Positions 1 to 64,000 of a stretch of 64,000 nucleotides of DNA are shown here, piece after piece (positions within the stretch are counted from its first letter, which is position 1; each line of letters opens with the position of its first letter). Both the position numbers and the translations under genes were made by a program. Source of the stretch: Candidatus Limnocylindria bacterium (GTDB lineage Bacteria > Chloroflexota > Limnocylindria > Limnocylindrales > CSP1-4). The stretch is from contig JBGPIH010000001.1 in assembly GCA_041484785.1 (NCBI GenBank), positions 7,258 to 71,257 on the forward strand, written 5' to 3'. Below the pieces are notes generated by a model. It searched no databases. It was not told where the DNA came from and saw only the letters and a program-made list of their open reading frames with translations.

Positions 1-634
1 CTCCGAGGCAGGCTGTCTGCCAGGTCACGCCGAAGGCGAGCACCCATCGGCCAGCCGTCTTCGGATACGCCAACGCGAGCTTCCCGTCGGCAGATGACAG
101 CGGCCGCGGCGTGACTGTGCTCGGATCTGGGAAGCGGTTGGCAGCGATGTCGAAGGCCGAGGCCGGGAAGACGGCGACGGTCCCCGAGAGGAGCCGGAGG
201 CCGGCAGATCCCGCGAGAACACCCTTGCCACCGGCACTCGCTGTCACGGTCGGGGTAGCGCTCGTGAGCTGTGCCCACTGCGGGATCGCGTCGTCGGCCT
301 GGTAATCACCGGAGCGGTTTCGGATGCCCGCGGTCGTCAGCGGGATCCGATTGCCGCCGATGAGGAGCGACCAGTCGGTTACTTTGACCTGCGCGATCAG
401 TCCGTCCTGGCCGGCCGGGCACCCACGGGCCGTCGTTGTCGTCGTGGCAATCGGGCTCGCGCTCGAAGCCGTGCTGGAAGTCGCGTTCGGGCCGACGCTC
501 GGAGTCGCGATCGGGCTCACGCTGGCCGCCGTGCTCGGGCCGGCAGGCGTGGTGGTCGTCACCGGCGCAGTCCCCGATGAGCATGCGGCGAGGCCGATCG
601 CTGCGAGGACGGCGAGACGGAGCTGAGATCGCAT
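1..634 (-). CDS. Lipoprotein, N-terminal part (gene runs off window start)
   Basis: Reverse-strand ATG at 634..632 preceded by GGGGAG. Translation MRSQLRLAVLAAIGLAACSSGT... has a signal peptide with lipobox (LAAC) and a Thr/Ser/Pro-rich linker. Absent from the ORF track because there is no stop inside the window. Confidence 0.55.
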   Translation of the reverse strand, partial: MRSQLRLAVLAAIGLAACSSGTAPVTTTTPAGPSTAASVSPIATPSVGPNATSSTASSASPIATTTTTARGCPAGQDGLIAQVKVTDWSLLIGGNRIPLTTAGIRNRSGDYQADDAIPQWAQLTSATPTVTASAGGKGVLAGSAGLRLLSGTVAVFPASAFDIAANRFPDPSTVTPRPLSSADGKLALAYPKTAGRWVLAFGVTWQTACLG

Positions 635-1013
635 GCTGCTCCCCAAGGTGGGTCAAGGCCGACGGCGTGCCGCGACGCCGGTCACGTCAACTGGGACGAG
701 GGGATGATCCTCGATGTTGTGTCCTGGGGACGAGCACCCCGATGAGGCTCGGGCGTGCGCGGTGCGTCCGGTAAACCCCCGCGGACGCGAGACTTGCGGC
801 GTCGCGTCAGAGAGTCGCTCGAGATGACGCGCGATCTGCTCGCCGGCCGGCTCGGACGCGTGACCGAGCGCAAGCGGATCACCGAGGACGGGGTGGCCGA
901 GCCGATCCGGATCCACCATCCCGGACCGCGCGCCCGTCGTCGCCCGCTGCGATTCGTGCCATCTTGAGGCGGCACACCTGGAGGCCGGCGAGCGTCACAC
1001 CGGTAGCCGCAGG

Positions 1014-1733
1014 ATGGAGAACGCGATGCTCCGAGCCCTCTTCGCCGCTCTCGCGCTCCTGGTTCTGACCGCCGGCACTGCCCTCGCCGAGGCCGAGGAG
1101 GTCGAGCACTACGACTCGCTCGCAGCCCTCACGACGCACGCCGACGCGGTGGTCGTGGGGACCGTCATCTCGACTGCTCCTGGCGTCGCCTATCCAAAGA
1201 TCGAGTGCGGGTTCACGAACGCGACCGTCCGTGTCGAGTCGCTCGTCGCGGGCTCCCTACCTGCGTTCGCGACGAATGAGCTGACCCTCCAATACTTCGG
1301 CTGCGGCCCGCTGCCAGCCCTCGGTGCCGACATCCCGGCGGAGCGCTCGATCTTCTTCCTGCGGAACGGCCGGACCGACAGGCTCATGGCCCAGCCCAAC
1401 GCGACCACGGCCCAACTCCAGGCCGCCTGGCATCTCTGGCGACTCGAGATCTCCGCCGGCACCGGCGTCGATCAGGCCGGGCGGGTCGCGTTCCCGGTCC
1501 TCAACAACGCTTTCTTCCTCAAGCCATTCGCCGGGATGCCGTTCGAGGAGTTCGTGGCACGGGTGCGATCGATCGCGAGCGCAGCCCCGAACACGGCGAC
1601 CGCTCCGGAGCCATCTCCGGCCTCGCCGCCGGCGATACCGCTTCTCGCCGGGCTCGCCGGGCTCATGGCGTCCGCCCTGCTGCTCCCAACGCGGTCAGCC
1701 GTCACCGCGAGCCGGAGCCGAGACGCTCGTTAG
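1014..1733 (+). CDS. Secreted hypothetical protein; paralog of 45351..46142
   Basis: N-terminal signal peptide (LFAALALLVLTAGTALA). Shares motifs with the ORF at 45351 (FDSL...ADxVVVGtV, ...FFL(R/L)NG). Confidence 0.6.
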   Translation: MENAMLRALFAALALLVLTAGTALAEAEEVEHYDSLAALTTHADAVVVGTVISTAPGVAYPKIECGFTNATVRVESLVAGSLPAFATNELTLQYFGCGPLPALGADIPAERSIFFLRNGRTDRLMAQPNATTAQLQAAWHLWRLEISAGTGVDQAGRVAFPVLNNAFFLKPFAGMPFEEFVARVRSIASAAPNTATAPEPSPASPPAIPLLAGLAGLMASALLLPTRSAVTASRSRDAR

Positions 1734-1831
1734 GGTCGCTCGAGCCACCCCGAAGTGCCCGGAGCCCCCGACCGAGACCGAGGCAATGCCTCTGGCGACT
1801 CAGCCGTCATAGCCCGGAGCTCCCGCAGGTC

Positions 1832-2629
1832 TCATGCGACAACGGCGCGCCGCAGGAACCGAGGGGCCCGCGCGGCGCGGACCGGGTTGTGGGCGATGTG
1901 GCGCGCGGAAGACGGGACGAGCTCGCGGGCGAGCCGTCCGTCGAGCATCGCCGCCACGACCGCGAGATGGTCCCAGGCGCGCTCTGTGTTTCCGAGCCGG
2001 CGAGCGAGGACCTGTCGGCACTCGCCGATCGCAGCCTCAATGTCGGAGATGCGGCCACCGGCTGCGGTCGTCATGGCATGGAGGGCGGCGATGGCGGGGT
2101 CGCGGCAGCCCTCCCGCCACACCTGGTCGGCGACATCAGTTGCGCGCTCGGGTTGGCGTTCTGCGCGGTAGAAGTCGAGGCAGCGGCGGAGCGTCGCGTC
2201 AGCGAGGGGCGGAGCCACGGCGCGCATCGCCGCCCAGCCACGTCCTGCACCCTTGCCTCTCTCGTCTGACGACTGCCCGCGCGGGTTCCAGAAGGCGACG
2301 ACCGAGGGTTCATCGGGCTCCGGCAGCACGAAGTCCGCGAGCGAGGCCGTCCAGGTGTCACGCGGGCAGGGCTCCCCGAGGCGACACGCTGGACAGGGCT
2401 GATCGGCGGGGCAGCGGGACACCCCCACCAGGGTTCGCTCCAGGTGCTGCCACACGACGCCGGCGACCCCGCGCCGGTTCGTCCAGCCGGTAATGCGCTC
2501 AAGGTGCGTCCCCGTCTCCGACCGGATCTCGGCGATGCTCTCGGGAAGGGTTTGGAACAGTGGCGCGAGTGCGCCAAGCACCGTGGCGACGGAGGTGGCG
2601 TCGCGGGTGCGCGCGGCGTCGTCGAGCAC
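1832..2629 (-). CDS. Hypothetical protein with Cys cluster (CPADQPCPACRLGEPC), possibly frameshifted
   Basis: 265-aa ORF of mixed composition. Upstream, another reverse frame (to 2847) reads MRPRLDENGRIVAQPVDVHANTL..., suggesting a frameshifted longer gene. A plus-strand alternative at 2700..3010 cannot be excluded. Confidence 0.35.
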   Translation of the reverse strand: MLDDAARTRDATSVATVLGALAPLFQTLPESIAEIRSETGTHLERITGWTNRRGVAGVVWQHLERTLVGVSRCPADQPCPACRLGEPCPRDTWTASLADFVLPEPDEPSVVAFWNPRGQSSDERGKGAGRGWAAMRAVAPPLADATLRRCLDFYRAERQPERATDVADQVWREGCRDPAIAALHAMTTAAGGRISDIEAAIGECRQVLARRLGNTERAWDHLAVVAAMLDGRLARELVPSSARHIAHNPVRAARAPRFLRRAVVA

Positions 2630-3031
2630 CGCGAACAGGATGCGTCGCTTCTCGTGGCGCGGGATCCCGTCAGGACCCCAGATCTCCGAGCGAGCAACGC
2701 GGTGCCGAGGCGCTCATTCTGGCCACGGTAGCGGCCCAGCTTGGCGTCGAGCTCGTCCGGGGCCAGCTCACCGTTCACGAGGGTATTCGCGTGGACGTCG
2801 ACGGGCTGAGCCACGATCCGCCCGTTCTCGTCGAGGCGTGGGCGCATCAGGGACCACCGAAGCCCGCCCAGAAAGCCAAGGTCATGACCGACGCCCTCAA
2901 GCTTCTATGGATCGAGCGGCGCCTCTTCCCGGGCGGGACCAGAAAGGTCCTGGCGCTCGCCGACCCGTCCGCCAGTTACTTCGGGGGCGAACGACAGCCA
3001 TGTCGTACGATGGTTGCCGTCCTTGGAGTGA

Positions 3032-3559
3032 ATGGAGACAGAGGTATTCCAGCGCCTAGCAGCCACCCTGGATCGGCGCTTCTGGATCGCCGCGATCGGC
3101 GGCACGATCCTCGCGCTCATCGTGCTCGGCGTGCCATCGGCCGTCATTCCGAACCCGCTGTTCGTCCGGATGACGCCAACCGAGCCGTTCAACGTCGCCG
3201 TATGGCTCGCGTCTGCTCCCTTGGCGGGACTGATCCTTGCGACATACGTCTCAAAGAGTGGGGCCGCCGCCGCGGACGTTCACGCGGACGCTGGCGCCGG
3301 TCGCGCGACGCTCGGCGGCGTTGCGGCCTACCTCGCCATTGGATGTCCGGTCTGCAACAAGATCGTGGTGCTGGCACTCGGCGTATCCGGGGCGCTCAAC
3401 GTCTTCGCCCCGTTGCAGCCGCTCATCGGCGCGTCGTCGGTCGCGCTTCTCGCGGGCACGCTCGCATGGCGGCTGAGAATGCGGGCACGCGGCTGTAACC
3501 GCTGTGCAGGCGGATCAGGCCGAGGGACGCAACCACTGCCTGTCAGGGATCCGGGCTGA
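3032..3559 (+). CDS. Hypothetical membrane protein (CPVC motif)
   Basis: Several hydrophobic helices; AIGCPVCNKIVVLALG motif. Confidence 0.5.
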   Translation: METEVFQRLAATLDRRFWIAAIGGTILALIVLGVPSAVIPNPLFVRMTPTEPFNVAVWLASAPLAGLILATYVSKSGAAAADVHADAGAGRATLGGVAAYLAIGCPVCNKIVVLALGVSGALNVFAPLQPLIGASSVALLAGTLAWRLRMRARGCNRCAGGSGRGTQPLPVRDPG

Positions 3560-3823
3560 GCAACGCTTGACAACCGTGGCACGAGACGGACCGACGGGAG
3601 AGCATTCGCCAGCCGGCCGAGACGCCGATCTATCAGCCTGTTCTCAGCCGCCATTCATATCTCTCCGCCACCGTGTCGCGTGGAACGTCCACAGACGAGG
3701 CGGTCATCGCCAGGGCCTTGACCGAACGGCCGCAGTTGATCGAAACGCGGTCTGCGTCATATACTCCCTGGGAGTATTGAACCACCGACCAGAGAGCGCG
3801 CCACGAGCGGGAGATGGAACCTC

Positions 3824-4330
3824 ATGCTGGATCTTCAGTTGACCGCCGAGCCAGTCCAGGCCGACACGGTCAAGGCCGGCTACAGCTGCCCGTGCGGGTG
3901 TACCCCAGCGACCACCTATCGACGGGGGAGCGCGGCCGCGACAGAGGGCTGCTGCTGCGGGAACGAGTTCGCGGTCGGACCCGATGCGGAGAGCCACGTG
4001 CACGCTCCCACCGGGTTCCAAGTCCTGACTGACTCACTTATGGCTCCATGGGGCGACCGACTGCCGGTGGCATGGGCGATCGGGCCGTCGACTCACGATG
4101 AACCTGAGCACGCCGCAGTCGGGCACAGCCATCACGACCCCGAAGCGGGTGCGGGCACGACCACCGATCCCGTCTGCGGCATGACGATCGACCCCGAGGC
4201 GTCGCGATCAGACGGGCTACACAGTCGCCACCACGAGGCCGACTACTTCTTCTGCGGCAAGGGCTGCAAGCTCGAGTTCGACGAGGACCCCGCGCGGCAC
4301 CTCGACCCGTCCTACGTTCCATCGATGTGA
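3824..4330 (+). CDS. YHS/TRASH-domain metal-binding protein with Cys-rich and His-rich N-terminal region
   Basis: C-terminal DPVCGMTID...YFFCGKGCKLEFDEDP is a YHS signature. N-terminus YSCPCGCTP...GCCCGNEF and HSHHDPE look like metal-binding clusters. Lies directly upstream of the HMA/CopA genes. Confidence 0.8.
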   Translation: MLDLQLTAEPVQADTVKAGYSCPCGCTPATTYRRGSAAATEGCCCGNEFAVGPDAESHVHAPTGFQVLTDSLMAPWGDRLPVAWAIGPSTHDEPEHAAVGHSHHDPEAGAGTTTDPVCGMTIDPEASRSDGLHSRHHEADYFFCGKGCKLEFDEDPARHLDPSYVPSM

Positions 4331-4339
4331 GGCCACCCA

Positions 4340-4564
4340 ATGACCGCTGAGACGACGACGGCCGCCGGGGTCCGCTTCCCGGTGGAGGGCATGACCTGCG
4401 CCTCGTGCGTGAACCGCATCGAGGGGTACCTGCGCAAGACCGAAGGCGTCGTCGAGGCGAACGTCAACCTCGCGACGGAGACCGCATCAGTACGCTTCGA
4501 CCCGTCGGCCGTCGATCTCGACGGGCTGCGGGCTGCGGGCCGCGGTGGAGGCCGCGGGCTATGA
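4340..4564 (+). CDS. Heavy-metal-associated (HMA) domain, CopZ-like; probably first HMA repeat of CopA separated by a +1 frameshift
   Basis: [17 protein letters not shown]...VRFDP is an HMA fold with the MxCxxC motif. It is near-identical to the HMA domain inside the downstream ATPase. Its frame is lost at 4530..4545 by one extra base, or a 7-nt unit, in gggctgcgggctgcgggcc. Confidence 0.7.
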
Positions 4565-7022
4565 GGCGCGGATCGACCGGGCCGAGGTGACGGGTCCCAA
4601 CCGGCAGGCGGTCGAGATCGCCTTCCGGGCGCCCGAGGGCAGCCTTGCCGGGCCGCGGGCCTTCGCCCTCGACATCGAGGGCATGACCTGCGCCTCCTGC
4701 GTCAATCGGATCGAGCGGTACCTTCGCAAGGTGGACGGGGTCGCCAAGGCCAACGTCAACCTCGCCACGGAGCGTGCGACCGTCGTCGCGGGGCCCGAGG
4801 TGACCCTCGACCAGCTGATCGCCGCCGTCGAGGCGGCCGGCTACGAGGCCAGGCTGCTCGTCGATGCGGCGCCGGCGGTGGCGGCACCGGCCGCGCAGGC
4901 TACGACCGAGCCATTGGAGCCGCAGGCCGTCAGCCGCGAGGCTACCGCCGCGCCCGAGACGAGCTTCCAGCAGCGCCACCTCGCCGACACCCGGCGGCGG
5001 CTGATCGTGGCGGCCATCCTCACGACCCCGCTCCTGTTGGGTCTGGCGTCCATGACGATCGCGCCGTTCCTGCCGTCGTTCCTCACCAACCCATGGCTTC
5101 AGCTCGGCCTCGCGACCCCGGTCCAGTTCTACGCGGGCTGGCCGTTCTACAAGGGCGCCTGGAAGGTCGCCCGCCACCGGGCGACGGACATGAACACGCT
5201 CATCGCCGTCGGGACTTCCGCCGCGTACTTCTACAGCCTCGCCGCGATCCTCTTCCCGGGCTTCTTCCAGGCGGCGGGCGTCGCGACCGAGGGGCGCCTG
5301 CCGCTCTACTTCGACACGTCCTCGGCGATCGTGACGCTCATCCTGCTCGGCCGCTTCCTCGAGGCCCGAGCGCGGAGTCACACCTCTGACGCGATCAAGA
5401 AGCTCATAGGCCTCCAGCCGCGGACTGCGCGCGTCCTGCGCGCCGGGGGCGAGGTCGACATTCCCATCGAAGACGTTGTCCGGGGCGACATCGTGCTCGT
5501 CCGGCCGGGCGAGAAGGTCCCCGTCGACGGGATCGTCCAAGACGGTCGCTCGGCGGTCGACGAGAGCATGGTCACGGGTGAGCCGATCCCGGTGACGAAG
5601 GAGATGGGCGAGGAGGTCATCGGCGGGACCCTCAACACGCTCGGCAGCTTCCGCTTTGAGGCGACCCGTGTCGGGCGTGACACCGTCCTCGCGCAGATCG
5701 TTCGGCTCGTCCAGGAAGCCCAGGGTTCGAAGGCGCCGATCCAGCGCCTGGCCGATGCCGTGACCGGCTACTTCGTTCCGGCGGTCCTCGGCATGGCCGC
5801 CCTGACCTTTGTCGTCTGGTTTGTCCTGGGTCCCCAGCCGGCGTTCAACCTGGCGCTCCTCAACATGGTCGCCGTGCTCATCATTGCGTGCCCTTGTGCG
5901 CTCGGGCTGGCGACGCCGACCTCGATCATGGTCGGGACGGGCAAGGGCGCCGAGAACGGCGTCCTCTTCCGGAACGCCGAAGCCCTCGAGCGCCTGCACA
6001 AGGTCCGCGCCGTCGTGCTCGACAAGACCGGCACACTGACCGAGGGCAAGCCGCGCGTCACGGACGTCGTTCGTGCCGATGACGCGCCGGGAGAGGATGA
6101 GCTTGTCGCCCTCGTCGCCGCGGCCGAGCGTGGTTCGGAACATCCGCTGGGAGAGGCGATCGTCCGCTTCGCTCGCGACGAGCGGTCGCTCACCTTGGCC
6201 GATGTGACAGCGTTCGAGGCCGTGTCCGGCCAGGGGATCGCGGCGACCGTGGCCGGTCGTGCCGTCCTGGTCGGTCGTCCCGCGTATATGGACGGTCAGG
6301 GAATCGACCCGGGTCCCCTGCGCGGCGCTGCGGACGAGCTGGCCGCATCCGGCAAGACGCCCGTGTTCGTCGCGGTCGACGGCCGACTGGCCGCAGTCAT
6401 CGCGATCGCCGACACGCTCAAGGCCGGTTCGGTCGAGGCAGTCGCCGAGCTGCACCGCCTCGGGCTGGAGGTGGCCATGCTGACCGGCGACAACGAGACC
6501 ACGGCGCAGGCGATCGCCCGCCAGGCCGGCGTGGATCGGGTCCTGGCCGACGTGCGCCCCGACGAGAAGGCGGCCCAGATCAAGCGGCTCCAGGGCGAAG
6601 GCAAGCTCGTCGCGATGGTCGGTGACGGGATCAACGACGCGCCAGCTCTCGCGCAGGCCGACGTCGGAATCGCGATCGGGACCGGCACCGACGTGGCCAT
6701 CGAGTCGGGCTCGGTGACGCTCATGAGTGGTGACCTGCGGGCGCTTGTGACGGCGATCTCGCTGTCTCGGGCGACGATGGGCAACATCAAGCAGAACCTG
6801 TTCTGGGCGTTCGCCTATAACGTCGCCTTGATCCCGCTGGCAGCTGGGTTCTTCTATCCGTTCACGGGCATCCTGCTCGATCCCATCTTCGCAGCCGGGG
6901 CCATGGCGCTGTCGTCTGTGACCGTCGTGTCCAACGCGTTGCGTCTGCGTCGCTTCAGCCCGCCGGCTGCCGGTCGGTCGGCATCGCCTGGTCGCCCGAA
7001 GACCATCCCCGCGAGCGCCTGA
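4545..7022 (+). CDS. copA: Cu(I)-translocating P1B-type ATPase
   Basis: HMA domain (GMTCASC), TGE, CPC ([13 protein letters not shown]), [21 protein letters not shown] and MSxSS motifs. Confidence 0.9.
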
Positions 7023-7087
7023 CTGGCGACGGATCGACCGTGTCCAGAGGTGATGCCGGCGCGCTTTGACGAATTGGACTGTCGGCC

Positions 7088-7846
7088 CTACCCGGCGACC
7101 ACGCGAACGCCGACCACGATCGCGGCCCCGATGCCGGAAAGAGCGACGAGGGCGGGTCCCTGTCGAGGGTCGCGATGCTGGGCCTCGGGCAGGAGGTGCC
7201 CGGCGCCAACTGCCAGGAACACGCCCGCGAACCAGGCGAGGAGCAGCCCGAGCGTTGCCGGAGGGATCGAGACGAGGGTGCTGAGGGCCGCTCCCGCGGG
7301 CGGAGCAAGCGCGTCGAGGACGAGCAGGCCGACGGCCAGGCGTTCCCCGCGCGCGGCCTCGAGGGCCAGGGTGACGACGTTCATCCCGTCGGCGAAGTCG
7401 TGCGCGAGGACGGCCAGAAGCACGACGAGCCCGACCGTCGTTCCGGCCTGGAAGCCGAAGCCGATCGCGAGCCCGTCGAGCGTGCTGTGGAGGATCAGGC
7501 TCAGTGGCGGCACGATGGCCAAGAGCGGCGCCTGGGATCGGGTCTCGGCAGGTGCTGGAGTCCCGCCCGGTCGGTCCCCGTGCTGGGCGTGCTCGAAGCT
7601 GGCCTGATGGATGAATGCCTCGATCAGGCTGAACGCGACGAACCCAACGAGCGCGCCAATCCCCACCGCGATCGCGGAGCCTGAGCCGACGAGCTCGTGC
7701 GCCTCGGGCAGGAGGTCGGCGACGGCGGTCGCAACGACGACGCCCGCGGCGAGGGCCATGAAGGCGTGCAGGCGATGCCTCAGCCGCAGCGCGGCCATGC
7801 CGCCAGCGAGCGTCGAGAAGAACGGCAGCACGGCCGCCAGCGGCAC
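7088..7846 (-). CDS. ZIP family metal transporter (ZupT-like)
   Basis: HDFADG and other ZIP TM signatures. N-terminus VPLAAVLPFF aligns to the start of ZupT-type proteins. Exact start uncertain; the ORF track extends to 7963. Confidence 0.8.
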   Translation of the reverse strand: MPLAAVLPFFSTLAGGMAALRLRHRLHAFMALAAGVVVATAVADLLPEAHELVGSGSAIAVGIGALVGFVAFSLIEAFIHQASFEHAQHGDRPGGTPAPAETRSQAPLLAIVPPLSLILHSTLDGLAIGFGFQAGTTVGLVVLLAVLAHDFADGMNVVTLALEAARGERLAVGLLVLDALAPPAGAALSTLVSIPPATLGLLLAWFAGVFLAVGAGHLLPEAQHRDPRQGPALVALSGIGAAIVVGVRVVAG

Positions 7847-7851
7847 GTCGG

Positions 7852-10029
7852 CTAGCCGCCAGACCCTGGGGTTTGCGCATCGTCCGGGGCGACGGCCTCG
7901 GCGCGGTGCGGCGGACGCAGCTCCGGTTCGCGTTCGGGCAATGATCCGACCAACCGAGCGCACTCCTGTTCGGTGAATGGATCCCCGCCGACCACCGCCA
8001 CCCGGACCGTGGTCGCATCGTAGCGGGCCCAGACGCGCCGACGGGGCGCCAGGAGACTGACCGTCACGCCTACGACCAGCAGGATGGCACCGAGCCAGAT
8101 CAGACCCTGGCCCGGATCGCGCTTGGCGATCAGCCCGATGTAGCTGCTCGGGCGGCGGAACTCGATCCCTATGCTTCCGCCCGGGACGAGGTAGCCGTCG
8201 CCCGTTTCGAGGACGGCTCCAAACGCGATCTGCGGCGGATCGCCGGGATTGGTCGGTGGGCGGACGCCGACGACCGTGAGCTCGGCGACGCCGCCCGCGC
8301 CCTTGGCGAGGAGCAGGTCGAGCGAGAGGTCCGTGCCGGGTACGGCGATGAGGCCTTCGGGCTTTCCGCCGAGCTGGCCGTCGAGCAGGACCGAGCCCGA
8401 GTAGAGGATCTCGCCCAGGCGGTCGCGGAGGTCCAACTCGACCGCCGGCCCGAAGAAGTTCTCGTGGAACGCCCAGCCGTCCACCGAGAGCGGGTCATTG
8501 ACCGTGATCTCCTTGCGCGCGATCTGCTGACCCTGCCGGTAGATGCTCAGGGTCGTCCGGTACTCGAGCGGTTGGCTCGCCGGATCGAAGCGTGCCACGA
8601 AGTCCTCGTTGCGGACGAGGACCGTCTCCGGGTCGCTCGGAAAGCCCGTCGGGCGACCCTCGCCGACCGGCACCTTGAGCGCGGTCTCGTAGCCAAAGCG
8701 CGGCGTCACGATGCCCATCCCAAGCACGAAGAGGGCGAGCGCTCCGTGGCTGACGAGCGACGCGAGCGGCGAAAAGCGATTGCGCTCCGCGAGCAGATGG
8801 GTCACCCCGTCGGCCTGCTCCGTGCGGACGCGGTACCCCGACCGAACGAGCTCCTCCGGCAGGACCCGGCCGTCGAGGCCGTCGAGCGGACCGGTCCGCG
8901 CCGGCACCGACGATCGGAAGAAAGCACGGGCCCGTCGAACTCGCGGCGTCCGGACGTCGCGAACGATGCGCGGCAGCCGCGAGAGCGTGTTCCCGAGCAG
9001 GCTGATCGTGAACAGGCCGACGAGGATCGTGAACCACGAGGAGGTGAAGATCCGGTACAGCTCGAGCCGCTCGAAGATCGAGGCCAGCGGCTGACCGAAC
9101 CGATCGGCGGCTCGCTGGACGGCCGTCGCATAGAGCGCGGGATCGGCTAGCGTCAACGTCCCGAACTGCCCGATCAGGATGGAGAGAATCCCGGCGAGGA
9201 CGGTCAGGCCGAGGAGGACGTTCGCCGTCCGTGCCGACGCGAATGCGTGCCAGGCCCGAAGCGCCACACGCCGGCGTCGGGCGTGCCCGACCACCGCGGA
9301 CGTGGTGAGCCGGGCTTCCCGCGTCGCCACGCTCAGCCAGCCAACGGGCCGACGAGCCGGATACGCACGAACAGCGCGGGCAGTGGTCCGAGACGCACCA
9401 GGTCGCGCTCGAGGTGCATGGCCTCGAACGGGCTCCCGGCGAGGAATACCTCGAGCTCGTCGCGAGTACGCGAACGGCCGCAGGTCGTAGATGAGCGCGA
9501 TCCCGCCCGGTCGCAAGACGCGCGCGATCTCGCTGAAGACCGATCCTGGCTCGACCCAGTGGTGGAGGCTGAGCGTCGACGCGGCGACGTCGAACGTCCA
9601 GTCGTCGAATGGCAGCGCGGCGGCGTCGCCAAGGACGAACCGAACGCGGTCGCCGAGGCCCGCGGAAACAGCCCGCGCGCTCGACGTCTCGATCATGGCC
9701 TCCGCGAGGTCGACGCCGACAATCTTCGCGCCTGGCAGACGCCGGGCGACCTCGAGTGCAACCTCACCGGGTCCGGACCCGAGTTCGAGCACGGCGGAAA
9801 TCCCGGGCATCGCGGCGGCTTCGGGGAGCGACGCGACGTCGTCGGCGACCCGGCGGTACAGCGGCCGAAGGAGGACCGGAGCGACGGCGCTGTAGAGCCG
9901 CGCTCCGCGGGGCGCGAAGATCCCGACTCGCCGGTCGATCGTCCGTGCGAGCCGCGCGAGAGGGCGACGCGCCGCGACAACCAGCGACGCGGTTAGGGCA
10001 AGGACGACGAGACGCGTCGGATGCGGCAT
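7852..10029 (-). CDS. resB: Class I SAM-dependent methyltransferase domain fused in frame to cytochrome c biogenesis protein ResB/Ccs1 (System II)
   Basis: N-terminal ~200 aa carry a methyltransferase glycine-rich motif (VLELGSGPGE...VGVDLAEAM...LRPGGIALIYD), paralogous to 46934..47737. The remainder is ResB-like (ELYRIFTSSWFTILVGLFTISLLGNTLSR, large extracytoplasmic domain, C-terminal TMs). There is no stop between the two parts. Confidence 0.75.
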   Translation of the reverse strand: MPHPTRLVVLALTASLVVAARRPLARLARTIDRRVGIFAPRGARLYSAVAPVLLRPLYRRVADDVASLPEAAAMPGISAVLELGSGPGEVALEVARRLPGAKIVGVDLAEAMIETSSARAVSAGLGDRVRFVLGDAAALPFDDWTFDVAASTLSLHHWVEPGSVFSEIARVLRPGGIALIYDLRPFAYSRRARGIPRREPVRGHAPRARPGASRTTARAVRAYPARRPVGWLSVATREARLTTSAVVGHARRRRVALRAWHAFASARTANVLLGLTVLAGILSILIGQFGTLTLADPALYATAVQRAADRFGQPLASIFERLELYRIFTSSWFTILVGLFTISLLGNTLSRLPRIVRDVRTPRVRRARAFFRSSVPARTGPLDGLDGRVLPEELVRSGYRVRTEQADGVTHLLAERNRFSPLASLVSHGALALFVLGMGIVTPRFGYETALKVPVGEGRPTGFPSDPETVLVRNEDFVARFDPASQPLEYRTTLSIYRQGQQIARKEITVNDPLSVDGWAFHENFFGPAVELDLRDRLGEILYSGSVLLDGQLGGKPEGLIAVPGTDLSLDLLLAKGAGGVAELTVVGVRPPTNPGDPPQIAFGAVLETGDGYLVPGGSIGIEFRRPSSYIGLIAKRDPGQGLIWLGAILLVVGVTVSLLAPRRRVWARYDATTVRVAVVGGDPFTEQECARLVGSLPEREPELRPPHRAEAVAPDDAQTPGSGG

Positions 10030-10032
10030 CGG

Positions 10033-10707
10033 TCAGGAGCCCAGGATCGCGGCGACCCGCTGTTCCATTTGATCGCGGCTCAACGGCCCGAAATTCCGAT
10101 CGCGAATCGCACCTTGGCGGTCGATGAAGTAATGCGTCGGGAGCCCGAACACGCTGTACGCTTCGCTGATCGCGCCGGTCTCGTCCAGCCCGATCCGGTA
10201 GGTCAGGCCGAACTTCCGCGCGTATTCGCGGACCACGTCGGCCGGCTCCTCGATGTCGACAGCGACCATGACGAGGCCGTCCTGCCCGTGGGCGTCGTAT
10301 GTCGCCCGCAGGTCGGGCGTCTCGCGCTGGCAGGGTGGACACCAGGTTGCCCAGAAGACGACCCACACCGGTCGGCCGCGCAGGTCGGCGAGTGCGATCG
10401 GGCGACCGTCGAGGTCAGTCAGTCGGACGTCCTGGCCACCCGATCGTCCGACGAAGTCGGGCGCTGGCTTACCGACATCGAGGCCGGCCGAGCCGCTGCC
10501 CAGGACGTAGAAGCTGGCTCCTGGATCGGACGTCGCATCCACTGCCCCGCCCCCGATCGGGCGGGTCGCGAGAAACAGGACGAGCGCGATGGCGACGAGA
10601 CCGCCGTTGACGATGGCGATACGGCGAATGGGCGAGACGCGGATGAGCCGCGGATTCGTCGGATCCGGTCGGCCGTCCGGCTCGAGGCGAGGGGTGATGT
10701 CGGTCAT
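10033..10707 (-). CDS. TlpA/ResA-like thiol-disulfide oxidoreductase
   Basis: Signal anchor plus WATWCPPCQRE thioredoxin motif. ATG at 10707. Sits immediately upstream of resB on the same strand. Confidence 0.75.
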   Translation of the reverse strand: MTDITPRLEPDGRPDPTNPRLIRVSPIRRIAIVNGGLVAIALVLFLATRPIGGGAVDATSDPGASFYVLGSGSAGLDVGKPAPDFVGRSGGQDVRLTDLDGRPIALADLRGRPVWVVFWATWCPPCQRETPDLRATYDAHGQDGLVMVAVDIEEPADVVREYARKFGLTYRIGLDETGAISEAYSVFGLPTHYFIDRQGAIRDRNFGPLSRDQMEQRVAAILGS

Positions 10708-10777
10708 GAAGTTCTCGGAATTGAAAGCGTCATTCTCGTACGCTACAGGAGTGTAGTAGCCAAGAGGAGTTGGGCGG

Positions 10778-11437
10778 TTGAGGGCTCGATTGGTTAGCCC
10801 TGTCACCGCAGCCGCGGTCGCTGGCGCCACGGTCAGCATCGCGCTGCTCGTTGCCCTTGTTCTGACATGGCCCGTTCCCGGTTCTTCGCCGGCCACACCA
10901 TCAGGCGCAGGCCTCCCCACCGAGACGCCGAGCGCTCGATCGATGCCAGCATCGTTCGCGGCCCAGTCGTCAGCTGTACTGCCCACTGTGCGGCCGTCAC
11001 CGGCCTCGATCGGCCTCAACGTAGGTGACCGCGCACCTGAATTCGAGTTGCCTGGCCTCGACGGCACGAGCCCCCGACTCTCCGACTATCGCGGCCACCC
11101 GGTCTGGATCAACTTCTGGGCGTCGTGGTGCCCGCCATGCCGGACCGAGATGCCGCGGATCGAGGGCCTCTACCTGGAGCACAAACAGGACGGCCTCGTC
11201 GTCCTGGGTGTCGCGGTCCATGACTCGGACGCGGCGATCCGCGCATTCGTCGCCGAGGTCGGCGCGACCTATCCGATCCTGCTCGATCCGGACGGTCGGG
11301 TCGCGGCCGCGTACGGGGCGGTCGCCCTCCCCGTCTCGTTCTGGCTCGATCGTGACGGCATCATCCGCGACTGGATCATCGGCGAGGCGCCGCCCGACAT
11401 CATGACGTCAGCCCTCGACAAGATCCTGTCGCGCTGA
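10778..11437 (+). CDS. TlpA-like thioredoxin-family protein (second paralog, divergent orientation)
   Basis: Signal anchor; WASWCPPCRTEMP motif. Confidence 0.75.
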   Translation: MRARLVSPVTAAAVAGATVSIALLVALVLTWPVPGSSPATPSGAGLPTETPSARSMPASFAAQSSAVLPTVRPSPASIGLNVGDRAPEFELPGLDGTSPRLSDYRGHPVWINFWASWCPPCRTEMPRIEGLYLEHKQDGLVVLGVAVHDSDAAIRAFVAEVGATYPILLDPDGRVAAAYGAVALPVSFWLDRDGIIRDWIIGEAPPDIMTSALDKILSR

Positions 11438-11459
11438 ACCCGGACTCGACGCCGTCCGC

Positions 11460-12155
11460 TCAGACGATCCCGAAGTTGAATAGCCCCGCCAGCCGGGCGA
11501 AGGCGCCCGTGAAGACGAGCACGCCGACCACCGTCACCAGCCCACCCGTCACGATGTCGACCGCTCTGCGATGCGTCGCCAGCCAGCGCGCCAGACGGCC
11601 GAACCGGCGGTATGCGAGGAGCACGAGCAGGAAGGGCACGGCGAGCCCCAGCGCATAGGCGACGAGGAGGAGAGTGCCGACCGCGGCCGACGGCCCGGAG
11701 ACGGCCATCGTGAGGATCGCCCCAAGCGTCGGACCGATGCATGGCGTCCAGCCCACGGCCACGCCGGCGCCCAGGAGCAAGGGCGCGCCGGTGCGTGCCG
11801 GGTGGATCCAGCGCGCGAGCCCGAGCATCGGGTGGCGACCGGCGATCATGAACAGCCCCATCGCAACGATCAGGGCCCCCGTGACCTGCCGCAGGACCGG
11901 GACCGCCTGGAGAAGCGCGAACCCGACGAGTCCGAGCGACGCCCAGAGCACGACGAAGACGCCCAGGAAGCCGACGAGAAAGCCGAGCGCGCGCCACGTC
12001 GTGCCGCCGGCCAGACCCGGCGACGGCGCGCCGCCGGCGACCGCCCACTGCGGGGAGCCGCCCGCGACGTAGCCGGCGAAGACCGGGATGACCGGCAGGA
12101 CGCACGGCGAGATGCACGAGACGAGCCCGGCCAGGAAGGCCAAGGCGAGGGTCAT
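11460..12155 (-). CDS. ccdA: Cytochrome c-type biogenesis protein CcdA (DsbD-like TM reductant transporter)
   Basis: MTLALAFLAGLVSCISPCVLPVIP... plus second Cys motif GWTPCIGP. ATGA overlap with the ccmH stop at 12152..12155. The ORF-track entry 11460..13397 is an upstream extension artefact. Confidence 0.8.
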   Translation of the reverse strand: MTLALAFLAGLVSCISPCVLPVIPVFAGYVAGGSPQWAVAGGAPSPGLAGGTTWRALGFLVGFLGVFVVLWASLGLVGFALLQAVPVLRQVTGALIVAMGLFMIAGRHPMLGLARWIHPARTGAPLLLGAGVAVGWTPCIGPTLGAILTMAVSGPSAAVGTLLLVAYALGLAVPFLLVLLAYRRFGRLARWLATHRRAVDIVTGGLVTVVGVLVFTGAFARLAGLFNFGIV

Positions 12156-13159
12156 GGCGAGCTGCTCGGCGTTGCGCCAGCGAGGAGCTGGTCCGCGAGC
12201 GTGCGGCGCGGGTCGTTGGGGGCGAGTTCGAGGAACCGGAGGGCGTCGGCGCGGGCGTCCGCGGTCAGTGAGCCGGCCAGCTGGTAGCGCGCGATCGCCC
12301 GGTACAGATACGCGTCGGGCAGGTCCGGCGCGATCGCGACGGCTCGGTCGAGGAGCGTGAGCGCTCCGTCGGGTCGACCGGCGCCCAACAGGAGCGAGCT
12401 CAGGCCGACGAGCGCCCCGATATCGTCCGGCTCGACCTTCAGGGCCCGCCCGTAGGCGTCGGCCGCGTCCCCGGCCCGACCGGCCACGGCGTATGCGTCG
12501 CCGAGGGCGACGAGCGCGCCCACATCGGTTGGGTTGGTGGTCACTCGCGCCTGGAGATCGTCGATCGGCGCCGCCGCCTGGGTCGTCGCCTGGCCACCCG
12601 TGATCTGGCCGCCTAGCGCGCGCGGTCCGACCGCGACGGCCAGCGGGATGGCGACCGCCGCGATGACGATCCCGAACACGGCCGCCAGGGCGAGCGGACG
12701 CGGTCGCTCGCTGGCGACCTTCTCGACGGCCTCGACCGGGGCACGCACCCCGCGCCGGCGGGTTCTTGTGACAACGACGGCCGCCCCGCCGAGGAGGAGC
12801 AGGCCCGGCGCCGCCCAGAGAAGCAGGTTCGCACCGACGGCGTCGGGTACGAGCAGGATCCACTGCCCGTATCGCTCCACGAAGTAGGCGCGGATATCGG
12901 CGTCGCCCGCGCCGGCGGCCACCTGCTCGGCCACGACACTCCGCATCTCGCCCGCGAGCGTGGCTGGCGAATCGGCGATCGAGAGGCCCTGGCAGACCGG
13001 GCAGCGCAGCTCCGACTCGAGCCGGCGCGCCCGGTCGTCGGCACCCTCCGGCCGGAGACCGAGGGCCGATAGGAGTGCCGCGACGACCACGAGAAGGACC
13101 GCCCCGACGAGCAGCGCGTCGGCCGGTAGGCGGAGCGCGGCCCGACGCCGTGCCGTCAC
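12152..13159 (-). CDS. ccmH: CcmH/CcmI-like cytochrome c maturation protein with TPR repeats
   Basis: LRCPVCQGLSIADSPA...IRAYFVERYG CcmH motif followed by TPR-like repeats. GTG start at 13159 overlaps the ccmG stop (GTGA). Confidence 0.7.
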   Translation of the reverse strand: MTARRRAALRLPADALLVGAVLLVVVAALLSALGLRPEGADDRARRLESELRCPVCQGLSIADSPATLAGEMRSVVAEQVAAGAGDADIRAYFVERYGQWILLVPDAVGANLLLWAAPGLLLLGGAAVVVTRTRRRGVRAPVEAVEKVASERPRPLALAAVFGIVIAAVAIPLAVAVGPRALGGQITGGQATTQAAAPIDDLQARVTTNPTDVGALVALGDAYAVAGRAGDAADAYGRALKVEPDDIGALVGLSSLLLGAGRPDGALTLLDRAVAIAPDLPDAYLYRAIARYQLAGSLTADARADALRFLELAPNDPRRTLADQLLAGATPSSSP

Positions 13160-13704
13160 CGGAGCGCCTCCTGGATCTGGCGCTCGAGGGAGGCGGCGTC
13201 GAGCGGTCCGATCTGCTTGGCCCGGATCGTGCCATCGGCGGCGATGAAGTACGTTTCGGGGATCCCGTACACGCCGTAGTCGAGCGCCGTTCGGCCGTCG
13301 GGGTCGAGCAGCGACGGATAGGCGATCCCATAGCGATCGACGAAGGCCTGCGCGCTCGCAGGGCTGTCCTGGTAGACGATGCCGAGGAACGCGACATCGC
13401 GTGCGGCGTAGCGCTCCTGCGCCGCCCGCAGCAGCGGTGCCTCGTCGCGGCAGGGGATGCACCACGATGCCCAGAAGTTCAGCAGGACCGGACGTCCGCG
13501 AAGGGTGGCGAGGTCGACCGTCGCGCCGGCGAGCGAGACGAGCCGGAATTCCGGCGCGACGCGACCGACGAGCGGCGACTCGATGCGGCTCGGATCGCGG
13601 GTGAAGCCGACGGCAATGAGCGCGATGGCGCCGATGAGCAGGATCCCGGCGATCGCCGACGCCACGAGGCGCGTTCGCGAGGGTCGAATGACGGCTGCGC
13701 TCAC
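13156..13704 (-). CDS. ccmG: CcmG/DsbE thiol-disulfide oxidoreductase
   Basis: [15 protein letters not shown] motif. GTG start overlapping the ccmF stop (GTGA at 13701..13704). Confidence 0.8.
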
Positions 13705-15671
13705 GTCGAGGTCTCGGCCGGCACGCCCTCCGGCTCGGCGACCGCGGCCCGACGCGACTGCCCGATCAGACGCGGGGCGAGGGCCAGCAGACCACCGACC
13801 GCCACGAGGAGCCCGCCGACCCACAGCCAGCTCATGAAGGGTTGCACGGTCAAACGCAGCGAGGCCGTGCCGACCACCGGGTCGACATCGAGCAGAACGA
13901 TGTAGACGTCGATGGTCGGGCCCGGGACGATCGCCGGGGTTGCGATCGCCTGCGAAGAGGTCGCGAAGAGGCTCAACGCGGGCGCGGCAGTCTGCTCGAG
14001 GCCGGGCCCATCAATCCGGACCGCAGCCTGGACGATCGAACGGTCGGTCTGGGTTTCGCGGGAGATCGAGATCAGCTGGACGCGGTACTCGCCGAGGTCG
14101 AGCGTCTGCCCGTCACGCAGGATCGCCGAAGCCTCCTGCCGCCCCGCCGCCGCGGCGACGATGACGAGCGCGACGAGCGCGATCCCGGCGTGGCTGAGCA
14201 TCGCCCCGACTCGCCGGGGTGGCCACCCGAGCCGCGATCCGCGACGCGTCCGGACAGCTAAGGGCCGTCTGCCGCGAGCGAGATCGAACAGGTAGCTCAC
14301 CGACTGGACGAACGCGAACCCCCCGATCGCGATCCCGAGGATGAGCTCGGGCGGGCCACCGACCAGGAGATCGCCGGTCGCGAGGACCGCGCCGGCAATC
14401 GCGCCCGGAACGAGGCGCCGCCGAGACGCACGCGTCCAGGTGCCCCATGGCAGTGACGGCCCGACGCCCAACAACACGAGCAGCCCGAGGGCGATCGGCC
14501 CGATCACCCGCTCGAAGTACGGCGCCCCAACGCTGACCTGACGACCCGTGGCCGCCTCGACGAACAACGGGAACAGCGTTCCCACCAGGACGGTTGCGGC
14601 GACAGCGACCAGCAGCAGGTTATTCACGAGAAACGCCACGCCACGTGCACCGAGCGGGCCTCCGGCGGGGGCCGCGGGAAGGCGCCAGACGGCGAGCAGG
14701 ACCGAGCCCGTGACGACCCCACCGACGAGCACCAGGAAGAGTGGTCCGATGGGAGTGTTCGTGAAGGCGTGGACGGACGAGAGGATCCCGCTCCGGGTGA
14801 TGAGCGTGGCGAGAAGGGTCAGCGAGAACGAGGCGACGACGAGGGCGACGTTCCAGGCGGTGAGCGACCCTCGCCGCTCCTGGACCATCGCCGAGTGGAG
14901 GAAGGCCGTCGCCGTCAGCCAGGGCAGCAGGGCGACGTTCTCGACCGGATCCCAGGCCCAATAGCCGCCCCAGCCGAGGACCGCATACGACCACCACGCC
15001 CCGAGCACCAGTCCGGCAGTCAATGCGATCCAGGCACCGAGCGTCCAGCGCCGCGTGGCCGCCAGCCACACCCGGTCGAGGTCGCCACGAACGAGCGCCG
15101 AGATCGTCAGCGCGAACGGGACCGCCAGTCCGACGAGGCCGAGATAGAGAAGCGGCGGGTGGACGGCCATCAGGGGGTGGTTCTGCAGGAGCGGATTGGG
15201 CCCCGGGCCATCCGTGGGAACGGGCGAGACACGTCCCCACGGGTTGCCGGGGCCGACGACAATGGCGAGGAAGAATGCGAGTAGCCCGAACAGGACGGCC
15301 AGGGCCGGCGGAAGTCGGTCCTGGCTGGGGGCAGGCGTTCGGAGGACGAGCAGCGCTGCCAACGAGGCCAGGAGCCCTGCCCAGAACAGGATCGAGCCCT
15401 CGAGCGCACCCCAGAGCGAGGCGATCGTGTAGAGCAGGGGCGTCTCCCGGCTTCCAACCTGGGCGACGTAGTCGACCGAAAAGTCGTGGCCGACAAGCCC
15501 CAGGATCATGATCACGTTCGCCGCGACCGCGAGCCCGGCGACCGCAAATGCGAACCACCGGAGGCTCGGATCGAAGCGGCCTGATCGAAGCGAGCGGATC
15601 GCGGCGACAACGCCGACGACCGCCAGACCCAAGGCGGTGACGCTGGCCGTGAGCCCGGCGACGCTGATCAT
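13701..15671 (-). CDS. ccmF: Cytochrome c heme lyase subunit CcmF
   Basis: [15 protein letters not shown] motif, ~15 TM, 656 aa. Confidence 0.85.
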
Positions 15672-16099
15672 CCGCCGCCCCGGATCTGCTGAAGGATGTC
15701 GGGCGGGATCGTCTCGCCCGGCCTGAGCGGCTCGTACACCGCGGAGTGCTTGATCAGGATCTCATCGGCCGAGAACGCGCCGGGCGCAGTCGAGCGGCCG
15801 ACGAGGACGACGCCGATGCTGTCCCGAAAGAGAGCCGTCGGCAGAAAACGGCTCGTCACGGCGTCGGTGGTCTGGCCATCCGAGATCCGGAACGAGAGGA
15901 TGCTTGTCAATCGGTCGTAGCTGACCGAGCCAGGGACGACGATCCCGTACAGACGAACCGCGCCATCGACCGGCTTTGCGGCGAGCTCGGTCGGCGTCAT
16001 GTAGTAGACGACGGCGTTCGTGACTGCGAGGCCACCGAGCGCAAGGAGCGCCGCCAGGACCAATCCGAGCCCGAGGAGCGTCGCCGGCCGGAGGCGCAT
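15668..16099 (-). CDS. ccmE: Heme chaperone CcmE
   Basis: Membrane anchor plus the conserved heme-binding His in ILIKHSAVYEP. ATG at 16099 shares one base with the ccmD stop (TGATG). The ORF track starts at an in-frame GTG at 16102. Confidence 0.8.
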   Translation of the reverse strand: MRLRPATLLGLGLVLAALLALGGLAVTNAVVYYMTPTELAAKPVDGAVRLYGIVVPGSVSYDRLTSILSFRISDGQTTDAVTSRFLPTALFRDSIGVVLVGRSTAPGAFSADEILIKHSAVYEPLRPGETIPPDILQQIRGGG

Positions 16100-16269
16100 C
16101 ACAGAACCTGCGGCTGGGTCCGTGTCTCCGTCTCGGCGGTCCGCCGTACGTCGATCGCCGCACGGGCCGAGCGCGCCGCGCGGAGGCGGCGGACGAGCAT
16201 CGCCGCGTACGCGCCGATCGCACCGAGCGCCGCGAGGTAGGCGCCCGCGACAAAGACGGTGTCGCTCAC
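16099..16269 (-). CDS. ccmD: CcmD-like small membrane protein (56 aa)
   Basis: Not in the ORF track. Found by translating the ccmC-ccmE gap: GTG-SDTVFVAGAYLAALGAIGAYAAMLVRRLRAARSARAAIDVRRTAETETRTQPQVL is a single TM followed by a basic tail. GTGA overlap with the ccmC stop; stop shares one base with the ccmE ATG. Confidence 0.6.
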   Translation of the reverse strand: MSDTVFVAGAYLAALGAIGAYAAMLVRRLRAARSARAAIDVRRTAETETRTQPQVL

Positions 16270-16949
16270 GACGGCATGAGAAGCGCTAGCTCGGCCTCAT
16301 CGCGCGCCCGCTCCAGCTCGAGCCGCCGGTTCAGCAGGTACAGGAAGAGCAGCGTGTAGGCGAGGACGCTGGCCAGCAGCTCCCCGAGCAGTAGGTGGTC
16401 GATGGTGGGATCGCCCGGTTGGATGATCGTCGGCGGTTGGTGCAGGCTCCGCCACCAGGTCACGGAGAAATGGACGATGGGAACGTTCGCGAAGCCCACG
16501 ATCCCGATGACCGCGCCGGCGCGTGCTCGACGAACCCGGTCGACAATCGATCCGCGGATGAGGATGTAACCCGCATAAATCACGAAGAGCAGAGCTGTCG
16601 TGGTGAGGCGTGGATCCCAATCCCACCAGATGCCCCACGTGGCCTTGCCCCAGATCGCACCGGTCACGATCGCCACGCCGGTAAAGACGAGGCCGACCTC
16701 GGCGGCGGACGCCGCCAGCCGATCGGCGCCGAGTTCGCGTCGCCAGAGGTACCGAACGCTCGCCGTGAACGTGACGAAGAAGGCGAGATAGGCGATCCAC
16801 GCCGACGGGACGTGCACGTACATGATCCGCTGCACCTGACCCTGCAGCCGGTCAGGCGGGACCACGAACAGCCCGACGGCCACCACCCCAAGGACGGCCG
16901 CGAAGGCGACCAGAGCGGGCGGCGCGAGCAGACGTCGCAGGACGATCAT
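16266..16949 (-). CDS. ccmC: Heme exporter protein CcmC
   Basis: WGIWWDWDPRLT WWD motif; 227 aa starting at ATG 16949. The ORF-track entry extends spuriously to 17450. Confidence 0.85.
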   Translation of the reverse strand: MIVLRRLLAPPALVAFAAVLGVVAVGLFVVPPDRLQGQVQRIMYVHVPSAWIAYLAFFVTFTASVRYLWRRELGADRLAASAAEVGLVFTGVAIVTGAIWGKATWGIWWDWDPRLTTTALLFVIYAGYILIRGSIVDRVRRARAGAVIGIVGFANVPIVHFSVTWWRSLHQPPTIIQPGDPTIDHLLLGELLASVLAYTLLFLYLLNRRLELERARDEAELALLMPS

Positions 16950-17617
16950 TCGAGGGCCACCCCGGATTCGTAGACGAGCAGGCCGAGCCCGGCAAAGAGG
17001 GCAGCCTGGGCACCCAGCAACGCAAACCACGGTAGGGCACTGTCCAGCCGGCCCTCGATGAGCGCCGCCGTGGCCTGAGACGCCGCGAGCAGCGTCGGCG
17101 CGAGGAGTGGCAGCAGAGTCACCGGCAGGAGCAGGATTCGCTGGCTGCTGACCCCGACCACCCCAGTCACCAGACCCGTCGCGCTGGCGAGGGCGAGGCA
17201 GGCGAGCCCGGCGAGCGGGACGAGCGCGATCGCCGCAGGCGACGGCTCCACGTTGAGGAGCACGACCGCCGCGCCGAGGAGCGCGAGCGTGATCGTCCAG
17301 AGGACCGCCGTCAGCGCCAGGACCTTGCCGGCGAAGATCGCCCGACGGTCGTCGACCGACAGCCACAGCACCGAGAACGCATCGTCCGTCCGGTCGATGC
17401 GGTCGAGCCGCTCGCCGACCGCGATCGCGGCGTAGACGACCGACAACCACGCGAGGCCGGGCGCGATCGCGCGGAGACGCGCCGTGTCGGGACCGGCCGC
17501 GAGCCCGGTCACGACGAGCCCGACGAGCCCGAGCGTGAGCGCTCCCGTGATCGAGGCCGGTGAGCGCAGCTCGATCCGGAGATCCTTTGTCGCGAGCGCG
17601 AGGACGTCAGCCAGCAT
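16946..17617 (-). CDS. ccmB: Heme exporter permease CcmB
   Basis: Six predicted TM helices typical of CcmB. ATGA overlap with the ccmC start. Confidence 0.75.
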   Translation of the reverse strand: MLADVLALATKDLRIELRSPASITGALTLGLVGLVVTGLAAGPDTARLRAIAPGLAWLSVVYAAIAVGERLDRIDRTDDAFSVLWLSVDDRRAIFAGKVLALTAVLWTITLALLGAAVVLLNVEPSPAAIALVPLAGLACLALASATGLVTGVVGVSSQRILLLPVTLLPLLAPTLLAASQATAALIEGRLDSALPWFALLGAQAALFAGLGLLVYESGVALE

Positions 17618-18290
17618 CGATCTGTTCGAGCCAACCCGCAGATGGCGGTAACGAACGCAAGACGTGGCCGTCGGCCAGCGCGACGGTGTGCCCCGCCTTG
17701 GCGCGGAGGCGTGCGTCGGACGGAGCGGCCACGACGACGAGGCGACCGGCTTGCGTCGCCTCGTCGATCAGTTTCAGGACGGCGGTGACACCGGCCTCGT
17801 CGAGGGCGGCAAGAGGTTCGTCGAGGAGAATGGCATCTGGGTCGGACGCGAACGCTCGCGCCAGGCTGATGCGCCGCCGCATTCCGGCCGAGAGCCGGCC
17901 ACACGGTTCGCCGGCCACGGAGGCCGCGCCGATCCTCTCGAGTAGTGCCAATGCGTCAGTCGGGTCGGTGCGGCAGAGCCTTGCCGACAGCGTCAGATGC
18001 TCGAAGGGCGTGAGCCCGTCGTAGAGACCCGACGCGTGTCCGACGTGGGCGACCCGCGGTCGCGATGAACGGGGACCCCCCGCCCAGCGAACCTCTCCTG
18101 CCGTTGGCGAGGTCAGGCCGGCGGCGATCCGGAGGAACGTCGACTTGCCGGATCCGTTGGCTCCCTGCACGAGAACGAGCTGTCCCGCGCTTGCCTCGAG
18201 ATCGACCTGCCAGAGCGCCACGGTCGTCCCGAACAGCTTTGAGACGCGGCGCAGCTCAAGGCGAAGATCGGCGGGCGGAACGTGGGGCAT
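17607..18290 (-). CDS. ccmA: Heme exporter ATPase CcmA (ABC)
   Basis: Walker A GANGSGKST, LSAGMRRR signature, Walker B ILLDEP. Confidence 0.8.
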   Translation of the reverse strand: MPHVPPADLRLELRRVSKLFGTTVALWQVDLEASAGQLVLVQGANGSGKSTFLRIAAGLTSPTAGEVRWAGGPRSSRPRVAHVGHASGLYDGLTPFEHLTLSARLCRTDPTDALALLERIGAASVAGEPCGRLSAGMRRRISLARAFASDPDAILLDEPLAALDEAGVTAVLKLIDEATQAGRLVVVAAPSDARLRAKAGHTVALADGHVLRSLPPSAGWLEQIDAG

Positions 18291-18412
18291 CGTGCAATCG
18301 AGCCTCGTTGGTACGACGTGGCCGTAGTATACGGTCGGCCTGCTCGAAGACCTTCGGGTCCGCTTCGAGACCGCTTCGCGGTCGCTCTCCGTTGGCTACC
18401 GCGGTCAAGCGT

Positions 18413-19165
18413 TCAGGCGAACGGCGACAGACCGCTCACGTGGCATGCGAGGGCGACAATGGCGACGGCTGCCACGGGCAACCATTCATACGGGAGGCGC
18501 GGGTCGTCCTTGAGCTCCGTTCCGTCCGCGAGGGCGACGAGGGTGCGGAGGCGCCGAGCCGACACTGTGCCAAATGAAGTCCCAAGTGCGAAGCTCGAGT
18601 CGGTCTTGACCAGCGCACTCGCAAGGGCGGATGGGTCCGCGCCGCGCCGCAGCGCTGCTGCATCGGCCTCCTCCTCGAGATCGGTCAGGCGGTCGAGCAG
18701 GCCTCGCCGGGCCGGCCCGACGCGACCGAGCAGCGTCAGCCATGCCTCCAGCGCCACAGCGCGCAGCGGCGCCAGGGTTCGCCGGTGGTGCTCCTCGTGG
18801 AGGAGGACCGCGCGCAGCTCGTGGGCGTCGAGGCGTTGCATCAGCTCGTCACCGAGATAGATCTGCGGCCTGATCACGCCCAGCACGAATGCGCGCCGGC
18901 CACCGCCCTGGACGATCCGGCATGCCACGCCCTCTGGAACGTCGGGCGCGGATCGCGCATTCAATGCGCGGGCGAGACGCCGCCCCTGTAGTACAGCCCG
19001 AAGCCCGACTGCGCTCCAGATCGTCAGGACCCCGAGGCTGAATGCTTCGAGTCCCAGCATCGGATCGCCAGGCGACGTCCGTGCGGCGGCCAGGCAAATG
19101 ACGGCCACCGCAGCGCCCAACGTGGCCACGATGACCGCGGGTCGCATCTGGCGAATGCTCGTCAT
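18413..19165 (-). CDS. M56-family (BlaR1-like) membrane metallopeptidase, short form
   Basis: HEEHH zinc motif (HExxH) inside a TM protein. Immediately downstream of the BlaI/CopY-family repressor with a 4-nt overlap. Confidence 0.65.
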   Translation of the reverse strand: MTSIRQMRPAVIVATLGAAVAVICLAAARTSPGDPMLGLEAFSLGVLTIWSAVGLRAVLQGRRLARALNARSAPDVPEGVACRIVQGGGRRAFVLGVIRPQIYLGDELMQRLDAHELRAVLLHEEHHRRTLAPLRAVALEAWLTLLGRVGPARRGLLDRLTDLEEEADAAALRRGADPSALASALVKTDSSFALGTSFGTVSARRLRTLVALADGTELKDDPRLPYEWLPVAAVAIVALACHVSGLSPFA

Positions 19166-19581
19166 GATCGACGTCTCGCCAACGCGAGAATCTGACCTCG
19201 GAGCTCAGGGTCGGCGTCAGCCAACCGCGCGGCGAACTGCCGCAGGGCCGAGGTCCCGTAGCGATCCAGGAGATCGTCGACCGCCCGTGCGCTCATGCTC
19301 TCCAGCAGGGCACGCTCGTCGCTCACGGGCCGGTACATGAATTGGCGCCCGCGCTTCTCGCGCTCGAGCAGCCCTCGCTCGAACAGCCGGACCAGGATCG
19401 TCATCGCCGTGGTGTACGCGAGCGGTCGGTCACGCTCGGCGTTCAGCGCGTCAACAACGGTTGACACGCTCGACTCGCCCTGAGTCCAAACGACGCGCAT
19501 GACCGCGGCGCCAAGGGGCCCGAGGACATCTTCAATCGCAGGGTCGCGGGGTTCTCTCTGATCGTCGGTGGTGCGGGACAT
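19162..19581 (-). CDS. BlaI/MecI/CopY-family transcriptional repressor
   Basis: Winged-helix N-terminus (VMRVVWTQGESSVSTVVDALN...AYTTAMTILVRLFERGLL). ATG at 19581. The track ORF extends upstream to 19731. Confidence 0.7.
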   Translation of the reverse strand: MSRTTDDQREPRDPAIEDVLGPLGAAVMRVVWTQGESSVSTVVDALNAERDRPLAYTTAMTILVRLFERGLLEREKRGRQFMYRPVSDERALLESMSARAVDDLLDRYGTSALRQFAARLADADPELRGQILALARRRS

Positions 19582-19643
19582 CGCGACAAGGCTAGCAGAC
19601 CATTTGGTCAGCGGAGTGCGATCTACGACGCGCGGGTAGTACA

Positions 19644-19667
19644 GTCGGGCCGGTATCGCGGCCCGAC
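19644..19667. repeat. Perfect 9-bp inverted repeat GTCGGGCCG-N6-CGGCCCGAC in the blaI/copY to response-regulator divergent intergenic region
   Basis: Read directly. Lies ~65 nt upstream of the repressor start. Candidate operator or leader hairpin. Confidence 0.4.
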
Positions 19668-19874
19668 GACGATCTCTCAGGCGACATTCAGCTGGCGTTA
19701 AGGTTCGTCGGCGAGATTGGGGCATACTCATTCCAGAGCTTGAGGTTCATTCATGCGGCTCCCGTCTCAACACCCGAGCCAGGCTCCGAGCCCCACCATG
19801 GCGTCGGACATGACCGAGATGCTCGGGATGAGCTCGATGCCCGAGATCACCAGCTGATGGAGGTCTGAGCCGTC

Positions 19875-20555
19875 ATGAGCGAGGCGACCCGTGTCCTCGT
19901 CATCGACGACGATCCGAAGATCCGGACGGTCGTCCGTCGCGGCCTTGCCTATGAGGGCTACCGCGTGGTCGAGGCGGCCTCGGGCGAGGAGGGCCTGGAG
20001 AAGGCCCGCGAGCATCTGCCTGACCTCGTGGTCCTCGACATCATGATGCCCGGCATCGACGGTCTCGAGGTGACCCGTCGGCTGCGCGCTGCCGGTGACG
20101 AGGTGGCGATCCTCATGCTGACGGCGCGCGACGAGGTCAAGGACCGGGTCGAAGGGCTGGAGAACGGTGCCGACGATTACCTCGTCAAACCGTTCAGCTT
20201 CGAGGAGCTCCTCGCCCGTGTTCACGCGCTGCTCCGTCGCCGGGCCGCTCCGTCAGGCGAGGTGCTGCGGTTTGCCGACCTCGCGCTCGATGTCGACGCA
20301 CGCGAGGCGAGCCGGGCAGGGCGAACGATCGACTTGACGACGACCGAGTTCAGCCTGCTGCTGCTGCTGCTGCGCCACCCGCGCAAGGTGCTGACCCGCG
20401 ACGTGATCATGGAGCACGTCTGGTCGTATGACTTCGAGGGCGAGTCGAACGTCCTCGAGGTCTACGTTCGGTACCTGCGCAACAAGCTCGAGGCCAGTGG
20501 CGAGCCCCGCCTCATCCACACGATCCGCGGCGCGGGCTACGTCCTCAAAGAGTGA
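19875..20555 (+). CDS. OmpR-family response regulator (TCS 1)
   Basis: REC domain ([11 protein letters not shown]...[14 protein letters not shown]) plus winged-helix C-terminus. Confidence 0.9.
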
Positions 20556-21961
20556 GGCCTGTTTCCCGACGACTTTCGATCCGGGCCCGGCTCGCATTCA
20601 TCTATACCGGGCTCCTCGCGGCGGCCCTCGTCGCATTCGGCTCGGGAATGTATCTCGTCCTGCGCGCGCAACTCGAATCCTCGTTCAACGCTGGTCTCCT
20701 GGCGAACGCCGAACATGCGGCAGGGGCATTTGCCCAGGACACCGACGCCAGCGGTCGCCTGCGCCCGACTGGGCGCCTGATCACGCAGTTTGCCTCAACC
20801 GGCGGACGGGTCGTTGTCCTCGACGCCGGTGGCACCGAGCTCGCTGACTCGGCCCCGGCCGGCAGTCCCGCGCTATCAATCGGCCCCGAGGACCTCGCGG
20901 CCGCGGATCGTCATGGCCAGGTCATCAGTGAGTTTGCCGCAGGCGGTGACGTGCTTCGCCTGACCGTCGAGCCCGTCAACCTCCCGGACGGCAGCCTAGT
21001 GGGATACGTGGCCTGGGCGGACTCCACCCGCTCACTCCGCGACCTCCTGACCACGGTGAGTGTCGCCCTCGTCTTCGGCGGCGCTGCGGTCATCGGACTG
21101 GCGCTCGTCGGCGGCCTGGTCCTGGCACGGCGAGCCCTGGCTCCGGTCTCAGACGTCACCGAGACCGCCCGAGCGATTTCCCTGTCGGGCGATTTCGCGG
21201 CGCGCGTGGAAGCAGGTCGACCGGGCGACGAGGTCGGCGAGCTGGCGGTCGCGTTCAACGAGATGCTCGGCGCGCTCGAACAGAACCACCAGGCTTTGCA
21301 GCGCTTCCTCGGCGATGCATCTCACCAGCTCCGCACTCCACTCACGACCATCCGCGCCAACCTCGACCTCGCGGCACGGTCGGACCTGCCCGTGGGGGAA
21401 CGGGAAGCGATCCTGTCCGATGCGCGTGACGAGGCCGAGCGGATGGGCAGGCTGATCGGCGATCTCCTGTCGCTCGCCCGGGCGGAGTCCGGCGCTCGAC
21501 TGGAATTCCGTCCCGTCGAACTGGACGCCCTGCTGGTCGAGTCCGTCCGTCGCCAGCGCCAGGCGGCGCAGCACGTCCGGATGAGCGTGGCCACCGTGGA
21601 GCCGGCGGTCGTTGATGGCGACCGGGACCGGCTGCGTGAGCTGTTCGGGATCCTCCTCGACAACGCCGCGCGTTATACACCGGACGGCGGGACCGTCGTC
21701 GCGGGGCTCGTGGTGCGGAATGGGCGCGCCATCACCAAGGTCGAGGACACGGGCATCGGCCTCGATGCCGCCGATCGTGATCGGCTCTTCGAGCGCCTCT
21801 ACAGGGGTACGCGCGCACGCGAGATGCGGCCGTCAGGGACCGGGCTCGGCCTCGCGATCGCAAGCTGGATCGTCGAGTCGCACGCGGGAACGATCGAGCT
21901 GGCCAACCGGCCCGAGGGAGGCACGACGGTGGAAGTCACCCTGCCCCTGCGCCAGCCATGA
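20552..21961 (+). CDS. Sensor histidine kinase (TCS 1)
   Basis: Two TM, HAMP, H-box SHQLRTPLT, HATPase_c with G boxes. GTGA overlap with the upstream response regulator. Confidence 0.85.
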
Positions 21962-22659
21962 CCGCGACGCGGGTCCTCCTGGTGGACGATGAGGCGCCCA
22001 TCATCGAGCTCGTCCGCGGCTATCTCGAGCGCGAGGGCATGGACGTGATCGAGGCCTCCGACGGGCGGGTCGGACTGGAGCTCATCCGCGAGCGAGCGCC
22101 AGACGTCGTCGTGCTCGACGTCATGCTCCCCGGCATCGATGGTTTCGAGGTCCTCCGCCGCGCACGTGAGTTCTCGGACGCCTACGTGATCATGCTGACG
22201 GCCCGCGCCGAGGAGATCGACCGGATCGTCGGCCTGTCGGTTGGCGCCGACGATTACCTTGTCAAGCCGTTCTCGCCGCGAGAGCTCGTCGCGCGCGTCA
22301 AGGCACTCCTGCGCCGTCCGCGAGCTGCCCGCCGCGAGGGTGACGGCGGGGTCGTCGATCGCGGTGATCTCGTGATCGACACGGGCCGACGGCTGGTGAA
22401 GGTCGACGGAGCGCCCATCGCCCTCACGACGATCGAGTTCGACCTCCTGCTCGTCCTCGCGGACGAGCCCGGGATCGTGCTCGGCCGGCAGCGTCTGCTC
22501 GACCGCGTGTGGGGCATGGACTTCGTGGGCGACGACCACGTCGTCGACGTGCACCTCGGAAACCTGCGCCGAAAGCTCGGCGAGGATGCCGTTGCCCCGA
22601 GGTTTATCGAGACCGTCCGGGGCGTCGGCTACCGACTACGCGAGGACAACCCAGAATGA
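21958..22659 (+). CDS. OmpR-family response regulator (TCS 2)
   Basis: REC domain plus winged helix. ATGA overlap with kinase 1. Confidence 0.9.
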   Translation: MTATRVLLVDDEAPIIELVRGYLEREGMDVIEASDGRVGLELIRERAPDVVVLDVMLPGIDGFEVLRRAREFSDAYVIMLTARAEEIDRIVGLSVGADDYLVKPFSPRELVARVKALLRRPRAARREGDGGVVDRGDLVIDTGRRLVKVDGAPIALTTIEFDLLLVLADEPGIVLGRQRLLDRVWGMDFVGDDHVVDVHLGNLRRKLGEDAVAPRFIETVRGVGYRLREDNPE

Positions 22660-23759
22660 GACGGGTTCGACGGCTGGGCATGCGCCTGCTCCTCGCGAAC
22701 ATCGTTGTCATCGCGGTCGGAAGCGTCACGCTCTTCCTGACGGTCGGTCTCGTGGCGCCCGGCGCGTTCGACGCGGCGATGGGCCATGCCATGAACGGTA
22801 CCGGCGGCATGGACGAGATGATGGGCGATCTCGTCCGGGCGGCCTTCCACGACGCCATCCAGACATCGATCCTCCTCGCCGTGCTGGCCGCATCGGTCGC
22901 CGCGGTCGTCGTGAGCGTGGCCTTGTCCGCGCGGTTGTCGAGGCCGATCAGCCGTCTGGCTCAGGCGAGTCGAAGGATCGCCGCGGGCCGGTACGCCGAG
23001 CGAGTCCCCGTGACATCCGAGGACGAGATCGGCGAGCTGGCCGACTCGTTCAACACGATGGCCGCGTCACTCGAGACGACCGAGCGACGCCGGCTGGAGC
23101 TCGTGGGGGACGTGGCCCACGAGCTTCGGACGCCGCTCACGACGCTGGATGGCTATCTCGAAGGGCTCGAGGACGGAGTCATCCAGCCGCGCGAAGCGAC
23201 CTGGACGCTGCTCCGTAGCGAGACCGCTCGGATGGCACGTCTTGTCAACGATCTCCAGGAGCTCTGGCGGGCCGAGGCTAAGCAGCTGCCGCTCACCATC
23301 GAGCCGATCGACGTCGGCGCCATGGCCGCCGCCGCGGTGGACCGGTACTCGGCCGTCGCCAGCGAACGCGCGGTCCAGCTCCGGCTCGATGCGACCCAGG
23401 CTCCACCGGCTCGGGCTGACCGCGAGAGACTCACGCAGGTCGTGGACAACCTGCTCAGCAACGCTGTCCGCTACACAGCCGAAGGCACGACGATCACCAT
23501 CGGTGTCCGGGGCGACGATGAGACCGTGACGCTCTCGGTCGCCGATCAGGGACCCGGTCTCACAGAAGAGCAGCGCGCCAAGGTCTTCGAGCGCTTCTAT
23601 CGGATCGACCCGTCGCGCTCGCGAGCGCTGGGCGGATCGGGGATCGGCCTGGCGATCGCCAAGGCCCTCGTCGGGCTCATGGATGGGCGGATCTGGGCGG
23701 AGAGCGAGGGCGAGGGACGCGGAGCAACGTTCCGGGTGTCGCTACCCCGGACCCGATAG
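22656..23759 (+). CDS. Sensor histidine kinase (TCS 2)
   Basis: TM, HAMP, H-box AHELRTPLT, HATPase_c. ATG at 22656 overlaps the response regulator stop (ATGA). The track ORF starts spuriously at 22509. Confidence 0.85.
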   Translation: MRRVRRLGMRLLLANIVVIAVGSVTLFLTVGLVAPGAFDAAMGHAMNGTGGMDEMMGDLVRAAFHDAIQTSILLAVLAASVAAVVVSVALSARLSRPISRLAQASRRIAAGRYAERVPVTSEDEIGELADSFNTMAASLETTERRRLELVGDVAHELRTPLTTLDGYLEGLEDGVIQPREATWTLLRSETARMARLVNDLQELWRAEAKQLPLTIEPIDVGAMAAAAVDRYSAVASERAVQLRLDATQAPPARADRERLTQVVDNLLSNAVRYTAEGTTITIGVRGDDETVTLSVADQGPGLTEEQRAKVFERFYRIDPSRSRALGGSGIGLAIAKALVGLMDGRIWAESEGEGRGATFRVSLPRTR

Positions 23760-23782
23760 AGCGCCCGGCCGCCGACCTTGGC

Positions 23783-23974
23783 TTACGAGTCGACCGCTGA
23801 GGACTGGCGCCCGACCTCCGGTCGAGCCCAGCGCTCCGGTTCCTCGTTGAATGTCTCGGCGCAGACGCTCTCGCAGAAGTAATACCTCGTGCCCGAGTAG
23901 TCGACGGCGATGGCAGTCGCCGGGTCGACCTCCATGTCGCAGACCGGGTCGATAGCGCGCGTCGTTGTCGCCAT
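23783..23974 (-). CDS. Small YHS/TRASH-domain protein (63 aa)
   Basis: DPVCDMEVD...YYFCSESC motif. Confidence 0.75.
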   Translation of the reverse strand: MATTTRAIDPVCDMEVDPATAIAVDYSGTRYYFCESVCAETFNEEPERWARPEVGRQSSAVDS

Positions 23975-24235
23975 GAACGGAACTCCTTCAATGATCGGCC
24001 GGCTCGCTGACCGGCGGTGGGCTGCGTTGTGCTGGAAGGTTCGCGGACCGTCCTGATAGCCACCTGAGGATCAGCTGGGAACCTGCTGAAGGGATCGCCG
24101 ATCGGGCCTTGGCGGAAGCCCGCTCTTCTTGATCAGAACTTGAACTTGGCGGGCACGATCGCTTGAGGTCCGGTCCCCACCATGATCCCTGTCAGGCGTC
24201 GAACAGTGCGGCTGGCGATCACGGAGGAAACGCCA

Positions 24236-24457
24236 ATGATGACCGGCATCGGCTGGGACATGGGCCTGGGCGGCTGGCTGTGGATGGTCGTAGCGATCGT
24301 CCTCGTCGTCGTGATCGTCTGGGCGTTCGTCTCCGCCGTCTCGACACGAGACCGCCCGCCGGTCGAAGACGCCGCGCAGATCCTGAAGGCGCGCTTCGCC
24401 CGGGGCGAGATCAGCGAACCGGAATACGAGCAGGCACGTCGCCTGCTCGGCATCTGA
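24236..24457 (+). CDS. Small membrane protein with C-terminal SHOCT domain
   Basis: GGAGGA SD 8 nt before the ATG at 24236. TM helix WLWMVVAIVLVVVIVWAFV, then SHOCT-like ILKARFARGEISEPEYEQARRLLG. Confidence 0.6.
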   Translation: MMTGIGWDMGLGGWLWMVVAIVLVVVIVWAFVSAVSTRDRPPVEDAAQILKARFARGEISEPEYEQARRLLGI

Positions 24458-24475
24458 ACAGTAAGGAGATTTGAC

Positions 24476-24811
24476 ATGGCATCGAAGCGAATTGGACTGA
24501 TCGCCAGCGGCGTCCTTGCCGGTGGCCTGCTGCTCGGAACCGCCGGACTGGTCGCGGCCCAGGATCCGACCGCCTCGCCGTCGGCGGGGCCGACCTCAGC
24601 GGGATCGTCCGGGATGATGGGCGGGTCGGGCATGATGGGCGGCGCCGGGATGATGGGCGGCGCCGGGATGATGGGCGGCTCGGGCATGGGCCAGATGGAC
24701 GCCGCCGACATCCAGGCGATGACCACGATGCATCAGTCGATGACGGCGAACGGCACGTGTGACCCGGCTCAGATGAGTCAGCTTCACGCGCAAATGCATT
24801 CGAGCCGCTAA
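24476..24811 (+). CDS. Secreted methionine-rich repeat protein (putative Cu(I)-binding)
   Basis: AAGGAG SD and signal peptide. Repeat run SGMMGGSGMMGGAGMMGGAGMMGGSGMGQM plus further Met/His (MTTMHQSM, AQMHS). The antisense ORF 24133..24726 was rejected. Confidence 0.65.
   Translation: MASKRIGLIASGVLAGGLLLGTAGLVAAQDPTASPSAGPTSAGSSGMMGGSGMMGGAGMMGGAGMMGGSGMGQMDAADIQAMTTMHQSMTANGTCDPAQMSQLHAQMHSSR
24605..24700 (+). repeat. Tandem 15-bp repeats (x4-5) encoding GMMGG
   Basis: gggatgatgggcggc units read directly in the sequence. Confidence 0.8.
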
Positions 24812-24888
24812 ACCCTCTTCCTCGGTAGTGGCGCCGCGGCCCAAATGGCTCGGCGCTCTTCCGTGTCCTGATCCAATGAGGAGATCCC

Positions 24889-25314
24889 GTGCCAACGTCG
24901 ACCGCGTACACATTCCGAGCAACGATCCCGTTTTCTATCGAACAGACCCGCGCTCGCGTCGAGGCGGCGCTCAAGGCCGAGGGCTTCGGCGTCCTGACCG
25001 AGATCGATGTCGCGGCGACGCTCCAGGCGAAGCTCGGGCTGGAGTTTCCCCCGTATCTCATCCTGGGCGCCTGTAACCCGCGCCTCGCGCACGCTGCTCT
25101 TGAGTTCGAACCCTCGATCGGGGCCCTTCTGCCCTGCAATGTCGTCCTGCGCCAAGCCGCGGCCGCCGGGGAGACCATCGTAGAGATTCTCGACCCGGAA
25201 GTGGCGCTGGCGATCGCCGGCTCCGAGCAGGTCGCGCCGATCGCCGCCGAGGCCGCCGCCCGACTGCGACGAGTCCTCGCGGCGGTGGCCCCCGACGGAG
25301 CCGGCGCCGCGTGA
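24889..25314 (+). CDS. DUF302-domain protein
   Basis: TEIDVAATLQAKLGLEFPPYLILGACNP...LLPCNVVL is the DUF302 signature. Confidence 0.8.
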   Translation: MPTSTAYTFRATIPFSIEQTRARVEAALKAEGFGVLTEIDVAATLQAKLGLEFPPYLILGACNPRLAHAALEFEPSIGALLPCNVVLRQAAAAGETIVEILDPEVALAIAGSEQVAPIAAEAAARLRRVLAAVAPDGAGAA

Positions 25315-25377
25315 GCTGTTAGCCCGGTTTCATCCTCGGCTCATCGGACTCTCATCTCGCACGTCGAATGTGCGGCC

Positions 25378-25830
25378 ATGAAGAAGCACCGCCTCCTGGC
25401 CTCCGTCCTCGCTCTGCCGCTGCTCATCGCGGCCTGTTCGGGCTCGCCAGCCGCGCCGGCCCCCGCGTCAAGCGGGACCGCGAGCTCCCCCTCGGCAGGT
25501 GCCACGCAAACGAGCGAGGGCGGAGGGGTCACCGTCGTCGCGTCGTGGGCTGGACCGGCTGCCGGAGCGACGTTCGACGTCAAGCTCGACACGCACTCGG
25601 TGGATCTGGATGCGCTCGATCTGTCCACCGCCGTCCTGCGCAACGACCGCGGCGAGACCCTGGGCGCGCGGCCGTGGGCGGCGCCGAAGGGCGGGCACCA
25701 CCGAGAGGGCGCCCTCACCTTCGACGGCGACGCCTCGAGCTTCTTCGCCGGCGCGAAGTGGATCGAGCTGGCCCTCGCCGGCGTCGGCGACACCCCCGAG
25801 CGGACCCTCCGCTGGGCGATCGGCTCGTGA
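25378..25830 (+). CDS. Lipoprotein, unknown function
   Basis: Signal peptide plus lipobox LIAAC, Ser/Ala/Pro linker, conserved-looking GGHHREGALTFDGD. Confidence 0.6.
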   Translation: MKKHRLLASVLALPLLIAACSGSPAAPAPASSGTASSPSAGATQTSEGGGVTVVASWAGPAAGATFDVKLDTHSVDLDALDLSTAVLRNDRGETLGARPWAAPKGGHHREGALTFDGDASSFFAGAKWIELALAGVGDTPERTLRWAIGS

Positions 25831-26342
25831 CTGCGGTCGCTCGCCCCCTCCGGCCGACCCTGCCGGTCGCGCCGCGCTCGATCGTCGCCGGTCTCATCGG
25901 CGGGGCCACCCTCCTCGGTGTCTACCTTGCGATCATCAGCCTTGCCCAGGGCGTCGACCACGCGGTCGAGCAGCTCGCGACGGATGCCCTGTTCGTGGGC
26001 CTCATCGCGGCTGGCTTCGGGATCCAGATCGCGCTGTTCGCCGAGCTGCGTACGCTCGATCGACGGCATCGGGCGAGCGCCGCGGTCACCGCCGTCGGGA
26101 CCGGAACGAGCGCGGCCGCGATGCTGGCCTGCTGCGCCCATCACGTCGTCGACCTGCTGCCGCTCGTCGGCCTGTCGGCAGCGGCTGTGTTCCTGGACGC
26201 CTACAAGACCCCGCTTTTCCTCGTGGGGATCGGAATGAACCTGGTCGGGATCATTGTGATCGGCCGGCAACTCCGTCGCGCTCGTCGCGCCTGCGCGGTG
26301 GTCGATGCGGCCGCCTCGGTCCGCGTGCCCGCGGCGAGCTGA
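25827..26342 (+). CDS. Four-TM membrane protein with CCAHH motif, translationally coupled to the lipoprotein
   Basis: GTG at 25827 overlaps the lipoprotein stop (GTGA). Hydrophobic segments; MLACCAHHVVDLLP motif. The track ORF 25368..26342 is an upstream extension. Confidence 0.5.
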   Translation: MTAVARPLRPTLPVAPRSIVAGLIGGATLLGVYLAIISLAQGVDHAVEQLATDALFVGLIAAGFGIQIALFAELRTLDRRHRASAAVTAVGTGTSAAAMLACCAHHVVDLLPLVGLSAAAVFLDAYKTPLFLVGIGMNLVGIIVIGRQLRRARRACAVVDAAASVRVPAAS

Positions 26343-26493
26343 CCGGACGACGAGGGCCAAGCAGTCCGTTCGAGCGGTCTGGATCGCGATTCTTAGGACT
26401 GCCTCACGTGGCTCTCAGCCCCAGGACTGACGGTTTCTGTCAATCGTTACCCCCCACGCCGGGTCGGCATGCTGGCTGAAGGAGGCCAAGAGC

Positions 26494-26727
26494 GTGGACG
26501 TCACCAAGAAGACCCCACCGAGCGAAGCGGCCCTTGGCCGCGACGTCCGGAGCCGGGCCCTCGCGATGTGGCCCGGACTCGACCGCAAGAAGCTCACCCG
26601 CACCTGCGGCGACCCGACTCGAGTGACCCGTCTCGTCGAGCGCCGGACCGCGCTTCCGCGCGAGTCGATCCTCCGCATTCTCGAGGGTCGGGTCTCAGCT
26701 GGGGAATTGCTCAAGCGGCCCGACTGA
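26494..26727 (+). CDS. Small hypothetical protein (77 aa)
   Basis: GGAGG SD 8 nt upstream of the GTG start. Followed directly by a GC-rich hairpin terminator. Confidence 0.45.
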   Translation: MDVTKKTPPSEAALGRDVRSRALAMWPGLDRKKLTRTCGDPTRVTRLVERRTALPRESILRILEGRVSAGELLKRPD

Positions 26728-26753
26728 TTCCACGCCGCTCCTGATTGCGGAAA

Positions 26754-26787
26754 GCCCGACCGGGGAAGGGATCCGGTCGGGCCTTTC
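26754..26787 (+). terminator. Stem-loop GCCCGACCGG-ggaagggat-CCGGTCGGGC followed by CTTTCG
   Basis: Perfect 10-bp stem immediately after the stop of 26494..26727. The U-tract is short, so rho-independent function is uncertain. Confidence 0.5.
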
Positions 26788-27467
26788 GTGAGGAAGGTAT
26801 GTGGCTGGGCCTGCGTCGCAGGGTGCCACAAGGCCCGGAAGAAGGGCCGTTCGGCAGGTCCTCATTGCGGCTGGGGCCTCCTGCGTGCTGGTTGCACTCC
26901 ACGCTCGGCCCATGCCGAGGCGTGCGTAGAAGCGGGCAGTAGCTTCGGACGCCGGTGACGACGAAGTCGAGGCCGAGCAGCGCGGCGGCGAACCAGGCCC
27001 AGGCCACGAAGCCTCCGGTCGTGAGCCACAGATTGAGGGCGAAGCAGCGCAACTGCGTGCGGGACGTCGTGGCGAGGCCGCGGCGTCGACAGATGCCAGG
27101 AGAAAAGAGTCTACCTTCGCGGCTGGCGCTTGCGATCCCAACCGATGATGAGGCCGGCACCAGTTGGAACTGGTGCACCAAGTCTCAGGCGCCGCTCACG
27201 CTGGGCTCAGCCTTCCGCTTCACGCTCGGGTGATGGACATCAGGCGCGGGCTTCAGATCCCCGTCTCCAGCCTGTGCGGTGGAGCACGGGCGACCACCAC
27301 CGAGCGCGAGCTGGCCGCGACCGACGGCGTGCTGTGCGGCTACGTATACCCGGCGACCGAGACGACTCACGTCGACTACGACCCGGCCGAGACCGACGCG
27401 TGGGTGCTCGCCCGGGTGAATCGAGCGGGCCGGGTATCAGATCGGCGCCCCCTCGAGGCCGTGATCC

Positions 27468-28118
27468 ATGGGTGACGACGACTTCGGCGGCGGGCTCTGG
27501 ATCTTGGTCGCGATCAACTCGGTGATCTTCATCGCGTTCGCGGCCAGCTTCTTTCATCCGCGGAGCGGACGAGACTGGCGGGTCATGGGCGCCTACTCGG
27601 CGTTCATCGTCGCCCTGTTCACCGAGATGTACGGCTTCCCGCTCACGATCTACGTGCTCTCGGGCTGGCTGGGCGATCGCTTTCCTGCGCTGGTCCCGTC
27701 GCACGCAGGCGGCCATCTGCTGAATGACCTCATCGGCTGGCAGGGCGACCCGCACCTGAGCCCGTTCCACCTCGCCAGCTACCTGGTCATGGGCGCCGGG
27801 TTCGTGGTACTAGCCAAGGCCTGGCCCGTGCTCTGGAAGGCCCAGCGCGAGCACCGCCTGGCCACGACCGGTCCGTATGGCTCGATCCGCCATCCGCAGT
27901 ACGTTGGATTCCTGCTGATCATGGTGGGCTTCCTGCTCCAGTGGCCCACGCTCTTGACGCTCCTGATGTTCCCGATCCTGACCTTCGCCTACAGCCGCCT
28001 CGCGATCTCGGAGGAGCGCGAGGTCCGGGCCGAGTTCAGAGTCGATTACGAGCGGTACGCGGCGACCACGCCCCGCTTCCTTCCCCATTTCAGGCATCGG
28101 CGAGTCCCGCAACCCTGA
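27468..28118 (+). CDS. Isoprenylcysteine carboxyl methyltransferase / phospholipid methyltransferase family membrane protein
   Basis: TTGPYGSIRHPQYVGFLL motif; multiple TM. Confidence 0.8.
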   Translation: MGDDDFGGGLWILVAINSVIFIAFAASFFHPRSGRDWRVMGAYSAFIVALFTEMYGFPLTIYVLSGWLGDRFPALVPSHAGGHLLNDLIGWQGDPHLSPFHLASYLVMGAGFVVLAKAWPVLWKAQREHRLATTGPYGSIRHPQYVGFLLIMVGFLLQWPTLLTLLMFPILTFAYSRLAISEEREVRAEFRVDYERYAATTPRFLPHFRHRRVPQP

Positions 28119-28375
28119 TCGCCGTGGGTCGGGGACCGAGGATCAACCTGACCCGTGCGCCTGGGTCGCCGCGGATTGGATGGCTCGATGCAGATCTCCG
28201 ACGGGGTGGTGATGGCGACGGCGGCGGCTCGGACCGGCTGCCGCCGCCGGACCGCGCTCGGCTCCGGGGCCATGGTGGCACCCAGTGGGCAAGGGCACCT
28301 TATGTCAGATAACAAGGGGCCTTTCAGCCACAAGGGAAGGCCTTTTGGCACTCCCGCCAACGTCGCTCGGTTGGG

Positions 28376-29671
28376 TTGACTGAGCGCGTGAGGGTCTCTG
28401 AGGAAGTCCAGGTTCGCCGACCTGTTCTGCCGTCATTGGAGCTCTCCTCGCGGCGACTTACAATCCGCCGCCTGCTTCGCGTCCTGGGGCCTGCCTGGAT
28501 CGTGATGCTGGCTGATGTCGACGCGCCGAGTGTCCTCACCGCGGCCAAGGCCGGCACCGACTTCGGATACGCCATCCTCCTGCCGGTCATCGCGCTGATC
28601 CCGGTGCTGTATCTCGTCCAGGAGATGACCGCGCGATTGGCGATTGGAACGGGCCTCGGTCATGCCGAGCTCATCCGTGAGCATTATGGCTTCCGCTGGG
28701 GAGCCATCGCCGTTGTCTCGATGGTCGTCATTGACCTTCTTGCGTACACGGCCCAGTTCGCCGGGATCGTCCTGGGGGCGAGCCTGATCGGGATCGGAGC
28801 GGTGCCGGCCGTGCTCGGCGCGTTGGCCATCCACTCGCTGATCGTGCTGACCCGCGGCTACCGGCAGTTCGAGATCGTCGCCGTCGGGCTGTCGTTGTCG
28901 CTCTTCGCGTTCGTCGTCCTCGCCTTCACCACCGGACCCGATCTGGGCTCTGTGCTGGGCGGTCTGTCGCCCATTCAGCCCTTCGATCGACCGGGGTATC
29001 TCGACCTGGTGGTGGCCACGATCGGCGCCGTGATCATGCCCTGGATGCTGTTCTATCAGCAGGCGGCGACCGTCGACAAGGGCCTCGGCCCAGCCGACCT
29101 TCCCGCGGCGCGGGTGGAGACCCTCGTCGGCGCCATCGCCAGCGAGGTCCTGATGGCCGCGATCCTGATCGCCGCCGCGACCGCCGCGCTCTCCGGCGGC
29201 GCCGTGGCACAGGTCGTGGGCGGCCTGGCGCTACCAGCCGGCCTTGCGAACCTTGCGACTGGTCCGACCGGGGTGCTCATCGCGATCGGGATCATCGGCT
29301 CGGGGCTGCTCGCGGCTGTCGTCATCTCGCTCTCGTCGGCGTGGGCCTGGTCCGAGTTGTTCCACTGGCCGCACAGCCTCAACCTGTCGCTCCGGAAAGC
29401 GCCCGCCTTCTACGCGCTGTACCTCCTCGAGGTCGTCCCGGCCGCCGTCGTCGCGCTCCTCGCGCAGGACCTCGTGGCGGTCGTGATCGATACGATGATC
29501 CTCAACGTCGTGGTGCTCGCGGTCCCGCTGACGTTCCTTGTGCGGCTGTCGAGCGACCGGACGCTGCTCGGCCCGTTGGCGAACTCCCGACGCCGGGCGG
29601 CGGTCCTGTGGGCGCTCACAGGGGGCCTGCTCGCTCTCGGCTTGACGAGCGCGTTCGGGCTGCTGCGGTAG
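28376..29671 (+). CDS. NRAMP-family divalent metal transporter (MntH-like)
   Basis: GPAWIVMLADVDAPSVLTAAKAGTDFGYAILL resembles the NRAMP N-terminal consensus; ~11 TM. Start uncertain. Confidence 0.8.
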   Translation: MTERVRVSEEVQVRRPVLPSLELSSRRLTIRRLLRVLGPAWIVMLADVDAPSVLTAAKAGTDFGYAILLPVIALIPVLYLVQEMTARLAIGTGLGHAELIREHYGFRWGAIAVVSMVVIDLLAYTAQFAGIVLGASLIGIGAVPAVLGALAIHSLIVLTRGYRQFEIVAVGLSLSLFAFVVLAFTTGPDLGSVLGGLSPIQPFDRPGYLDLVVATIGAVIMPWMLFYQQAATVDKGLGPADLPAARVETLVGAIASEVLMAAILIAAATAALSGGAVAQVVGGLALPAGLANLATGPTGVLIAIGIIGSGLLAAVVISLSSAWAWSELFHWPHSLNLSLRKAPAFYALYLLEVVPAAVVALLAQDLVAVVIDTMILNVVVLAVPLTFLVRLSSDRTLLGPLANSRRRAAVLWALTGGLLALGLTSAFGLLR

Positions 29672-29689
29672 GGCGCGGACCGTCGCCCG

Positions 29690-30622
29690 ATGCATCCCTC
29701 TGGCCGAGAAGCCCCACCGAGCGGCAGGGCTCCAACCGCGACGGTGGCGATGCGAGCGCTTCGCGACGACGGCCACCGGCGACAGGCTAATCGCGCCGTG
29801 GCGGTCTCGGCGGTTGGCTTGGCCGCCACGGGAGGCATCGAATTCGCGATCGCACTGCTGACCGGCTCGGTCGGCCTCCTGAGCGACGCCCTGCACAACC
29901 TGTCTGACGTCAGCACGTCGGCGGTCGTCTTCTTCGGGTTCTGGATCAGCAAGAAGGCGCCCACCGCGCGCTACCCCTACGGCTACGAACGCGCGGAGGA
30001 CCTGGCCGGCCTAGGCGTGGCCCTTGTCATCTGGGCGTCGGCGCTGCTGGCGGGCTACGAAAGTGTCCGCAAGCTCCTGAGTGGCGCCGGCACCAGCAAC
30101 CTCGCGATTGGCATGGCGGCCGCCGGGATCGGCATCGCAGGAAACCTCGCCGTCTCGCGCTACAAGCTCCGGGTCGGCCGCCGGATCCACTCGACGGCGC
30201 TCGTGGCCGATGCCGACCACAGCCGGCTCGACGCGCTTGCGAGCGTGGGCGCCCTGGCAGGACTCGCCCTGGTCGCCCTCGGCTTTCCGGTCGGCGACCC
30301 GATCGCAGGCTTTGCGGTCACCCTGCTCATCGTCGGCGTAGGGGTCGAGGTGACGCGCGACGTCCTGCATCACCTGCTCGACGGGATCGAGCCGGAACTC
30401 CTCGAGTCGATCGGGTCGATCGCTCGGCGAGCGCCGGGTGTCGAGGCCGTCGCGCAAGCTCGTGGTCGCTGGACAGGGCGGGCCGTCCGAGTCGAGCTCG
30501 ATGTTCGTTTCGCTGTAGGCGCGTCACCCGAGGCCGTCGTGGCCGCGCAGGCCTGGATTCAGGAGACTGCGCGCGCGGAGCACGAGATGGTGGAAGAGGT
30601 TCGAGTCAGCCTCTCCGCCTGA
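29690..30622 (+). CDS. Cation diffusion facilitator (CzcD-like) transporter
   Basis: LLSDALHNLSD and HSRLDALASVGA motifs, six TM plus cytoplasmic C-terminal domain. Likely start at MRALRDD (29750). Confidence 0.85.
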   Translation: MHPSGREAPPSGRAPTATVAMRALRDDGHRRQANRAVAVSAVGLAATGGIEFAIALLTGSVGLLSDALHNLSDVSTSAVVFFGFWISKKAPTARYPYGYERAEDLAGLGVALVIWASALLAGYESVRKLLSGAGTSNLAIGMAAAGIGIAGNLAVSRYKLRVGRRIHSTALVADADHSRLDALASVGALAGLALVALGFPVGDPIAGFAVTLLIVGVGVEVTRDVLHHLLDGIEPELLESIGSIARRAPGVEAVAQARGRWTGRAVRVELDVRFAVGASPEAVVAAQAWIQETARAEHEMVEEVRVSLSA

Positions 30623-30712
30623 TTGCGGAATCTTCAGGCGGGCGGGTTGGTTCCAGGCCGCCACGCATCCTGGTACGTGCGCTCGAGCCATCGAGGACGT
30701 CGCGGACCGGTC

Positions 30713-30743
30713 TTGACATTCCAGCCACGGGAAGGTCTACCGT
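30713..30743 (+). promoter_or_regulatory. Putative MerR-type promoter: TTGACA - 19 bp - TACCGT, 6 nt before the merR-family ATG
   Basis: Consensus -35 with an over-long 19-bp spacer, characteristic of MerR-regulated promoters. Would give a leaderless transcript. Confidence 0.4.
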
Positions 30744-30749
30744 CAGGGC

Positions 30750-31265
30750 ATGCAGATCCGTGAGCTGGCTCGCCAGGCCGGCACGACGACGAAGGCCGTT
30801 CGGTTCTACGAATCCCAGGGGCTCATGGGCGCCCCCGAGCGCGCCGAGAATGGTTATCGCCGGTACGCCGCTGCGGACGTCGAGCGGCTCCGACTCCTGG
30901 TCGGCCTCCGCACATTGGATGTTCCCCTCGACCGGGCGGGGGAGTTGGCTGCCCTGCGTGCCGCCGGCCACTGTGAGCGAGTGTCGACCGAGCTGCGCGC
31001 GCTCATCGCTCGCCAGCGTGCGGACATCCGGCGCCACGCAGGGGAGCTCGACTTCCTGGACCGGCGTCTCGCGACCCTCGAACGGCATGTTGCGGCGGGC
31101 GATCCACCGCAGTCCGTGATCCCTCGTGGAAGGAGCATCGAAATCGCGACCTGTGATTGCTCGTGTGGGCAGTGCTGCGGATGTGACGCCTGCGGTTGTG
31201 TCTGTTCCTGCTCGAGCCACGGCAGGATGGCGGCGGGTGATCGCCATGAGCCGCGCAATGACTGA
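30750..31265 (+). CDS. MerR-family metal-responsive regulator with Cys-rich C-terminal tail
   Basis: HTH (MQIRELARQAGTTTKAVRFYESQGL), coiled-coil dimerisation region, then CDCSCGQCCGCDACGCVCSCSS. Confidence 0.85.
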   Translation: MQIRELARQAGTTTKAVRFYESQGLMGAPERAENGYRRYAAADVERLRLLVGLRTLDVPLDRAGELAALRAAGHCERVSTELRALIARQRADIRRHAGELDFLDRRLATLERHVAAGDPPQSVIPRGRSIEIATCDCSCGQCCGCDACGCVCSCSSHGRMAAGDRHEPRND

Positions 31266-31614
31266 GCCATCCCGGCCGCGCGTCGAGCTGCTCTGGTTCC
31301 AGGACTGCCCGAACCACCCGGCGGCCAGGGTGCTCCTCGACGAACTCCTCGACGAGCTCGCGCCGGGCACGGCAGTCCAGGAGATCGACGCCACCGAGCC
31401 CGCTGTCGCGCAGCGGCACCGCTTCCCCGGCTCGCCGACGATCCGGATCGACGGCCGGGACATCGATCCCTCTTACCAGGATCCAGGTGACTACACGCCC
31501 CGTTGCCGGCTGTACCGGACGGCCGAGGGGCTTCGAGGCCTTCCGGAGCGGGCCTGGATCGAGGCGGCGCTCCTGGCCAGCGTCCGCTCGATCGGCGGAC
31601 GCTTCTCGGAGTAG
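31258..31614 (+). CDS. Small thioredoxin/glutaredoxin-fold-like protein (CPNHP motif)
   Basis: VELLWFQDCPNHP ... FPGSPTIRIDGRDI resembles the Grx active-site strand and the proline-containing strand. Overlaps the merR stop by 8 nt. Confidence 0.5.
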   Translation: MTEPSRPRVELLWFQDCPNHPAARVLLDELLDELAPGTAVQEIDATEPAVAQRHRFPGSPTIRIDGRDIDPSYQDPGDYTPRCRLYRTAEGLRGLPERAWIEAALLASVRSIGGRFSE

Positions 31615-31874
31615 GCGCGTCGGGCGCGATGCCGACGCGCCCGCCTTGGCGGTGAACGTCGCGGTCGTCCATCGGTCCTAGCTGTGTCTCCCCTGGTGCC
31701 GGGCCACTGCGGCGTTCGGGCCGCTGTCCGGTGCCGGACGGCAGCCCAGCGATCCGTCGGCACATCACCGGCGAACACTTCACGCTCGGCGGGTCCGGTT
31801 TCTCGGGCAGACCCTGCATGGCGCCAAGCACGGATGGCCTGAGAGTGATGCCCTTGCGGATCATCGCCGGCGGG

Positions 31875-32159
31875 TCAGCCGGCGCGGAGGGACTCGACGT
31901 GGATCAGGCCGTCGTTTGCAGACGTCGCAAGGTCGGTGTGGCCATGCTCGTCCTCGCAGCAGGATGCCGGGCCGCCCATCAGGAAACGGTCAGGGTCGAG
32001 CGCGAACCGTGAAACGCAGCCGGGACACTTGAACCGAAGGCTCTGGCAATCGAGGCGTGCGGTCACGCCCTCGCCGGCCGCAATGTCCTTCCCGCAGACG
32101 ATACAGCTCGCGGCGGCTTCGGCCGCCGAATCGACGATCACGAGATCCTGGATGCTCAT
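31875..32159 (-). CDS. Small Cys-rich protein (zinc-ribbon/TRASH-like)
   Basis: GAAGGA SD before ATG 32159. CIVCGK-x15-C-x7-CPGC plus CCEDEHGH. Confidence 0.45.
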   Translation of the reverse strand: MSIQDLVIVDSAAEAAASCIVCGKDIAAGEGVTARLDCQSLRFKCPGCVSRFALDPDRFLMGGPASCCEDEHGHTDLATSANDGLIHVESLRAG

Positions 32160-32274
32160 CTTCTGTCCTTCGACGGTGTTTGCTCTCTCGAGTGGATCGC
32201 CGGCGCGGAGTGGCCGCGCGGATCTGGGACATGTGATAGCGGTGGTGTCCGGCCACTCGCGTCCCCGTGGCCGA

Positions 32275-32469
32275 TCAGGCCTGCGGGCGGGTGAAGAGGC
32301 GCCGAACTGCCTGGAACAACCCGGAGTTGCGGAGCTCTGGCGAGGTGCTTTCGAGGCCAGCGGCTCGCTCGACGACGGCCTGGTTGGTCGTCTTCGCGGG
32401 CTTTGTCTGATCGGTCACGGCCTCGTGGGGGTCGGGCGCCCCACAGCACGACGTGTTCTTGTCGCTCAT
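32275..32469 (-). CDS. Small protein (64 aa) with N-terminal SCCGAPDPHE
   Basis: GAAGGAG SD 10 nt before ATG 32469. Confidence 0.35.
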   Translation of the reverse strand: MSDKNTSCCGAPDPHEAVTDQTKPAKTTNQAVVERAAGLESTSPELRNSGLFQAVRRLFTRPQA

Positions 32470-32739
32470 TTGTCGCGGTCTCCTTCGGTGGATTGCGTTC
32501 GTCCCGTGAGATGCACGTGACGACTCGCCACTTGACGCCGAGCATGCGGAACCAACCTGAGAGCCGCCTGATCGATGGCTGAATCGACGCCGAGAGTAAG
32601 CCCAACGGTTCGGCCACGCGATTCTCCCGTGACACCGGAGACCCCCGCCGCCGGTCTGGCAGCGGGGGTCGGGGCTCCGGCGCAGCGGAGCGTGGCTCGG
32701 CCGGTGGTCGGTACCGGCGGGACGTGGAGGGTGGCGGGA

Positions 32740-33900
32740 TCAGGACTGGACGTTGATGACCATGAGCAGGCCGCCCGGCTCGACGTCGTCGTTGGTGGCG
32801 TGGTGGACGATGTGGCAGTGGAGCGCCCAGGTCCCCGGGTTCTCGGCCGTGAACTCGACGTCGAACCGCTCACCCGGGTGGACCGGGATGGTGTCCTTGG
32901 TCAGTTGGGCGGCGGCAGGCACCGGGAAGCCGTCGGTGGCGACGATCTTGAACCCCGAGCCATGGAGGTGCATCGGGTGCTCGAACTGTCCGGCCCCCAC
33001 AAATCGCAGGCGGACGCGATCGCCCTTCTTGACCGTGATGGCGGGGATGTCGGGATAGGTCTTGCCGTTGATCGTGAAGAAGTTGGGTTCGCCCATCGAG
33101 GGCATCGCCGGGTAGCTCACGCCGTCGACGACGCGCCATTCGTTGAGGATCAGCGTCGCGTCGACGTCGGGCTTGATCGCGTTCCAGTTCCTGGGATCGA
33201 CGATCAGCCCGCCGAACAGCCCGACGTTGATCTGGGTGTCGGTGTCGAAGTGCGAGTGGTACATGAAGGTGCCGGCCGGGTTGGCCACGAACTCATAGGT
33301 GAACGTCTCGCCCGGCATGACCGGCTTCTGCGAGATCTCCGGCTGGGCGACGCCATCCATGTTCGAGGGCACGAACTGGCCATGCCAGTGGATGCTCGTC
33401 GGCGTCGTGAGCTCGTTCTTGAACACGATCCGGATCCGGTCGCCCTCGGTGACCCGGATGAGCGGCCCAGGGACCGTGCCGTTGTAGGTCAGCGCGGTGA
33501 CCTGGGTGGCCGAATTGATCTTCCAGAAGACGGACTTCGCCGTCAGTTGAAAGACTTTCGTCTTGCCGTCGAGCGTGAACGGCAGAGGCTGAAGACCCGC
33601 CGTCTCGGTGGCGGGTACGGCGCCATCGGTCGGGACCGGCTCGTCGGTCATGAGGCCGCCGGTTGTGTCCATACCGGACATCCCCGTGGAGGGCGCGCCG
33701 GATGGCGCGAGCGAGCTCGGACTCAGGCTCGGCGAGCCGCCCATGTCCATCCCGGGCATATCCGAGCTCATCGGTGTGGGCGAGGAGGCCGGCGAGGCGA
33801 CCGCCGAAGCAGCCGGTGAGGCGGCCGGCGCACACGCGGCCACGGCGACCGAGAGCGTGACCAGTGCGGCAATTGCGGTTTGGCGATTCTGCACAGCCAA
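32740..33900 (-). CDS. Multicopper oxidase (two-domain, CopA/laccase-like) lipoprotein with Met-rich N-terminal region
   Basis: Cu-binding motifs HWHG, HSH, HPMHLHG, HCHIVHH. Lipobox VAACAP. MSSDMPGMDMGG...MSGMD Met motifs. Confidence 0.9.
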   Translation of the reverse strand: MAVQNRQTAIAALVTLSVAVAACAPAASPAASAVASPASSPTPMSSDMPGMDMGGSPSLSPSSLAPSGAPSTGMSGMDTTGGLMTDEPVPTDGAVPATETAGLQPLPFTLDGKTKVFQLTAKSVFWKINSATQVTALTYNGTVPGPLIRVTEGDRIRIVFKNELTTPTSIHWHGQFVPSNMDGVAQPEISQKPVMPGETFTYEFVANPAGTFMYHSHFDTDTQINVGLFGGLIVDPRNWNAIKPDVDATLILNEWRVVDGVSYPAMPSMGEPNFFTINGKTYPDIPAITVKKGDRVRLRFVGAGQFEHPMHLHGSGFKIVATDGFPVPAAAQLTKDTIPVHPGERFDVEFTAENPGTWALHCHIVHHATNDDVEPGGLLMVINVQS

Positions 33901-34163
33901 AGGTTCCTTTCTGCGAACGGAAGGTCCTCACCGTGGTGTTCCAAGCTGAATCGTCGCTTAGCGGACGCTGAGAACCTGGCGTCTTGAGACTTCGGCAGCT
34001 CTTCGCTGGATATCGAGCAATCGACGGGGCGACGAATCGGTCGGACGTCGCCAACGGGCGCGGTGCCCGATCTCCAGGCTGGTCGTCGATCGAGAACGCC
34101 GAGGTTCGCATGCGAAAGGCCGCCCCCTGACGATCGAGGCCGACGGGCGGGTATCGTTCGCCG

Positions 34164-35099
34164 GTGAGCAGTCGATCGGCCGGTATGGCCGCCCTCATCG
34201 CGATCCTCTGGGGACTGTGCTTTGTGCTGATCCGGGCGTCCCTACCGAGCCCCGCGCCCCTCCTGCTGGCGGCGCTGCGAGCGCTCATCGGCGGGGGCGT
34301 GGTTGTTGCGTGGGTCGCCCTGAGCCGGCGGAAACCGGCGATCCAGGCTGCCGAGCGACCAGTTCGGCGCCCATGGATGGACGGCTTGCCATCCATCCCC
34401 CTTCTCCTAGTACTCGCCTGGACCAACGCCACGCTCGCCCTCGGGGCGATGTACCTCGCCGCCGGCCGGGCCGAGGCTGCGGTCGGATCGATCCTGGCCG
34501 GCGGTCAGCCGCTCGTCCTGACTGTTGCCGGTTGGGCCCTGTTTGGGGAGCGTGTCGCAGGTCGTACGGTGGTCGGGCTCGCAGTCGCCTTGCTCGGCGT
34601 TGGTCTGGTGGCGACCACAAGCTCGGGCACAACGAGCCTCGACGGGACCGTCCTCGCCCTGCTCGCCTCGGTCGCCCCGGCCGCCGGCACCATCGTCATG
34701 CGGCGCCTCAGGCCATCGCTCGACCTGCTCGTCACGACCGGCGCCCAGTTCCTGCTTGGCGGAGCCATCCTGCTGGCGGCCAGCGCGATGCTCGAGCCGT
34801 GGGACAAGGTCACCTGGTCACCCGCGAGCGTTGCCGGGCTCCTCGTCCTGGGTGTGCTCGGCACTGGTCTCGCGTACGTGTCCTGGTTCTGGCTACTCGA
34901 CCGGGTGCCCATGGTGCGGCTCGGCGTGACCCTGTTTCTTGTTCCGGTCGTCGGCGTCGTGGCATCGATCGCCACGGGTGACCGCCCGGCGCCCGTCGAG
35001 CTGACGGGCATCGCCGCAGTGCTCCTCGGACTGGCGATCGTCCTGGTGGGCGGCCGTGCCGCGAAGAGAACCGAAGAGGCGGTCCGACAGGGAGCCTGA
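34164..35099 (+). CDS. EamA/DMT-family transporter
   Basis: 10 TM, duplicated EamA-like halves. Confidence 0.75.
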   Translation: MSSRSAGMAALIAILWGLCFVLIRASLPSPAPLLLAALRALIGGGVVVAWVALSRRKPAIQAAERPVRRPWMDGLPSIPLLLVLAWTNATLALGAMYLAAGRAEAAVGSILAGGQPLVLTVAGWALFGERVAGRTVVGLAVALLGVGLVATTSSGTTSLDGTVLALLASVAPAAGTIVMRRLRPSLDLLVTTGAQFLLGGAILLAASAMLEPWDKVTWSPASVAGLLVLGVLGTGLAYVSWFWLLDRVPMVRLGVTLFLVPVVGVVASIATGDRPAPVELTGIAAVLLGLAIVLVGGRAAKRTEEAVRQGA

Positions 35100-35210
35100 C
35101 CGCCGCTTGCGGACATGTCTCAGGTCTGCCTCACCTGAGGCTCAGCAACCCCACGCACGCTACGTGGAAGCCGTGCGGCCGAGTCCAGCGAATGTGGGCA
35201 GCGAGGCAGC

Positions 35211-35453
35211 GTGATGTTCAGATTCGTCATCGATCCCGTATGCCAGATGGAGATCCGGCCCGACCAGGCGGTCGCCGTCACTCGGTTCGAGGGCCATCGC
35301 ATCTACTTCTGTAGCGACGGCTGCTACGCGGAGTTCCTCGATATTCCGCACAGCTACGTCGACTGGGATGACCGTCCCAATCGCGACCCGAAGCATCGCG
35401 GGCGACGACTCGATCCGCGCTACGTGCTTTCCGATAGCCCTTCGGATCGATGA
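35211..35453 (+). CDS. YHS/TRASH-domain protein
   Basis: DPVCQMEIRPDQ...YFCSDGCYAEF. Confidence 0.75.
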   Translation: MMFRFVIDPVCQMEIRPDQAVAVTRFEGHRIYFCSDGCYAEFLDIPHSYVDWDDRPNRDPKHRGRRLDPRYVLSDSPSDR

Positions 35454-35605
35454 CGGCGGCCGGCACGTCCAGGCCCGAAGCCGCCTCAACACGAAATCGC
35501 GACAGAATCGCCGGGCTCTGCATACTACAGTAGTGTCGTAGCCCAATGGCGCTACGGCGCTGAGCCGCCAATGTCCGACCCCCAATAGACCCAGCGAGGA
35601 CGAAC

Positions 35606-36805
35606 GTGGACAACCGAGCAGCGCGACGAAAGGCAGCCGCCGCGGCGCGGCGCACGACGAATCGATCGGGGCGGGCGCCGGACGCGGCGACGAGGGCCAG
35701 CACCGGGCGCGGCGACGCGGGCGGGTTAACCACGAGTCCGCAATCCAATCCGTCCGAGGCTGTCGAACCGGAGGCGCTCGTCGTCAGCCACTGGTTCGAC
35801 TCCGGTGACGAAGGTGAATCGTACGCCGCGACCGTTCGGTTGACGGGACGCCGCGTCGACATCCACGGGCTGCCCGGGCCCCATGACACGTTCGTCCAGG
35901 AAGACAAGATCGAGGCGATCGTGCCCGGCAGCGGACCGGTGTCGCTTACCTCATGGGTCTACGGGCTCGAGCCAGGCGATTGGACCGTCGACGCGGAGCT
36001 GTTGCGGTCACATCGTGATCCGGGCCGAGGGAGGCGAACATCCGCCGAGCCGGTCCTTCCCGCGACCTGGTCGTGGCGCCGCTGGGCGCTTTCGACCGGC
36101 TCCTCGGAGGCGGTGAAGACACGCTGGGCGATGGTGGCGCCGTTGGCACGAATGCCCGGGGTCCTCCCCGGTAGCTGGCCAGCCCTTGGCGCCCTCGGGG
36201 CCGTCGTCGCTTTGATCACCCAGGCGGCGATTCTCGAGCACGAGAAGGCCGCTGTTGGCCAATCGCTCCTGGTGTCCCTGATCGCCCTCCTATCCGGGAT
36301 GCTCGGGGCGAAGCTCTGGTACGCGGTGCTGCACCCTGGCCCATGGCGACAGGCGATCCTCGGAGGCTGGGCCGTCGACGGGTTTCTGGTGGTGGCCCCC
36401 GTCGTAGCGGTCGCGGCACTGGTGGCCTGGAATCTGCCCGTCGGTGCCTTTCTCGACGCCGCGGCACCGGGCCTCTTCTTCGGGGTGGCGATCGGGCGCG
36501 TCGGGTGCTTCTTCACCGGCTGTTGCGCCGGTCACATCACCAATTCACGCTGGGGCATCTGGTCCTCCGATCGGAGGGTGGGAGCTCGTCGGGTTCCTGC
36601 CCAGCTTCTTGAATCCACCGCCGGATTGGTGATCGGAGGCCTGGCGGCGACGGCAGTCCTTGGCCACCTGCCACGTCCCGACGGCGCCGTATTCGTGGCT
36701 GCATTCGTGGCGTATCTCCTCGTCCGGCAGGCCCTCCTCCGGGTTCGAGCGGAATCGCGCCAGTTCTCGTGGCGTCGGAGCGTCGCGGTTGCCGAGCGGG
36801 CGTGA
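35606..36805 (+). CDS. Lgt-like (prolipoprotein diacylglyceryl transferase family) membrane protein with N-terminal soluble extension; start uncertain
   Basis: C-terminal ~230 aa with FFGVAIGRVGCFFTGCCAGH resemble the Lgt signature GR[IL]GNF[IL]N.E, but Asn/Asn/Glu are replaced by Cys/Thr/Cys. The N-terminal ~150 aa look like a folded domain rather than frame noise. Confidence 0.5.
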   Translation: MDNRAARRKAAAAARRTTNRSGRAPDAATRASTGRGDAGGLTTSPQSNPSEAVEPEALVVSHWFDSGDEGESYAATVRLTGRRVDIHGLPGPHDTFVQEDKIEAIVPGSGPVSLTSWVYGLEPGDWTVDAELLRSHRDPGRGRRTSAEPVLPATWSWRRWALSTGSSEAVKTRWAMVAPLARMPGVLPGSWPALGALGAVVALITQAAILEHEKAAVGQSLLVSLIALLSGMLGAKLWYAVLHPGPWRQAILGGWAVDGFLVVAPVVAVAALVAWNLPVGAFLDAAAPGLFFGVAIGRVGCFFTGCCAGHITNSRWGIWSSDRRVGARRVPAQLLESTAGLVIGGLAATAVLGHLPRPDGAVFVAAFVAYLLVRQALLRVRAESRQFSWRRSVAVAERA

Positions 36806-36963
36806 CTCAAAGAGGGCGAGCGGGAGACCCCGCTCAGTTGTGAGCCTGCCTGAATCGAGGGCGAGCTGGCGGACTCAGGCATGAGTTCTGGCGGAGCAGC
36901 CCTGCCATCGATTCCCGCAGATGCTGAGCCGCAGGCCGATTGGTGCTCGACCGGTTGGATCCG

Positions 36964-38109
36964 TCAGGACAGCTCGAGCGGATCGACGAGGCGGCCGCCC
37001 ATCCAGACGCGGAAGTCCAGGTGTGGCCCGGTGGCCCGGCCAGTCGCCCCGACGAGTGCGATCGTGTCGCCCTGGGCAACCTTGTCGCCTCGTTCGACCG
37101 TGACCTTGCTGTTGTGGTTGTAGGTCGAGCGCATCCCGTCCGGGTGCTCGATCTCGACGACGTAGCCGCCGCCGTTGTCCTTCCAGCCTGCCCACACAAC
37201 CGTCCCGCCGGCAACAGCCCGGACCGGAGTCCCCAGAGGCGCCGCGATGTCGATTCCGGGGTGCGCCGCCGAGAACCGGGTGGTCAGGGTTCCGCGAACT
37301 GCGAGCGGCCAGAGGTGGTCGCCCTCTTGAGCCTGGGACGATGCCCGTCGTGTCATCGGGGCAGGGCGAGAGGACGTCGTCCTGGGCGCCAGGCGGGTCG
37401 GCTGAGGGAGGGACGCCATCTTCGAGCCGCCCGGCACCAGAATTCGCTGGCCGGCGACGAGACGGTCGGGATCAACGCCGTCATTCCATCGAAGAATGTC
37501 CGCCAGATCGGTGGAATGTCGCCGCGCGATAGTCCACAGATTGTCGCCCGCTGTGACGACGTGGGTGGGGCCCTTCGGGGCCTTGGGCGGGCTGGCGGAC
37601 CGCGCGGGGGTGATCGTCGGTGACGGGGTCGCCTTGGTTAGCGTTTCGGCCATGCTGGAGGCCGGCTGGACCGGCAAGGCTGTGGACGATGGATTACCTC
37701 CCCGGGCGTCCACAGTCCCGATCGCGATTCCCGGGGATCCGCCGGGGACTGGATCATCAGGCTGGGGTTTGGCTGATCCGCTTCGTCGATCGTCGGGGCT
37801 GAGGCCAGGGGACGGCTCGCCGGGTGACTTGATCGAACCGAAGGCTGTCGCTGGCAGCGGTGACCAGCGCCACGGTGGCGTGGCGCGCGTCACCCCGCCC
37901 GGCCGGAGGGCAAGGACCAGTCCGGCCGCGACGATCACCGGCACCAGCAGGGCTGCCCGCGGGAGCCTGGCCCCCCCGCGCGGGTGCGCCTGGTCGCGAT
38001 GAGCGTGAGCGGGTCGGCCGGTCGAGCGCATCGCGCGCGCGCGGGCCCAGAGCGGGCGAGTGAGCACCGATATGTCCTCCGGTGAGCGGAGTGGAGCCCC
38101 GGCCGGCAC
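36964..38109 (-). CDS. LysM-domain M23 peptidase
   Basis: LysM (HVVTAGDNLWTIARRH...GQRILVPG) plus M23 (GIDIAAPLGTPVRAVAGG...HLDFRV). Start uncertain. Confidence 0.8.
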   Translation of the reverse strand: MPAGAPLRSPEDISVLTRPLWARARAMRSTGRPAHAHRDQAHPRGGARLPRAALLVPVIVAAGLVLALRPGGVTRATPPWRWSPLPATAFGSIKSPGEPSPGLSPDDRRSGSAKPQPDDPVPGGSPGIAIGTVDARGGNPSSTALPVQPASSMAETLTKATPSPTITPARSASPPKAPKGPTHVVTAGDNLWTIARRHSTDLADILRWNDGVDPDRLVAGQRILVPGGSKMASLPQPTRLAPRTTSSRPAPMTRRASSQAQEGDHLWPLAVRGTLTTRFSAAHPGIDIAAPLGTPVRAVAGGTVVWAGWKDNGGGYVVEIEHPDGMRSTYNHNSKVTVERGDKVAQGDTIALVGATGRATGPHLDFRVWMGGRLVDPLELS

Positions 38110-38289
38110 TCGGTCAACGTGGACCGCGTGCGGCGTTGCATTTCGGGCAGAGAAGGGGCGGTGGGGTTAGGCAAGCCTGTGACGGCCAGCTTGGATGAAC
38201 CAGAGAACGGCCTGAGAATGCGCTGAGAAAGCTCTCTGTAGCTCCCGATCAGAGAGCCGCGCCCGCCTAGCCTAGCCTCCGCTGCCGGG

Positions 38290-38967
38290 TCAGACGAGAG
38301 CCCGACCGCCTGCCTGGCTTCGGCGCAGACGCAGTGTCGTGGCAGCGATCACAAGGAGGCCGATTGCTACGCTCAGCCCGGCGAGGGTACCCGCGGCGAA
38401 CTCCCAGAACGCGGTCGGATAGAGCTGCACGATCCGCTGGGTGGTCGGGTCGAATTGCCAGCCGCCGGCCGGGAAGACGATCTCGTGGAATAGCGTGAAC
38501 AACGCATCGAAGGCGACAACGAGCCCGATCCCGACGGCCGAGAAGATGAGCACGAGCCCGGTCGCGCCCCGCCGGACCGCGCGGAGCGCATCCGGTCCGC
38601 TCATCCCCCGGGTCGTGATGATGACCGCGATCGCGCCCGCCAGCACAAGCCCGAAGAACCCATAGACAACGACACGGACGTCCTGCATGTGAGCCGCCTC
38701 GACCGGTCCGTAGAACGGCGGGCCTCCTGGTGTCGCGGCAAATGTGAACGAGCCTGGTCCAATGAGCAGCTCCTGGACAGACAGCTCAGAGGCTCGTTGG
38801 GCGACCTCGTGCGGCACGCCCAGGATGCCGGCTGAGCCCCCGATCTCGAGGCCGAGGTTCATCACTGGCGGAAGCAGCAGAATGACCGCGGCCGTGCCGA
38901 CGATGACGATTGCGGTGCCGACCCCGGCGATGGTACGCCAAGGTCGGCTGGAGTGGTTGGCAGCCAC
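38290..38967 (-). CDS. DUF1461-family integral membrane protein
   Basis: FTLFHEIVFPAGGWQFDPTTQRIVQLYP motif. Confidence 0.6.
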   Translation of the reverse strand: MAANHSSRPWRTIAGVGTAIVIVGTAAVILLLPPVMNLGLEIGGSAGILGVPHEVAQRASELSVQELLIGPGSFTFAATPGGPPFYGPVEAAHMQDVRVVVYGFFGLVLAGAIAVIITTRGMSGPDALRAVRRGATGLVLIFSAVGIGLVVAFDALFTLFHEIVFPAGGWQFDPTTQRIVQLYPTAFWEFAAGTLAGLSVAIGLLVIAATTLRLRRSQAGGRALV

Positions 38968-39026
38968 TGCGTTTCGTGTCCTTCCCAGGCCGGAGCTGCG
39001 ATTCGGGCGCCTGCCGGCCGGTCTGA

Positions 39027-39212
39027 TCAGTGTCCAGCGTGCCCGCTGTGCTCGTCCTTCGGATGGCCGTAGCTGTGCGGGTCCTTGACGAACGTCTCGT
39101 GGCAGGCATTGCTACAGAAGTAGAACGTCCGCCCTTCGTGCTCTTCCGTGGCGGCGGCGTCCTCGGGGCGGATTTCCATGCCGCAGACCGGGTCCTTCAC
39201 CTTGTCAGCCAT
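39027..39212 (-). CDS. Small YHS/TRASH-domain protein with His-rich C-terminus
   Basis: GGAGG SD before ATG 39212. DPVCGMEIRPED...YFCSNACHETF, ending HPKDEHSGHAGH. The track ORF extends upstream to 39734 without a stop, but that stretch is Arg-rich low complexity. Confidence 0.8.
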   Translation of the reverse strand: MADKVKDPVCGMEIRPEDAAATEEHEGRTFYFCSNACHETFVKDPHSYGHPKDEHSGHAGH

Positions 39213-39720
39213 CTTGGCGACCTCCTTGTGGGATGAGTGGATCAGTCCGGTACGCCGACCAACGGCCGGCCTCCGGTTCCGTGCCGAATCCGTGCCACCA
39301 CGGCCTGAGCGGTGGAACGGCCGGGCCGTCTGCGCGAGGTCGGGGAGGAGCAGCTGTGCCACGTCGAGCGAGCCGTCCTCGAAGCCACGCCGGGCAGCGG
39401 CCATGTAGATCCGCCAGGTTCGGTTGTGGAAGCGAATGGCGGCAAGGTCGCGAGCCCGCGAATGGCGCCGTCCGGAGAGGCGGGCCCGGCGTCGAAGGTC
39501 ACGCGCCGGCCTCGAACCGCGGCGCAATTCGACACCGAGGCGGGCCAGCCGCGGCAGGTCCAGGCCGAGGCGTCGCAGCTTGAACGATCGGCCGGCGTCG
39601 ATGGCCGTCCAGATGTCACCCGCGGGGAAAGCTCGACCGACGAGCGCGAGAGATTCCTGGGCCATCGCCGCGCAACGCCCGACGCGGCCGAGCGGGGACG
39701 CCGATGCTGGCGCGAGAGCC

Positions 39721-42252
39721 TCACTCGGCGCCATAGCGGCGGATTCCTTCGAGCTTTGTGCGCTTCAGGAGCAGCGCGTTGACGGCTACCAGGAAGGAGC
39801 TGCCGGCCATGCTGATCGCCGCGATCTCCGGCCGGAGGACGAAGCCGAAGGCGGGGTAGAAGAGGCCCATCGCGATCGGGAAAGCGACCGAGTTGTAGCC
39901 CACCGCCCAGAAGAGGTTCTGGCGCATCTTGCGGACGGTCGCCCGGCTGAGCGCGATGGCGCCGAGCACGTCGATCGGGTCGCTCTTCATGAGGACGATG
40001 TCGGCAGTCTCCACGGCGACGGCGGTGCCGGCCCCGATCGCGATGCCGACGTCCGCCTGGGCGAGCGCCGGGGCGTCGTTGATCCCGTCACCAACCATGG
40101 CCACGAGCTTGCCGCTCGCCTGGATCTCCTTTACCTTGTCGGCCTTCTGGCCGGGCAGAACCTCGGCGAAGACGATGTCGAGTCCGAGCTCGGCGGCGAT
40201 CCGATCGGCGGTCGCCTGGTTGTCGCCGGTCAGCATCGCGACCTGGATGCCGAGGTTGTGCAGGCGCTCGATCGTTTCCTTCGCGCTCGGGCGGACCGCG
40301 TCGGCGATGGCGATCAGGCCGCCGGCCTCGCCGTCGACCGCGACTCGCACGACCGTGCGACCGGCGCCTTCCAGCTCATCCGCTCGGGACCCCAGCCTGC
40401 CGAAGTCAATGCCGCGGTCGCGCATGAGCTTGGCGTTCCCGACCAGGACCGAGCGGCCGTCGACCTTTGCCTCGAGCCCGTGGCCAGGGACGGCCTGGAA
40501 GTCGGTCGCGTCGACGAGCGTGAGCTTGCGCTCCTTCGCCGAGTCGACGACCGCCTGGGCGAGCGGATGCTCGCTGGAGCCCTCGGCCGACGCCGCCAGT
40601 CGAAGGACCTCATCCTCGCTGACCGGGTTTCCCGCGCCCACGAGCTCGACGACTCGCGGCTGTCCGACGGTCAGCGTGCCGGTCTTGTCGAAGATGACCG
40701 CGCCGATCTTGGACGCCTGCTCCAGGGCGGTTGCGTTCTTGAACAGGATCCCGTTGAGCGCGCCGAGACCGGTGCCCACCATGATCGCCGTCGGCGTGGC
40801 CAGGCCCAGGGCATCCGGGCAGGCGATGATCACGACCGTGATCGCGAGCGTGAGGGCGAAGATGAACGTCGACCCACCGATCGTCAGCCAACCGAAGAAG
40901 GTCACCAGGCCGAGGATCACGGCCGCGGCGACCAGCCACTGGGCGGCGCGGTCGGCGAGTCGCTGGGCCGGCGCCTTCGAGTTCTGGGCTAGCTGGACAA
41001 GCTGCACGATCTGGGCCAGCGCGGTATCGGCGCCGACCTTGGTCGCCTTGAACCGGAATGTCCCGGTTTTGTTGATCGACGCGCCGATGACGTTCGAACC
41101 GACCGTCTTCTCGACCGGCACGCTCTCCCCGGTGATCATCGATTCGTCGACGCTCGATTGGCCATCGACGATGACGCCATCGACCGGGACCTTGTCGCCG
41201 GGCTTGATCAGGACGATGTCGTCGATCACGACCTCTGCGGTCGCGATCTCAACGGGCTCGCCGTTGCGGATGACGGTGGCCTTCGGCGGCGTGAGGTCGA
41301 GGAGCGCCTTCATCGCATTTGATGCGCCCGCCCGGGCCCGCATCTCCAGCCAATGCCCGAACAGGACGAACGTGAGCAGGACGACCGCCGCCTCGTAGAA
41401 GACCTCGCCCTCGAACAGGAACGTCGCGGCGACGCTGAACAGGTAGCCGCTGCCGACCGACAGCGCGACGAGGACCGACATGTCGAGCGTCCGGTTGCGG
41501 AGCGCCCGATACGCGCCGACGAAGAACATCTTCCCGCTCCAGGCGACGGCGGGCGTGGCGAGCAGGAAGGCCAGGATGTCCTTGTCGATCCCGAACGGAG
41601 TGCCGAGGCGGATGCTGAAGACCTCGGTCGCGAGCGGCGAGTAGAGGAAGATCGGGACGGCCAGGATGAACGCCACGATGAAGCGGTTCCGCATGTCGCG
41701 GACCATTTCCTCCATCGTCATCCCGCCGCCATGCCCCATGCCGTGAGCCATCTGGGCCATCTCGCCCTGGACGGGTGCGCCCGCGGCCGCCGCTGCCATC
41801 GCGTGGCCGGCGTGCTCGTCATGGGCCGCAGGCGCCGCCTTCGCCGGAGCCGGAGCCGGAGCGGCCATCGTGTGGCCGGCGTGCGCATGATCGGCTGCGC
41901 CGGGCGTCTCCGCCTTCGCCGGGGCCGGGGCGGCCATCGCGTGGCCGGCGTGTTCGAGCGGCGGCGCGTGTGCGGCACCATGTGCAACCGTGCTGCCGAT
42001 GACGGCCGTCTGCTCGTCCTGGCAGAGATGGCACGGGACGACCTCGCCACCGCAGCGGCAACCGAAGCGCTCGATCAGCGCCCGGACGTCATCCGCGGAC
42101 AGTGCCGTCTCGTCGTAGTGGACGGTCACCGTCTGGGAGACAGGGTTGGCCTCCGCTTGCTCGACACCGCGCTGCCGCTGGAGGAATGCCTCGAGACCCG
42201 TGGCGCTGCTGGCCCGTAGGAGCCCTCCTGCTTCAAAGACTCTGCCCGTCAC
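39721..42252 (-). CDS. P1B-type heavy-metal ATPase (CopB-like) with His/Met-rich N-terminus and CPD transmembrane motif
   Basis: [25 protein letters not shown] and MAGSS motifs. TM6 reads [13 protein letters not shown]; the gat codon was verified on the reverse strand near 40800. N-terminal repeats [13 protein letters not shown] x3 plus a Met/His cluster. Confidence 0.9.
41800..41975 (-). repeat. Three imperfect ~60-bp tandem repeats encoding the His/Met-rich units ([15 protein letters not shown])
   Basis: Repeated ggccatcg(c/t)gtggccggcgtg units read in the sequence. Confidence 0.7.
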
Positions 42253-42525
42253 TGCCTGCTCCGTTCGTGTTGCGTGCGTATGATTGTCGCGCCACTACGG
42301 CGCTGTCGTACATAGAGTCTCATCGACATCGCCAGCGCGTCCGTGGCGGCTTGGTCGATCCTCGGCGTCGAGCCTGAGTCGTCGATGAGGTGAACCTGAG
42401 AAGGCGCAAGATCCACGCCACGTCGCCTTTCGTGACCTTTCTTAGCTTCGATTCAGCGGGGTCTCAGGTTCGGGCCTGACAGTCGGGATTGACGACGCGC
42501 CAGTGACAGAAGAAGAGGTTGATCG

Positions 42526-42729
42526 ATGACACGAACGATCCGGTTGGCCCTCGCCGCCGGCGCACTCTTGGCGCTGCTCATCGGGTCCAGCCCGGTCGCC
42601 GCGGCGGGTGACGGGGCCGCTTACGGCGCCTGCGTCGCCCATCATGCAACCACAGAGGGCGGCTTCAGTGGCGAGCACAATCCCGGGATGCACCTCGGCT
42701 TCTCGGGCTGGTCGGGCTGTCCTGACTGA
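42526..42729 (+). CDS. Small secreted protein (67 aa)
   Basis: GAAGAAGAGG before the ATG; signal peptide; GEHNPGMHLGFSGWSGC. Confidence 0.35.
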   Translation: MTRTIRLALAAGALLALLIGSSPVAAAGDGAAYGACVAHHATTEGGFSGEHNPGMHLGFSGWSGCPD

Positions 42730-42930
42730 CAACTCCATTCGCGTACCCACGGGCGGGCCAGTCACCACCTCCCTTCCGGTGATTGGACCGCTCCCTCCCT
42801 TTGTCCCCGGCACCCCCCGGCCGGGGGACAGGACGGCGGGGCCGGCTCAGCCGGCCCCGCCGTATTTCTTCGCCCAGGTGTTCCCATCGGGTCAGGACCT
42901 GGTTCTCGGACCTACTCAGGAGGGCAAGTC

Positions 42931-43497
42931 GTGGAACCGCTCCTATTGATCATCGCGGCAGCGATCGCCGCGGTCGTCCTCGTCTACGTCGTCCGCATGT
43001 ACAACGGGCTGGTGCAGCGCCGGCTCCGAACGGACGCTGCCTGGGCCCAGATCGACGTCCAGCTCAAGCGCCGGCATGACCTGGTCCCCAACCTCGTGGC
43101 CGCCGTCAAGGGCTACATGGGCTTTGAGCAGGCCGTCCTAACACAGGTCACCGAGGCGCGGGCGAATGCGGTCAGCGCCGGCGCCGCCAGCCCGGCGCAG
43201 GTCGCAGCGGCCGAGGGCGTCCTGACCACAGCCCTCCGATCGCTCTTCGCGGTCGTCGAGAACTACCCGGATCTCAAGGCCAGTCAGAACGTCAGCGCGC
43301 TGCAGGCCCAACTGGCCACGACCGAGAACCAGATCGGGGTCGCCCGTGACGGCTACAACGCGGCCGTGCGCGACTACGACACCGCGATCGCGACGTTTCC
43401 GACGCGGCTCATGGCCGGCTCAATGGGCTTCGCACGGCGGGAGTTCTTCGAGGCCGAGCCGGAGGCACGCGAGGTCCCGAGCGTTCAGCTGCGCTGA
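42931..43497 (+). CDS. LemA-family protein
   Basis: N-terminal TM plus the LemA conserved region (NLVAAVKGYMGFEQAVLTQVTEAR...VENYPDLKASQN). Confidence 0.8.
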   Translation: MEPLLLIIAAAIAAVVLVYVVRMYNGLVQRRLRTDAAWAQIDVQLKRRHDLVPNLVAAVKGYMGFEQAVLTQVTEARANAVSAGAASPAQVAAAEGVLTTALRSLFAVVENYPDLKASQNVSALQAQLATTENQIGVARDGYNAAVRDYDTAIATFPTRLMAGSMGFARREFFEAEPEAREVPSVQLR

Positions 43498-44447
43498 GCT
43501 CCATGCGTCGAGGTTGCCGGTCGGCCAGATTGAACGTCGACGAACTGACTCCGACGCGACCGTAGTAGATTGTGGCGACCATGACCGCGCACGGGCATCC
43601 GTCAGGGAATCAGCTGACCGGCGGTCCGACCCCTAAAGTCGTCGGCGGCAGTCAGTTGATTGTCGACCAGATCATCGTCCCCAACGCCTTCTGGTCAAGG
43701 AGCGCCGCGGTCACTGGCCGGAGCGGGCCATCGGGCCAACTGTTCCCGAGGACGTTTGACTCTTCTGGAGCCATCGTCGCACCGGAGCCCGAGCCGGTCC
43801 GACGCCGGTCGAGAAGGGAGTATTGACGGAGCTCGTCACGGGTGTCGCATGTCTGGCTTCGATCGACTCGGACCGTCCGCTCGACGACCGCCGGTGCCGG
43901 GCGGATCGTCCCTTCCGCGGTCCGCAGCGATGACGAGGACCGAAGACCGCCGGCCGCGGGTCGGCGCTCGGCGGCCATCGAGGAGCCATATCTCTGGCGG
44001 GATCTCCATGCGCCTCTGGAGCCGGACGTACAGCTCGTTGAGATACGCGACGCGCTCGTCGGCGCGACGGTACAGCTCGCCTCCCGCTGGAGCGCTTCGG
44101 CGTTGCGCGACTGCTTCGCGCAGCTGGGTCGCGAGGACCTGCAGGGCGTCAGAGAGCTGCGCAACTGGGTTTCGGGCGGGCAGCGTCACGGTCTGGGAGA
44201 GCGCGTGAGCCCGAGATCGGTCTCCTGGCTGAGTGCGATGGTCGAGCGCGACGTGTTGGCTGTTCATCCGGGTATTGCAGCGCCCGTCGCTGAGATGCCG
44301 ATGAGGCAGACCTGCAAATTGACTGAATGGCGATCCCGGGTCCGACGCGGCGCGGGACGGTCCATCTGGCCGAGGAACCGGCGGGCGTAGGGCGCTCGGG
44401 GCCCTCGACGTATCGCCGCTGCTCTTCCGTGTAGATCGTGTCGGACC

Positions 44448-44573
44448 CAAGCTACTCTTGCCCGACCCGGATAGCCCGGTGACGACCGCCAGCCGGTCAC
44501 GCGGGAACGCAACGTTGACGTTCTTGAGGTTGTGCTCGCGGGCTCCACGCACGACGAGCTGGTCCCGGGGCAC
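44448..44573 (-). pseudogene. uvrA: 5' remnant of uvrA (first ~42 codons only)
   Basis: [42 protein letters not shown] matches the UvrA N-terminus including Walker A. The frame then degenerates to Arg/Ser-rich noise. Confidence 0.55.
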
Positions 44574-44749
44574 GCGACCAGTTTAGTGAATGTGGGCCAA
44601 ACAGAACAGACGTTCGTCACACGCACCCAGGCCGCCCCCTTACACGGCCTACTACAGGGCCGTCGTTGACACTCCCCCAAGAAAAGCTAGGATGCGGCTT
44701 CCCGCGCTGGGACGACGAGGGTGCAGCCTATTGAGACAGGGGGTGGCAC

Positions 44750-45382
44750 GTGAGACGGCGACAGATCACCGCAGTCGCGGCCGGCAGCTTGATGGCGATA
44801 GCCTTCGCCAGCCCTGCCGCCGGGACCAACTTCGGGGGCCCGAGAGACTCGGGTGTGCATTGCGACACGGACCCCGTCACCAGCCAGTGCGTCGCCGAAA
44901 ACGCCTCGCACACCGTGTATATAGAAGCCAGTGTCGACTCCCAGCTGGTAGCACAGCTCCAGTGGTCAACAGCCAATTACACGGCCGTGACCGACGTGTC
45001 CATGGTCATCTCGACCTCGAGCAGCAGCGACGTAAAGGTGCGTGCTGTCAATTACGGCGCCAATGGGTGGTGGGCATCTACATCGTGCGAGTTTGCCGGA
45101 TCGCCAACCGTCTATGGCGGCTCGGAGACCCCCCTGCCCGGTACCAGATGGTGCAAGGCGCAGGTGCTCAGGTACAACCTCTACTACCGAGCTACCAAAT
45201 ACCCATCGGACAACAACGCGCGTTCGGTCACCTGTCAAGAACTCGGGCACACGATCGGCCTGCGCCACGCGACCTCTGGCACTGGCGACCCATTCTGGGC
45301 GGATTCGTGCATGAAAGTGAACAACCAGACAAAGATCACAACCACCGATCATGATCGGAGCCACGTCGATGCGCGCTATTGA
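44750..45382 (+). CDS. Secreted Cys-containing protein, snapalysin-like (M7 metzincin-like) with Gln at the first zinc-ligand position
   Basis: Signal peptide. QELGHTIGLRH...DSCMKV parallels the snapalysin HExxHxxGxxH plus Met-turn region. The region is lower in GC than its surroundings. Confidence 0.5.
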   Translation: MRRRQITAVAAGSLMAIAFASPAAGTNFGGPRDSGVHCDTDPVTSQCVAENASHTVYIEASVDSQLVAQLQWSTANYTAVTDVSMVISTSSSSDVKVRAVNYGANGWWASTSCEFAGSPTVYGGSETPLPGTRWCKAQVLRYNLYYRATKYPSDNNARSVTCQELGHTIGLRHATSGTGDPFWADSCMKVNNQTKITTTDHDRSHVDARY

Positions 45383-46142
45383 GCCTGTCCTGTTCAAGGC
45401 CACGCGTGTATCCGAGGCGATCGCGGCCATCGTGCTCACGCTGGCGGCCTGCACGAGCGCGGCGGGCGGAGCCACGCCTGGCGTTCGAACTCCTGCCCCA
45501 AAGGAGACGCCTAGCGCTCAGCCACCAGTGACCCCAAGCGCAATAGCGTCGGCGCCAGCGTCTACATTGAAAGATGCTGGCGCATTCTGGACCAGGATCG
45601 GCGGCGGCGAGAACGCCGAGACGTTCGACTCGCTGAGGTCGATGATGGGCGCATCGGATCTCGTCATGGTCGGCGTGGTGACGGAGTTCACGAGCGGCCG
45701 GCAGATTGCCTTTCCGGAGACCGGTGAGACCATGTACATGGCCGAAGTCCGGCTACGTGTAAGCGATACGATCCGTGGAAGTCTCAGGAGTCCTAACGAT
45801 GATTCTGGGTCGGTCGTCGTGGAGACCTCGTTCGGCTTCTCGCCCGATCCCTTACGCCTTTCGGCGATGGAGGCCAGCACGCCGGTCGGCAGCCGGGTCG
45901 TTCTGTTCCTGGCGAACAAGGCCGCCGACGCGGTGCGGCATGGATTCCCGCCTGATGCGCCATACGCAGGCGAGACGTACTACTTCCTCCTCAACGGTGT
46001 ACAGGCTGCCATCAGCGATGATGCAGGAATCGTCGCCATCAGTCCGGGAGCCGAGGACTGGCCATGGCTAGCCGGAATCAAGGGTCGAGCCTTCGACCGG
46101 GTCGTGCGAGACATCAAGGCCGCGGTCTCGGCGACGCCCTGA
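45351..46142 (+). CDS. Secreted lipoprotein-like protein; paralog of 1014..1733
   Basis: LAACTS lipobox; shared motifs with 1014..1733. Confidence 0.6.
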   Translation: MIGATSMRAIEPVLFKATRVSEAIAAIVLTLAACTSAAGGATPGVRTPAPKETPSAQPPVTPSAIASAPASTLKDAGAFWTRIGGGENAETFDSLRSMMGASDLVMVGVVTEFTSGRQIAFPETGETMYMAEVRLRVSDTIRGSLRSPNDDSGSVVVETSFGFSPDPLRLSAMEASTPVGSRVVLFLANKAADAVRHGFPPDAPYAGETYYFLLNGVQAAISDDAGIVAISPGAEDWPWLAGIKGRAFDRVVRDIKAAVSATP

Positions 46143-46933
46143 CCGGGCTGCCGTCTCGGCCGGTTTGCAGACCGATCGCCTGAGGCGAAATGCGTCGCGT
46201 CGGCGACGTGCAGCGCAGCGCATCGAGCGTCCGTATCCGGTCCGTGCAGCCCAGATCGACGGGCTGGTGCAGGCACGGACCGTCGACCGGAACTACGAAC
46301 AATCGCTCTCAGGCGGCCCGCGGTCGGCGTCGCAGGTCGGCTATCGCCCGCGCTCAAGGCGTGCTGGCAGAGACACAGATCCGCTTCGGTGCGGGCGACT
46401 GCCGATGCCGCAGCAGCAGGGAACGTCCGAGATCCTCCGGTCGGGTCAGGACATGGCGAGCGGAATCGCGGTTTGGAACGGTCGCGTCATCGCGGTGGGC
46501 GATGCCTGGGACGGCGGCACTGCGCCTGGTGAACCGGCCGTGTGGATCGGGCCGCGGCTCTTTGGTCGCGAGCTCGAGTCACGGCGAGCTGCCACCGATC
46601 GGCGAGCCCGCTTCTCATCTCCCTCTAATCCGACCGTGGCAGCATGTCGTCTGCATGAGCCAGCAACCGCCTCCGATCGTTACATCCAGGGCCCCACTGT
46701 GCCCGCTCTGACCGACCTCGAGCGCCGCATTCGCCACTCCCGCCCGTGTGGCGGGCCACGACCGGAGAAGCGCATGAGCGCCGCCTCCCGGGCCGTCGAT
46801 CGCACACAGGTTCAGCCGCTCGACCCGCGTCCGTCCTGCACGTGTCCGGAGCCCTGCGCCGCCTGACAGGTTTGGCGCCGGGCATATCACTCCGATCGCG
46901 ACGACGAGACACGTAGGAACGGAGCACCTCTCC

Positions 46934-47737
46934 ATGAACAGAGCCAGATTCGGCCTTTCTCTTGCTGCCATCGGACTTTGGGCGATCCCCGCTTTGGTCC
47001 GCAACGGCGCGGCGGCGCGCGCCTTCCGTACGATCGATCAGCGATCCGGGCTGTTCGCCCCGCGCGGTGCCCGACTCTATGCGCGGTTCGCACCGCGGAT
47101 TCTTGGCGGCCTGTACGACCACGTGGCTAGGGACGTCGCCTCCGTGGCCGCTCGCCACGACGAGCCGATCATCGTCGACCTGGGCTCCGGTCCGGGCGAG
47201 CTCGCGCTCACCATCGCCCAGCGGGTGCCAACTGCTCACGTCCTCGGCGTGGACCCGGCTGCGGCGATGCGGGAGCTTGCCGAGGCGCGAGCCGAAGCGT
47301 CGGGCCTCGTGAACGTGTCGTTCGTCGCAGGTCACGCTGGAGACGTCCCGCTCGCCGAGAGCACCGCTCACGTCGTCGTCTCGACGTTGTCGATGCACCA
47401 CTGGCCCGATCCGGCGAGCGCCTTCGCGGAGATCGCCCGCATTCTGCGACCAGACGGCGAGGCGCGCATCTTCGACGCCCGCTTCGCCGCGTACAGCGCC
47501 TCCGAGCTGCGGACGTTCGCAGCTCGCGTCGGCCTCGACCGCGCGGCGATCACGCGAGAGGTGCTGCCGGGCCGCGTCGTCCGCCCGTACGTGCTGGTGA
47601 CGCTGCGATTGTCCGGCTTCGAGCGGGAGGCTCAGAACCCTGCTGATTCATCGGTTCGCCCTCCCGCGACCCTGCTCCGGGACGTAGCGGCCCTGTCCGG
47701 GACCGCTCAGGCCGCGGCGCCGCGCGAAGGACGCTGA
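46934..47737 (+). CDS. Class I SAM-dependent methyltransferase (paralog of the ResB N-terminal domain)
   Basis: VDLGSGPGELALTIAQR...LGVDPAAAM...LRPDGEARIFD. N-terminal region TIDQRSGLFAPRGARLY is near-identical to 7852..10029. Confidence 0.8.
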   Translation: MNRARFGLSLAAIGLWAIPALVRNGAAARAFRTIDQRSGLFAPRGARLYARFAPRILGGLYDHVARDVASVAARHDEPIIVDLGSGPGELALTIAQRVPTAHVLGVDPAAAMRELAEARAEASGLVNVSFVAGHAGDVPLAESTAHVVVSTLSMHHWPDPASAFAEIARILRPDGEARIFDARFAAYSASELRTFAARVGLDRAAITREVLPGRVVRPYVLVTLRLSGFEREAQNPADSSVRPPATLLRDVAALSGTAQAAAPREGR

Positions 47738-47739
47738 CC

Positions 47740-48795
47740 ATGATCTCCACCGTCAGCGCGCCACCGCGGAGCGCCGCGCAACCGATGGACTACGCGGAGT
47801 CGATCGTCGATCTCGTGGGGCACACACCGCTGGTCCACCTGAGCCGGATCACGCGTGACCTCGGGCCGGTCGAGCGCCAGCCGCTCGTGCTCGCCAAGCT
47901 CGAGATGCTCAATCCGGGCGGCTCGGTCAAGGATCGGATCGGCCTGGCCATGATCGAGGCGGCGGAGCGGGATGGCTTGCTTTGCCCGGGCGGGACGATC
48001 GTCGAGCCCACGTCGGGTAACACGGGTCACGGCCTCGCGATCGCCGCCGCCCTCCGCGGCTACCGCTGCATCTTCGTCATGGCCGACAAGCAGTCGACCG
48101 AGAAGCAGGCGTTGCTCCGCGCGTACGGCGCCGAGGTCATCGTCTGCCCGAGCGACGTGCCACCCGAGTCTCCTGAGAGCTACTACTCCGTCGCGCGGCG
48201 CGTGACCCGCGACATTCCGGGGGCGTTTTCGCCGGGCCAGTACTGGAATCCGGCCAACCCCGCCGCACACGAAGCGACGACCGGACCGGAGATCTGGCGG
48301 CAGACCGCGGGGCGGGTCACGCATCTCGTGGCGAGCGCCGGAACCGGTGGGACGATCACTGGGACCGCCCATTTCCTGAAGGCGCACAAGCCCGACCTGG
48401 TCGTGGTCGGGGCCGATCCGGAGGGGAGCGTGCTGTCCGGCGACACGGCCCGGCCCTACCTGACCGAGGGCGTCGGCGAGGACTTCTTCCCGGCGACCTT
48501 CGATCCGGCCGTCGTCGATCGCTGGATCCGCGTCTCGGACCGCGACGCTTTCCGGATGGCACGCCGGATCACCCGCGAGGAGGGGATCCTTGCCGGCGAG
48601 TCGTGCGGCACCGCGACCGTCGCCGCACTGAACCTGGCGCGAGAGCTCACCGATGCTGGCACAGGTTCGGAGGCGGTCATCGTCGTCATCCTGCCCGACA
48701 GCGGGCGCAACTACCTTTCGAAGCTCTACGACGACGCGTGGCTGCGGCAGCGCGGGCTGCTCGAGACAAGCGGCGCGACGATCCAGGTCGGCTAA
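47740..48795 (+). CDS. cbs: Cystathionine beta-synthase / cysteine synthase family PLP domain
   Basis: GSVKDR lysine motif, TSGNTGHGLA, GTGGTITG, ILPDSGRNYLSKL. Ends at a TAA that is in frame with the following CBS-pair region. Confidence 0.85.
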   Translation: MISTVSAPPRSAAQPMDYAESIVDLVGHTPLVHLSRITRDLGPVERQPLVLAKLEMLNPGGSVKDRIGLAMIEAAERDGLLCPGGTIVEPTSGNTGHGLAIAAALRGYRCIFVMADKQSTEKQALLRAYGAEVIVCPSDVPPESPESYYSVARRVTRDIPGAFSPGQYWNPANPAAHEATTGPEIWRQTAGRVTHLVASAGTGGTITGTAHFLKAHKPDLVVVGADPEGSVLSGDTARPYLTEGVGEDFFPATFDPAVVDRWIRVSDRDAFRMARRITREEGILAGESCGTATVAALNLARELTDAGTGSEAVIVVILPDSGRNYLSKLYDDAWLRQRGLLETSGATIQVG

Positions 48796-48861
48796 CGGTC
48801 GCGCGATCGGCGCGACGACCCTGGGCGTGCGGAGCTCATCGTCGCGTGGACCACCGATCGA

Positions 48862-49200
48862 GTGGGCGAGGCCAGATCCACCTCGAGCGCTACGGCAACA
48901 GTCAGATCCCGGTCACTGAGGAGGGCCACAGGTCTCTCGGTCACGGCGATCGTCGGGGCCATCACGGACCGTGGCCTGCTCGATCGTGCCTACCGCGATC
49001 CGTCCGTCCTCGAGCGCACAGTAGGCGAGGCGATGGACCCACCGCTGCCGCACATCGACGCGTCTGCGACGCTCGACGAAGCGGTCGAGCTCCTCTCGAA
49101 CGGCGCACCGGCGCTCGTGGTTGTTCGCGACGGCTTGCCGGTGGGAGTCGTGGCGAAGCTCGACCTGCTCGAGTACCTTGCGTGCCGTCGCGGGACGTGA
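48862..49200 (+). CDS. CBS-pair regulatory domain (same frame as cbs, downstream of an in-frame TAA)
   Basis: TVGEAMDPPLPHIDASATLDEAVELLSNGAPALVVVRDGLPVGVVAKLDLLEYL is a CBS domain. The in-frame stretch 48796..48861 is colinear with a first CBS domain. Confidence 0.65.
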   Translation: MGEARSTSSATATVRSRSLRRATGLSVTAIVGAITDRGLLDRAYRDPSVLERTVGEAMDPPLPHIDASATLDEAVELLSNGAPALVVVRDGLPVGVVAKLDLLEYLACRRGT

Positions 49201-49245
49201 CGGTCGTGGCGCTCTCAGCTGGGTCGGCCGGCCCACGAGCTGCGC

Positions 49246-49608
49246 TCAGCCGGTGGTGAAGAGGCGGTACACGACCGCCCCGAGCACGACGAAGGCCACC
49301 AGCAAGAGGGTGCTGGGGCCGCGGCCGCGCATCCGCCCGAGGAACGAGCGGGCGAGAGGGATGAGCGCGATGGCGATCAGCGCATAGAGGATGTGGAGGC
49401 CGTCGGCCGGCCGCGAGCCGGCCACCAGCAGCATGAGCCCGCTGGCCGCCCCGACGATGACGAGGCTGACGACGGCGGCCTGAAACTGCTCGAACCTCGG
49501 GCCCCCGGTTCGTCCCGAGCGTGCGAGCGCGGCTGACCAGACCGCGCCGCCCGCGACGGCGGCGATGACGGCGTACGCGAGGAGCCGGTGGATTGTGTCC
49601 GTGATCAC
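49246..49608 (-). CDS. Hypothetical membrane protein
   Basis: Three hydrophobic helices; 120 aa. Confidence 0.45.
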   Translation of the reverse strand: MITDTIHRLLAYAVIAAVAGGAVWSAALARSGRTGGPRFEQFQAAVVSLVIVGAASGLMLLVAGSRPADGLHILYALIAIALIPLARSFLGRMRGRGPSTLLLVAFVVLGAVVYRLFTTG

Positions 49609-49614
49609 GCCCTC

Positions 49615-50391
49615 TCAGTCGGCGGGCTCGCCGCCCAGGAGATCCTCGAGCAATCCCGGCGGCGCCGGCCGGATCCGACCCTCGAGATCGAGGAAGGCGC
49701 CCCGAGCTCGGTCGGCCGCGACGAGCGACCCGTCCGCCCGGCGGACCTCATGGTGCCACGTGCCCGACACCCGGCGCAGCTCGATGAGTCGGCTCGTCAC
49801 CGCGAGCTCGTCGTGTTCGCGGGCCGGTGCTCCGAGGATGAGATGGTGGCCGACGACGAACGTGACGAAGCCCTCGCGTTCCATCCGTTGGCCTGGCCAG
49901 CCCGCCAGATCGGCGGCCCGGAAGACAGCATGCTCGAGCCACTGGAGGACCGCCTGCGGCCGGGCGCTGTCGTTCGGCCCAAGCTCGTGGCTGTGGACCG
50001 CCTGGCTGAAGCAGAACGTGCGGCCGGCGACGTCACGGTCGACCGGCGGCAGGCCGGCATCGAGCGGCGGGCCGCCGAACTGCCACAGCGCGGTGAGTTC
50101 GGCGGCCGGCCGGTGGTCGACCTCGATCGTGTAGGCGATGCGCTGCCACGAGGCGGTCTGCTCCAGGACGATCACGTCGACGTTCACGATGACGTCGGGC
50201 GGGACCGGCTGGCGGTACCCGATTTCGACCGACCGCAGCTCGCCGGCCGGCTGGCCCGCCGCATCATGCGCAGCCCGCATCAATGCGAGGTAGGCGGCGT
50301 TGTTGACGTGGCCGTAGCGGTCGCAATCATCCCAGCGTGTGCGGACGTTGACCCTCGCGCCCGACCGTTCGTCGTGCCCCCCGCCGGTCAT
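49615..50391 (-). CDS. Tandem hotdog-fold acyl-CoA thioesterase
   Basis: YGHVNNAAYLAL in the first half, second hotdog repeat in the C-terminal half. Confidence 0.7.
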   Translation of the reverse strand: MTGGGHDERSGARVNVRTRWDDCDRYGHVNNAAYLALMRAAHDAAGQPAGELRSVEIGYRQPVPPDVIVNVDVIVLEQTASWQRIAYTIEVDHRPAAELTALWQFGGPPLDAGLPPVDRDVAGRTFCFSQAVHSHELGPNDSARPQAVLQWLEHAVFRAADLAGWPGQRMEREGFVTFVVGHHLILGAPAREHDELAVTSRLIELRRVSGTWHHEVRRADGSLVAADRARGAFLDLEGRIRPAPPGLLEDLLGGEPAD

Positions 50392-52907
50392 CGCTGCCAG
50401 GCGATGAGCGGCAGGGCGAGTGGACCGGATTCAGCGGCCTCGCGCGACAGGATCCGCGCGGTGTAGGCATCCGATGGTGCGGTCAGCCTGCCGAGCGAGA
50501 TGCTGAAGTCGGCCCAGCCGTCGCGGTTTCGGCGGCCAGGACGCATCTCCAGGATCACGCTCGCGGCATCCTCGTCCCCGATCGGGGCTCGGTAGAACTG
50601 CACCGCGACGTCGGACGGCGCGAGCGCTCCGAGACCGACGGGGACGACGACGCGGGCGCCCGAGCCTCGTCCACGGACCGTCGGCGCGCCAAACGCGAGC
50701 GACGACCAGGCGGACCGGATCCGCTCCCGACGCGCGGCGACGAGGACCGCACCCCTGCCGCCCCGGGCGGCCAGCGCGGCCGCCCGCGCGGCGGCCGGCA
50801 GGTAGTGCTGCTCGACATACTCGGCGACCATCCGGTTGGAGCTGAAGCGCGGCGTCAGCATGGTCATCGAGGCGCGCAAGCGGTCCGTCCAGGCTCTTGG
50901 GATACCGTCGGGATCGCGGTCGTAGAAGGCCGGCAAGACGTCCTGCTCGATCAGCCGGTAGAGCTGCTCGGCCTCGGCCGCGTCGTCGGGATGCTCACCT
51001 GCCGGAGCGCCGAGCGCCCAGCCGACCGCCGGGTCGTAGGCCTCGGCCCACCAGCCATCCAGCTCGGATAGGTTGAGCCCGCCGTTCGCGAGCACCTTCA
51101 TGCCGCTCGTACCACTCGCTTCGAGCGGATAGCGTGGCGTGTTGAGCCAGACGTCAACGCCATGCACGAGGTGGGCCGCGTGCTCGAGGTCGTAGTCCTC
51201 GAGGAAGACGATCCGGTCGCGTACCGCCGAATCGCCGGCGAACCGGACGATCTCGGCGATGAGGCCCTTGCCAGTATCGTCACGCGGGTGGGCCTTGCCG
51301 GCAACGACGAGCTGGATCGGCCGTTCGGAGTCCCTGAGCAGCCGCCGCAACCGGTCGGGTTGGCTCAAGAGGAGGGTCGGGCGCTTGTACTCGGCGAAGC
51401 GTCGGGCGAAGCCGATGGTCAGGACGCCGGGGTCGAGCACTGACGCGGCCGCCGCGACGCACTCGGGCGGCTCACCGCGCTGGGCGAGGTGGTGTGCCAA
51501 TCGCTCGCGCGCCCAGCCGACGAGGCGCGCTCGCTCGCGGTTCCGAGCGCCCCACAGGGCCTCGTCCGGGACGTCCGCGAGCCGGGCCCAGTTGGCCGTG
51601 TCGGGTTGGTCCCAGCAGGCCTCGCCGTAGCACAGGTGCCAGAGCTCGCGCATCGCGTCCGAAACCCAGGTCGCGACGTGCACGCCGTTGGTCACCGAGC
51701 CGACCGGGACCTCGCGCTCGGGCCAGCGGGGAAAGAGGCCGGCAAAGAGCCGGCGGCTGACCGCGCCATGGAGCTGGCTCACACCATTCGCGTAGCCGGC
51801 GAAGCGAAGCGCCAAGATGGCCATCTCCAGCGGTGCCGACGGGTCACCGGGATGCGTCCGACCGAGGTCGAGCAGCTCCTCGGTGGACAGGCGAAGCTCG
51901 TCGGCGTAGGGGGCGAGGGAGCGCCGGCTGAGGTCGGGCTCGAAGGTGTCGAAGCCCGCGCCGACCGGCGTGTGGGTCGTGAACACGTTGCCGGCGGTCG
52001 TCGCCACGCGGGCGACCTCGAAGCTCGCGCGGTGCTCGACCATCCAGTCGCGTGCCCGCTCGAGGACCGCAAACGCAGCGTGGCCCTCGTTGAGATGGCA
52101 GACCGGCGGGCGGATCCCGAGCGCGGTCAGGGCCCGCCAGCCGCCGATGCCGAGTGCCATCTCCTGCTGGAGGCGGGTCTCCCGATCGCCGCCGTAAAGC
52201 TGCGCGGTGATGCCCCTGTCCGCCGGGCTGTTGACTGCCACATTTGCGTCGAGGAGGTAGAGGCTGACCCGGCCGACCTGCGCCCGCCAGACCGCGAGCG
52301 TCAGCGGGCGGCCGGGCAGCGGGACTTCGACCGTCAACGGGCGCCCGTCGTCCGTCAGCACCTGCGAGATCGGGAGGAGATCGAACCGGTTCGGCGGGTA
52401 GTACTCGCGCTGCCAACCCGAGGCGTCGAGCTGCTGGCGGAAATAGCCCTCGGCGTAGAGCAGGCTCACCCCGACGAGCGGCACACCGAGCGCACTTGCC
52501 GACTTCAAGTGGTCGCCGGACAGGACGCCCAGCCCGCCCGAGTAGAGCGGCAAGGCCTCGTCCAGACCGACCTCGGCGCTGAAGTAGGCGCCGAGCGGCT
52601 CCACGACTCGTCCATGCGTCCGCTCGAACCAGCCGCCATCGGCGCGGTAGGCGGTGCGCTCGGCCGCCAGCCGCTCGAGGGTCGATTGGAAGGCTGGATC
52701 GGCAGCGAGCTCCTCGAGCCGCTCCAGCGGAGCGAGCCGAAGGATCGTCCAGGGGTCGGCTCCGCCGGTCAGACGGCCATTGGGATCGATCGCCCGGAAG
52801 TGCGCGCGGATCTCGGGACGCCACGACCAGCGCAGGTCGAGCGCGAGTTCGCGCAGCAGGCTGAGTTGGGAGCCCCCCGTACCGGTAGCGCGGTTGGTCG
52901 CTTGCAC
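50388..52907 (-). CDS. glgP: Alpha-glucan (maltodextrin/glycogen) phosphorylase, GlgP-type with DUF3417 N-terminus
   Basis: YFSAEVGLDEALPLYSGGLGVLSGDHLKSASALGVPLVGVSLLY and the PLP-Lys region. Confidence 0.85.
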   Translation of the reverse strand: MQATNRATGTGGSQLSLLRELALDLRWSWRPEIRAHFRAIDPNGRLTGGADPWTILRLAPLERLEELAADPAFQSTLERLAAERTAYRADGGWFERTHGRVVEPLGAYFSAEVGLDEALPLYSGGLGVLSGDHLKSASALGVPLVGVSLLYAEGYFRQQLDASGWQREYYPPNRFDLLPISQVLTDDGRPLTVEVPLPGRPLTLAVWRAQVGRVSLYLLDANVAVNSPADRGITAQLYGGDRETRLQQEMALGIGGWRALTALGIRPPVCHLNEGHAAFAVLERARDWMVEHRASFEVARVATTAGNVFTTHTPVGAGFDTFEPDLSRRSLAPYADELRLSTEELLDLGRTHPGDPSAPLEMAILALRFAGYANGVSQLHGAVSRRLFAGLFPRWPEREVPVGSVTNGVHVATWVSDAMRELWHLCYGEACWDQPDTANWARLADVPDEALWGARNRERARLVGWARERLAHHLAQRGEPPECVAAAASVLDPGVLTIGFARRFAEYKRPTLLLSQPDRLRRLLRDSERPIQLVVAGKAHPRDDTGKGLIAEIVRFAGDSAVRDRIVFLEDYDLEHAAHLVHGVDVWLNTPRYPLEASGTSGMKVLANGGLNLSELDGWWAEAYDPAVGWALGAPAGEHPDDAAEAEQLYRLIEQDVLPAFYDRDPDGIPRAWTDRLRASMTMLTPRFSSNRMVAEYVEQHYLPAAARAAALAARGGRGAVLVAARRERIRSAWSSLAFGAPTVRGRGSGARVVVPVGLGALAPSDVAVQFYRAPIGDEDAASVILEMRPGRRNRDGWADFSISLGRLTAPSDAYTARILSREAAESGPLALPLIAWQR

Positions 52908-53240
52908 GATCGTTCCTTCAGTCCCTGGATGGTCGTGTGCGCCGTGGCTGGCGCCGTCATGCCGCCTGCATCGTCGCTATCGGGGCTGAGCGGAGCGTGA
53001 GGTCACGCTGAGATTCACAACCGGGATGGCTCTGAGGCATCCTGACCCGAACAACGACAGGGGCGTAGGATGCCAGGACGCTCGTAGTCCGGTGCGCCTC
53101 ACAGGTGATTCTCAGTTTCGATTCAGCCGAGCCTCATTTCGACGCCGACACTGGGTGGTAGAGCGCCGGTCCGGGCGACTGGACGAACCAGCCAGCCGCG
53201 ACGGCACAAGGTCGTCGACGACCGGTCGGAGGTTCAAGCA

Positions 53241-53840
53241 ATGCAGCACAAGACACCAAGCGTCGCGTTCGAGGGGAGCGCCAGGCCCCTGCTGGCTGGC
53301 CTGCTCGCGATCCAGGCCTTCCTGGGTTACGAATGGTTCATGTCGGGCCTCGCGAAGGCGCTAAGCGGCGACTTCATTTCGGGCATCGGCGACCAGCTGA
53401 CCGATACGTCCAAGGACCTGTCGGGCTTTTACAAGTCGTTCCTCGACGGCACCGTGATCCCCAACGCTCAACTTTTTGGCTATCTCGTGATGATCGGCGA
53501 GCTGGCCATCGGGATCCTCCTGATCGCCCTCGCGGCCGTGTGGTGGTTTCGCTGGTCGAGGCTCTCGATCACCGGCCAGTCTGTAGTCCTGGGATTGATC
53601 GTCCTGGCCGGCGTGTTCGCGATCTTCATGAACGTCAACTTCCATTTGGCGAACGGCGGCACACACCCGTGGTTCATCGCGGCCGACCCCTTTGATGAGG
53701 GCGTTGACCTCGATAGCGTCATGCCGCTGATCCAGCTCGCGATCTCGGGTGTCGCCTTCGTCATCCTCCGCCAGGTCCGAGCCGCGCGACCGGCCAGCTC
53801 GTCGGAGCGGCCAATCACAGCCTCAGCCTCCCACCCTTGA
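53241..53840 (+). CDS. DoxX-family membrane protein
   Basis: Four TM; DoxX-like hydrophobic pattern. Confidence 0.6.
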   Translation: MQHKTPSVAFEGSARPLLAGLLAIQAFLGYEWFMSGLAKALSGDFISGIGDQLTDTSKDLSGFYKSFLDGTVIPNAQLFGYLVMIGELAIGILLIALAAVWWFRWSRLSITGQSVVLGLIVLAGVFAIFMNVNFHLANGGTHPWFIAADPFDEGVDLDSVMPLIQLAISGVAFVILRQVRAARPASSSERPITASASHP

Positions 53841-54039
53841 TTTCAGTCTCTGCTTCGCTACGGCGATCGGGCATCGCACCGCTCGATCGCCCTGCGCGCC
53901 GAGGTCGCGACACCAATCAGGACGACATTGGGGCCCGCTCATGATGGCGGCCGTGGACTCGCCCGGTCGGTGTGTCAGAGGCCGGGACTCTGTTGATGGC
54001 TGACGCCAGCGGGAGCCGCACGATGGAGGAAGACGCCGG

Positions 54040-55122
54040 ATGACCGCCGATGCCCGAGACATCCCCGCCAGTCGGTGGCAGAGAGCCTGGACGGCGATTG
54101 ACGAACGTCTGGGCCTCAGCGGCCTGGCCTACCCTGTGCCCGCCCATGCCAACGGCATCGGCTACATCCTCGGCGGGATCACCTTCTTCGGCTTCCTGAT
54201 CCTCGCCGCAACGGGCGTGTGGCTCGCCCAGTTCTACCACCCAACCCCCGAGGCGGCCCGCGAGAGCGTCCTCTACATCATGACCGTGGCACCCCTCGGC
54301 GACATCGCGCGCGGCGTCCACTTCTGGACCGCCAACCTGGTCATGGCCACCGTCCTGCTGCACACGGCACGCATCTTCGTCACCGGGGCGTACAAGCGAC
54401 CGCGCGAGCTGAACTGGCTCATCGGGCTCGGGCTGCTGTCGGTCACGATCGGCCTGATCTTCACCGGGACCGTCCTCAAGTGGGACCAGGAGGGGTTCGA
54501 GGCGCTCGGTCACAATGTCGAGATGGGCGACCTGCTCGGCGCCTTCGGCTTCTGGTTCTCGCCAGCCATGTCGGCCAGCCTGCCAATCGTCGGGCGCCTG
54601 TACATCGCCCACGTCGTGATCCTGCCCGCGCTGGGGACGTTCCTCCTGATCACCCACTTTCTGCTCGTCAAGCGTCACGGCATCTCGGCTCGACCGGCCG
54701 ACTTCGACGCTGCGGTCGACGGCGGGCCTGAGCCCTCGAAGGCCGGCTCGACGTTCGCGGTCCATCTCATCCGGATGGTCGGCTTCGGGCTCGTCATCCT
54801 GGCCGTCACCTTGCTGCTGTCCCTCATCGTGAAGACGCCGCTGGGCCCTTCCCCGAACCCGAGCGTTGAGGTCTCGAAGCCCTGGTGGATGTTCCTGCCG
54901 TTCTATCCGTTCGAGGACTGGTTCGGGCTGCCGGCGCTGATCTGGGCTCCGGGCCTCCTCATCGGGGCGCTGGCTCTCGTCCCGTTCGTCGACCGCAGCC
55001 GATACCGCTCGCCCGCTCGGCGTCGCGTCTTGATCATCGCCGGTGCGATCGTCCTGGTCGCCCTCGTCGCGCTCGTCGCCTACGCGCTGATCGAGCCGGC
55101 CAAGAGCCACGTGGCGATGTGA
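54040..55122 (+). CDS. qcrB: Cytochrome b (bc-complex cytochrome b/b6 family)
   Basis: Heme-ligand His pairs in TM helices (FYHPTPEAARESV, VHFW, LLHTARIFVTGAYKRPRELNW). Confidence 0.85.
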   Translation: MTADARDIPASRWQRAWTAIDERLGLSGLAYPVPAHANGIGYILGGITFFGFLILAATGVWLAQFYHPTPEAARESVLYIMTVAPLGDIARGVHFWTANLVMATVLLHTARIFVTGAYKRPRELNWLIGLGLLSVTIGLIFTGTVLKWDQEGFEALGHNVEMGDLLGAFGFWFSPAMSASLPIVGRLYIAHVVILPALGTFLLITHFLLVKRHGISARPADFDAAVDGGPEPSKAGSTFAVHLIRMVGFGLVILAVTLLLSLIVKTPLGPSPNPSVEVSKPWWMFLPFYPFEDWFGLPALIWAPGLLIGALALVPFVDRSRYRSPARRRVLIIAGAIVLVALVALVAYALIEPAKSHVAM

Positions 55123-55331
55123 TGGGCGCCGTCCTCCTTCGACTCACGCTGCTTGCGCTCGGCATGGGCCTGATCGAGATCGGGCTGACCGACGCCCTCG
55201 GTAAGGGGTCGCTTGCCGGATGGGGGCTGGTCTTCCTGGCTGGGTTCCCGCTCGTCCTGGTTGGAACGGCCGGCGTCATTGGTCCGCTTTTTGGGATCCG
55301 GCGCGACAGAGGAGGCAGTGGTCATGACTAA
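55122..55331 (+). CDS. Small two-TM membrane protein, translationally coupled to cytochrome b
   Basis: ATG overlaps the qcrB stop (TGATG). Hydrophobic 69 aa. Confidence 0.4.
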   Translation: MGAVLLRLTLLALGMGLIEIGLTDALGKGSLAGWGLVFLAGFPLVLVGTAGVIGPLFGIRRDRGGSGHD

Positions 55332-55836
55332 GCGCTCCCTCGCCAGCCCACTGGCAGCAGCGCTCCTGCTTGCGATCCTCGCCCCAGCCGTCCTGGCCCA
55401 CGGCGTCGTGACCGTGACCGTTGACCCGATGACCGTGACGGCCGGCGAGGACGTGACGATCAGCGTGGCTGGCGTCGAACCCGACCAGGATCGCGTCATC
55501 GTCCTCATCGGCCAGGGGATCGTCGTCCCGTTTCCAACCGTGCGAACCGACGCTTCGGGCTCGTTCGTTACGACGCTGACGATCCCGACCCGGCTGCCGG
55601 GCGGGACCTACCGCTTCGAGGCGATTGGCGACGAAACGCTGACGGGCGACGTCGACGTGATGGCCGCCGCCGGCGGGATCGCGGCCCAGGCACCGGTCGA
55701 CCTGACGGTGCCCGAGTCGCGCACCCGTGGCGCGCCCGAGACGGGCGGGATCGCCGTCGTCGCGCTGCTAGCCGGGCTCATCGGCCTCGCCCTCGTCTGG
55801 CGCGCCGAGCGCTTCCGGGGTTCGGCCAAGGACTGA
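55324..55836 (+). CDS. Secreted protein with N-terminal His after signal cleavage and C-terminal PETGG + TM + basic tail
   Basis: GGAGG SD. Signal peptide ...AVLA|HGVV. C-terminus APETGGIAVVALLAGLIGLALVWRAERFRGSAKD resembles a sortase-type sorting signal. Confidence 0.55.
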   Translation: MTKRSLASPLAAALLLAILAPAVLAHGVVTVTVDPMTVTAGEDVTISVAGVEPDQDRVIVLIGQGIVVPFPTVRTDASGSFVTTLTIPTRLPGGTYRFEAIGDETLTGDVDVMAAAGGIAAQAPVDLTVPESRTRGAPETGGIAVVALLAGLIGLALVWRAERFRGSAKD

Positions 55837-55909
55837 CCGTTCGACGTTCGATCTCTCACGATCTCTCACATGCCTCTCCGCCGCCTCTCAGGCGCCATTC
55901 AGCCTAGCC

Positions 55910-57103
55910 GTGCATGGTCGAGCGATGAATACGACAGTTGCTCCCTCGCAGGGCGAACAGCCAGCCGGACCAGTCACCCTTGGGTCCGGCTGGCTGTGGC
56001 CCGCCGCCTTCGTGGCGATGTACGTCGCCCTGTTCTACGTGCCCGGCCACTCCCCGGCATCGGGCGGCAGCGACGACCTCGTCGCCACGATCGGTGCGCT
56101 CTACGTCGTCGGGCTGATCGTCGTGGGCGTGCGCCTCCTCCGGGGCACCATCCTCCGGGCCGGCGGCAGCCACCAGCCGATCGTGCTCCTCGGAAGAGGA
56201 CCAGATCCCCTGACGTCGGAAGCGATCCGGCCACGATGGCGCCTCACCGCCGTGGCCGCCGGTGTGATCGCGCCAGTGGCTGCCGCCCTTGCCGCCTGGC
56301 AGCTTGCGGCCGCCGCTGACCCAACCACGTACGCCCACGCGATCGCAAGCCTCGCGCTCAGCGTGAGCGCCGTCATTGCCGCGGGCGCGCTCATCCCCGC
56401 ACCAGGTTTCCCCGGATGGGCGCTGTTGCTCGGGATCGTAGACTCGACCGGAGCCCCGCTGGAACAGCGCGTCCGGCGTGCGGCCCGGATCGCACGAGCG
56501 GTCGGAGCCCCGATCCTGTTCGCGGCAGGCATAGCCGCCGCGCTGCTGGGCGACCCGATGCTCATGCTCCTCGGATTCGTCCTCGGCTTCCTGACTTGGA
56601 GCGGGGGCCAGGCGGCCGCCGCCCAGGACGCGACCGCTCGTTTTCTCGCCGCCCATACTGCGGGCGAGATCGCCAGACCGATTGCGAATGACGCTGCTCC
56701 CGATGAACTGATCGGCAACCTCATGGGCCGCCTGAGGACGGACAACACCATCGTCACTGTGGAGGCCGGCGGCGGTGTCGTCGGGGCGATTGGGCCGCGC
56801 CAGCTCGCGGCCCGTGACGCACTGAAGCGCGACGAGCGCTGCACGGAGGCCATGGTGCCGCTCGGTTCGCTGCGGCTCCTCGGCCCGGCGTCGCCTGCGG
56901 TCGACTTGCTCCCCGAGATCGCCCGGCACGGCTTCGCGCTCGTCACCGGCCCGGATGGGCTGGGCTACGTCGAGGCGTCGGATCTCGGGCGCCAGATTAG
57001 GATCTGGATCGCACTCGGCGACCGCGGCGTCGGCGGGCGTTCGGACCGGCATCGGGACGGTCGCGGCGCCAAGGCCGGGGCGGGCGGCACGATCGTCGAA
57101 TGA
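55910..57103 (+). CDS. Membrane protein with C-terminal CBS-like domain
   Basis: Multiple TM, then TEAMVPLGSLRLLGPASPAVDLLPEIARHGFALVTGPDGLGYVEASDLG. Confidence 0.55.
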   Translation: MHGRAMNTTVAPSQGEQPAGPVTLGSGWLWPAAFVAMYVALFYVPGHSPASGGSDDLVATIGALYVVGLIVVGVRLLRGTILRAGGSHQPIVLLGRGPDPLTSEAIRPRWRLTAVAAGVIAPVAAALAAWQLAAAADPTTYAHAIASLALSVSAVIAAGALIPAPGFPGWALLLGIVDSTGAPLEQRVRRAARIARAVGAPILFAAGIAAALLGDPMLMLLGFVLGFLTWSGGQAAAAQDATARFLAAHTAGEIARPIANDAAPDELIGNLMGRLRTDNTIVTVEAGGGVVGAIGPRQLAARDALKRDERCTEAMVPLGSLRLLGPASPAVDLLPEIARHGFALVTGPDGLGYVEASDLGRQIRIWIALGDRGVGGRSDRHRDGRGAKAGAGGTIVE

Positions 57104-57351
57104 ACGGCGGTGGCGGCCGCGGTGACGGCCAGCGAGCACCTTGCCAGCTCGCGTCATCGGCGTCTTCGCGGCCTTGTGGTCGATGCTGGCCGCCGGCTGG
57201 TTGTGTCGATCGCCACCCAAGGCGAACTGCGGACACCGGTGGTCGTCTCGCGGTGGGCTGTTTTTCGTCGCGGTCGTATGGCTGATTGGGCTCCTGATGC
57301 TTGTGCTGTTCGTGCCCCGCAGGGCGGACGAGTAGGACCCATCGCGTCCGA

Positions 57352-58071
57352 TTACAGCTCGGCGTAGCGGACGAGCTTGACTTCCGAATGCCGCCCGAGC
57401 GCGCGACGAAGGTAGTGACAGTAGCGGGCGTTGACGACGACCAGGATGCGCCGGCCCGTGTCCCGCCGAGCGAGTTCCACGACGCGCTCCGCCAGCGCCT
57501 CGCGGTGGGTGATTGCGCCATGCAACGTTGACCCACGGTGCATCGCCGGTGCACCCGACAGCCAGTCCATGAGGTGGTACAGCAACTCCGCCATCCAGTG
57601 GCGGGCTCCGCGGTCGACAGCGACAGGGCTTTTGGCACCCCGCTGAAGCGACGCGACCGCAGCGCGCAGGCGATCGAACAGCCACCTTCGCGGCCCTGCC
57701 GGCCCCGATGTCGTGGCATCGACCGCGGTCAACCCGTCAGCCCGCGCGTCATCCCCGATCGGCACGACGACGATGTCGGTCTGCTGGGCGAGGGGCAGGA
57801 GGGCGTCGCGGTACTCCGGCGGCAGCCCACCGAAGTCCCGAAGCCGCCATTGCTCGAGGGTCATGTCGAGGCACAGCAGGTCCGGGCCGATCGTGCGGAC
57901 GAAGTCGACGAGGGCGACGAGGTCGTAGGGGGTCGGTTCGGGCCGGAATTCGGCCAGCGTTCCAACCACCGCAACCGGTGTGAGGCCCTTGGTCGTGACG
58001 TCCATCCGGTCGTCGATGGGTCCGTCGAGCGGTTGATTGCCAGTCGCGCGGCGGTCGGTGTCGAACGTCAT
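57352..58071 (-). CDS. Hypothetical protein
   Basis: 239-aa ORF of balanced composition, 4-nt overlap with the downstream LuxR-family gene. Confidence 0.45.
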   Translation of the reverse strand: MTFDTDRRATGNQPLDGPIDDRMDVTTKGLTPVAVVGTLAEFRPEPTPYDLVALVDFVRTIGPDLLCLDMTLEQWRLRDFGGLPPEYRDALLPLAQQTDIVVVPIGDDARADGLTAVDATTSGPAGPRRWLFDRLRAAVASLQRGAKSPVAVDRGARHWMAELLYHLMDWLSGAPAMHRGSTLHGAITHREALAERVVELARRDTGRRILVVVNARYCHYLRRALGRHSEVKLVRYAEL

Positions 58072-58730
58072 TCCCGGCCCCCTTCATCTGGGCTCTGGCG
58101 GACCGCCCAGAGCACCGCCTCTGTTCGCGACCGCACGCCGAGCTTGGCATAGATGCTGCGCAGATGCGCCTCGACGGTCCGCACGCTCAGGAACAGCGCC
58201 TGGGCCATGTCCTTGTTCGTTTGACCCCGGACGAGGAGATGGATCACGTCATGCTCACGCTCGGAGAGTTCGTTGGTGGCCCGGCGGTCGAGGCCGACCG
58301 GTCGGGCGAGCTCGGCGAGTGCCCGCGCCGCGATCGAGGGCGGCAGGGCAATCTCGCCACGCCCGACCGCCACCAGGGCGCGGACAAGATCGCTGGTCGG
58401 AGAATCCGCTGGGAGGCAGCCGATGACGCCGGCCTTGAGCAGGGGAACGACGGTTGGCAGGTCGATGTGGTCGAGCACGGCAAGCACTCCCAGACCGTTC
58501 GTAGCGCTCACCAGGGCCGCAGCAGCGTCGGGATCCATCGTGGCGTCGTCCAAGAGAACCGCCACGACGCCGACCGTCGGCAGCAGGCTTGCCACCTCGG
58601 CCGCCGCGCCAGCCGTGCCGGTCACCGTGAGTTCCCGTTGCTGTGCGAGCAGGGCCTCCCACGCCGCCCGCCGAAGAGCTCGGGGGGCGACGACGATGAC
58701 CGGAGTGACGGCTTCACGAGGGTGTGGCAC
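58068..58730 (-). CDS. LuxR/NarL-family response regulator-like transcription factor
   Basis: C-terminal LuxR HTH (LSEREHDVIHLLVRGQTNKDMAQALFLSVRTVEAHLRSIYAKLGV); N-terminal receiver-like region. Confidence 0.7.
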   Translation of the reverse strand: MPHPREAVTPVIVVAPRALRRAAWEALLAQQRELTVTGTAGAAAEVASLLPTVGVVAVLLDDATMDPDAAAALVSATNGLGVLAVLDHIDLPTVVPLLKAGVIGCLPADSPTSDLVRALVAVGRGEIALPPSIAARALAELARPVGLDRRATNELSEREHDVIHLLVRGQTNKDMAQALFLSVRTVEAHLRSIYAKLGVRSRTEAVLWAVRQSPDEGGRE

Positions 58731-58787
58731 TGGACGGAGCGTACCGGACCCGGACAGGCCGGGTCCGGTACAGCTTCGATCCGCCGA

Positions 58788-60953
58788 TCAACTTTCGCGT
58801 GCGACGGAAGCACGCTCAAGGGCGAGATGCGGCAGTCGCCGGTCCAGCCAACCCGGGATCCACCAGTTCGCCCGGCCGAGGATGGCCATGGCCGCGGGCA
58901 GCAGGATGACCCGCACAATCGTCGCGTCGACCAGGATCGCGGTTGCGAGGCCTACGCCGATCATCTTGATGTCGACCATCTGCACGGGCACGAACGACAG
59001 GAAGACTGCGACCATCACGAGCGCGGCCGAAGTGATGACCCGGGCCGTCGATCCGACCCCGCTGACGATCGCGGCCTTTGTGTCGGCTCCGGCGGCGTAC
59101 GCCTCCCGGATGCGCGACAGCAGGAAGACCTCGTAGTCCATCGACAACCCGAAGAGGATGGCGAACACGAACAACGGCACAATCGACGCGATCGGGAGCG
59201 CTTCGTCGAGCCCGACGAGCTTCACTCCCCAGCCCCACTGGAAGACGGCCACCAGGACACCGAAGGCGGCTCCCAGCGAGATGACGTTGAGGATGGCCGC
59301 CGTCAAGGCGACGACGATCGATCGGAACGCGAGGAGCAGCAGCAGGAACGACACGGCGATCACGGCGCCGACGACGAGCGGTAGCCGGCTGGCAGAGCGG
59401 GCGTCCAGGTCGACATAGAGCGCGTTGACCCCGCCCACGTGCACCTGAGCGCCGGTCCCCGACGTCGCGGCGGGCAGCACCCGGTCGGTCAGGCGATTCA
59501 GGAGCTGCACGGTCGTCTGGGCCTGCGGCGCGCTTCGAGGCACGATGGCGATCACGGCGGTGTCGCGGGCTGCGTTGATCTGCGCGGGCGCCACGGCAGC
59601 GACGTCCGGATCGGCAATGAGACTCGCTGCGATAGGCTCGAGCACCCGGGTGTCACCGGGCGGCAGGTCGACGACCAGGAGGATCGGCCCGTTGATGCCC
59701 GGGCCGAATCCCTGGGCGAGCAGGTCGTATGCCTGCCGTTGGGTGGTTGCGGGTGAGGCGCTGCCCTGGTCGGGCATGCCGGAGCGCAGATCGAGGATCG
59801 GCGCGGCCAGGATCAGGAGGATTCCGAGGCTGGCGAGGAGGTAGGGCCATGGGCGGGCGACCACCCGGCTGGTCCAGCCGGTCCAGCCACGGGTCACGGA
59901 AGCGTCCGGCCTGGGGGCCGACGCGGTCCGACCGAGCCGCGGGATATGCCATCGCTCGATGCGCTGTCCGAGCAGGCCAAGGAGTGCAGGCAGGAGCGTG
60001 ACCGCTGCGAGGATCGTGACGGCCACGGCGATCACAGCGGATGTGGCCATCCAGCTCAGGAAGGGGAACTCCGCGAGCCACAGCCCGAGGATCGAGATGA
60101 CCACCGTGGAGCCGGCAAACAGGACGGCTCGACCTGACGTCGCGAGCGCGATCCCGACCGATTCGACCACCGGGTGGCCGCTTCGCAGCTGCTCGCGGAA
60201 GCGGTTGCTGATGAACAGAGCGTAGTCGATCCCCGCGCCCAGGCCGAGCATCGCCGCGACCGTCGGAGCGGCCGTCGAGACCTCGACCTTTGCCGCGAGG
60301 AGGAGGACGAGGGAGATGCCACTGGTCAGGGCGATGATCGCCGTCAGGATCGGCAACCCGGCCGCCATGACCGAGCCGAAGGCGATGAGCAGGATCACGG
60401 CGGCCACGAGCAGGCCGACTCCCTCGCCGGCCGACCCGGCCAACGGGGACGCATAGTCAAGAAGCTCGCCTCCGAGCTCCACCTGGAGCCCGGCCTGCCG
60501 GCCGGTGGCGGCCGCCGACTGGAGGCGATCGACCGCAGGCTGCGCGAGCTTCCCAGCTTCTCTGTCGTACTGGACGGCTGCGTAAGCGATCGTCGCATCG
60601 GCCGAAACGGCACCAGGCGTGGTCAGGGGATCGGTCACACCGATCACGTCCGGCTGGCGCCCAATGGCGGCCATCGTTGCCGTCACTCCGGCGGCCGCCG
60701 CGGGATCGCGGATCGTACCTCCGGGGGTTCGGAACACGACCGTGACCTGCGTGCCGGCGACCTGGGGGAACTTCTGCTCGAGGAGATCGATGGCCGCCTG
60801 CGAATGGGCTCCGGGCAGGACGAATCGATCGTTGAAGGTTCCGCCGAACCTGCCGGCCAACGCGACCGCGCCGACGGTCGCGACAAGCCAGATGAGGATA
60901 ACGAGCCGGGCGTGGCGAGCGGCCGCCTGCCCCAGCCGGTTGAGTGGTGACAT
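58788..60953 (-). CDS. MMPL-family (RND superfamily) transporter
   Basis: 12 TM with two periplasmic loops. GGAG SD before the ATG at 60953. Confidence 0.85.
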   Translation of the reverse strand: MSPLNRLGQAAARHARLVILIWLVATVGAVALAGRFGGTFNDRFVLPGAHSQAAIDLLEQKFPQVAGTQVTVVFRTPGGTIRDPAAAAGVTATMAAIGRQPDVIGVTDPLTTPGAVSADATIAYAAVQYDREAGKLAQPAVDRLQSAAATGRQAGLQVELGGELLDYASPLAGSAGEGVGLLVAAVILLIAFGSVMAAGLPILTAIIALTSGISLVLLLAAKVEVSTAAPTVAAMLGLGAGIDYALFISNRFREQLRSGHPVVESVGIALATSGRAVLFAGSTVVISILGLWLAEFPFLSWMATSAVIAVAVTILAAVTLLPALLGLLGQRIERWHIPRLGRTASAPRPDASVTRGWTGWTSRVVARPWPYLLASLGILLILAAPILDLRSGMPDQGSASPATTQRQAYDLLAQGFGPGINGPILLVVDLPPGDTRVLEPIAASLIADPDVAAVAPAQINAARDTAVIAIVPRSAPQAQTTVQLLNRLTDRVLPAATSGTGAQVHVGGVNALYVDLDARSASRLPLVVGAVIAVSFLLLLLAFRSIVVALTAAILNVISLGAAFGVLVAVFQWGWGVKLVGLDEALPIASIVPLFVFAILFGLSMDYEVFLLSRIREAYAAGADTKAAIVSGVGSTARVITSAALVMVAVFLSFVPVQMVDIKMIGVGLATAILVDATIVRVILLPAAMAILGRANWWIPGWLDRRLPHLALERASVARES

Positions 60954-61109
60954 CTTGATGCTCCTTGGAGTTCGACCTGGCCGGCCAGGCGGACGGCCGC
61001 TCGTCAACATCGTCGGAGTTGAAGGTCGGGGCGGGCTACGGCAGAACCGCGAGAAGCTTGATTGGTGAAATCACCGAATCGATCGGCAGGGTGAGCCGCC
61101 GATCGGACG

Positions 61110-61892
61110 TCAGGCGGGCGCTCCTCGATCATGGCTATGGCCGGCCGCGTCGATTGAACCGCCCGCGGGAGGGGTCGGAAACCGAACGGTATCGATCCGA
61201 CCGCGGCTGGCGAATGACCGCAGCTGGTAGGCCGCCAGCGCGCCCGCGACGATCAGGAATGTCGCCGCTGCCAGGCCGAGCGACAGGTTGAGGCCCAAAC
61301 CGAGGTGATGGGCGACCATCCCAGACACGCTCGCGCCCAGGACCGCGTCGACCGTTCCAACGACGGCCGGCGTCGTCACGAACACGTGATGGTGGATCGG
61401 ATGGCCGGTGGGAGATGCGCCGAAGGTCCGCAGGACGCCGGCCCCATCGTCATGCCACCCGGAGACGAGGTACGGCTCAACGTCCGGGGCAAGCTCCAGG
61501 TAGGCATGGCGAAGCCGGTTCATGCCCTGCACCCATAGGACGTCCTCGCCGTTCACCGCCACGAGGCGGACGAACGTGGCCAGGCCGATGAACAGGATGA
61601 CTGGCAGGATGACGAGCGCGGCCACCAGGAACTCGGGCCCGAAGGCGGTCGCCTGGGCGACGAGGGCCAAGGCGACGATCGATCCCGAGAGCGTCGCCAG
61701 GAACATGCTCGATCGGCTGAACGACTCGTTCCAGGTCATCGAGCGTGTTGCCAGCAGGCTCCAATGCTCGGTCGTCAGGATCTGCAGGCGTAGAGCGGCG
61801 GGCAGCGGGGTACCTTGCTGCTGCGGCGACGTCTCGGCCGGTAATGCCAGCGGCTCGGCTGCGAATCCCGGGATCGATCGTTCGAAGGACAT
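61110..61892 (-). CDS. Hypothetical membrane protein
   Basis: Several TM helices; His cluster HPIHHH. Confidence 0.45.
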   Translation of the reverse strand: MSFERSIPGFAAEPLALPAETSPQQQGTPLPAALRLQILTTEHWSLLATRSMTWNESFSRSSMFLATLSGSIVALALVAQATAFGPEFLVAALVILPVILFIGLATFVRLVAVNGEDVLWVQGMNRLRHAYLELAPDVEPYLVSGWHDDGAGVLRTFGASPTGHPIHHHVFVTTPAVVGTVDAVLGASVSGMVAHHLGLGLNLSLGLAAATFLIVAGALAAYQLRSFASRGRIDTVRFPTPPAGGSIDAAGHSHDRGAPA

Positions 61893-62367
61893 CGCCGTCT
61901 CCTTCCACCGGGCGGGGTGGCCGGGACCCGATCGGCGGCCTACCCCTTCATCGTGACGCCAGCGCGAGGTAGGCGCCCGCCATCAAGATAAGGCCCACCG
62001 CGATGCCGAGCGCGTAGTTCTGGACGCGTCCCGTCTGGATCCGTCGCTGGCGGCGTGGCGTCGCGTCGATCGTGAGGGATCCGATCCGTTGAGCAAGGCG
62101 TCGACGATCGTCCGGCGAGAGGCACGGCCAACAGAAGGACGACGGCCGAGGAGTCGGTCACGAGCGTGTTTGCGCTCCAACTGCGGCGGTCTCGCTACGA
62201 CAGCCCCATAGTTAATCGTCGCCGGCGCGTTCAGCTGCGACTCGGTGGCGGTACGTCCGGGCGAGAAAGGGGGCCAAGCAGAGGTTCTCAGCTGGCTTTC
62301 AGGTTCGGCTCACCGCCCGTTCAGCACCTGCGGCCACGCTGAGCGCCACCCTCAGGAAGGATCTGGT

Positions 62368-62760
62368 GTGAAGGCGTTCGGTTTCCTGCTCGGCGTCGCG
62401 TTCGTCATCATCGGTTTCGTGTTCGTCGCTGCGATCACCGACTGGTCTGGCGGCACTGGTGGCGCTCAGGGCTCGATCGCGATCGTGCTCGAGGACTTCC
62501 GCTTCACCCCGAACCGCATCGACGCGAAGGTCGGCGTGCCGGTCACTGTCACGCTGACGAATCGCGGGACTGAGCGCCACGATCTCAACTTCGGATCGCT
62601 CCATATGCCTGGCCTCGGCGGGGTCGAGTCGATCTTGGAGCCGGGCGAGACGCGGACGATCACGCTCAGCTTCGATCAGGCCGGAACGCACACGTTCACC
62701 TGCTCCTTGCCCGGGCACGCCGCCGCTGGCATGACCGGCGCTGCATTCGTGACTCCATGA
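62368..62760 (+). CDS. Cupredoxin (blue copper protein), membrane-anchored
   Basis: GGAAGG SD then GTG start. N-terminal TM. Type-1 Cu ligands H (ERHDLNF) and C-x4-H-x4-M (HTFTCSLPGHAAAGM). Confidence 0.75.
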   Translation: MKAFGFLLGVAFVIIGFVFVAAITDWSGGTGGAQGSIAIVLEDFRFTPNRIDAKVGVPVTVTLTNRGTERHDLNFGSLHMPGLGGVESILEPGETRTITLSFDQAGTHTFTCSLPGHAAAGMTGAAFVTP

Positions 62761-63098
62761 CTGTCCGGGCATCTGGCGATCGCGGCGCCGCCATGCGACA
62801 CGCTCAACGCGCGAGCGGCCAGCTCGCGGCGCTGGCCCCAATGATCGCCGCGAGCCAGCCGTTTCCGGAGGTTGCGCAACAACTGCTGGCGGCCCGAGGC
62901 TCGCTCGACTCGCTGCTGGTGCGACTCGTGGAGCTCGAGCTCCACGACTGCCTGCCGAGCCGTGAGGCCCGGGCGGAGGTCGATGGACTGCTCCGGACAG
63001 CACTCGGGCGGAATGCGTCCCATCGGGGGTCGCTCGCCATTCGCAGCCGCGCGGCGGCAGCAACCCGCAATGCACTTCAAGGAAGGACGACACGATGA
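62757..63098 (+). CDS. CsoR/RcnR/FrmR-family metal-sensing repressor
   Basis: ATGA overlap with the cupredoxin. Helical; RASGQLAAL..MIAAS....VAQQLLAARGSLDSLLVRLVELELHDC parallels the CsoR RIEGQ...C...H...C scaffold, with the H-x3-C pair retained. Confidence 0.65.
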   Translation: MTVRASGDRGAAMRHAQRASGQLAALAPMIAASQPFPEVAQQLLAARGSLDSLLVRLVELELHDCLPSREARAEVDGLLRTALGRNASHRGSLAIRSRAAAATRNALQGRTTR

Positions 63099-63610
63099 CC
63101 GGCCAACACACCCACGACCACCCCGAGACCGTGCAGACGCGGGCTGCCCGTCGCGCCGCGGCGCGCGCCGGGCATACCGGGCCTTCCGGGCGCCGTCTCC
63201 CGCGGCCAGTACGGCTCGCCCTCTTCGGGGTCATCGCCGTGGTCGTCGGAGTAGGCGCCATTGGCCTAGTCGTCAGCCGTCTCCAGGGGCCCGCCGCCAC
63301 AGACACGGCGGCAATCCAGGTCCACGCGAGCATGAACGGGTTCGATCCATCGGCGTTGACGGTGAAGGCCGGGCAGCCGGTCAAGATCGAGCTGAGCAGC
63401 ATGGATAGCTCGATGCACAGCGACGGCGGTGGCTCGCACCAATTCGCGATCGACGCGCTCAGCATCAACTGGAAGGTCGGCCCGCTGAGCACCAAAGTCT
63501 TCGAGTTCACGGCGCCCATCACGCCGGGCACCTACAGCTGGTACTGCGACATCTGCTGCGGCGGCAAGGCGAACCCATCCATGCAGGGCAAGCTGACGGT
63601 GACCGCGTAA
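63095..63610 (+). CDS. Membrane-anchored cupredoxin-like protein (CuA-like C-x-I-C-C-G-x5-M site)
   Basis: ATGA overlap with the csoR-like gene. TM anchor. HQFAID ... YSWYCDICCGGKANPSMQG. Confidence 0.65.
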   Translation: MTGQHTHDHPETVQTRAARRAAARAGHTGPSGRRLPRPVRLALFGVIAVVVGVGAIGLVVSRLQGPAATDTAAIQVHASMNGFDPSALTVKAGQPVKIELSSMDSSMHSDGGGSHQFAIDALSINWKVGPLSTKVFEFTAPITPGTYSWYCDICCGGKANPSMQGKLTVTA

Positions 63611-64000
63611 TGCGGGCGCCACTCGACACATTCGTCGCCCGTCCTCGGCTGCTCCTGCTGCTCATCGGCGCGACCGTCATTACGGCATCTGCGGCGGCGA
63701 TCCTTTTCGTTTCGCCGCAGATGGCGGACCACCAGGCGATCTCCGACCTCAGCGTGCCGGCGATCATCACGGCCGGTTTCCTCGACGGCTTCAACCCCTG
63801 CGCCTTCGGTGTCCTGATCCTGTTCGCGACGTTTGCTCTCGGGCTGGCGACGCGCCAGTCGCTGACGACCAGCGGAACGGGTGGCGTGGCTGATACCCGC
63901 GCCGCAAGCCGGACCGTCCTCGGACTCGGCTCTTTCTTCGTCGTCGGCGTCCTGGTCACCTACTTCCTGCTCGGGCTCGGCCTGCTGACCGCGGTTGCCT
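63610..64000 (+). CDS. DsbD/CcdA-family transmembrane protein, partial (runs off window end)
   Basis: ATG shares a base with the preceding TAA. ITAGFLDGFNPCAFGVLILF matches the DsbD-family Cys motif. Absent from the ORF track because it has no stop in the window. Confidence 0.6.
   Translation, partial: MRAPLDTFVARPRLLLLLIGATVITASAAAILFVSPQMADHQAISDLSVPAIITAGFLDGFNPCAFGVLILFATFALGLATRQSLTTSGTGGVADTRAASRTVLGLGSFFVVGVLVTYFLLGLGLLTAVA

Follow-up and report, generated by a model that had tools for sequence, protein, structure and literature searches.

In cyanobacteria, a protein pair in which a membrane protease removes a repressor serves as a copper-triggered switch. PetR/PetP of Synechocystis consists of a BlaI/CopY-family factor without the cysteines of CopY and a sensor-less M48/M56 protease; degradation of PetR is copper-dependent, its core site is GACN5GTC, and the pair governs a switch between cytochrome and cupredoxin (bioRxiv 10.1101/2020.07.31.226407). 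Factors of the BlaI family usually control their own expression by way of inverted repeats (PMC8457756). In Listeria and Enterococcus, copper induces lit2 and lgt2, which are transcribed together with copper-resistance genes (PMC8275575, PMC8689077), while copper has been found to impair the assembly of c-type cytochromes in the periplasm (PMC4600104). Among P1B ATPases, subtype VIc has no biochemically characterised member (PMC5552934).

The window analysed here is the whole 64-kb stretch of DNA, in which genes were called with a codon log-likelihood model and domains assigned by Pfam and NCBIfam scans. A 40-kb stretch of it forms a dense, genuine cluster in which genes for the homeostasis of copper and other metals are interleaved with those for cytochrome c maturation. 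Its gene blocks are as follows:

3032-3559, plus strand: g04, membrane protein with CPVC in a transmembrane helix and a C-terminal CNRC
3824-7022, plus strand: YHS1 (Cys/His-rich plus YHS; 3824-4330), CopZ-like HMA protein (4340-4564) and CopA-type P1B-1 ATPase (P1B_1; 4545-7022)
7088-10839, minus strand: TlpA/ResA-like thiol-disulfide oxidoreductase, SAM methyltransferase, ResB-like protein (7852-9330) and ZIP transporter (7088-7846)
10943-11437, plus strand: second redoxin (AhpC/TSA-Redoxin fold)
11460-18290, minus strand: System I operon ccmA-B-C-D-E-F-G-H plus ccdA, its genes joined by 4-nt overlaps
18413-19581, minus strand: BlaI/PetR-like repressor (139 aa; 19162-19581) and M56/PetP-like membrane metalloprotease (250 aa)
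19875-23759, plus strand: two OmpR-type two-component systems, RR1-HK1-RR2-HK2
23783-26342: YHS63 (minus strand; 23783-23974), then on the plus strand a SHOCT membrane protein, a Met-rich secreted protein (24476-24811), a DUF302 protein (24889-25314), lipoprotein u150 and CCAHH membrane protein u171
27164-30622, plus strand: degenerate HMA-like ORF (27164-27475), ICMT/PEMT-like methyltransferase, NRAMP (28376-29671) and CDF (29690-30622) transporters
30750-31614, plus strand: MerR regulator with a Cys-rich tail (30750-31265) and DF-family thioredoxin-like protein
31875-33894, minus strand: TRASH-domain protein (31875-32159) and multicopper oxidase lipoprotein (32740-33894)
34185-36805, plus strand: EamA transporter, YHS79 (35214-35453) and Lgt paralogue with a 190-aa N-terminal extension
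36964-38109, minus strand: LysM-M23 peptidoglycan peptidase
38290-42252, minus strand: CPD-type CopB-like P1B ATPase (P1B_2; 39721-42252), small YHS61 (39027-39212) and Lit-family membrane protein (PF07314/TIGR01906)
42526-42729: u67, divergent from the P1B_2 operon
42931-43497, plus strand: LemA, at the right end of the interval covered by the sequence-only reading

The inventory given in that reading proved right almost item by item, with only minor corrections from the gene calls and domain scans. Its two P1B ATPases, single multicopper oxidase, DUF302 protein, MerR regulator, LysM-M23 peptidase, two two-component systems (the two RR-HK pairs), three families of divalent-metal transporter and Ccm plus ResB block were all recovered, and its Met-rich module corresponds to the Met-rich secreted protein. 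To the four YHS proteins (YHS1 scoring 30.3 bits in Pfam, exactly the cut-off) a TRASH protein has to be added, and to the one stand-alone HMA protein the degenerate HMA-like ORF. The frequent 4-nt start/stop overlaps that it had taken as a sign of tight co-translation are present (eleven ATGA/GTGA, mostly in the ccm operon and the RR-HK-RR-HK block) but are ordinary for high-GC operons. Members without characterised relatives, as it had noted, include g04, u150, u171, the Met-rich protein, the CPD-type ATPase and the sensor-less M56 protease. A shared operator-like element linking copper and ccm genes had been missed.

Related loci, viewed within 10 kb on either side of two anchor genes and numbered here L166, L167 and L171 to L176, belong to uncultured Chloroflexota with 50-90% protein identity. 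They hold the same sub-blocks in shuffled order, with some cassettes swapped; homologues at 57-80% identity carry the name Chloroflexi bacterium.

The repressor belongs to the BlaI family (Pfam Penicillinase_R, 75.6 bits; cut-off 22.6), and its sequence matches in the PDB are 2K4B ('Transcriptional regulator', the DNA-binding domain of a Lactococcus CopY-family protein), M. tuberculosis BlaI and MecI. The earlier label of CopY-like needs a minor correction: the C-terminal CxCx4CxC site is missing, there being no cysteine in the 139 residues, and the CopY_TcrY score is 50.4 bits against a cut-off of 122. The adjoining protease, whose gene overlaps blaI by 4 nt, possesses an HEEHH motif with H123, E124, H127 and E164 invariant, and no sensor domain. 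Its Pfam M56 match lies under the cut-off (25 vs 31 bits); the best Foldseek hit of its structural model (pLDDT 84.7) is BlaR1 of S. aureus, with a probability of 0.99 but a weak E-value (about 0.014) and a weak TM-score (about 0.42).

This architecture matches that of PetR/PetP and suggests a comparable copper-triggered proteolytic switch. Likened by described architecture, both are adjacent pairs with a repressor lacking the Cys motif and a protease with HExxH, transmembrane helices and no C-terminal sensor domain, and both share a genomic theme of copper proteins versus c-type cytochromes. The pair described here differs in belonging to Chloroflexota rather than cyanobacteria and in its conserved candidate ligand residues: its M56 family conserves C24, D34-P35-M36 and C241, while the Met pair proposed as copper ligand of PetP is not evidently conserved. 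The targets of PetR/PetP are petE and petJ, whereas the putative targets in the window are ccm, lgt, the CopB-like ATPase-YHS-Lit operon and g04. Copper genes also surround blaI-M56 in distant relatives, namely in L175 (multicopper oxidase, P1B, YHS, CsoR and five cupredoxin genes) and L176 (YHS, LysM-M23 and Lgt).

An 18-bp inverted repeat, TAC[G/T]AC-N6-GT[A/C]GTA, occurs at seven sites in the window with at most one mismatch, against 0.145 expected (200 shuffles, maximum 2), or 14 strand-hits against 0.53 expected. All seven fall in non-coding DNA, which makes up 14.6% of the window (P about 1.4e-6), and the repeat stands 20-65 nt upstream of blaI-M56, the ccm operon, the lgt paralogue, the P1B_2-YHS-Lit operon and g04. 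Sites referred to in the text are:

2990-3007: AACGACAGCCATGTCGTA, 24 nt upstream of g04
18312-18329, minus strand: TACTACGGCCACGTCGTA, 21 nt upstream of the ccmA ATG
19624-19641, minus strand: TACTACCCGCGCGTCGTA, 42 nt upstream of the blaI ATG
35523-35540: TACTACAGTAGTGTCGTA, upstream of the Lgt paralogue
42293-42310: 40 nt upstream of the P1B_2 start, divergent to u67
53053-53070: weaker site (2 mismatches), upstream of the u199-cytochrome b operon

Six related genomes carry the site before the orthologous genes, at distances that have been conserved: 144 kb of sequence from relatives contain 14 sites, which precede the P1B_2, lgt, blaI, ccmA and g04 orthologues with distance and orientation kept, and 1.3 Mb of other-lineage loci contain only three. 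At ccmA, three genomes share an invariant 23-nt block (CCGTATACTACGGCCACGTCGTA). At P1B_2, position and orientation are identical in L166 and L167, with the site lying 57 nt upstream in L175. Sites also precede the g04 orthologues of L175 and L176 (73-79% identical), blaI of L173 and L174, and lgt of L167, L171 and L173; in L176 the site is 648 nt from lgt and closer to a PEMT-like gene, and in L166 a similar degenerate site is located upstream of cytB. The motif was not found upstream of P1B_2 in L172. A strict sigma-70 scan showed no promoter near the sites; an overlap of the TATACT hexamer at the ccmA site with a -10 element is a visual reading only.

By its position and by analogy, the repeat is a putative operator of the BlaI-family repressor. 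Like the PetR operator it has GAC/GTC half-sites, the motif containing GAC-N6-GT[C/A]; unlike it, the site reads TACGAC-N6-GTAGTA and not GACN5GTC, which is not enriched in the intergenic DNA, the enriched element there being the 18-bp repeat. The repeat could instead be the site of some other regulator, encoded elsewhere, or a promoter element unrelated to copper, among independent operons packed together by chance or by weak selection that keeps envelope genes close to one another. Such an explanation would accommodate the TATACT-like hexamer in the ccmA motif, which could belong to a lineage-specific promoter, the lack of an upstream motif at blaI in L175 and L176 (the two most distant relatives), and the presence of other regulators in the window (MerR, two two-component systems and a separate palindrome before YHS1). 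We consider it unlikely: the motif consists of inverted half-sites with a constant spacing of 6 nt, is limited to few promoters while others in the window lack it, and has kept its position and orientation where the surrounding intergenic DNA diverged across genomes. Furthermore, copper genes always surround the blaI-M56 pair (five genomes).

The ccm operon encodes a complete System I set, with ABC_tran, CcmB, Cytochrom_C_asm, CcmE, CcmF_C, Redoxin and CcmH all above Pfam cut-offs; CcmD is putatively assigned from its size and position only. As in other System I loci with CcdA and ResA/TlpA, the full set is found in canonical order with translational coupling. What differs is that this lineage attaches to it a ResB-like protein without CcsA/ResC, a ZIP transporter and blaI-M56, attachments that were not found in any of 80 ccmF loci of other phyla. 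The order blaI-M56-ccmA..H-ccdA-resB is kept in L173 and L174, whose ccm orthologues are 66-94% identical, and continues in L174 as resB-tlpA-zip. ResB is present as previously reported. In the window it is joined to the methyltransferase in a single 725-aa ORF, owing to a 2-bp deletion at about 9465 relative to a 99.97%-identical public contig, which has the two as separate genes. The ResB Pfam match (171 bits, scored as part of the fused ORF) is accompanied by no NCBIfam or PDB sequence match, and no CcsA/ResC partner occurs beside ResB in the window, L173 or L174, so that the System II pairing is not seen there.

P1B_2 does not have the full signature of a P1B-3 (CopB) ATPase: its N-terminus is His/Met-rich, with three HAGHxMAAP repeats, but it carries CPD instead of CPH, and CPD is also what all of its nearest 50%-cluster representatives have. 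It resembles the P1B-3-like Cu-ATPases of subtype VIc from Rhizobiales (Xanthobacter, Nitrobacter and Bradyrhizobium; PMC5552934), where CPD likewise replaces CPH/CPC and YN(X)4P is found, the last helix being of the M-x-G-S-S type in both (MAGSS in P1B_2, MSGSS in VIc); the rhizobial enzymes are described as His-poor at the N-terminus, unlike P1B_2. The best plasmid DNA match is the ATPase of Nitrobacter hamburgensis X14. The Lit-family protein scores 62.6 bits in Pfam Lit (cut-off 24) and its FxLFH...W.FDP segment aligns to B. cereus Lit (7B0O), with curated cut-offs not reached (TIGR01906, 64.9 vs 74.8 bits; Lit equivalog, 30 vs 400 bits); the Lgt paralogue is also far below its curated equivalog cut-off. 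The g04 product is weakly MerT-like (E=0.026, below cut-off).

As in the lit2-lgt2 element of Listeria and Enterococcus, a Lit-family protein and a second Lgt occur near a P-type ATPase that exports copper, a protein of the metallochaperone type and a multicopper oxidase. The genes of the window are, however, chromosomal and lineage-conserved rather than on a mobile element, have YHS proteins rather than CopZ as chaperones and a different regulator, and are of very low similarity, with no tblastn match in 72,556 plasmids. The order P1B-YHS-Lit is kept in L166, L167 and L172, and the L171 contig ends just before YHS-Lit; together with EamA-YHS-Lgt, the block adjoins cytochrome b and cupredoxins in these four loci, YHS79 not being detected in L166. 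In L172 the LysM-M23 gene is a neighbour of Lit, and in L176 it is close to blaI.

These neighbours bear on another reading, in which copper supply and not defence is served: the ATPase, YHS/HMA chaperones, Lgt/Lit and Ccm would mainly assemble a respiratory chain of lipoprotein cupredoxins, cytochrome b and c-type cytochromes, with BlaI/M56 balancing copper- and haem-based carriers much as PetRP runs its cytochrome/cupredoxin switch (10.1101/2020.07.31.226407). P1B_2-YHS-Lit directly adjoins cytochrome b in L166 and L167, and in L166 three cupredoxin genes are neighbours as well; in the window, the cytochrome b and cupredoxin genes are found 11-21 kb further right, and weaker operator-like sites precede the cytB operon and Cupr1. 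The five cupredoxin genes near blaI-M56 in L175 and the lipoboxes on the multicopper oxidase, u150, g01 and u263 agree with this. Set against it are the 2 mismatches in each of the cupredoxin and cytB sites, the lack of any visible c-type cytochrome gene within the window, and detoxification parts that fit defence, i.e., the CopZ-CopA operon, the multicopper oxidase with its Met-rich region, the Met-rich periplasmic protein and the CopRS-like system. We regard supply as the main role as possible though rather doubtful; it overlaps with the preferred coupling of export, lipoprotein remodelling and cytochrome maturation and is not fully exclusive of it.

The remaining metal genes are best explained as separately controlled units: the copZA-type operon, the two two-component systems with SHOCT/Met-rich/DUF302, NRAMP-CDF, the MerR unit and the multicopper oxidase. 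Most copper genes had been described as lying outside textbook operons, which does not apply to YHS1-CopZ-CopA, a near-textbook copZA layout. P1B_1 shows the features of a P1B-1 CopA (CASC HMA, CPC449, YN and MxxSS as MALSS; TIGR01511, 638.9 bits, cut-off 397). A perfect palindrome, ATACTCCCTGGGAGTAT (3761-3777), is located 46 nt upstream of YHS1 and is a candidate operator of a regulator other than that of the 18-bp repeat, perhaps a CsoR-like one; the cop box TACAnnTGTA was neither present nor enriched in the window. HMA chaperone, CPC ATPase and upstream palindrome are shared with the copZA/CopY/CsoR efflux operons of Gram-positives, whereas the window encodes neither CsoR nor a CopY with the Cys motif and an extra Cys/His-rich YHS protein heads its operon.

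RR1-HK1 is CopRS/CusRS-like over the full length of the alignment, at scores below curated cut-offs (RR1, 238.5 vs 279 bits; HK1, 191.5 vs 292.6 bits), and RR2 and HK2 are generic. The Met-rich secreted protein has 16 Met in 111 aa with GMMGG repeats, and the multicopper oxidase is of the two-domain type with a Met-rich N-terminus. RR-HK-RR-HK, SHOCT, DUF302, u150 and u171 are kept in L166, the SHOCT-to-u171 part also in L171, and the block from YHS63 to u171 in L166, L171 and L176.

The sequence-only reading had regarded the locus as an accessory metal-resistance island, i.e., a 40-kb block acquired horizontally and missing from close relatives. Several observations are in keeping with this: NRAMP-CDF-MerR-TRASH-MCO occupies the place of an HMA-FtsX-FtsX-ABC cassette of the relatives, NRAMP homologues (56-75% identity) are mostly in unrelated contexts, a P1B ATPase lies within 10 kb in just 5 of 80 distant ccmF loci, and in other phyla clusters for copper resistance, lit2/lgt2 among them, are often mobile (PMC8275575). 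The k-mer check proposed for an island, run on tetranucleotides, gave a region-flank distance of 0.0062, under the null mean of 0.0077 +/- 0.0016, and GC is 0.66-0.73 throughout the window. No tRNA, Rfam family, long flanking repeat or IS was found in the window, no integrase or transposase in Pfam scans of all its called genes or in the 7.5 kb further left, and no plasmid matches more than about 5% of the region. In the comparative analysis likewise proposed, every sub-block was kept in the relatives seen within 10 kb of the two anchor genes, at 50-90% identity and with cytochrome b, cupredoxins, thioesterase and u120 as common neighbours, while order and cassettes vary; 'mosaic', the term used before, applies in the sense of swapped cassettes. 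The lineage-specific operator-like repeat would also join the genes into a native regulon. Acquisition as an island is accordingly very improbable, and a chromosomal, non-mobile neighbourhood, lineage-conserved yet prone to rearrangement, is the best explanation.

On balance, we lean slightly towards a PetRP-like regulon through which copper export, the remodelling of lipoproteins and cytochrome c maturation are coupled, and in which we infer BlaI binding, repression and the copper signal from the architecture and sites described above. The copper and cytochrome c genes would be interleaved because a single BlaI-M56 unit serves them through the common 18-bp repeat. The repressor would occupy the 18-bp sites until copper activates the M56 protease and the repressor is degraded; copper would then be exported, the N-terminal cysteine of lipoproteins remodelled, and the capacity for thiol-dependent cytochrome c maturation raised.

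As an inventory, the region is an ordinary, though unusually rich, cluster of copper and other metal homeostasis genes. Genes in the window (G+C approximately 69%) were called by codon log-likelihood, the longest ORFs of high GC3 serving as the training set of the model, and the calls were compared with public ones on near-identical contigs. JGI metagenome contig Ga0534156_0000087 is 99.97% identical to the window and reaches 7.5 kb further left, NCBI MAG contig JBGQBR010000013.1 is 99.95% identical and spans window positions 20,144-52,437, and short Logan contigs form a third public copy. A few SNPs separate the window from these copies in the gene of the second P1B-type ATPase (P1B_2). Homologues at 57-80% identity carry the NCBI name 'Chloroflexi bacterium', including GWC2_73_18 (unclassified Chloroflexota), and these names point to an uncultured Chloroflexota as the source. 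Pfam and NCBIfam scans confirmed the gene inventory of the sequence-only reading, with the following features identified:

3824-7022: YHS1, CopZ and CopA-type ATPase (motifs CASC, CPC, YN and MALSS)
7088-10839, minus strand: TlpA/ResA-like protein, SAM methyltransferase, ResB-like protein and ZIP
7852-10029, minus strand: fused methyltransferase-ResB ORF
10943-11437: second redoxin
11460-18290: ccmABCDEFGH-ccdA
18413-19581: BlaI-family regulator and M56 protease
19875-23759: RR-HK-RR-HK two-component block
23783-26342: YHS63, SHOCT protein, Met-rich secreted protein (16 Met in 111 aa), DUF302, lipoprotein u150 and membrane protein u171
27164-30622: HMA-like ORF, ICMT, NRAMP and CDF
30750-31614: MerR with Cys-rich tail and DF-family thioredoxin-like protein
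31875-33894: TRASH protein and two-domain multicopper oxidase
34185-36805: EamA, YHS79 and Lgt paralogue
36964-38109: LysM-M23
38290-42252: Lit-family protein, YHS61 and P1B_2
42931-43497: LemA

Eleven ATGA/GTGA overlaps occur, chiefly within the ccm operon and the two-component block. The methyltransferase-ResB ORF was ruled out as a genuine fusion protein: compared with the JGI contig the window lacks 2 bp (CG) at 9465, through variation in the population or a fault of assembly, and this deletion joins the frames of a methyltransferase (232 aa) and ResB (492 aa). A 235-aa 'YHS' ORF (YHS235) was likewise rejected, as one of its internal ATG codons follows an AAGGAGG Shine-Dalgarno sequence and the gene calls of relatives give 61 aa; it is most likely a 61-aa protein (YHS61). 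The ResB-like protein has no partner CcsA, no NCBIfam match and no significant match among PDB sequences, and the Lit-family and Lgt proteins score far under the curated equivalog cut-offs. The methyltransferase within the ResB block (9331-10029) is 53% identical to a paralogue 37 kb away (46934-47737), which adjoins a PLP-dependent enzyme. The MerR regulator (30750-31265) possesses an unusually Cys-rich C-terminal tail (CDCSCGQCCGCDACGCVCSCS) reminiscent of a metallothionein-like extension, and its gene shares 29 nt with the downstream thioredoxin-like gene. The JGI (59.9 kb) and NCBI MAG (32.3 kb) contigs both stop at approximately 52,437-52,445, inside a glucan phosphorylase gene (50388-52907), while the window continues; this shared break suggests strain variation or an assembly-breaking repeat.

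The sequence-only reading had described 3800-43500 as a 40-kb mosaic metal cluster forming an accessory resistance island. The metal cluster and its mosaic character hold; the accessory island is not supported. Tetranucleotide distance between the region and its flanks was 0.0062, the mean of circularly shifted controls being 0.0077 ± 0.0016; composition is flat across the region, and this k-mer check for an island gave no compositional deviation. No tRNA was found in a scan of the window, no riboswitch or other RNA among all Rfam families, and no long flanking repeats or IS in a search for direct and inverted repeats; the long repeats found are only paralogous gene segments, the two ATPases forming an inverted pair at 75%. 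No integrase is encoded in the window or in the additional 7.5 kb on its left, where VanW, an ECF sigma factor with an adjacent gene, and DUF4760 were identified. No plasmid spans more than approximately 5% of the region, matches being limited to conserved ATPase segments (the best plasmid DNA match of the P1B_2 gene is an ATPase of Nitrobacter hamburgensis X14), and tblastn of the Lit-family protein against plasmids gave no match.

Closer relatives, retrieved using the Lit-family and M56 proteins as anchors and viewed within ±10 kb of the two anchor genes, retain the modules. Locus L174 of a related Chloroflexota genome reads blaI-M56-ccmABCDEFGH-ccdA-resB-tlpA-zip, and L173 has the same order from blaI up to resB; CcmF of both is 81-83% identical to that of the window. 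Four others (L166, L167, L171 and L172) carry EamA-YHS79-Lgt (YHS79 was not detected in L166) together with Lit-YHS61-[variable]-P1B_2. The SHOCT, Met-rich and DUF302 proteins, u150 and u171 are present in L166 and L171, and the RR-HK-RR-HK block adjoins the SHOCT-to-u171 set in L166. The degenerate HMA-like ORF of the window directly adjoins ICMT, the two sharing 8 nt (27164-28118). An HMA-FtsX-FtsX-ABC(YHS) cassette is present in relatives, with ICMT next in L167, where a 3.1-kb FtsX-FtsX-ABC cassette with a YHS-fused ATPase lies between the HMA gene and ICMT (15521-19533); the junction in the window indicates a clean loss or gain of a cassette. A ccmF-anchored scan of species-representative genomes returned distant relatives at 40-50% identity among the matches listed, and in these loci of other phyla copper genes nearby were rare among the matches listed. 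NRAMP homologues (56-75% identity) occupy other contexts, and an NRAMP-anchored metagenome scan (80 loci) showed almost no synteny, with shuffled co-occurrence in the group at approximately 70% identity. Since modules are conserved in closer relatives, the region appears native to the lineage, with order and optional cassettes varying. This pattern does not fit a recently acquired island and does fit a mosaic.

The regulator encoded between the ccm operon and the two-component block had been called CopY-like. A regulator of that broad kind is present, matching 2K4B (DNA-binding domain of a Lactococcus CopY-family regulator), Mycobacterium tuberculosis BlaI and MecI; its 139 aa contain no cysteine and its score lies under the CopY cut-off, so the CopY assignment was dropped in favour of BlaI family. 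Its gene overlaps by 4 nt that of a 250-aa M56 protein without sensor domain. Among 26 homologues of the latter, HExxH (H123, E124, H127), E164 and C241 are kept and C24 is nearly invariant. The AlphaFold model of this protein (pLDDT 84.7) gave Staphylococcus aureus BlaR1 as the top fold matches, with probability 0.99 yet weak E-values (~0.014) and TM-scores (~0.42). The pair shares the architecture of PetR/PetP of Synechocystis, a likeness drawn from the description of that system and not from direct sequence comparison; there, copper causes the protease to degrade the repressor, bringing about the switch from cytochrome c6 to plastocyanin (bioRxiv 10.1101/2020.07.31.226407). In the more distant L175 and L176 the pair lies away from ccm, still among copper genes (CsoR, P1B, YHS, MerR, MCO and cupredoxins in L175; YHS, LysM-M23, Lgt, CDF and P1B fragments in L176). 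Approximately 10 nt ahead of the blaI ATG lies a 12-nt block, TCTGCTAGCCTT (19590-19605, minus strand), which does not resemble a Shine-Dalgarno sequence. It is nearly invariant in five genomes (the window and L173-L176, with L173 and L176 each differing by a single substitution); identity among the M56 proteins of these genomes is only 49-72%.

Alignment of the M56-ccmA spacer from three genomes revealed an invariant block, CCGTATACTACGGCCACGTCGTA, amid otherwise diverged DNA, and its half-sites recur upstream of blaI. Allowing two mismatches, TACTAC-N6-GTCGTA gave 14 strand-hits (0.53 expected). The 18-bp inverted repeat TAC[G/T]AC-N6-GT[A/C]GTA, with at most one mismatch, occurs seven times in the window against 0.145 expected (200 shuffles, maximum 2), and all seven sites fall within non-coding DNA, which makes up 14.6% of the window (P ~1.4e-6). 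The sites, with two further ones at two mismatches, are:

2990: 24 nt before g04 (Cys-pair membrane protein gene)
18312: 21 nt before ccmA
19624: 42 nt before blaI
35523: 65 nt before lgt
42293: 40 nt before P1B_2, divergent to ORF u67
43550: downstream of LemA
44650: 82 nt before a 210-aa ORF (44750-45382), which overlaps the start of a lipoprotein gene
53053, two mismatches: upstream of the cytochrome b operon
62196, two mismatches: upstream of a cupredoxin gene

Sites recur in relatives before P1B_2 (L166, L167 and L175; 40-57 nt to the start, same orientation), lgt (L167, L171 and L173; 74-142 nt), blaI (L173 and L174; 26-67 nt), ccmA (L173 and L174; 20 nt) and the g04 orthologues of L175 and L176 (73-79% identical; 45-64 nt). 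In L176 a site lies 648 nt from lgt, closer to a PEMT-like gene. No copy of the motif precedes blaI in L175 and L176, which are the most distant of the relatives, or P1B_2 in L172. Only three such sites occur in 1.3 Mb of ccmF loci from other phyla, compared with 14 in 144 kb of relatives. The blaI-M56, ccm, lgt, P1B_2-YHS-Lit and g04 promoters share a conserved, lineage-specific inverted repeat.

The motif holds GAC-N6-GT[C/A], whose spacer exceeds that of the PetR core GACN5GTC by one base. That core itself was rejected as the window's element (20 occurrences, only one intergenic), as was the cop box TACAnnTGTA (three one-mismatch hits, 1.0 expected, none in promoters); an enrichment of GGTAGTAYA proved to be half of the operator-like repeat plus a -10-like hexamer. 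A strict sigma-70 scan around the blaI and ccmA sites found no promoter. Two of the sites, 43550 and 44650, lie within 43500-46900, a stretch of lower GC (0.64-0.65) and poor coding potential that nonetheless bears them and has no homologue in any related locus; its lipoprotein gene (45369-46142) is a weak paralogue of g02 (1014-1733).

P1B_2 possesses a His/Met-rich N-terminus and a CPD motif in place of CPC or CPH. Of the best 150 representatives of clusters at 50% identity, the seven with the highest scores all carry CPD, and those of the seven with an intact N-terminus are His/Met-rich there; scores then fall, and ordinary CopA proteins with CPC follow. Bioinformatic work has described P1B-3-like ATPases of a CPD subtype in Xanthobacter, Nitrobacter and Bradyrhizobium (PMC5552934). 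Between the ATPase stop and the YHS61 start lies a 508-nt gap (39213-39720; GC 0.72) with no convincing gene; relatives fill it variably, with a 253-aa unknown protein (L167) or an aldolase and a CMAS-type methyltransferase (L172).

BlaI-family factors typically autoregulate via inverted repeats (PMC8457756), and the BlaI-family protein is predicted to bind the 18-bp repeat. Bound, it would act as a repressor, a role suggested because the sites lie 20-65 nt from start codons, and the M56 protease would remove it in response to copper. It has been described that copper impairs periplasmic assembly of c-type cytochromes (PMC4600104), and that lit2 and lgt2 of Listeria and Enterococcus are copper-induced and co-transcribed with copper-resistance genes, the explanation offered being that diacyl lipoproteins bind copper via their free N-terminal cysteine (PMC8275575, PMC8689077). 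The interleaving of copper and cytochrome c maturation genes would be explained by one copper-triggered regulon that combines copper export, remodelling of lipoprotein N-termini and a greater capacity for thiol-dependent maturation of cytochrome c. We put forward, as a tentative proposal whose odds we rate as somewhat below even, that a PetRP-like, protease-mediated copper sensor of Chloroflexota, with operator TACGAC-N6-GTAGTA, co-induces the CPD ATPase, Lgt/Lit-family lipoprotein remodelling and the whole System I ccm operon.

A partial alternative is that the regulon may serve copper supply to cupredoxin-based respiration and not defence. This is favoured by the arrangement in relatives, where the P1B_2 operon directly adjoins cytochrome b (L166 and L167), with cupredoxins (L166) or a thioesterase (L167) also beside it; in the window, the cytochrome b, cupredoxin and thioesterase genes lie 7-21 kb to the right. 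At 53241-57103 and 62245-63610 the window encodes cytochrome b, two cupredoxins and a further three or four small proteins of unknown kind, membrane-bound or secreted; one of the cupredoxins has a CDICCGG...M motif that is CuA-like without the histidine. In relatives this set is kept next to the CPD ATPase, and it may form a respiratory module that has yet to be characterised.

Parts of the cluster appear to be controlled separately: YHS1-copZ-copA, the CopRS-like two-component system, MerR and NRAMP-CDF have no motif. YHS1-copZ-copA has its own perfect palindrome, ATACTCCCTGGGAGTAT (3761-3777), 46 nt upstream of the operon, which looks like an operator for a regulator encoded outside the window; in L175 a CsoR gene adjoins the ATPase.

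For the copper-triggered regulon proposed here, the shared operator offers a concrete, testable reason for the interleaving of copper and cytochrome c maturation genes. A PetRP-like operator joining ccm, lgt/Lit and the CPD-type ATPase would be a variation on a known regulatory principle. The role of BlaR homologues outside cyanobacteria has been described as unknown (PMC10141476); if confirmed, the proposal would carry the proteolytic copper switch of PetR/PetP from cyanobacteria into a distant phylum, most of it uncultured, and would join in one regulon two copper vulnerabilities established by experiment: the assembly of c-type cytochromes (PMC4600104) and the free cysteine at the N-terminus of diacyl lipoproteins (PMC8275575, PMC8689077). 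Several uncharacterised families would also become approachable through their genomic context: CPD-type P1B ATPases, small YHS proteins, g04 and System I-associated ResB-like proteins. If true, the proposal would provide both the first PetRP-type system to function outside cyanobacteria and the first example of a copper sensor governing ccm expression, and would mean that cells under copper stress protect extracytoplasmic cysteine-dependent maturation steps first.

Follow-up and report, generated by a model that had tools for sequence, protein, structure and literature searches.

The lipoprotein g4 and the small membrane protein g5 appear, from comparison of their loci, to form a true functional unit that is the conserved core of a five-gene block (g1–g5) in the 64,000-nucleotide stretch of DNA analysed here (the window). 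The pair most likely passes copper across the membrane, because it is fused to known metal-binding domains elsewhere; its metal binding, copper specificity, transport and direction are properties that we infer. What is new here is the g4–g5 pair with its HMA and YHS fusions, rather than the Met-rich protein encoded by g2.

Gene models and genomic setting

All five open reading frames lie on the + strand with coding-type GC3 (0.81–0.89), and identical models come from the gene callers of NCBI, JGI and Logan for independent contigs, so that the five co-directional genes proposed in an earlier note on this DNA are real (Table 1). An antisense open reading frame of 339 aa (25341–26360) was rejected on the basis of frame-specific GC3 and of homologues of the + strand genes. 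In searches of Pfam and NCBIfam, none of g1–g5 fell into a named copper-resistance family, in agreement with the note.

Table 1 Features of the five-gene block and its surroundings (positions in the window).
Feature	Position	Strand	Basis
Two tandem OmpR-type two-component systems, likely regulators	19875–23759	+	Pfam
YHS-domain protein, 63 aa, divergent	23783–23974	-	Pfam YHS, E 6e-13
g1, single-pass SHOCT protein, 73 aa	24236–24457 (longest ORF from 24182, 91 aa)	+	Pfam SHOCT
g2, secreted Met-rich protein, 111 aa	24476–24811	+	Signal peptide, four [S/A]GMMGG repeats
Tandem repeat within g2	24609–24679	+	18-bp period, 3.9 copies; TRF score 119, 90% matches
g3, DUF302 protein, accessory gene, 141 aa	24889–25314	+	Pfam DUF302
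g4, lipoprotein, extracytoplasmic partner of g5, 150 aa	25378–25830	+	Lipobox, GGHHREG motif
g5, four-TM membrane protein, core component, 171 aa	25827–26342	+	ORF, GC3, family alignment, AF2 model
x77, conserved ORF directly 3' of g5, 77 aa	26494–26727	+	Called as gene on independent contigs
Multicopper oxidase, two-domain-size, lipoprotein	32740–33900	-	Pfam Cu-oxidase domains

The block resides in a soil Chloroflexota genome, inside a copper-resistance island. This island, already recognised in the note, is borne out by two ATPases in the window that score above the TIGR01511 copper cut-off (copper-type P1B), a multicopper oxidase, and YHS and TRASH proteins; Ccm, ResB and a TlpA-like thioredoxin are also encoded in the window. 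The arrangement of the two-component systems upstream is kept in close loci. The sensor loop of the second kinase (HK2, 22656–23759) has 5 Met and 2 His in about 37 aa, and the best NCBIfam match of the first (HK1) is the heavy-metal sensor kinase TIGR01386, at a score under its cut-off. Nramp and CDF transporter genes lie downstream, so that the note had the order right in placing the block between two-component systems and transporters; the flanking is not direct, since the YHS gene precedes the block and three genes (x77, an HMA-like ORF and an ICMT-like gene) separate g5 from Nramp.

Among these neighbours, the divergent YHS protein is a candidate cytoplasmic metal donor or acceptor for g5, and the multicopper oxidase, which has a VAAC lipobox and a Met-rich linker and is devoid of a Tat motif, is a candidate client of g4–g5. 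x77, for which searches of Pfam and NCBIfam returned no match, directly follows g5 in 10 of the 32 close loci described below, and its membership of the module is uncertain. A search for regulatory signals found no promoter-like site, and the few terminator-like sites are about as frequent as expected by chance; short repeats were present and treated as chance, no Rfam families were found, and a search for plasmid carriage of g5 gave no match.

The accessory genes g1–g3

The SHOCT membrane protein and the DUF302 protein named in the note both pass their Pfam cut-offs. g1 scores 30.1 bits against a cut-off of 27 for SHOCT (PF09851, a 28-residue model) over residues 66–89 of the 91-aa ORF, and outside gene calls carry the same Pfam label; g3 scores 86.2 bits against 23 for DUF302 (PF03625; E 1.4e-24) over the full model (1–63). 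The note had opened the block at 24182, which is the beginning of the longest ORF; the most likely start of g1 is the ATG at 24236, because GGAGGA lies 8 nt upstream of it and two of three outside gene calls use it. A Met/Gly/Trp-rich N-terminal stub outside the membrane, with MMxGxxWxMGxGGWLWM in common among orthologues, is followed in g1 by a transmembrane (TM) segment at residues 17–35 and the cytoplasmic SHOCT domain. g3 has neither a signal peptide nor a TM segment and is therefore taken as cytoplasmic; of the 32 close loci, 14 have it no more than 5 kb from g5, as do 2 of the 50 distant ones.

The Met-rich tandem repeat that the note had described in g2 is present, with a period of 18 bp in place of the proposed 15 bp, the unit being six residues, [S/A]GMMGG, in about four copies. 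Repeat number and unit vary among orthologues while the frame is kept, and the C-terminus carries a conserved M/H/C motif (M..MH..M...G.CDP..MQ..H.Q). An assembly artefact, the objection that the note itself had raised, was rejected, as the identical 111-aa protein recurs on 4 contigs from 3 independent samples. Found in 22 of the 32 close loci and in no more than 2 of the 50 distant ones, g2 is a lineage-specific accessory gene. It is plausibly copper-linked, because GMMGG-type tracts in related loci precede a DUF305 domain, a cupredoxin, a SHOCT protein and multicopper oxidases. Searches with g2 and 15 orthologues against Pfam at E ≤1 gave no match, including to PcoE/SilE, CopM/DUF305 and CusF, and a reading of g2 as a reduced DUF305/CopM protein was set aside since hhalign aligned only the signal peptide and the low-complexity Met/Gly repeats.

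Sequence features of g4 and g5

The lipobox of g4 (LIAAC, residues 16–20) matches the pattern [LVI][ASTVI][GAS]C, with C20 invariant and A19 found in at least 90% of 32 homologues, and lipidation is predicted. The predicted fold is an Ig-like beta-sandwich in which H73, H107 and H108 are conserved in 99–100% of 79 distinct domains; together with Asp/Arg these are the conserved residues, with no conserved Met column and no conserved Cys beyond the lipobox. A three-His site with Asp would fit Cu(II), Zn or Ni equally, Met and Cys being the usual extracytoplasmic Cu(I) ligands. No match to g4 was found in Pfam or NCBIfam at E ≤0.1, including CopC (PF04234) and PCuAC (PF04314), nor among PDB sequences at E ≤10, and the ligand motifs of CopC, PCuAC and CrdA (a Met-rich loop, H(M)x10Mx21HxM, or an N-terminal His with a second His) are absent. 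The g4 stop overlaps the GTG start of g5 as GTGA (25827–25830), and this overlap, the lipobox and TM prediction uphold the earlier description of a GGHHREG lipoprotein coupled to a four-TM CCAHH protein; the statement that each gene has its own SD fails for g4, which has no recognisable SD.

The CCAHH sequence of g5 (residues 102–106) belongs to an invariant family motif, M-x-A-C-C-x-H-H. In the family alignment Q67, M99, C102, C103, H105, P112 and G115 are invariant, while H106 (at least 90% of sequences) and N138 are nearly so; Q67, D109 and N138 are conserved polar residues within the membrane. The AF2 model (pLDDT 79) consists of four long helices with no extra domain, its least confident helical part being the TM3 segment with CCAHH (pLDDT 50–64), and K+R counts (positive-inside) predict a cytoplasmic N-terminus, TM2–TM3 loop and C-terminus. 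At 50% identity the g5 family falls into 831 clusters, and it is present in at least 574 species genomes; the g4–g5 pair, with at least 574 genomes at species level and upwards of 3,000 protein clusters, spans all major classes of Chloroflexota.

No Pfam or NCBIfam family matched g5 above its cut-off, the family profile found no sequence in the PDB, and the best Foldseek hit in the PDB had E 3.5; neither a heme or Fe-S motif nor an energy-coupling domain was found in g5. The MerT, MerC, MerF and MerP models gave no match (g5 at E ≤0.1, 66 family members at E ≤0.01), and CopD (PF05425) matched neither g5 nor these 66 members. For the CDF family (PF01545 / TIGR01297), the Pfam Cation_efflux model scored g5 at 19.7 bits, below the Pfam cut-off of 26.6, and gave sub-threshold matches to 9 of the 66 members (best E 2.2e-4). 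Homology to CDF transporters was nevertheless rejected, as hhalign gave 0.5% against the window's own CDF protein and the family profile recovered no PDB chain; the likeness stays at the level of a motif, H105-x-x-x-D109 in g5 versus HxxxD.

Linkage, fusions and membrane sidedness

Of 82 loci compared, 32 close (Limnocylindria-type) and 50 distant (Bacillota, Actinomycetota and Rubrobacter among them), g4 and g5 are adjacent and co-directional in 72 (all 32 close and 40 of the distant ones), usually overlapping, in a sample that is biased, since the analysed loci (about 80) are those most similar to the query among at least 574 genomes. The other 10 distant loci have no g4 beside g5. In a fusion survey of 150 g5 family representatives at 50% identity, 18 combine g5 with a g4-type domain in a single chain (17 g5–g4 and one HMA–HMA–g5–g4). 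It is because of this adjacency and these fusions that we regard g4–g5 as a functional unit. The full g1–g5 order occurs in 9 of the 32 close loci and none of the 50 distant ones, with 11 further close loci having no DUF302 at that position, so that the coherent unit seen by the note in all five genes narrows to the last two: scattering in related genomes, which the note had named as evidence against its module, partly affects g1–g3, and g4–g5 stay together.

Fusions to metal-binding domains comprise 21 HMA–g5, 3 YHS–g5 and 2 g5–HMA proteins among the same 150 representatives. A fifth hydrophobic segment precedes the g4 domain in all 18 g5–g4 fusions, while no hydrophobic segment is added in 46 of 49 N-terminal and both of 2 C-terminal HMA or YHS fusions, which would therefore place the HMA and YHS domains in the cytoplasm and g4 outside, in agreement with g4 being a lipoprotein.

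Copper neighbourhoods and alternative partners

In 48 distant loci, the top families among the 261 neighbours that lie up to 3.5 kb away and had no other assignment are Cupredoxin_1 (17) and E1-E2 ATPase (13), and mercury-resistance families are absent from both top-25 lists of neighbour families. HMA and YHS domains, neither of which is copper-specific, lie within 5 kb of g5 in 33 and 38 of the 82 loci, respectively. A multicopper oxidase directly follows g5 in L003, L004 and L061; g4 is absent from L003 and L061, where a Met-rich anchored multicopper oxidase overlaps the end of a YHS–g5 fusion. A Met-rich secreted protein overlaps the g5 start in L080, and a P1B ATPase lies 13 nt after HMA–g5 in L073. 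These arrangements suggest that the outside partner of g5 can be interchangeable, being g4, a multicopper oxidase or a Met-rich protein. No published description of the g4–g5 pair was found in literature searches by motif or by SHOCT/DUF302/YHS combinations.

A proposed copper relay and its alternatives

We consider it somewhat better than an even bet that g4–g5 is a two-part copper relay across the cytoplasmic membrane, leaning outward and with g1–g3 as accessories. The Cu(I) site of g5 would lie within the membrane, in the third of TM3 nearest the cytoplasm (C102, C103, H105 and H106, with M99 and D109 nearby), and a second polar cluster (H45, E48, Q49 and D53) would sit between TM1 and TM2 at the outer face. 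Inside the cell g5 would swap metal with an HMA or YHS domain, fused to it in many species and here probably supplied in trans by the divergent YHS protein; outside, it would swap metal with the lipid-anchored beta-sandwich of g4 via the three invariant histidines. Outward transfer, slightly favoured over inward, would take Cu(I) from the cytoplasm to cuproproteins exported by Sec (multicopper oxidase, cupredoxins) or to disposal. The oxidases are Sec-type lipoproteins without a Tat motif and would therefore be metallated outside the cell; a precedent for such supply is the maturation of the CutO oxidase, which needs the CopZ–CopA export route (PMC8456105). Import that would load a Tat-exported oxidase in the cytoplasm was rejected, as the oxidases are Sec-type lipoproteins or anchored and have no twin-arginine motif. 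g1 (Met-rich stub, TM and SHOCT), g2 and g3 (cytoplasmic DUF302) would be accessories confined to the Limnocylindria lineage that the two-component systems upstream probably regulate together, with g2 holding Cu(I) outside the cell. The note had proposed periplasmic copper buffering or delivery; buffering would suit g2 at best, and the core bears more resemblance to a trans-membrane relay with a cytoplasmic end.

Against an outward lean stands the lack of an energy-coupling domain in g5, together with a thiol-rich inner and a histidine-only outer site that would favour passive inward flow. The same features speak for a reversed direction, in which copper taken up through the g4 histidines would pass to the Cys2His2 site of g5 and on to a cytoplasmic HMA or YHS domain, like MerP–MerT–NmerA for Hg(II) and CopC–CopD (YcnJ) for copper, the ligands from His-only outside through Cys/His in the inner leaflet to the HMA CxxC inside being thermodynamically downhill for Cu(I). 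To capture copper, CopC and YcnI too rely on His and Asp, not Met, and in L005 a weak CopD-like gene adjoins HMA–g5. We judge uptake possible, if doubtful: the island around the unit is one of resistance and includes exporters, the Sec-exported oxidases to which the unit is coupled need their copper outside, the outside partner in some loci is the oxidase itself, more naturally a recipient than a donor, and uptake under copper stress requires a special rationale.

Further points that weigh on the relay are the absence of conserved Met or Cys from g4, whose putative site need not be one for Cu(I), the low confidence of the CCAHH-bearing helix in the model, the lack of copper specificity of HMA and YHS, the biased sampling of loci and the distant loci without an adjacent g4. 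It is improbable that the five are independent small copper-stress proteins united by co-regulation only, g4–g5 being a membrane-anchored sink or buffer or a copper reporter to histidine kinases, even though the composition of g1–g3 varies among close relatives, HK2 has its Met/His-rich loop, g5 is very small for a transporter with no structural relative in the PDB, and a kinase and response regulator often lie beside g4–g5, including convergent pairs directly downstream in L037, L041 and L048. A sink hardly explains metal-binding domains on both sides of one membrane protein (HMA–HMA–g5–TM–g4). Also against this reading are the conserved polar residues inside the membrane (Q67, D109 and N138) and the scarcity of histidine kinases in the distant loci, of which only 14 of 50 have one within 5 kb. 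Mercury, cadmium and zinc systems, like DsbD/CcdA-type proteins, also feature HMA, YHS and a Cys-Cys motif ahead of Pro in a TM helix; this, the sub-threshold CDF matches and the Ccm, ResB and TlpA-like proteins of the window could point to another soft metal (Hg, Ag, Cd or Zn) or to a thiol-redox or cupric-reductase role with electron transfer through the Cys pair. Such a role is very improbable: cupredoxins, multicopper oxidases and copper-type ATPases, not mercury-resistance families, dominate the neighbourhoods, the hhalign and PDB profile searches give no support to CDF homology, g5 lacks heme and Fe-S motifs, and g4, with no Cys beyond the lipobox, therefore cannot accept a disulfide relay.

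The relay also admits a bolder version, which we hold to be rather unlikely: that g5 represents a new class of very small four-TM, Cys/His-based Cu(I) translocators, working without ATP and probably oligomeric, on a dedicated, P1B-independent route (parallel to P1B ATPases) that would metallate Sec-exported cuproenzymes in Chloroflexota and some other monoderms, with interchangeable outside partners (g4, multicopper oxidase, Met-rich proteins) and HMA or YHS donors.

Comparison with known systems

The proposed relay would be analogous to CopC/CopD or MerP/MerT, unrelated to them in sequence and undescribed. CopC–CopD and YcnJ (with YcnI), as the relay would, combine an outside beta-sandwich metal binder with a small multi-TM protein, encoded by adjacent genes or sometimes in one chain, in copper-responsive loci. 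CopD, however, has about 8 TM helices to the four of g5 and lacks a Cys-Cys-x-His-His site, g5 is often fused to cytoplasmic HMA or YHS domains, and neither g4 nor g5 matches the CopC or CopD Pfam models at E ≤0.1. MerP–MerT–(NmerA) is alike in its small membrane protein, of which one TM helix has vicinal Cys residues ahead of a Pro, and the relay would share its soluble metal binders on both sides and its cytoplasmic HMA domain at the inner end. It differs in that g4 is a three-His beta-sandwich lipoprotein, whereas MerP is an HMA protein, and g5 has four TM helices, not three, with its Cys pair in TM3 near the cytoplasm. CDF proteins share the resemblance of H105-x-x-x-D109 to their HxxxD metal site in a TM helix, but g5 has four TM helices, not six, and no C-terminal cytoplasmic domain.

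CopZ–CopA–CutF–CutO (and eukaryotic Atx1–Ccc2–Fet3) also joins a cytoplasmic HMA-type donor and a membrane step to an extracytoplasmic multicopper oxidase client (PMC8456105); there, however, a P1B pump of about 800 aa that is driven by ATP performs the membrane step, whereas g5 has 171 aa and no ATPase, and g4 and CutF are not related. H. pylori CrdA, taken here with the PCuAC and CopC-type periplasmic copper chaperones, binds copper via a Met-rich loop and has no His (PMC9182242), whereas g4 has three invariant His and no conserved Met; sequence identity is about 10%, a match below usual significance levels.

Significance

The supply of copper to extracytoplasmic cuproenzymes in a way that spares the cell its toxicity is understood only in part, and almost all that is known comes from Proteobacteria and Firmicutes. 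Judged by database searches, the g4–g5 pair, though widespread, has no name and is missing from Pfam, NCBIfam and the PDB. Its fusions lay out a directly testable wiring, from cytoplasmic HMA or YHS through a membrane Cys2His2 site to an outside His3 sandwich or oxidase. If the proposal is true, bacterial copper trafficking would gain a new membrane component, and the finding would make thousands of 'hypothetical proteins' annotatable and offer a handle on copper handling in the abundant, mostly uncultured Chloroflexota of soil and groundwater.

Gene models of the five-gene block

The block at 24182–26342 had been described in the earlier note as five co-directional genes, a description upheld by the coding-type third-position GC of all five plus-strand ORFs (0.81–0.89, in a window of 68.8% G+C) and by outside gene callers, which arrived at identical models for the five genes on independent contigs. 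The window is most closely related to metagenome-assembled Chloroflexota that carry the labels Limnocylindria or Limnocylindrales. An ORF antisense to the block (25341–26360) competes with it and was rejected as a high-GC artefact. For g1, the first gene, a start at 24236 is most likely. Pfam confirmed the proposed SHOCT and DUF302 domains, and the coupling of g4 to g5 is present as described; each gene had also been credited with its own Shine–Dalgarno sequence, but none is evident at g4. No established function for DUF302 was found in the literature searched.

The repeat of g2 had been read as a 15-bp unit encoding GMMGG, but the measured period is 18 bp (3.9 copies, 24609–24679), with [S/A]GMMGG as the unit. 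Its origin as an assembly artefact, a possibility raised by the same note, is excluded by the recurrence of an identical g2 protein on four contigs, which come from three independent samples. Repeat number and unit differ among g2 orthologues (GMMGG, GMMNGQ, GMSGG; 2–10 copies) with the reading frame kept. In related loci, DUF305, cupredoxin, SHOCT and oxidase domains have comparable Met/Gly tracts in front of them. The g2 protein could act as an extracytoplasmic holder of Cu(I). A secreted protein of one related locus (L041, 3929–4492) resembles CopI-type proteins: it carries GMMGG-type repeats and a C-terminal cupredoxin-like domain with a type-1 copper ligand pattern (H...C..H....M).

Features of the five-gene block and its surroundings (window coordinates)
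Feature	Position	Strand	Description
P1B ATPase	4545–7022		exceeds TIGR01511 copper cut-off
ResB-like protein	7852–10029	−	cytochrome c biogenesis; N-terminal SAM-dependent methyltransferase domain (residues ~78–190)
HK2	22656–23759	+	histidine kinase
YHS protein	23783–23974		small
g1	24236–24457 (longest ORF from 24182)	+	73 aa; Met/Gly/Trp-rich stub, one TM, SHOCT domain (Pfam 30.1 bits, cut-off 27)
g2	24476–24811	+	111 aa; signal peptide, Met/Gly repeats, conserved C-terminal M/H/C motif
g3	24889–25314	+	141 aa; cytoplasmic DUF302 (E 1.4e-24)
g4	25378–25830	+	150 aa; lipoprotein, lipobox LIAAC
g5	25827–26342	+	171 aa; four TM, C102-C103-A-H105-H106; GTG start overlaps g4 stop as GTGA
77-aa ORF	26494–26727	+	basic, no family; directly 3' of g5
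103-aa ORF	27164–27475	+	no family match
ICMT/PEMT-type protein	27468–28118	+	membrane methyltransferase
DF family protein	31126–31614	+	162 aa; NCBIfam 'DF family (seleno)protein', 92 bits (cut-off 70)
TRASH protein	31875–32159		small
Multicopper oxidase	32740–33900	−	
LGT	35606–36805	+	extra prolipoprotein diacylglyceryl transferase
Lit	38290–38967	−	lipoprotein intramolecular transacylase
YHS-domain protein	39027–39734	−	235 aa, C-terminal YHS; overlaps start region of next ATPase
P1B ATPase	39721–42252		exceeds TIGR01511 copper cut-off; no HMA domain of its own

The copper island

The copper context of the window is solid, and the claim of a dense copper island is borne out by two copper-type P1B ATPases, a multicopper oxidase, and YHS and TRASH proteins. 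The window also holds a BlaI/CopY-like repressor with an M56 peptidase, Nramp and CDF transporters downstream of the block, and two OmpR-type two-component systems upstream of it. The best NCBIfam match of one of their kinases, HK1, is a heavy-metal sensor kinase family, with a score under its cut-off, while the extracytoplasmic loop of the other, HK2, has only ~37 residues, including 5 Met and 2 His (AMGHAMNGTGGMDEMMGDL...FHD), and is a candidate minimal copper- or silver-sensing loop. Multicopper oxidases of these loci (that of the window and L003 6672–7916) are short (386–414 aa, two-domain size), are either lipoproteins or signal-anchored, and contain long Met-rich linkers (e.g. MSSDMPGMDMGG); a Tat motif is absent from both.

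Several further genes accompany the island. The LGT and Lit genes within it parallel the lit2–lgt2 operon of Listeria and Enterococcus, which is copper-induced (PMC8275575); of 82 related loci, 20 have an LGT gene within 5 kb of g5, and in 3 it is directly downstream. The DF family protein is encoded between the CDF and TRASH-domain genes. The ResB-like and methyltransferase domains share one ORF, a fusion that looks unusual, which adjoins a TlpA-like thioredoxin and a Ccm cluster.

Gene order across related loci

We fetched 85 related loci, in which relatives of every gene were located by phmmer; the 80 genome loci are those most similar to the query. Loci were divided into close (g5 identity ~68% or more, n = 32) and distant (n = 50). 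The complete order SHOCT, Met-rich, DUF302, g4, g5 occurs in 9 close loci and no distant ones, the order with DUF302 missing at that position in 11 and none, and g4–g5 alone in about eight further close loci. At distances up to 5 kb from g5, the distant set nearly lacks DUF302 and the Met-rich gene (2 loci each), and SHOCT is found in 12. By comparison, g4 is adjacent to and co-directional with g5 in 32/32 close and 40/50 distant loci, usually with overlap; among the distant carriers of the pair are Bacillota, Actinomycetota and Rubrobacter.

The five genes do not form a single conserved unit. Of the coherent module proposed in the earlier note, the full order did not stand, but the adjacency of g4 and g5 did (72/82), and the SHOCT, Met-rich and DUF302 trio recurs, with its order kept, ~2 kb upstream of a YHS–g5 fusion in Kouleothrix-type loci (L003, L061), where a DUF305 protein containing GMMGG repeats is the Met-rich member. 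The proposed grouping is therefore partly founded, as one of loose companions. In Thermoflexus-type loci, the SHOCT proteins encoded beside HMA–g5 fusions (L062 8768–8995, L073 4004–4228) are soluble and rich in Cys and His at their ends (MCCMMH...HSQHSE..., ...HAAHGGHGC), which suggests metal binding by the SHOCT proteins of these islands themselves.

The 77-aa ORF directly after g5 keeps this position in 10 of 32 close loci, and gene callers also predict it on independent contigs. The 103-aa ORF resembles the HMA region of the HMA–g5 fusion in locus L058, which suggests a degenerate HMA-like fold; it overlaps the start of the ICMT/PEMT-type gene by 8 nt, and ICMT-like genes lie within 5 kb of g5 in 11/82 loci.

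Family, fusions and topology of g4 and g5

In agreement with the earlier view that none of the five is a named copper-resistance component, g4 and g5 have no match in Pfam, NCBIfam or any PDB sequence. Unfused relatives are all named 'hypothetical protein' in source databases, except for one g4 match with an unrelated label, and fused g5 forms are named only for their HMA or YHS domain. The g5 family comprises 831 clusters at 50% identity, or 3,177 at 90% by profile search, and is present in at least 574 species-representative genomes. Q67, M99, C102, C103, H105, P112 and G115 are invariant in g5, and H106 and N138 are conserved to at least 90%; H73, H107 and H108 of g4 are found in 99–100% of 79 distinct domains.

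Among 150 g5 representatives, 105 consist of g5 alone, and the others are HMA–g5 (21), g5–g4 (17), YHS–g5 (3), g5–HMA (2), HMA–HMA–g5–g4 (1) and HMA–g5–g5 (1). In all 18 proteins that combine g5 with g4, TM4 is separated from the g4 domain by an additional hydrophobic segment; 46/49 N-terminal and 2/2 C-terminal HMA or YHS fusions lack such a segment, and the positive-inside charge distribution of g5 agrees with this topology. HMA and YHS domains are therefore predicted to be cytoplasmic and g4 external, in accord with the g4 lipobox. The Cys2His2 cluster of g5 falls in the cytoplasmic third of TM3, and a second polar cluster (H45, E48, Q49, D53) at the outer face, between TM1 and TM2. The g5 model (pLDDT 79) has four long helices, with confidence reduced exactly at the CCAHH segment; a Foldseek search found no structural relative in the PDB (best E-value 3.5).

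Copper as the probable substrate

An unbiased Pfam scan of 261 unassigned neighbours within 3.5 kb in 48 distant loci ranked Cupredoxin_1 (17) and E1-E2 ATPase (13) first, followed by SAM methyltransferases (12) and cytochrome b (5); neither top-25 neighbour list contained a mercury-resistance family. Where g4 is missing, another protein takes its place. In L003 and L061 it is an anchored, Met-rich multicopper oxidase whose gene overlaps the end of YHS–g5; in L080 it is a secreted Met-rich protein whose gene overlaps the start of g5; and in L073 it is a P1B ATPase, beginning 13 nt after HMA–g5. From these neighbour families and replacement partners, copper is the best-supported substrate of g4–g5, with silver a likely mimic.

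A putative metal relay and its direction

In the relay that we propose, metal would pass from a cytoplasmic HMA or YHS domain to the intramembrane Cys2His2 site of g5, then to its outer polar cluster, and finally either to g4, at its His3 site, or to a different secreted copper protein. Judged from the genes, this outward relay has somewhat better than an even chance of being correct, and a relay across the membrane in one direction or the other, both variants taken jointly, is highly probable. We lean slightly towards outward transfer because the pair is coupled to Sec-exported oxidases and cupredoxins, which have to receive their metal outside the cell, and because of the resistance-island setting; dependence of oxidase maturation on the cytoplasmic CopZ–CopA export route (PMC8456105) offers a precedent for outward supply. 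We favour slightly less a reversed relay carrying copper towards the cytoplasm; in support of it stand the lack of any energy-coupling domain, a ligand gradient that would run downhill in that direction, and the examples of CopC/CopD and MerP/MerT/NmerA.

The pair may be likened in its working to CopC/CopD and MerP/MerT; every sequence-based membership test for these systems and for CDF was negative. CrdA has a Met-rich loop with no His (PMC9182242), so that any likeness of g4 to it would be one of fold and setting, not of metal site. No paper describing the g5 motif or the g4–g5 pair was found in the literature searched. We rate g4–g5 as a probable metal relay made of unrelated protein families, the interest of which lies in its breadth of occurrence and its clear, testable wiring.

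Follow-up and report, generated by a model that had tools for sequence, protein, structure and literature searches.

The CPx motif of the membrane domain is the textbook determinant for the classification of P1B ATPases and for the prediction of their metal, and copper pumps of this family usually carry CPC (Cu+) or CPH (CopB-type). Reviews name CPC, CPH, SPC and a few others and, to our knowledge, CPD is absent from them. The window analysed here, a stretch of 64,000 nucleotides from a Candidatus Limnocylindria bacterium (Chloroflexota), encodes a pump in which this motif reads CPD, which raises the question of whether the motif is genuine, to which lineage the pump belongs and which metal it would transport.

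Catalytic core and membrane metal site

The gene is located at 39721..42252 on the reverse strand, begins with a GTG start codon and is intact, encoding 843 amino acids. The hallmarks of the P-type ATPase superfamily were found at residues 374-377 (TGES), 522-526 (DKTGT) and 721-728 (GDGINDAP), and Pfam searches detected the E1-E2_ATPase (8e-58) and Hydrolase (1e-38) domains. The NCBIfam models TIGR01525 and TIGR01511 scored 630 and 608 bits against cut-offs of 346 and 397, respectively, and the SEHPL motif of the nucleotide domain (residues 560-564) and the proline of the TM4 CPx motif are also present. The initial annotation as a P1B ATPase was thus upheld, with catalytic motifs intact and family models above their cut-offs. 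In contrast, the equivalog models of ZntA/CadA (P1B-2) remained below threshold (NF033775, 357 versus 1240; NF008262, 381 versus 1005), and TM5 and TM6 carry the YN and MxxSS signatures in place of the TM5 Lys and TM6 Asp of P1B-2.

The motif itself, C478-P479-D480, is encoded at 40813..40821 on the reverse strand, with the D480 codon GAT at 40813..40815. When the surrounding codons were re-read on this strand (gcc tgc ccg gat gcc, A-C-P-D-A), both the motif and the gat codon agreed with the first reading, and the motif occupies the expected helix, numbered TM4 here and TM6 there. D480 aligned with the second Cys of the CPC motif in AfCopA and LpCopA (C384), and the AF2 model has a helix break at residue 478. 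Since the membrane region of this full-length model was poor (mean pLDDT 62, with TM3-4 and TM5-6 below 50), it was not used for the geometry of the metal site. As a counterpoint to a copper reading, a carboxylate is harder than a thiolate or an imidazole and could shift selectivity to Cu(II) or another divalent ion.

The remaining metal-site residues are those of Cu(I) pumps. Y786-N787 in TM5 (39892..39897, reverse strand) correspond to Y688/N689 of LpCopA, and M815-A-G-S818-S819 in TM6 (39796..39810, reverse strand) to M717/S720/S721, so that the YN(x)4P and M(x)2SS signatures both occur, in stretches of 14 and 12 residues, the latter leading to a further Asn. Across the CPD group, the equivalents of LpCopA M148, E205, D337, E189, C382, Y688, N689, M717 and S720 are retained in 98-100% of the sequences, and the S721 position is Ser or Thr in 98%. 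A lack of other conserved metal-binding residues in the membrane, named at the outset as a result that would speak against an unusual metal site, was not observed in the pump, where all are present. These residues also bear on an unlikely alternative, namely that fold and lineage are the same and the Asp alters the substrate, the pump carrying Cu(II) or divalent Zn, Co, Ni, Fe or Mn and not Cu(I). The Asp is a hard ligand, as such a substrate would suit; however, TM5 and TM6 are of the Cu(I) type and not of the Zn/Cd (Lys, Asp) or Co (SPC/HEGST) type, and the score of the ZntA model was far below its cut-off.

That the CPD motif results from a sequencing or assembly error, or from a decaying gene, has a negligible probability. 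The window derives from one assembly only and an adjacent methyltransferase gene is degraded, but CPD was found in 119-120 of the 120 closest homologues, which are independent, the open reading frame is full-length with every catalytic motif, and the Asp codon varies synonymously among homologues (GAC in 71, GAT in 54). A motif scan of species-representative genomes revealed CPD at at least 120 loci, in at least 120 species and at least eight phyla, and D480 was invariant in 96 of 96 CPD sequences. A sporadic variant surrounded by CPH relatives, the other outcome that might have undone the first reading, is not what the homologues present, as they lack CPH or CPC at this site; with the Asp conserved and its codon synonymously variable, a sequencing variant was ruled out. 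The CPD group is large, cross-phylum and often plasmid-borne, and the motif is not peculiar to this genome.

The N-terminal region

The 187-amino acid N-terminus contains 14 His and 11 Met residues and is divided into four parts. The first (residues 1-64; 42061..42252, reverse strand) is a domain with HMA fold without CxxC, whose loop 1 of ten residues differs from the GMxCxxC of P1B-1 pumps. Pfam recognized HMA weakly (21.5-23.7 bits, below the cut-off of 24.8), whereas the AF2 model of residues 1-85 (pLDDT 80) showed a beta-alpha-beta-beta-alpha-beta order and was matched by Foldseek to the ATP7B metal-binding domain 6a71 (TM 0.67/0.80, rmsd 1.2 Å) and also to CopZ 6ff2. The ferredoxin-like fold without CxxC that had been proposed from the letters is therefore supported by its match to solved HMA domains. 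GMxCxxC was found in one of 84 CPD pumps, the canonical site being lost in the other 83 N-termini.

The second part is a 13-residue Cys/His cluster (residues 65-77; 42022..42060, reverse strand), found where a Cys cluster had been described and representing a lineage variant of a clade-wide CxxHC-x7-HxC. Mixed Cys/His clusters of this kind are also typical of Zn sites, a counterpoint to the copper reading. For the altered-substrate alternative, both the resemblance of CxxHC-x7-HxC to a Zn-type site and the loss of the canonical Cu(I)-binding CxxC from nearly all N-termini count in favour.

The third part is a His/Ala/Pro-rich linker, predicted to be disordered (41755..41961, reverse strand), with three HAGH[A/T]MAA units that begin at residues 101, 124 and 147 and are spaced by exactly 23 amino acids, or 69 bp. 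Tandem Repeats Finder reported a period of 69 bp with 2.3 copies at 41795..41956. Thus, of the three tandem repeats of about 60 bp in the initial annotation, the three protein units stood and the period did not. The window pump has one unit more than the homologous locus L001, and the copy number ranges from 0 to 5 among 120 homologues; since it is naturally polymorphic in close homologues, resequencing of the repeats was considered unnecessary. The linker is followed, directly ahead of TM-A, by a Met/His motif of 29 residues (residues 163-191; 41680..41766, reverse strand), in the position after the repeats where a Met/His cluster had been noted, and its MxxD[MIL][RK]x[RK]F core occurs in 74 of 84 CPD pumps.

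Taken together, an HMA fold without CxxC, a Cys/His cluster, a His-rich linker of variable repeat number and the MGHGxGM…DMRNRF motif make the N-terminus a hallmark of the family. The family is a natural experiment, in which an HMA domain lost CxxC and acquired another Cys/His site.

Phylogenetic position and known relatives

In a phylogenetic analysis with the CPx columns masked, the CPD pumps fell together with the CPH pumps into a single lineage, separate from the CPC CopA proteins (100/100 bootstrap), and the two types have the signature residues L440, A444, G448, P759, M776 and A790 in common. An earlier tree, which included just four CPH sequences, had suggested a clade composed purely of CPD pumps that took in 95 of the 96 CPD sequences. 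In the present one, the main CPD clade held 40 of 49 sequences, a few CPD lineages were basal, internal branches were very short, and CPD as one clean clade was not supported (neighbour-joining bootstrap 13/100). Comparison with the classified P1B subfamilies bore out only part of what the first reading had left to be checked: CPD pumps group with CPH pumps, and CPD homologues alone are not cleanly resolved as a clade. Because CPD lineages are basal in the joint clade, CPD might conceivably be the ancestral state that gave rise to the CPH CopB pumps.

When compared with the defined subfamilies, the pump differs from P1B-1 CopA in the TM4 motif (CPD and not CPC). It also departs from the CopB, or former P1B-3, pattern of CPH with MSxST in TM6, having CPD and MAGSS, while the grouping with CPH pumps, the His-rich N-terminus and GYN in TM5 agree with that class. 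The former P1B-3 class has since been united with the Cu(I) pumps. The pump agrees with the CPD subtype, group VIc of Cubillas et al. (2017), in CPD, an MxGSS-type TM6 and the longer N-terminus. From its sequence, the pump is classified as a member of the CopB-like lineage, CPD subtype.

Group VIc comprises three Rhizobiales Cu-ATPases, from Nitrobacter hamburgensis X14, Xanthobacter autotrophicus Py2 and a Bradyrhizobium sp., for which CPD was reported in 2017 (PMC5552934), the only earlier mention of CPD in the searchable literature; CPD was confirmed here at the Nitrobacter locus. The window pump is 62% identical over the core to these Nitrobacter, Xanthobacter and Bradyrhizobium plasmid genes, and they have in common CPD in TM4, YN(x)4P in TM5, an MxGSS-type TM6, an HMA-like domain, MGHG…DMRNRF before TM-A and an N-terminus about 80 amino acids longer than that of CPH pumps. 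The window pump differs from group VIc in having MAGSS instead of MSGSS, a repeat-bearing His/Met-rich N-terminus (14 His) instead of 'few histidines' (PMC5552934) and CxCx6CHxC instead of CxxHCx7HxC, and in its host, a member of the Chloroflexota (Limnocylindria) and not of the Proteobacteria.

With CopB-type pumps such as those of A. fulgidus, E. hirae and S. thermophilus, which fall in the same fully supported lineage, the window pump has in common the signature residues, GYN, MxxD[F/M]+x+F before TM-A and a His-rich N-terminus. It differs in Asp for His in the CPx motif, in MxGSS for MSxST, in the retention of the exit-site Glu (E287), which is Trp in the sampled CPH pumps, and in an extra N-terminal HMA fold, absent in the one CPH pump scanned. 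The best matches among solved structures were CopA proteins (LpCopA 3rfu, AfCopA 3j09/7r0g; E 1e-170 to 1e-162), with which the window pump has in common every Cu(I) residue of the entry, exit and internal sites except the second Cys, and also TM6 MxxSS, whereas CPD replaces CPC, the HMA domain lacks CxxC and the two lie across a split of 100% bootstrap.

As CPD was noted in the 2017 survey, the window pump appears from its sequence to be a further member of an already known group, for which searches of the literature returned no assay of any CPD pump and whose members are automatically annotated simply as 'heavy metal' or 'Cu2+-exporting' ATPases. For the window alone the result is modest, a well-conserved CPD member paired with a canonical CopA. 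For the classification, knowing the metal carried by a Cys/Asp site would probe to what extent selectivity depends on the third CPx residue and would close a gap in the revised CopA/CopB scheme.

Genomic context and proposed function

Genomic context analyses of CPD pumps (120 listed genome loci plus plasmids) revealed a second, CPC-type CopA at at least 13 loci, CsoR at at least 11, small CxxC HMA proteins at at least 10, multicopper oxidase at at least 8 and MerR at at least 5. CopZ is also among the copper-gene neighbours across the family, and CopC, CopRS and a cop multicopper oxidase accompany the pump in Ralstonia. The clustering was based on crude ORF calls in high-GC DNA, and several clusters that were antisense artefacts were ignored. 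The window itself also encodes a CPC CopA (4413..7022), YHS proteins, one HMA protein and a MerR-type regulator. As a further counterpoint to the copper reading, non-copper neighbours were seen in some relatives, including VIT1 (locus L002), MFS, the CMAS and ICMT methyltransferases and, in Rhodococcus, a MerB fragment.

The gene, in our assessment, probably encodes a functional CPD-subtype pump of the CopB lineage that most likely exports cytoplasmic copper, probably as Cu(I), beside the CPC CopA at 4413..7022. In accordance with this reading, PMC7558416 and PMC10654040, which cite Purohit 2018, state that the substrate of CopB/P1B-3 pumps has been revised to Cu(I). On the altered substrate, the context points both ways. 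The VIT1 (Fe/Mn) gene is translationally adjacent to the pump at L002, and the frequent coexistence with a Cu(I) CopA would allow a division of labour; against this, Cu(I) sensors and copper proteins dominate the neighbours, and the sister CPH pumps, earlier taken to be Cu(II) transporters, are no longer assigned to that ion (PMC7558416).

A role in providing copper for exported cuproproteins (cupredoxins, haem-copper oxidase) in place of detoxification, in the manner of CopA2/CcoI or PacS, is still more doubtful. Cytochrome b, COX1 and three cupredoxin genes adjoin the pump in close relatives, and the window contains cytochrome b (from 54040) and cupredoxin (from 63203) genes; these lie 12-21 kb from the pump, however, the context in other phyla is of the resistance type (CsoR, MCO, CusA-like RND, plasmids), and the pump groups with CopB-type pumps outside the CopA2/FixI group.

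For copper export by the CPD pump we infer the following route. Metal would be collected by the cytosolic N-terminus, through the Cys/His cluster on the CxxC-less HMA fold, the His-rich linker and MGHGxGM at the membrane face, and might also be handed over by a small YHS protein. The ion would enter via the conserved M258/E303/D434 site. At the unwound TM4 it would be coordinated by the Cys478 thiolate and the Asp480 carboxylate with Met815 and Tyr786/Asn787/Ser819, and it would exit by way of Glu287 as the pump passes through its phosphorylation cycle at DKTGT. Asp480 would take the role of the second Cys in CopA or of the His in CopB. It is conceivable, if rather unlikely, that CPD pumps constitute a large P1B subgroup, distinct in function and more than a minor form of CopB, with a Cys/Asp/Met membrane site, CxxHC-x7-HxC replacing CxxC, and selectivity or kinetics unlike those of CopA and CopB; examples would be transport of Cu(II) or of Cu and Zn together, or Cu(I) release that is fast and of low affinity.

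Downstream of the pump, on the same strand, the 186-nt YHS-domain gene of the initial annotation (39027..39212) was confirmed by Pfam (PF04945, 4.7e-13, 49.4 bits with the cut-off at 30.3). It encodes 61 amino acids with a His-rich tail, is preceded by a strong Shine-Dalgarno sequence (AAGGAGG) and also lies downstream of the ATPase in L001, and its product is a candidate soluble copper-binding partner. A YHS gene was a neighbour at only 7 of 123 listed loci, and YHS as a partner shared by CPD pumps in general was thus rejected.

The 508 bp between the two genes (39213..39720, reverse strand), first described as a stretch with no convincing ORF, indeed hold no intact gene, but they are not empty, since they contain the remnant of a CMAS-family methyltransferase gene and the tail of a gene for a 239-amino acid membrane protein. 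The remnant was detected by blastx (E 2e-27, 71% identity) and also by blastn against L001, with which the region is syntenic. Relative to the intact gene in L001, it keeps the equivalents of residues 94-158 and about 400-426 and has lost the SAM domain. No Rfam match at E <= 0.1, sigma-70-like promoter or reverse-strand terminator was found in the gap, so that a regulatory RNA or promoter region was rejected; the gap is accounted for by its homology to the CMAS gene of L001. A 235-amino acid ORF (39027..39734) is unlikely to be a real fusion protein, because it reads through the pseudogene into YHS, which has its own Shine-Dalgarno sequence. The 239-amino acid gene of L001 was also considered as a DUF6629 homologue, and no similarity was found. 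Further downstream, a Lit-family (PF07314) membrane protein is encoded at 38290..38967 on the reverse strand, in the same order as in L001.

A P1B ATPase with a CPD motif and its distribution

The open reading frame at 39721..42252 (- strand) encodes a protein of 843 amino acids with a GTG start codon, and GGAG is located eight bases 5' of this start. Domain searches revealed an E1-E2_ATPase domain (Pfam, 8e-58) and a HAD hydrolase domain (1e-38), and the protein exceeded the NCBIfam cut-offs of the heavy-metal P1B subfamily (TIGR01525; 630 bits, cut-off 346) and of its copper branch (TIGR01511; 608, cut-off 397), while scoring far below those of the ZntA and CadA equivalog models. The TGES, DKTGT, SEHPL and GDGINDAP motifs were all undamaged, thus confirming the initial annotation of this frame as a P1B ATPase. 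The unusual CPD motif described there was also verified in the DNA, where gcc-tgc-ccg-gat-gcc encodes C478-P479-D480, with the GAT codon of D480 at 40813..40815 (- strand). Alignments with the solved CPC-type CopA structures of AfCopA (3j09/7r0g; E 1e-170) and LpCopA (3rfu; E 3e-162) placed D480 opposite the second Cys of CPC.

The motif was found in 120 of the 120 closest database homologues (70-91% identity), which derived largely from MAGs of Candidatus Limnocylindria and other Chloroflexota. In a library clustered at 50% identity, the top-scoring representatives were all CPD proteins (57, 56, and 52% identity), and CPC and CPH proteins ranked below them, at ≤49% identity to the pump. Scanning DNA for sequences coding for CPDAL[G/A]LATP, with one genome per species, returned at least 120 loci; each match listed (at least 120) was inside an open reading frame encoding the motif, and 117 of these frames also encoded DKTGT. 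The hosts among the matches listed included Actinomycetota (Nocardia, Streptomyces, Mycolicibacterium, Microbacterium, Blastococcus), Pseudomonadota (Ralstonia, Xanthobacter, Bradyrhizobium, Mesorhizobium, Brevundimonas, Thermomonas), Chloroflexota, Patescibacteria, Gemmatimonadota, Bacteroidota, Deinococcota, Myxococcota, Armatimonadota, and Dormibacterota. Genes at least 60% identical to the pump were present on 67 plasmids, and CPD was confirmed on plasmid 2 of Nitrobacter hamburgensis X14 and on plasmids of Rhodococcus pyridinivorans and Ralstonia pickettii. The Asp codon varied (GAC in 71, GAT in 54), indicating that the amino acid and not the codon is held constant. The synonymous codons and the uniform closest homologues rule out an accidental origin of CPD, and the initial concern that it might be a sporadic variant among CPH neighbors did not hold at these homologues and loci.

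Metal pathway, family position and N-terminus

Residues along the metal pathway were conserved across the CPD group at 98-100%, including the entry-site M258, E303, and D434 (LpCopA M148, E205, and D337), as well as C478, Y786, N787, M815, S818, and E287, while S819 was Ser or Thr in 98%. The pump therefore does not lack the other transmembrane metal-binding residues, a loss that the initial annotation had considered, and the canonical Cu(I) site is altered only in that Asp takes the place of the second Cys. Aspartate is negatively charged, as is a thiolate, and Asp480 would be the third metal ligand. A full-length AF2 model (pLDDT 62, poor in TM3-6) gave no usable geometry of the membrane site and thus no direct support for this role. 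The main alternative is that selectivity has shifted from Cu(I), as Asp is a harder ligand.

Neighbor-joining trees with the CPx columns masked were calculated from 49 CPD, 45 CPC, and 11 CPH pumps, plus one CPC pump left unlabelled by the motif scan. In 100 bootstrap replicates, the split of CPD and CPH from CPC and the CPH group were each recovered in all 100, and CPD as a single group in 13. Thus, regarding whether CPD homologues form a clade, a joint CPD and CPH lineage was well supported, but CPD alone was not. The main CPD clade contained 40 of the 49 CPD sequences, and the few other lineages branched off basally within the joint clade, over very short branches, with Rubrobacter, Meiothermus, and Catellatospora followed by Chloroflexia, Dehalococcoidia, a CPR bacterium, and Bacteroidota. 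Six signature residues (L440, A444, G448, P759, M776, A790) were common to CPD and CPH pumps and not found in CPC pumps. Overall, CPD pumps look like a mosaic, which shares with CopB the GYN in TM5, a His-rich N-terminus, and MxxD(M/F)+x+F before the first helix, and with CopA an MxxSS-type TM6 (MSGSS in most, MAGSS in the window pump). As in CopA, they also keep the exit-site Glu (E287, LpCopA E189; codon at 41392..41394, - strand; 98% of CPD pumps), whereas each of the four CPH pumps in the alignment of pathway residues has Trp.

The N-terminal features noted initially turn out to be hallmarks of the CPD family. Residues 1-64 matched the Pfam HMA domain below threshold (21.5-23.7 bits), and the same region of the Nitrobacter, Rhodococcus, and Ralstonia proteins scored 32-52 bits. 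An AF2 model of residues 1-85 (pLDDT 80, pTM 0.68) showed a beta-alpha-beta-beta-alpha-beta order and superposed on the HMA domains of ATP7B and CopZ (TM 0.67/0.80, rmsd 1.2 Å, probability 1.00), and the loop at the CxxC position has no CxxC, in agreement with the proposed vestigial ferredoxin-like fold. GMxCxxC was retained in only one of 84 CPD pumps. Directly after the HMA fold, 51 of the 84 carry CxxHC-x7-HxC (for example CGYHCAGxxVPxHxC; pump N-termini at 6563.. in the Nitrobacter locus L123 and at 6560.. in L124 and L125, two other CPD-pump loci), a motif found in none of 136 CPC and none of five CPH representatives, and which is a candidate relocated metal site. The cysteine cluster reported for the window pump (42022..42060, - strand) is a variant of this motif typical of the Limnocylindria lineage, with C67 invariant and C77 at least 90% conserved. 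Such a cluster is Zn-like and would also favor a shift in selectivity. The linker that follows is predicted to be disordered and is rich in His, Ala, and Pro. Of the three tandem repeats of about 60 bp described earlier, the three units stood, as HAGH[A/T]MAA at residues 101, 124, and 147, and the period was corrected to 69 bp (TRF, 2.3 copies; 41795..41956). Close homologues have 0-5 units, and the window pump has one more than the 86%-identical relative at locus L001. The Met/His cluster before TM-A was likewise substantiated, its core MxxD[MIL][RK]x[RK]F being kept in 74 of the 84 pumps.

Genomic context and probable function

Among 120 CPD loci listed, the neighbors included a second, canonical CPC CopA with a CxxC HMA domain (at least 13 loci), CsoR-type repressors (11), small CxxC HMA proteins (10), ICMT/PEMT-like methyltransferases (10), multicopper oxidases (8), DUF2933 (6), RND pumps (6), MerR (5), and CMAS (5, including Ralstonia and Limnocylindria). 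The pump of R. pickettii adjoins a copper-binding four-helix-bundle protein, CopC, CopRS, and a cop multicopper oxidase. The best-supported interpretation is that the pump is a copper exporter of CopB-like lineage beside CopA, with Cu(I) as its probable substrate. This agrees with the preserved Cu(I) pathway, with copper sensors and copper proteins encoded nearby, and with two papers describing CopB pumps as re-assigned to Cu(I) (PMC7558416; PMC10654040; both cite Purohit et al. 2018). In close relatives, cytochrome b, COX1, and cupredoxin genes beside the pump hint at a role in cuproprotein supply, although the contexts in other phyla give no such hint. Non-metal genes also recur beside CPD pumps across phyla (L123, L125, L011, L001, and other loci), namely the CMAS and ICMT/PEMT-like methyltransferases already listed, phosphoketolase at nine loci, and DUF6629 and a translationally coupled MFS transporter in Nitrobacter and Ralstonia.

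In the searchable literature, CPD was found mentioned only by Cubillas et al. 2017 (PMC5552934), who reported three Rhizobiales pumps carrying a 'novel CPD motif', MSGSS in TM8, and longer N-termini, and classed them as a new P1B-3 subtype. These three genes are among the 67 plasmid matches, and the window gene thus belongs to a kind already known and biochemically uncharacterised. To this, the present analysis adds the breadth of the CPD group, a placement basal to CPH pumps, the exit Glu kept as in CopA, and the coordinated swap of CxxC for the CxxHC-x7-HxC site. CPD is a large CPx class of interest to specialists, within which the window gene is ordinary.

Neighboring genes in the window

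Downstream of the pump, the YHS gene noted initially is real, encoding 61 amino acids (Pfam 4.7e-13) with a His-rich tail and having its own AAGGAGG Shine-Dalgarno sequence. The 508 bp between both genes (39213..39720, - strand), reported to have no convincing ORF, indeed hold no intact gene but are not empty, as they contain a pseudogene remnant of a CMAS-family methyltransferase. The order in L001 is ATPase, CMAS methyltransferase (445 amino acids), a 239-amino-acid membrane protein, two YHS genes, and Lit. In the window, the equivalent of CMAS residues 94-158 (71% identity, E 2e-27) is fused to approximately residues 400-426, the SAM domain is deleted, about 93 N-terminal codons are gone, the last codons of the membrane-protein gene persist, and the second YHS gene is lost. 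This gap contained no Rfam match, no promoter-like site, and no terminator on the minus strand. A gene for a Lit-family lipoprotein intramolecular transacylase follows the ATPase and YHS genes (38290..38967, - strand; 11409..12074 in L001; 1..711 in L002, another close-relative locus), with Lgt nearby (35606..36805, + strand), an arrangement that echoes, here in Chloroflexota, the copper-induced lit2-lgt2 operon of Listeria and Enterococcus (PMC8275575).

On the other side, the pump gene of L001 and L002 directly follows that of a 118-amino-acid membrane protein, whose window homologue (49246..49608, - strand; 56-64% identity) is about 7 kb away, indicating a local rearrangement or insertion (42253..49245). 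This interval includes an ORF of 67 amino acids divergent from the ATPase (42526..42729, + strand), which contains Cys/His residues and whose start resembles a signal peptide; the other CPD-pump loci retrieved held no homologue of it. Beyond this ORF, a GC-rich hairpin of 14 bp and its T-rich tail (42833..42863) look like a terminator. It also includes an ORF (43836..44573, - strand) with a UvrA-like N-terminus, no similarity in the rest, and no Pfam match, which could represent either a piece of uvrA or a pseudogene with a frameshift.

Elsewhere in the window, a canonical CPC CopA (GMTCASC, YN, MALSS; 4413..7022, + strand) is preceded by a YHS-domain ORF (3740..4330). The first HMA domain of this locus (4331..4564) is in a different frame from the ATPase body, either through a frameshift or because it belongs to a separate, overlapping CopZ-like gene. 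An HMA protein (27233..27460), more YHS-like ORFs, cytochrome b, and a cupredoxin are also present. A MerR regulator with a Cys-rich tail is encoded at 30750..31238 (+ strand). It is 73% identical to the MerR near the L001 pump, whose C-terminal tail is unusually Cys-rich (CDCPCGQCCGCSACACGCAC), and the alignment of the two covers the full length.
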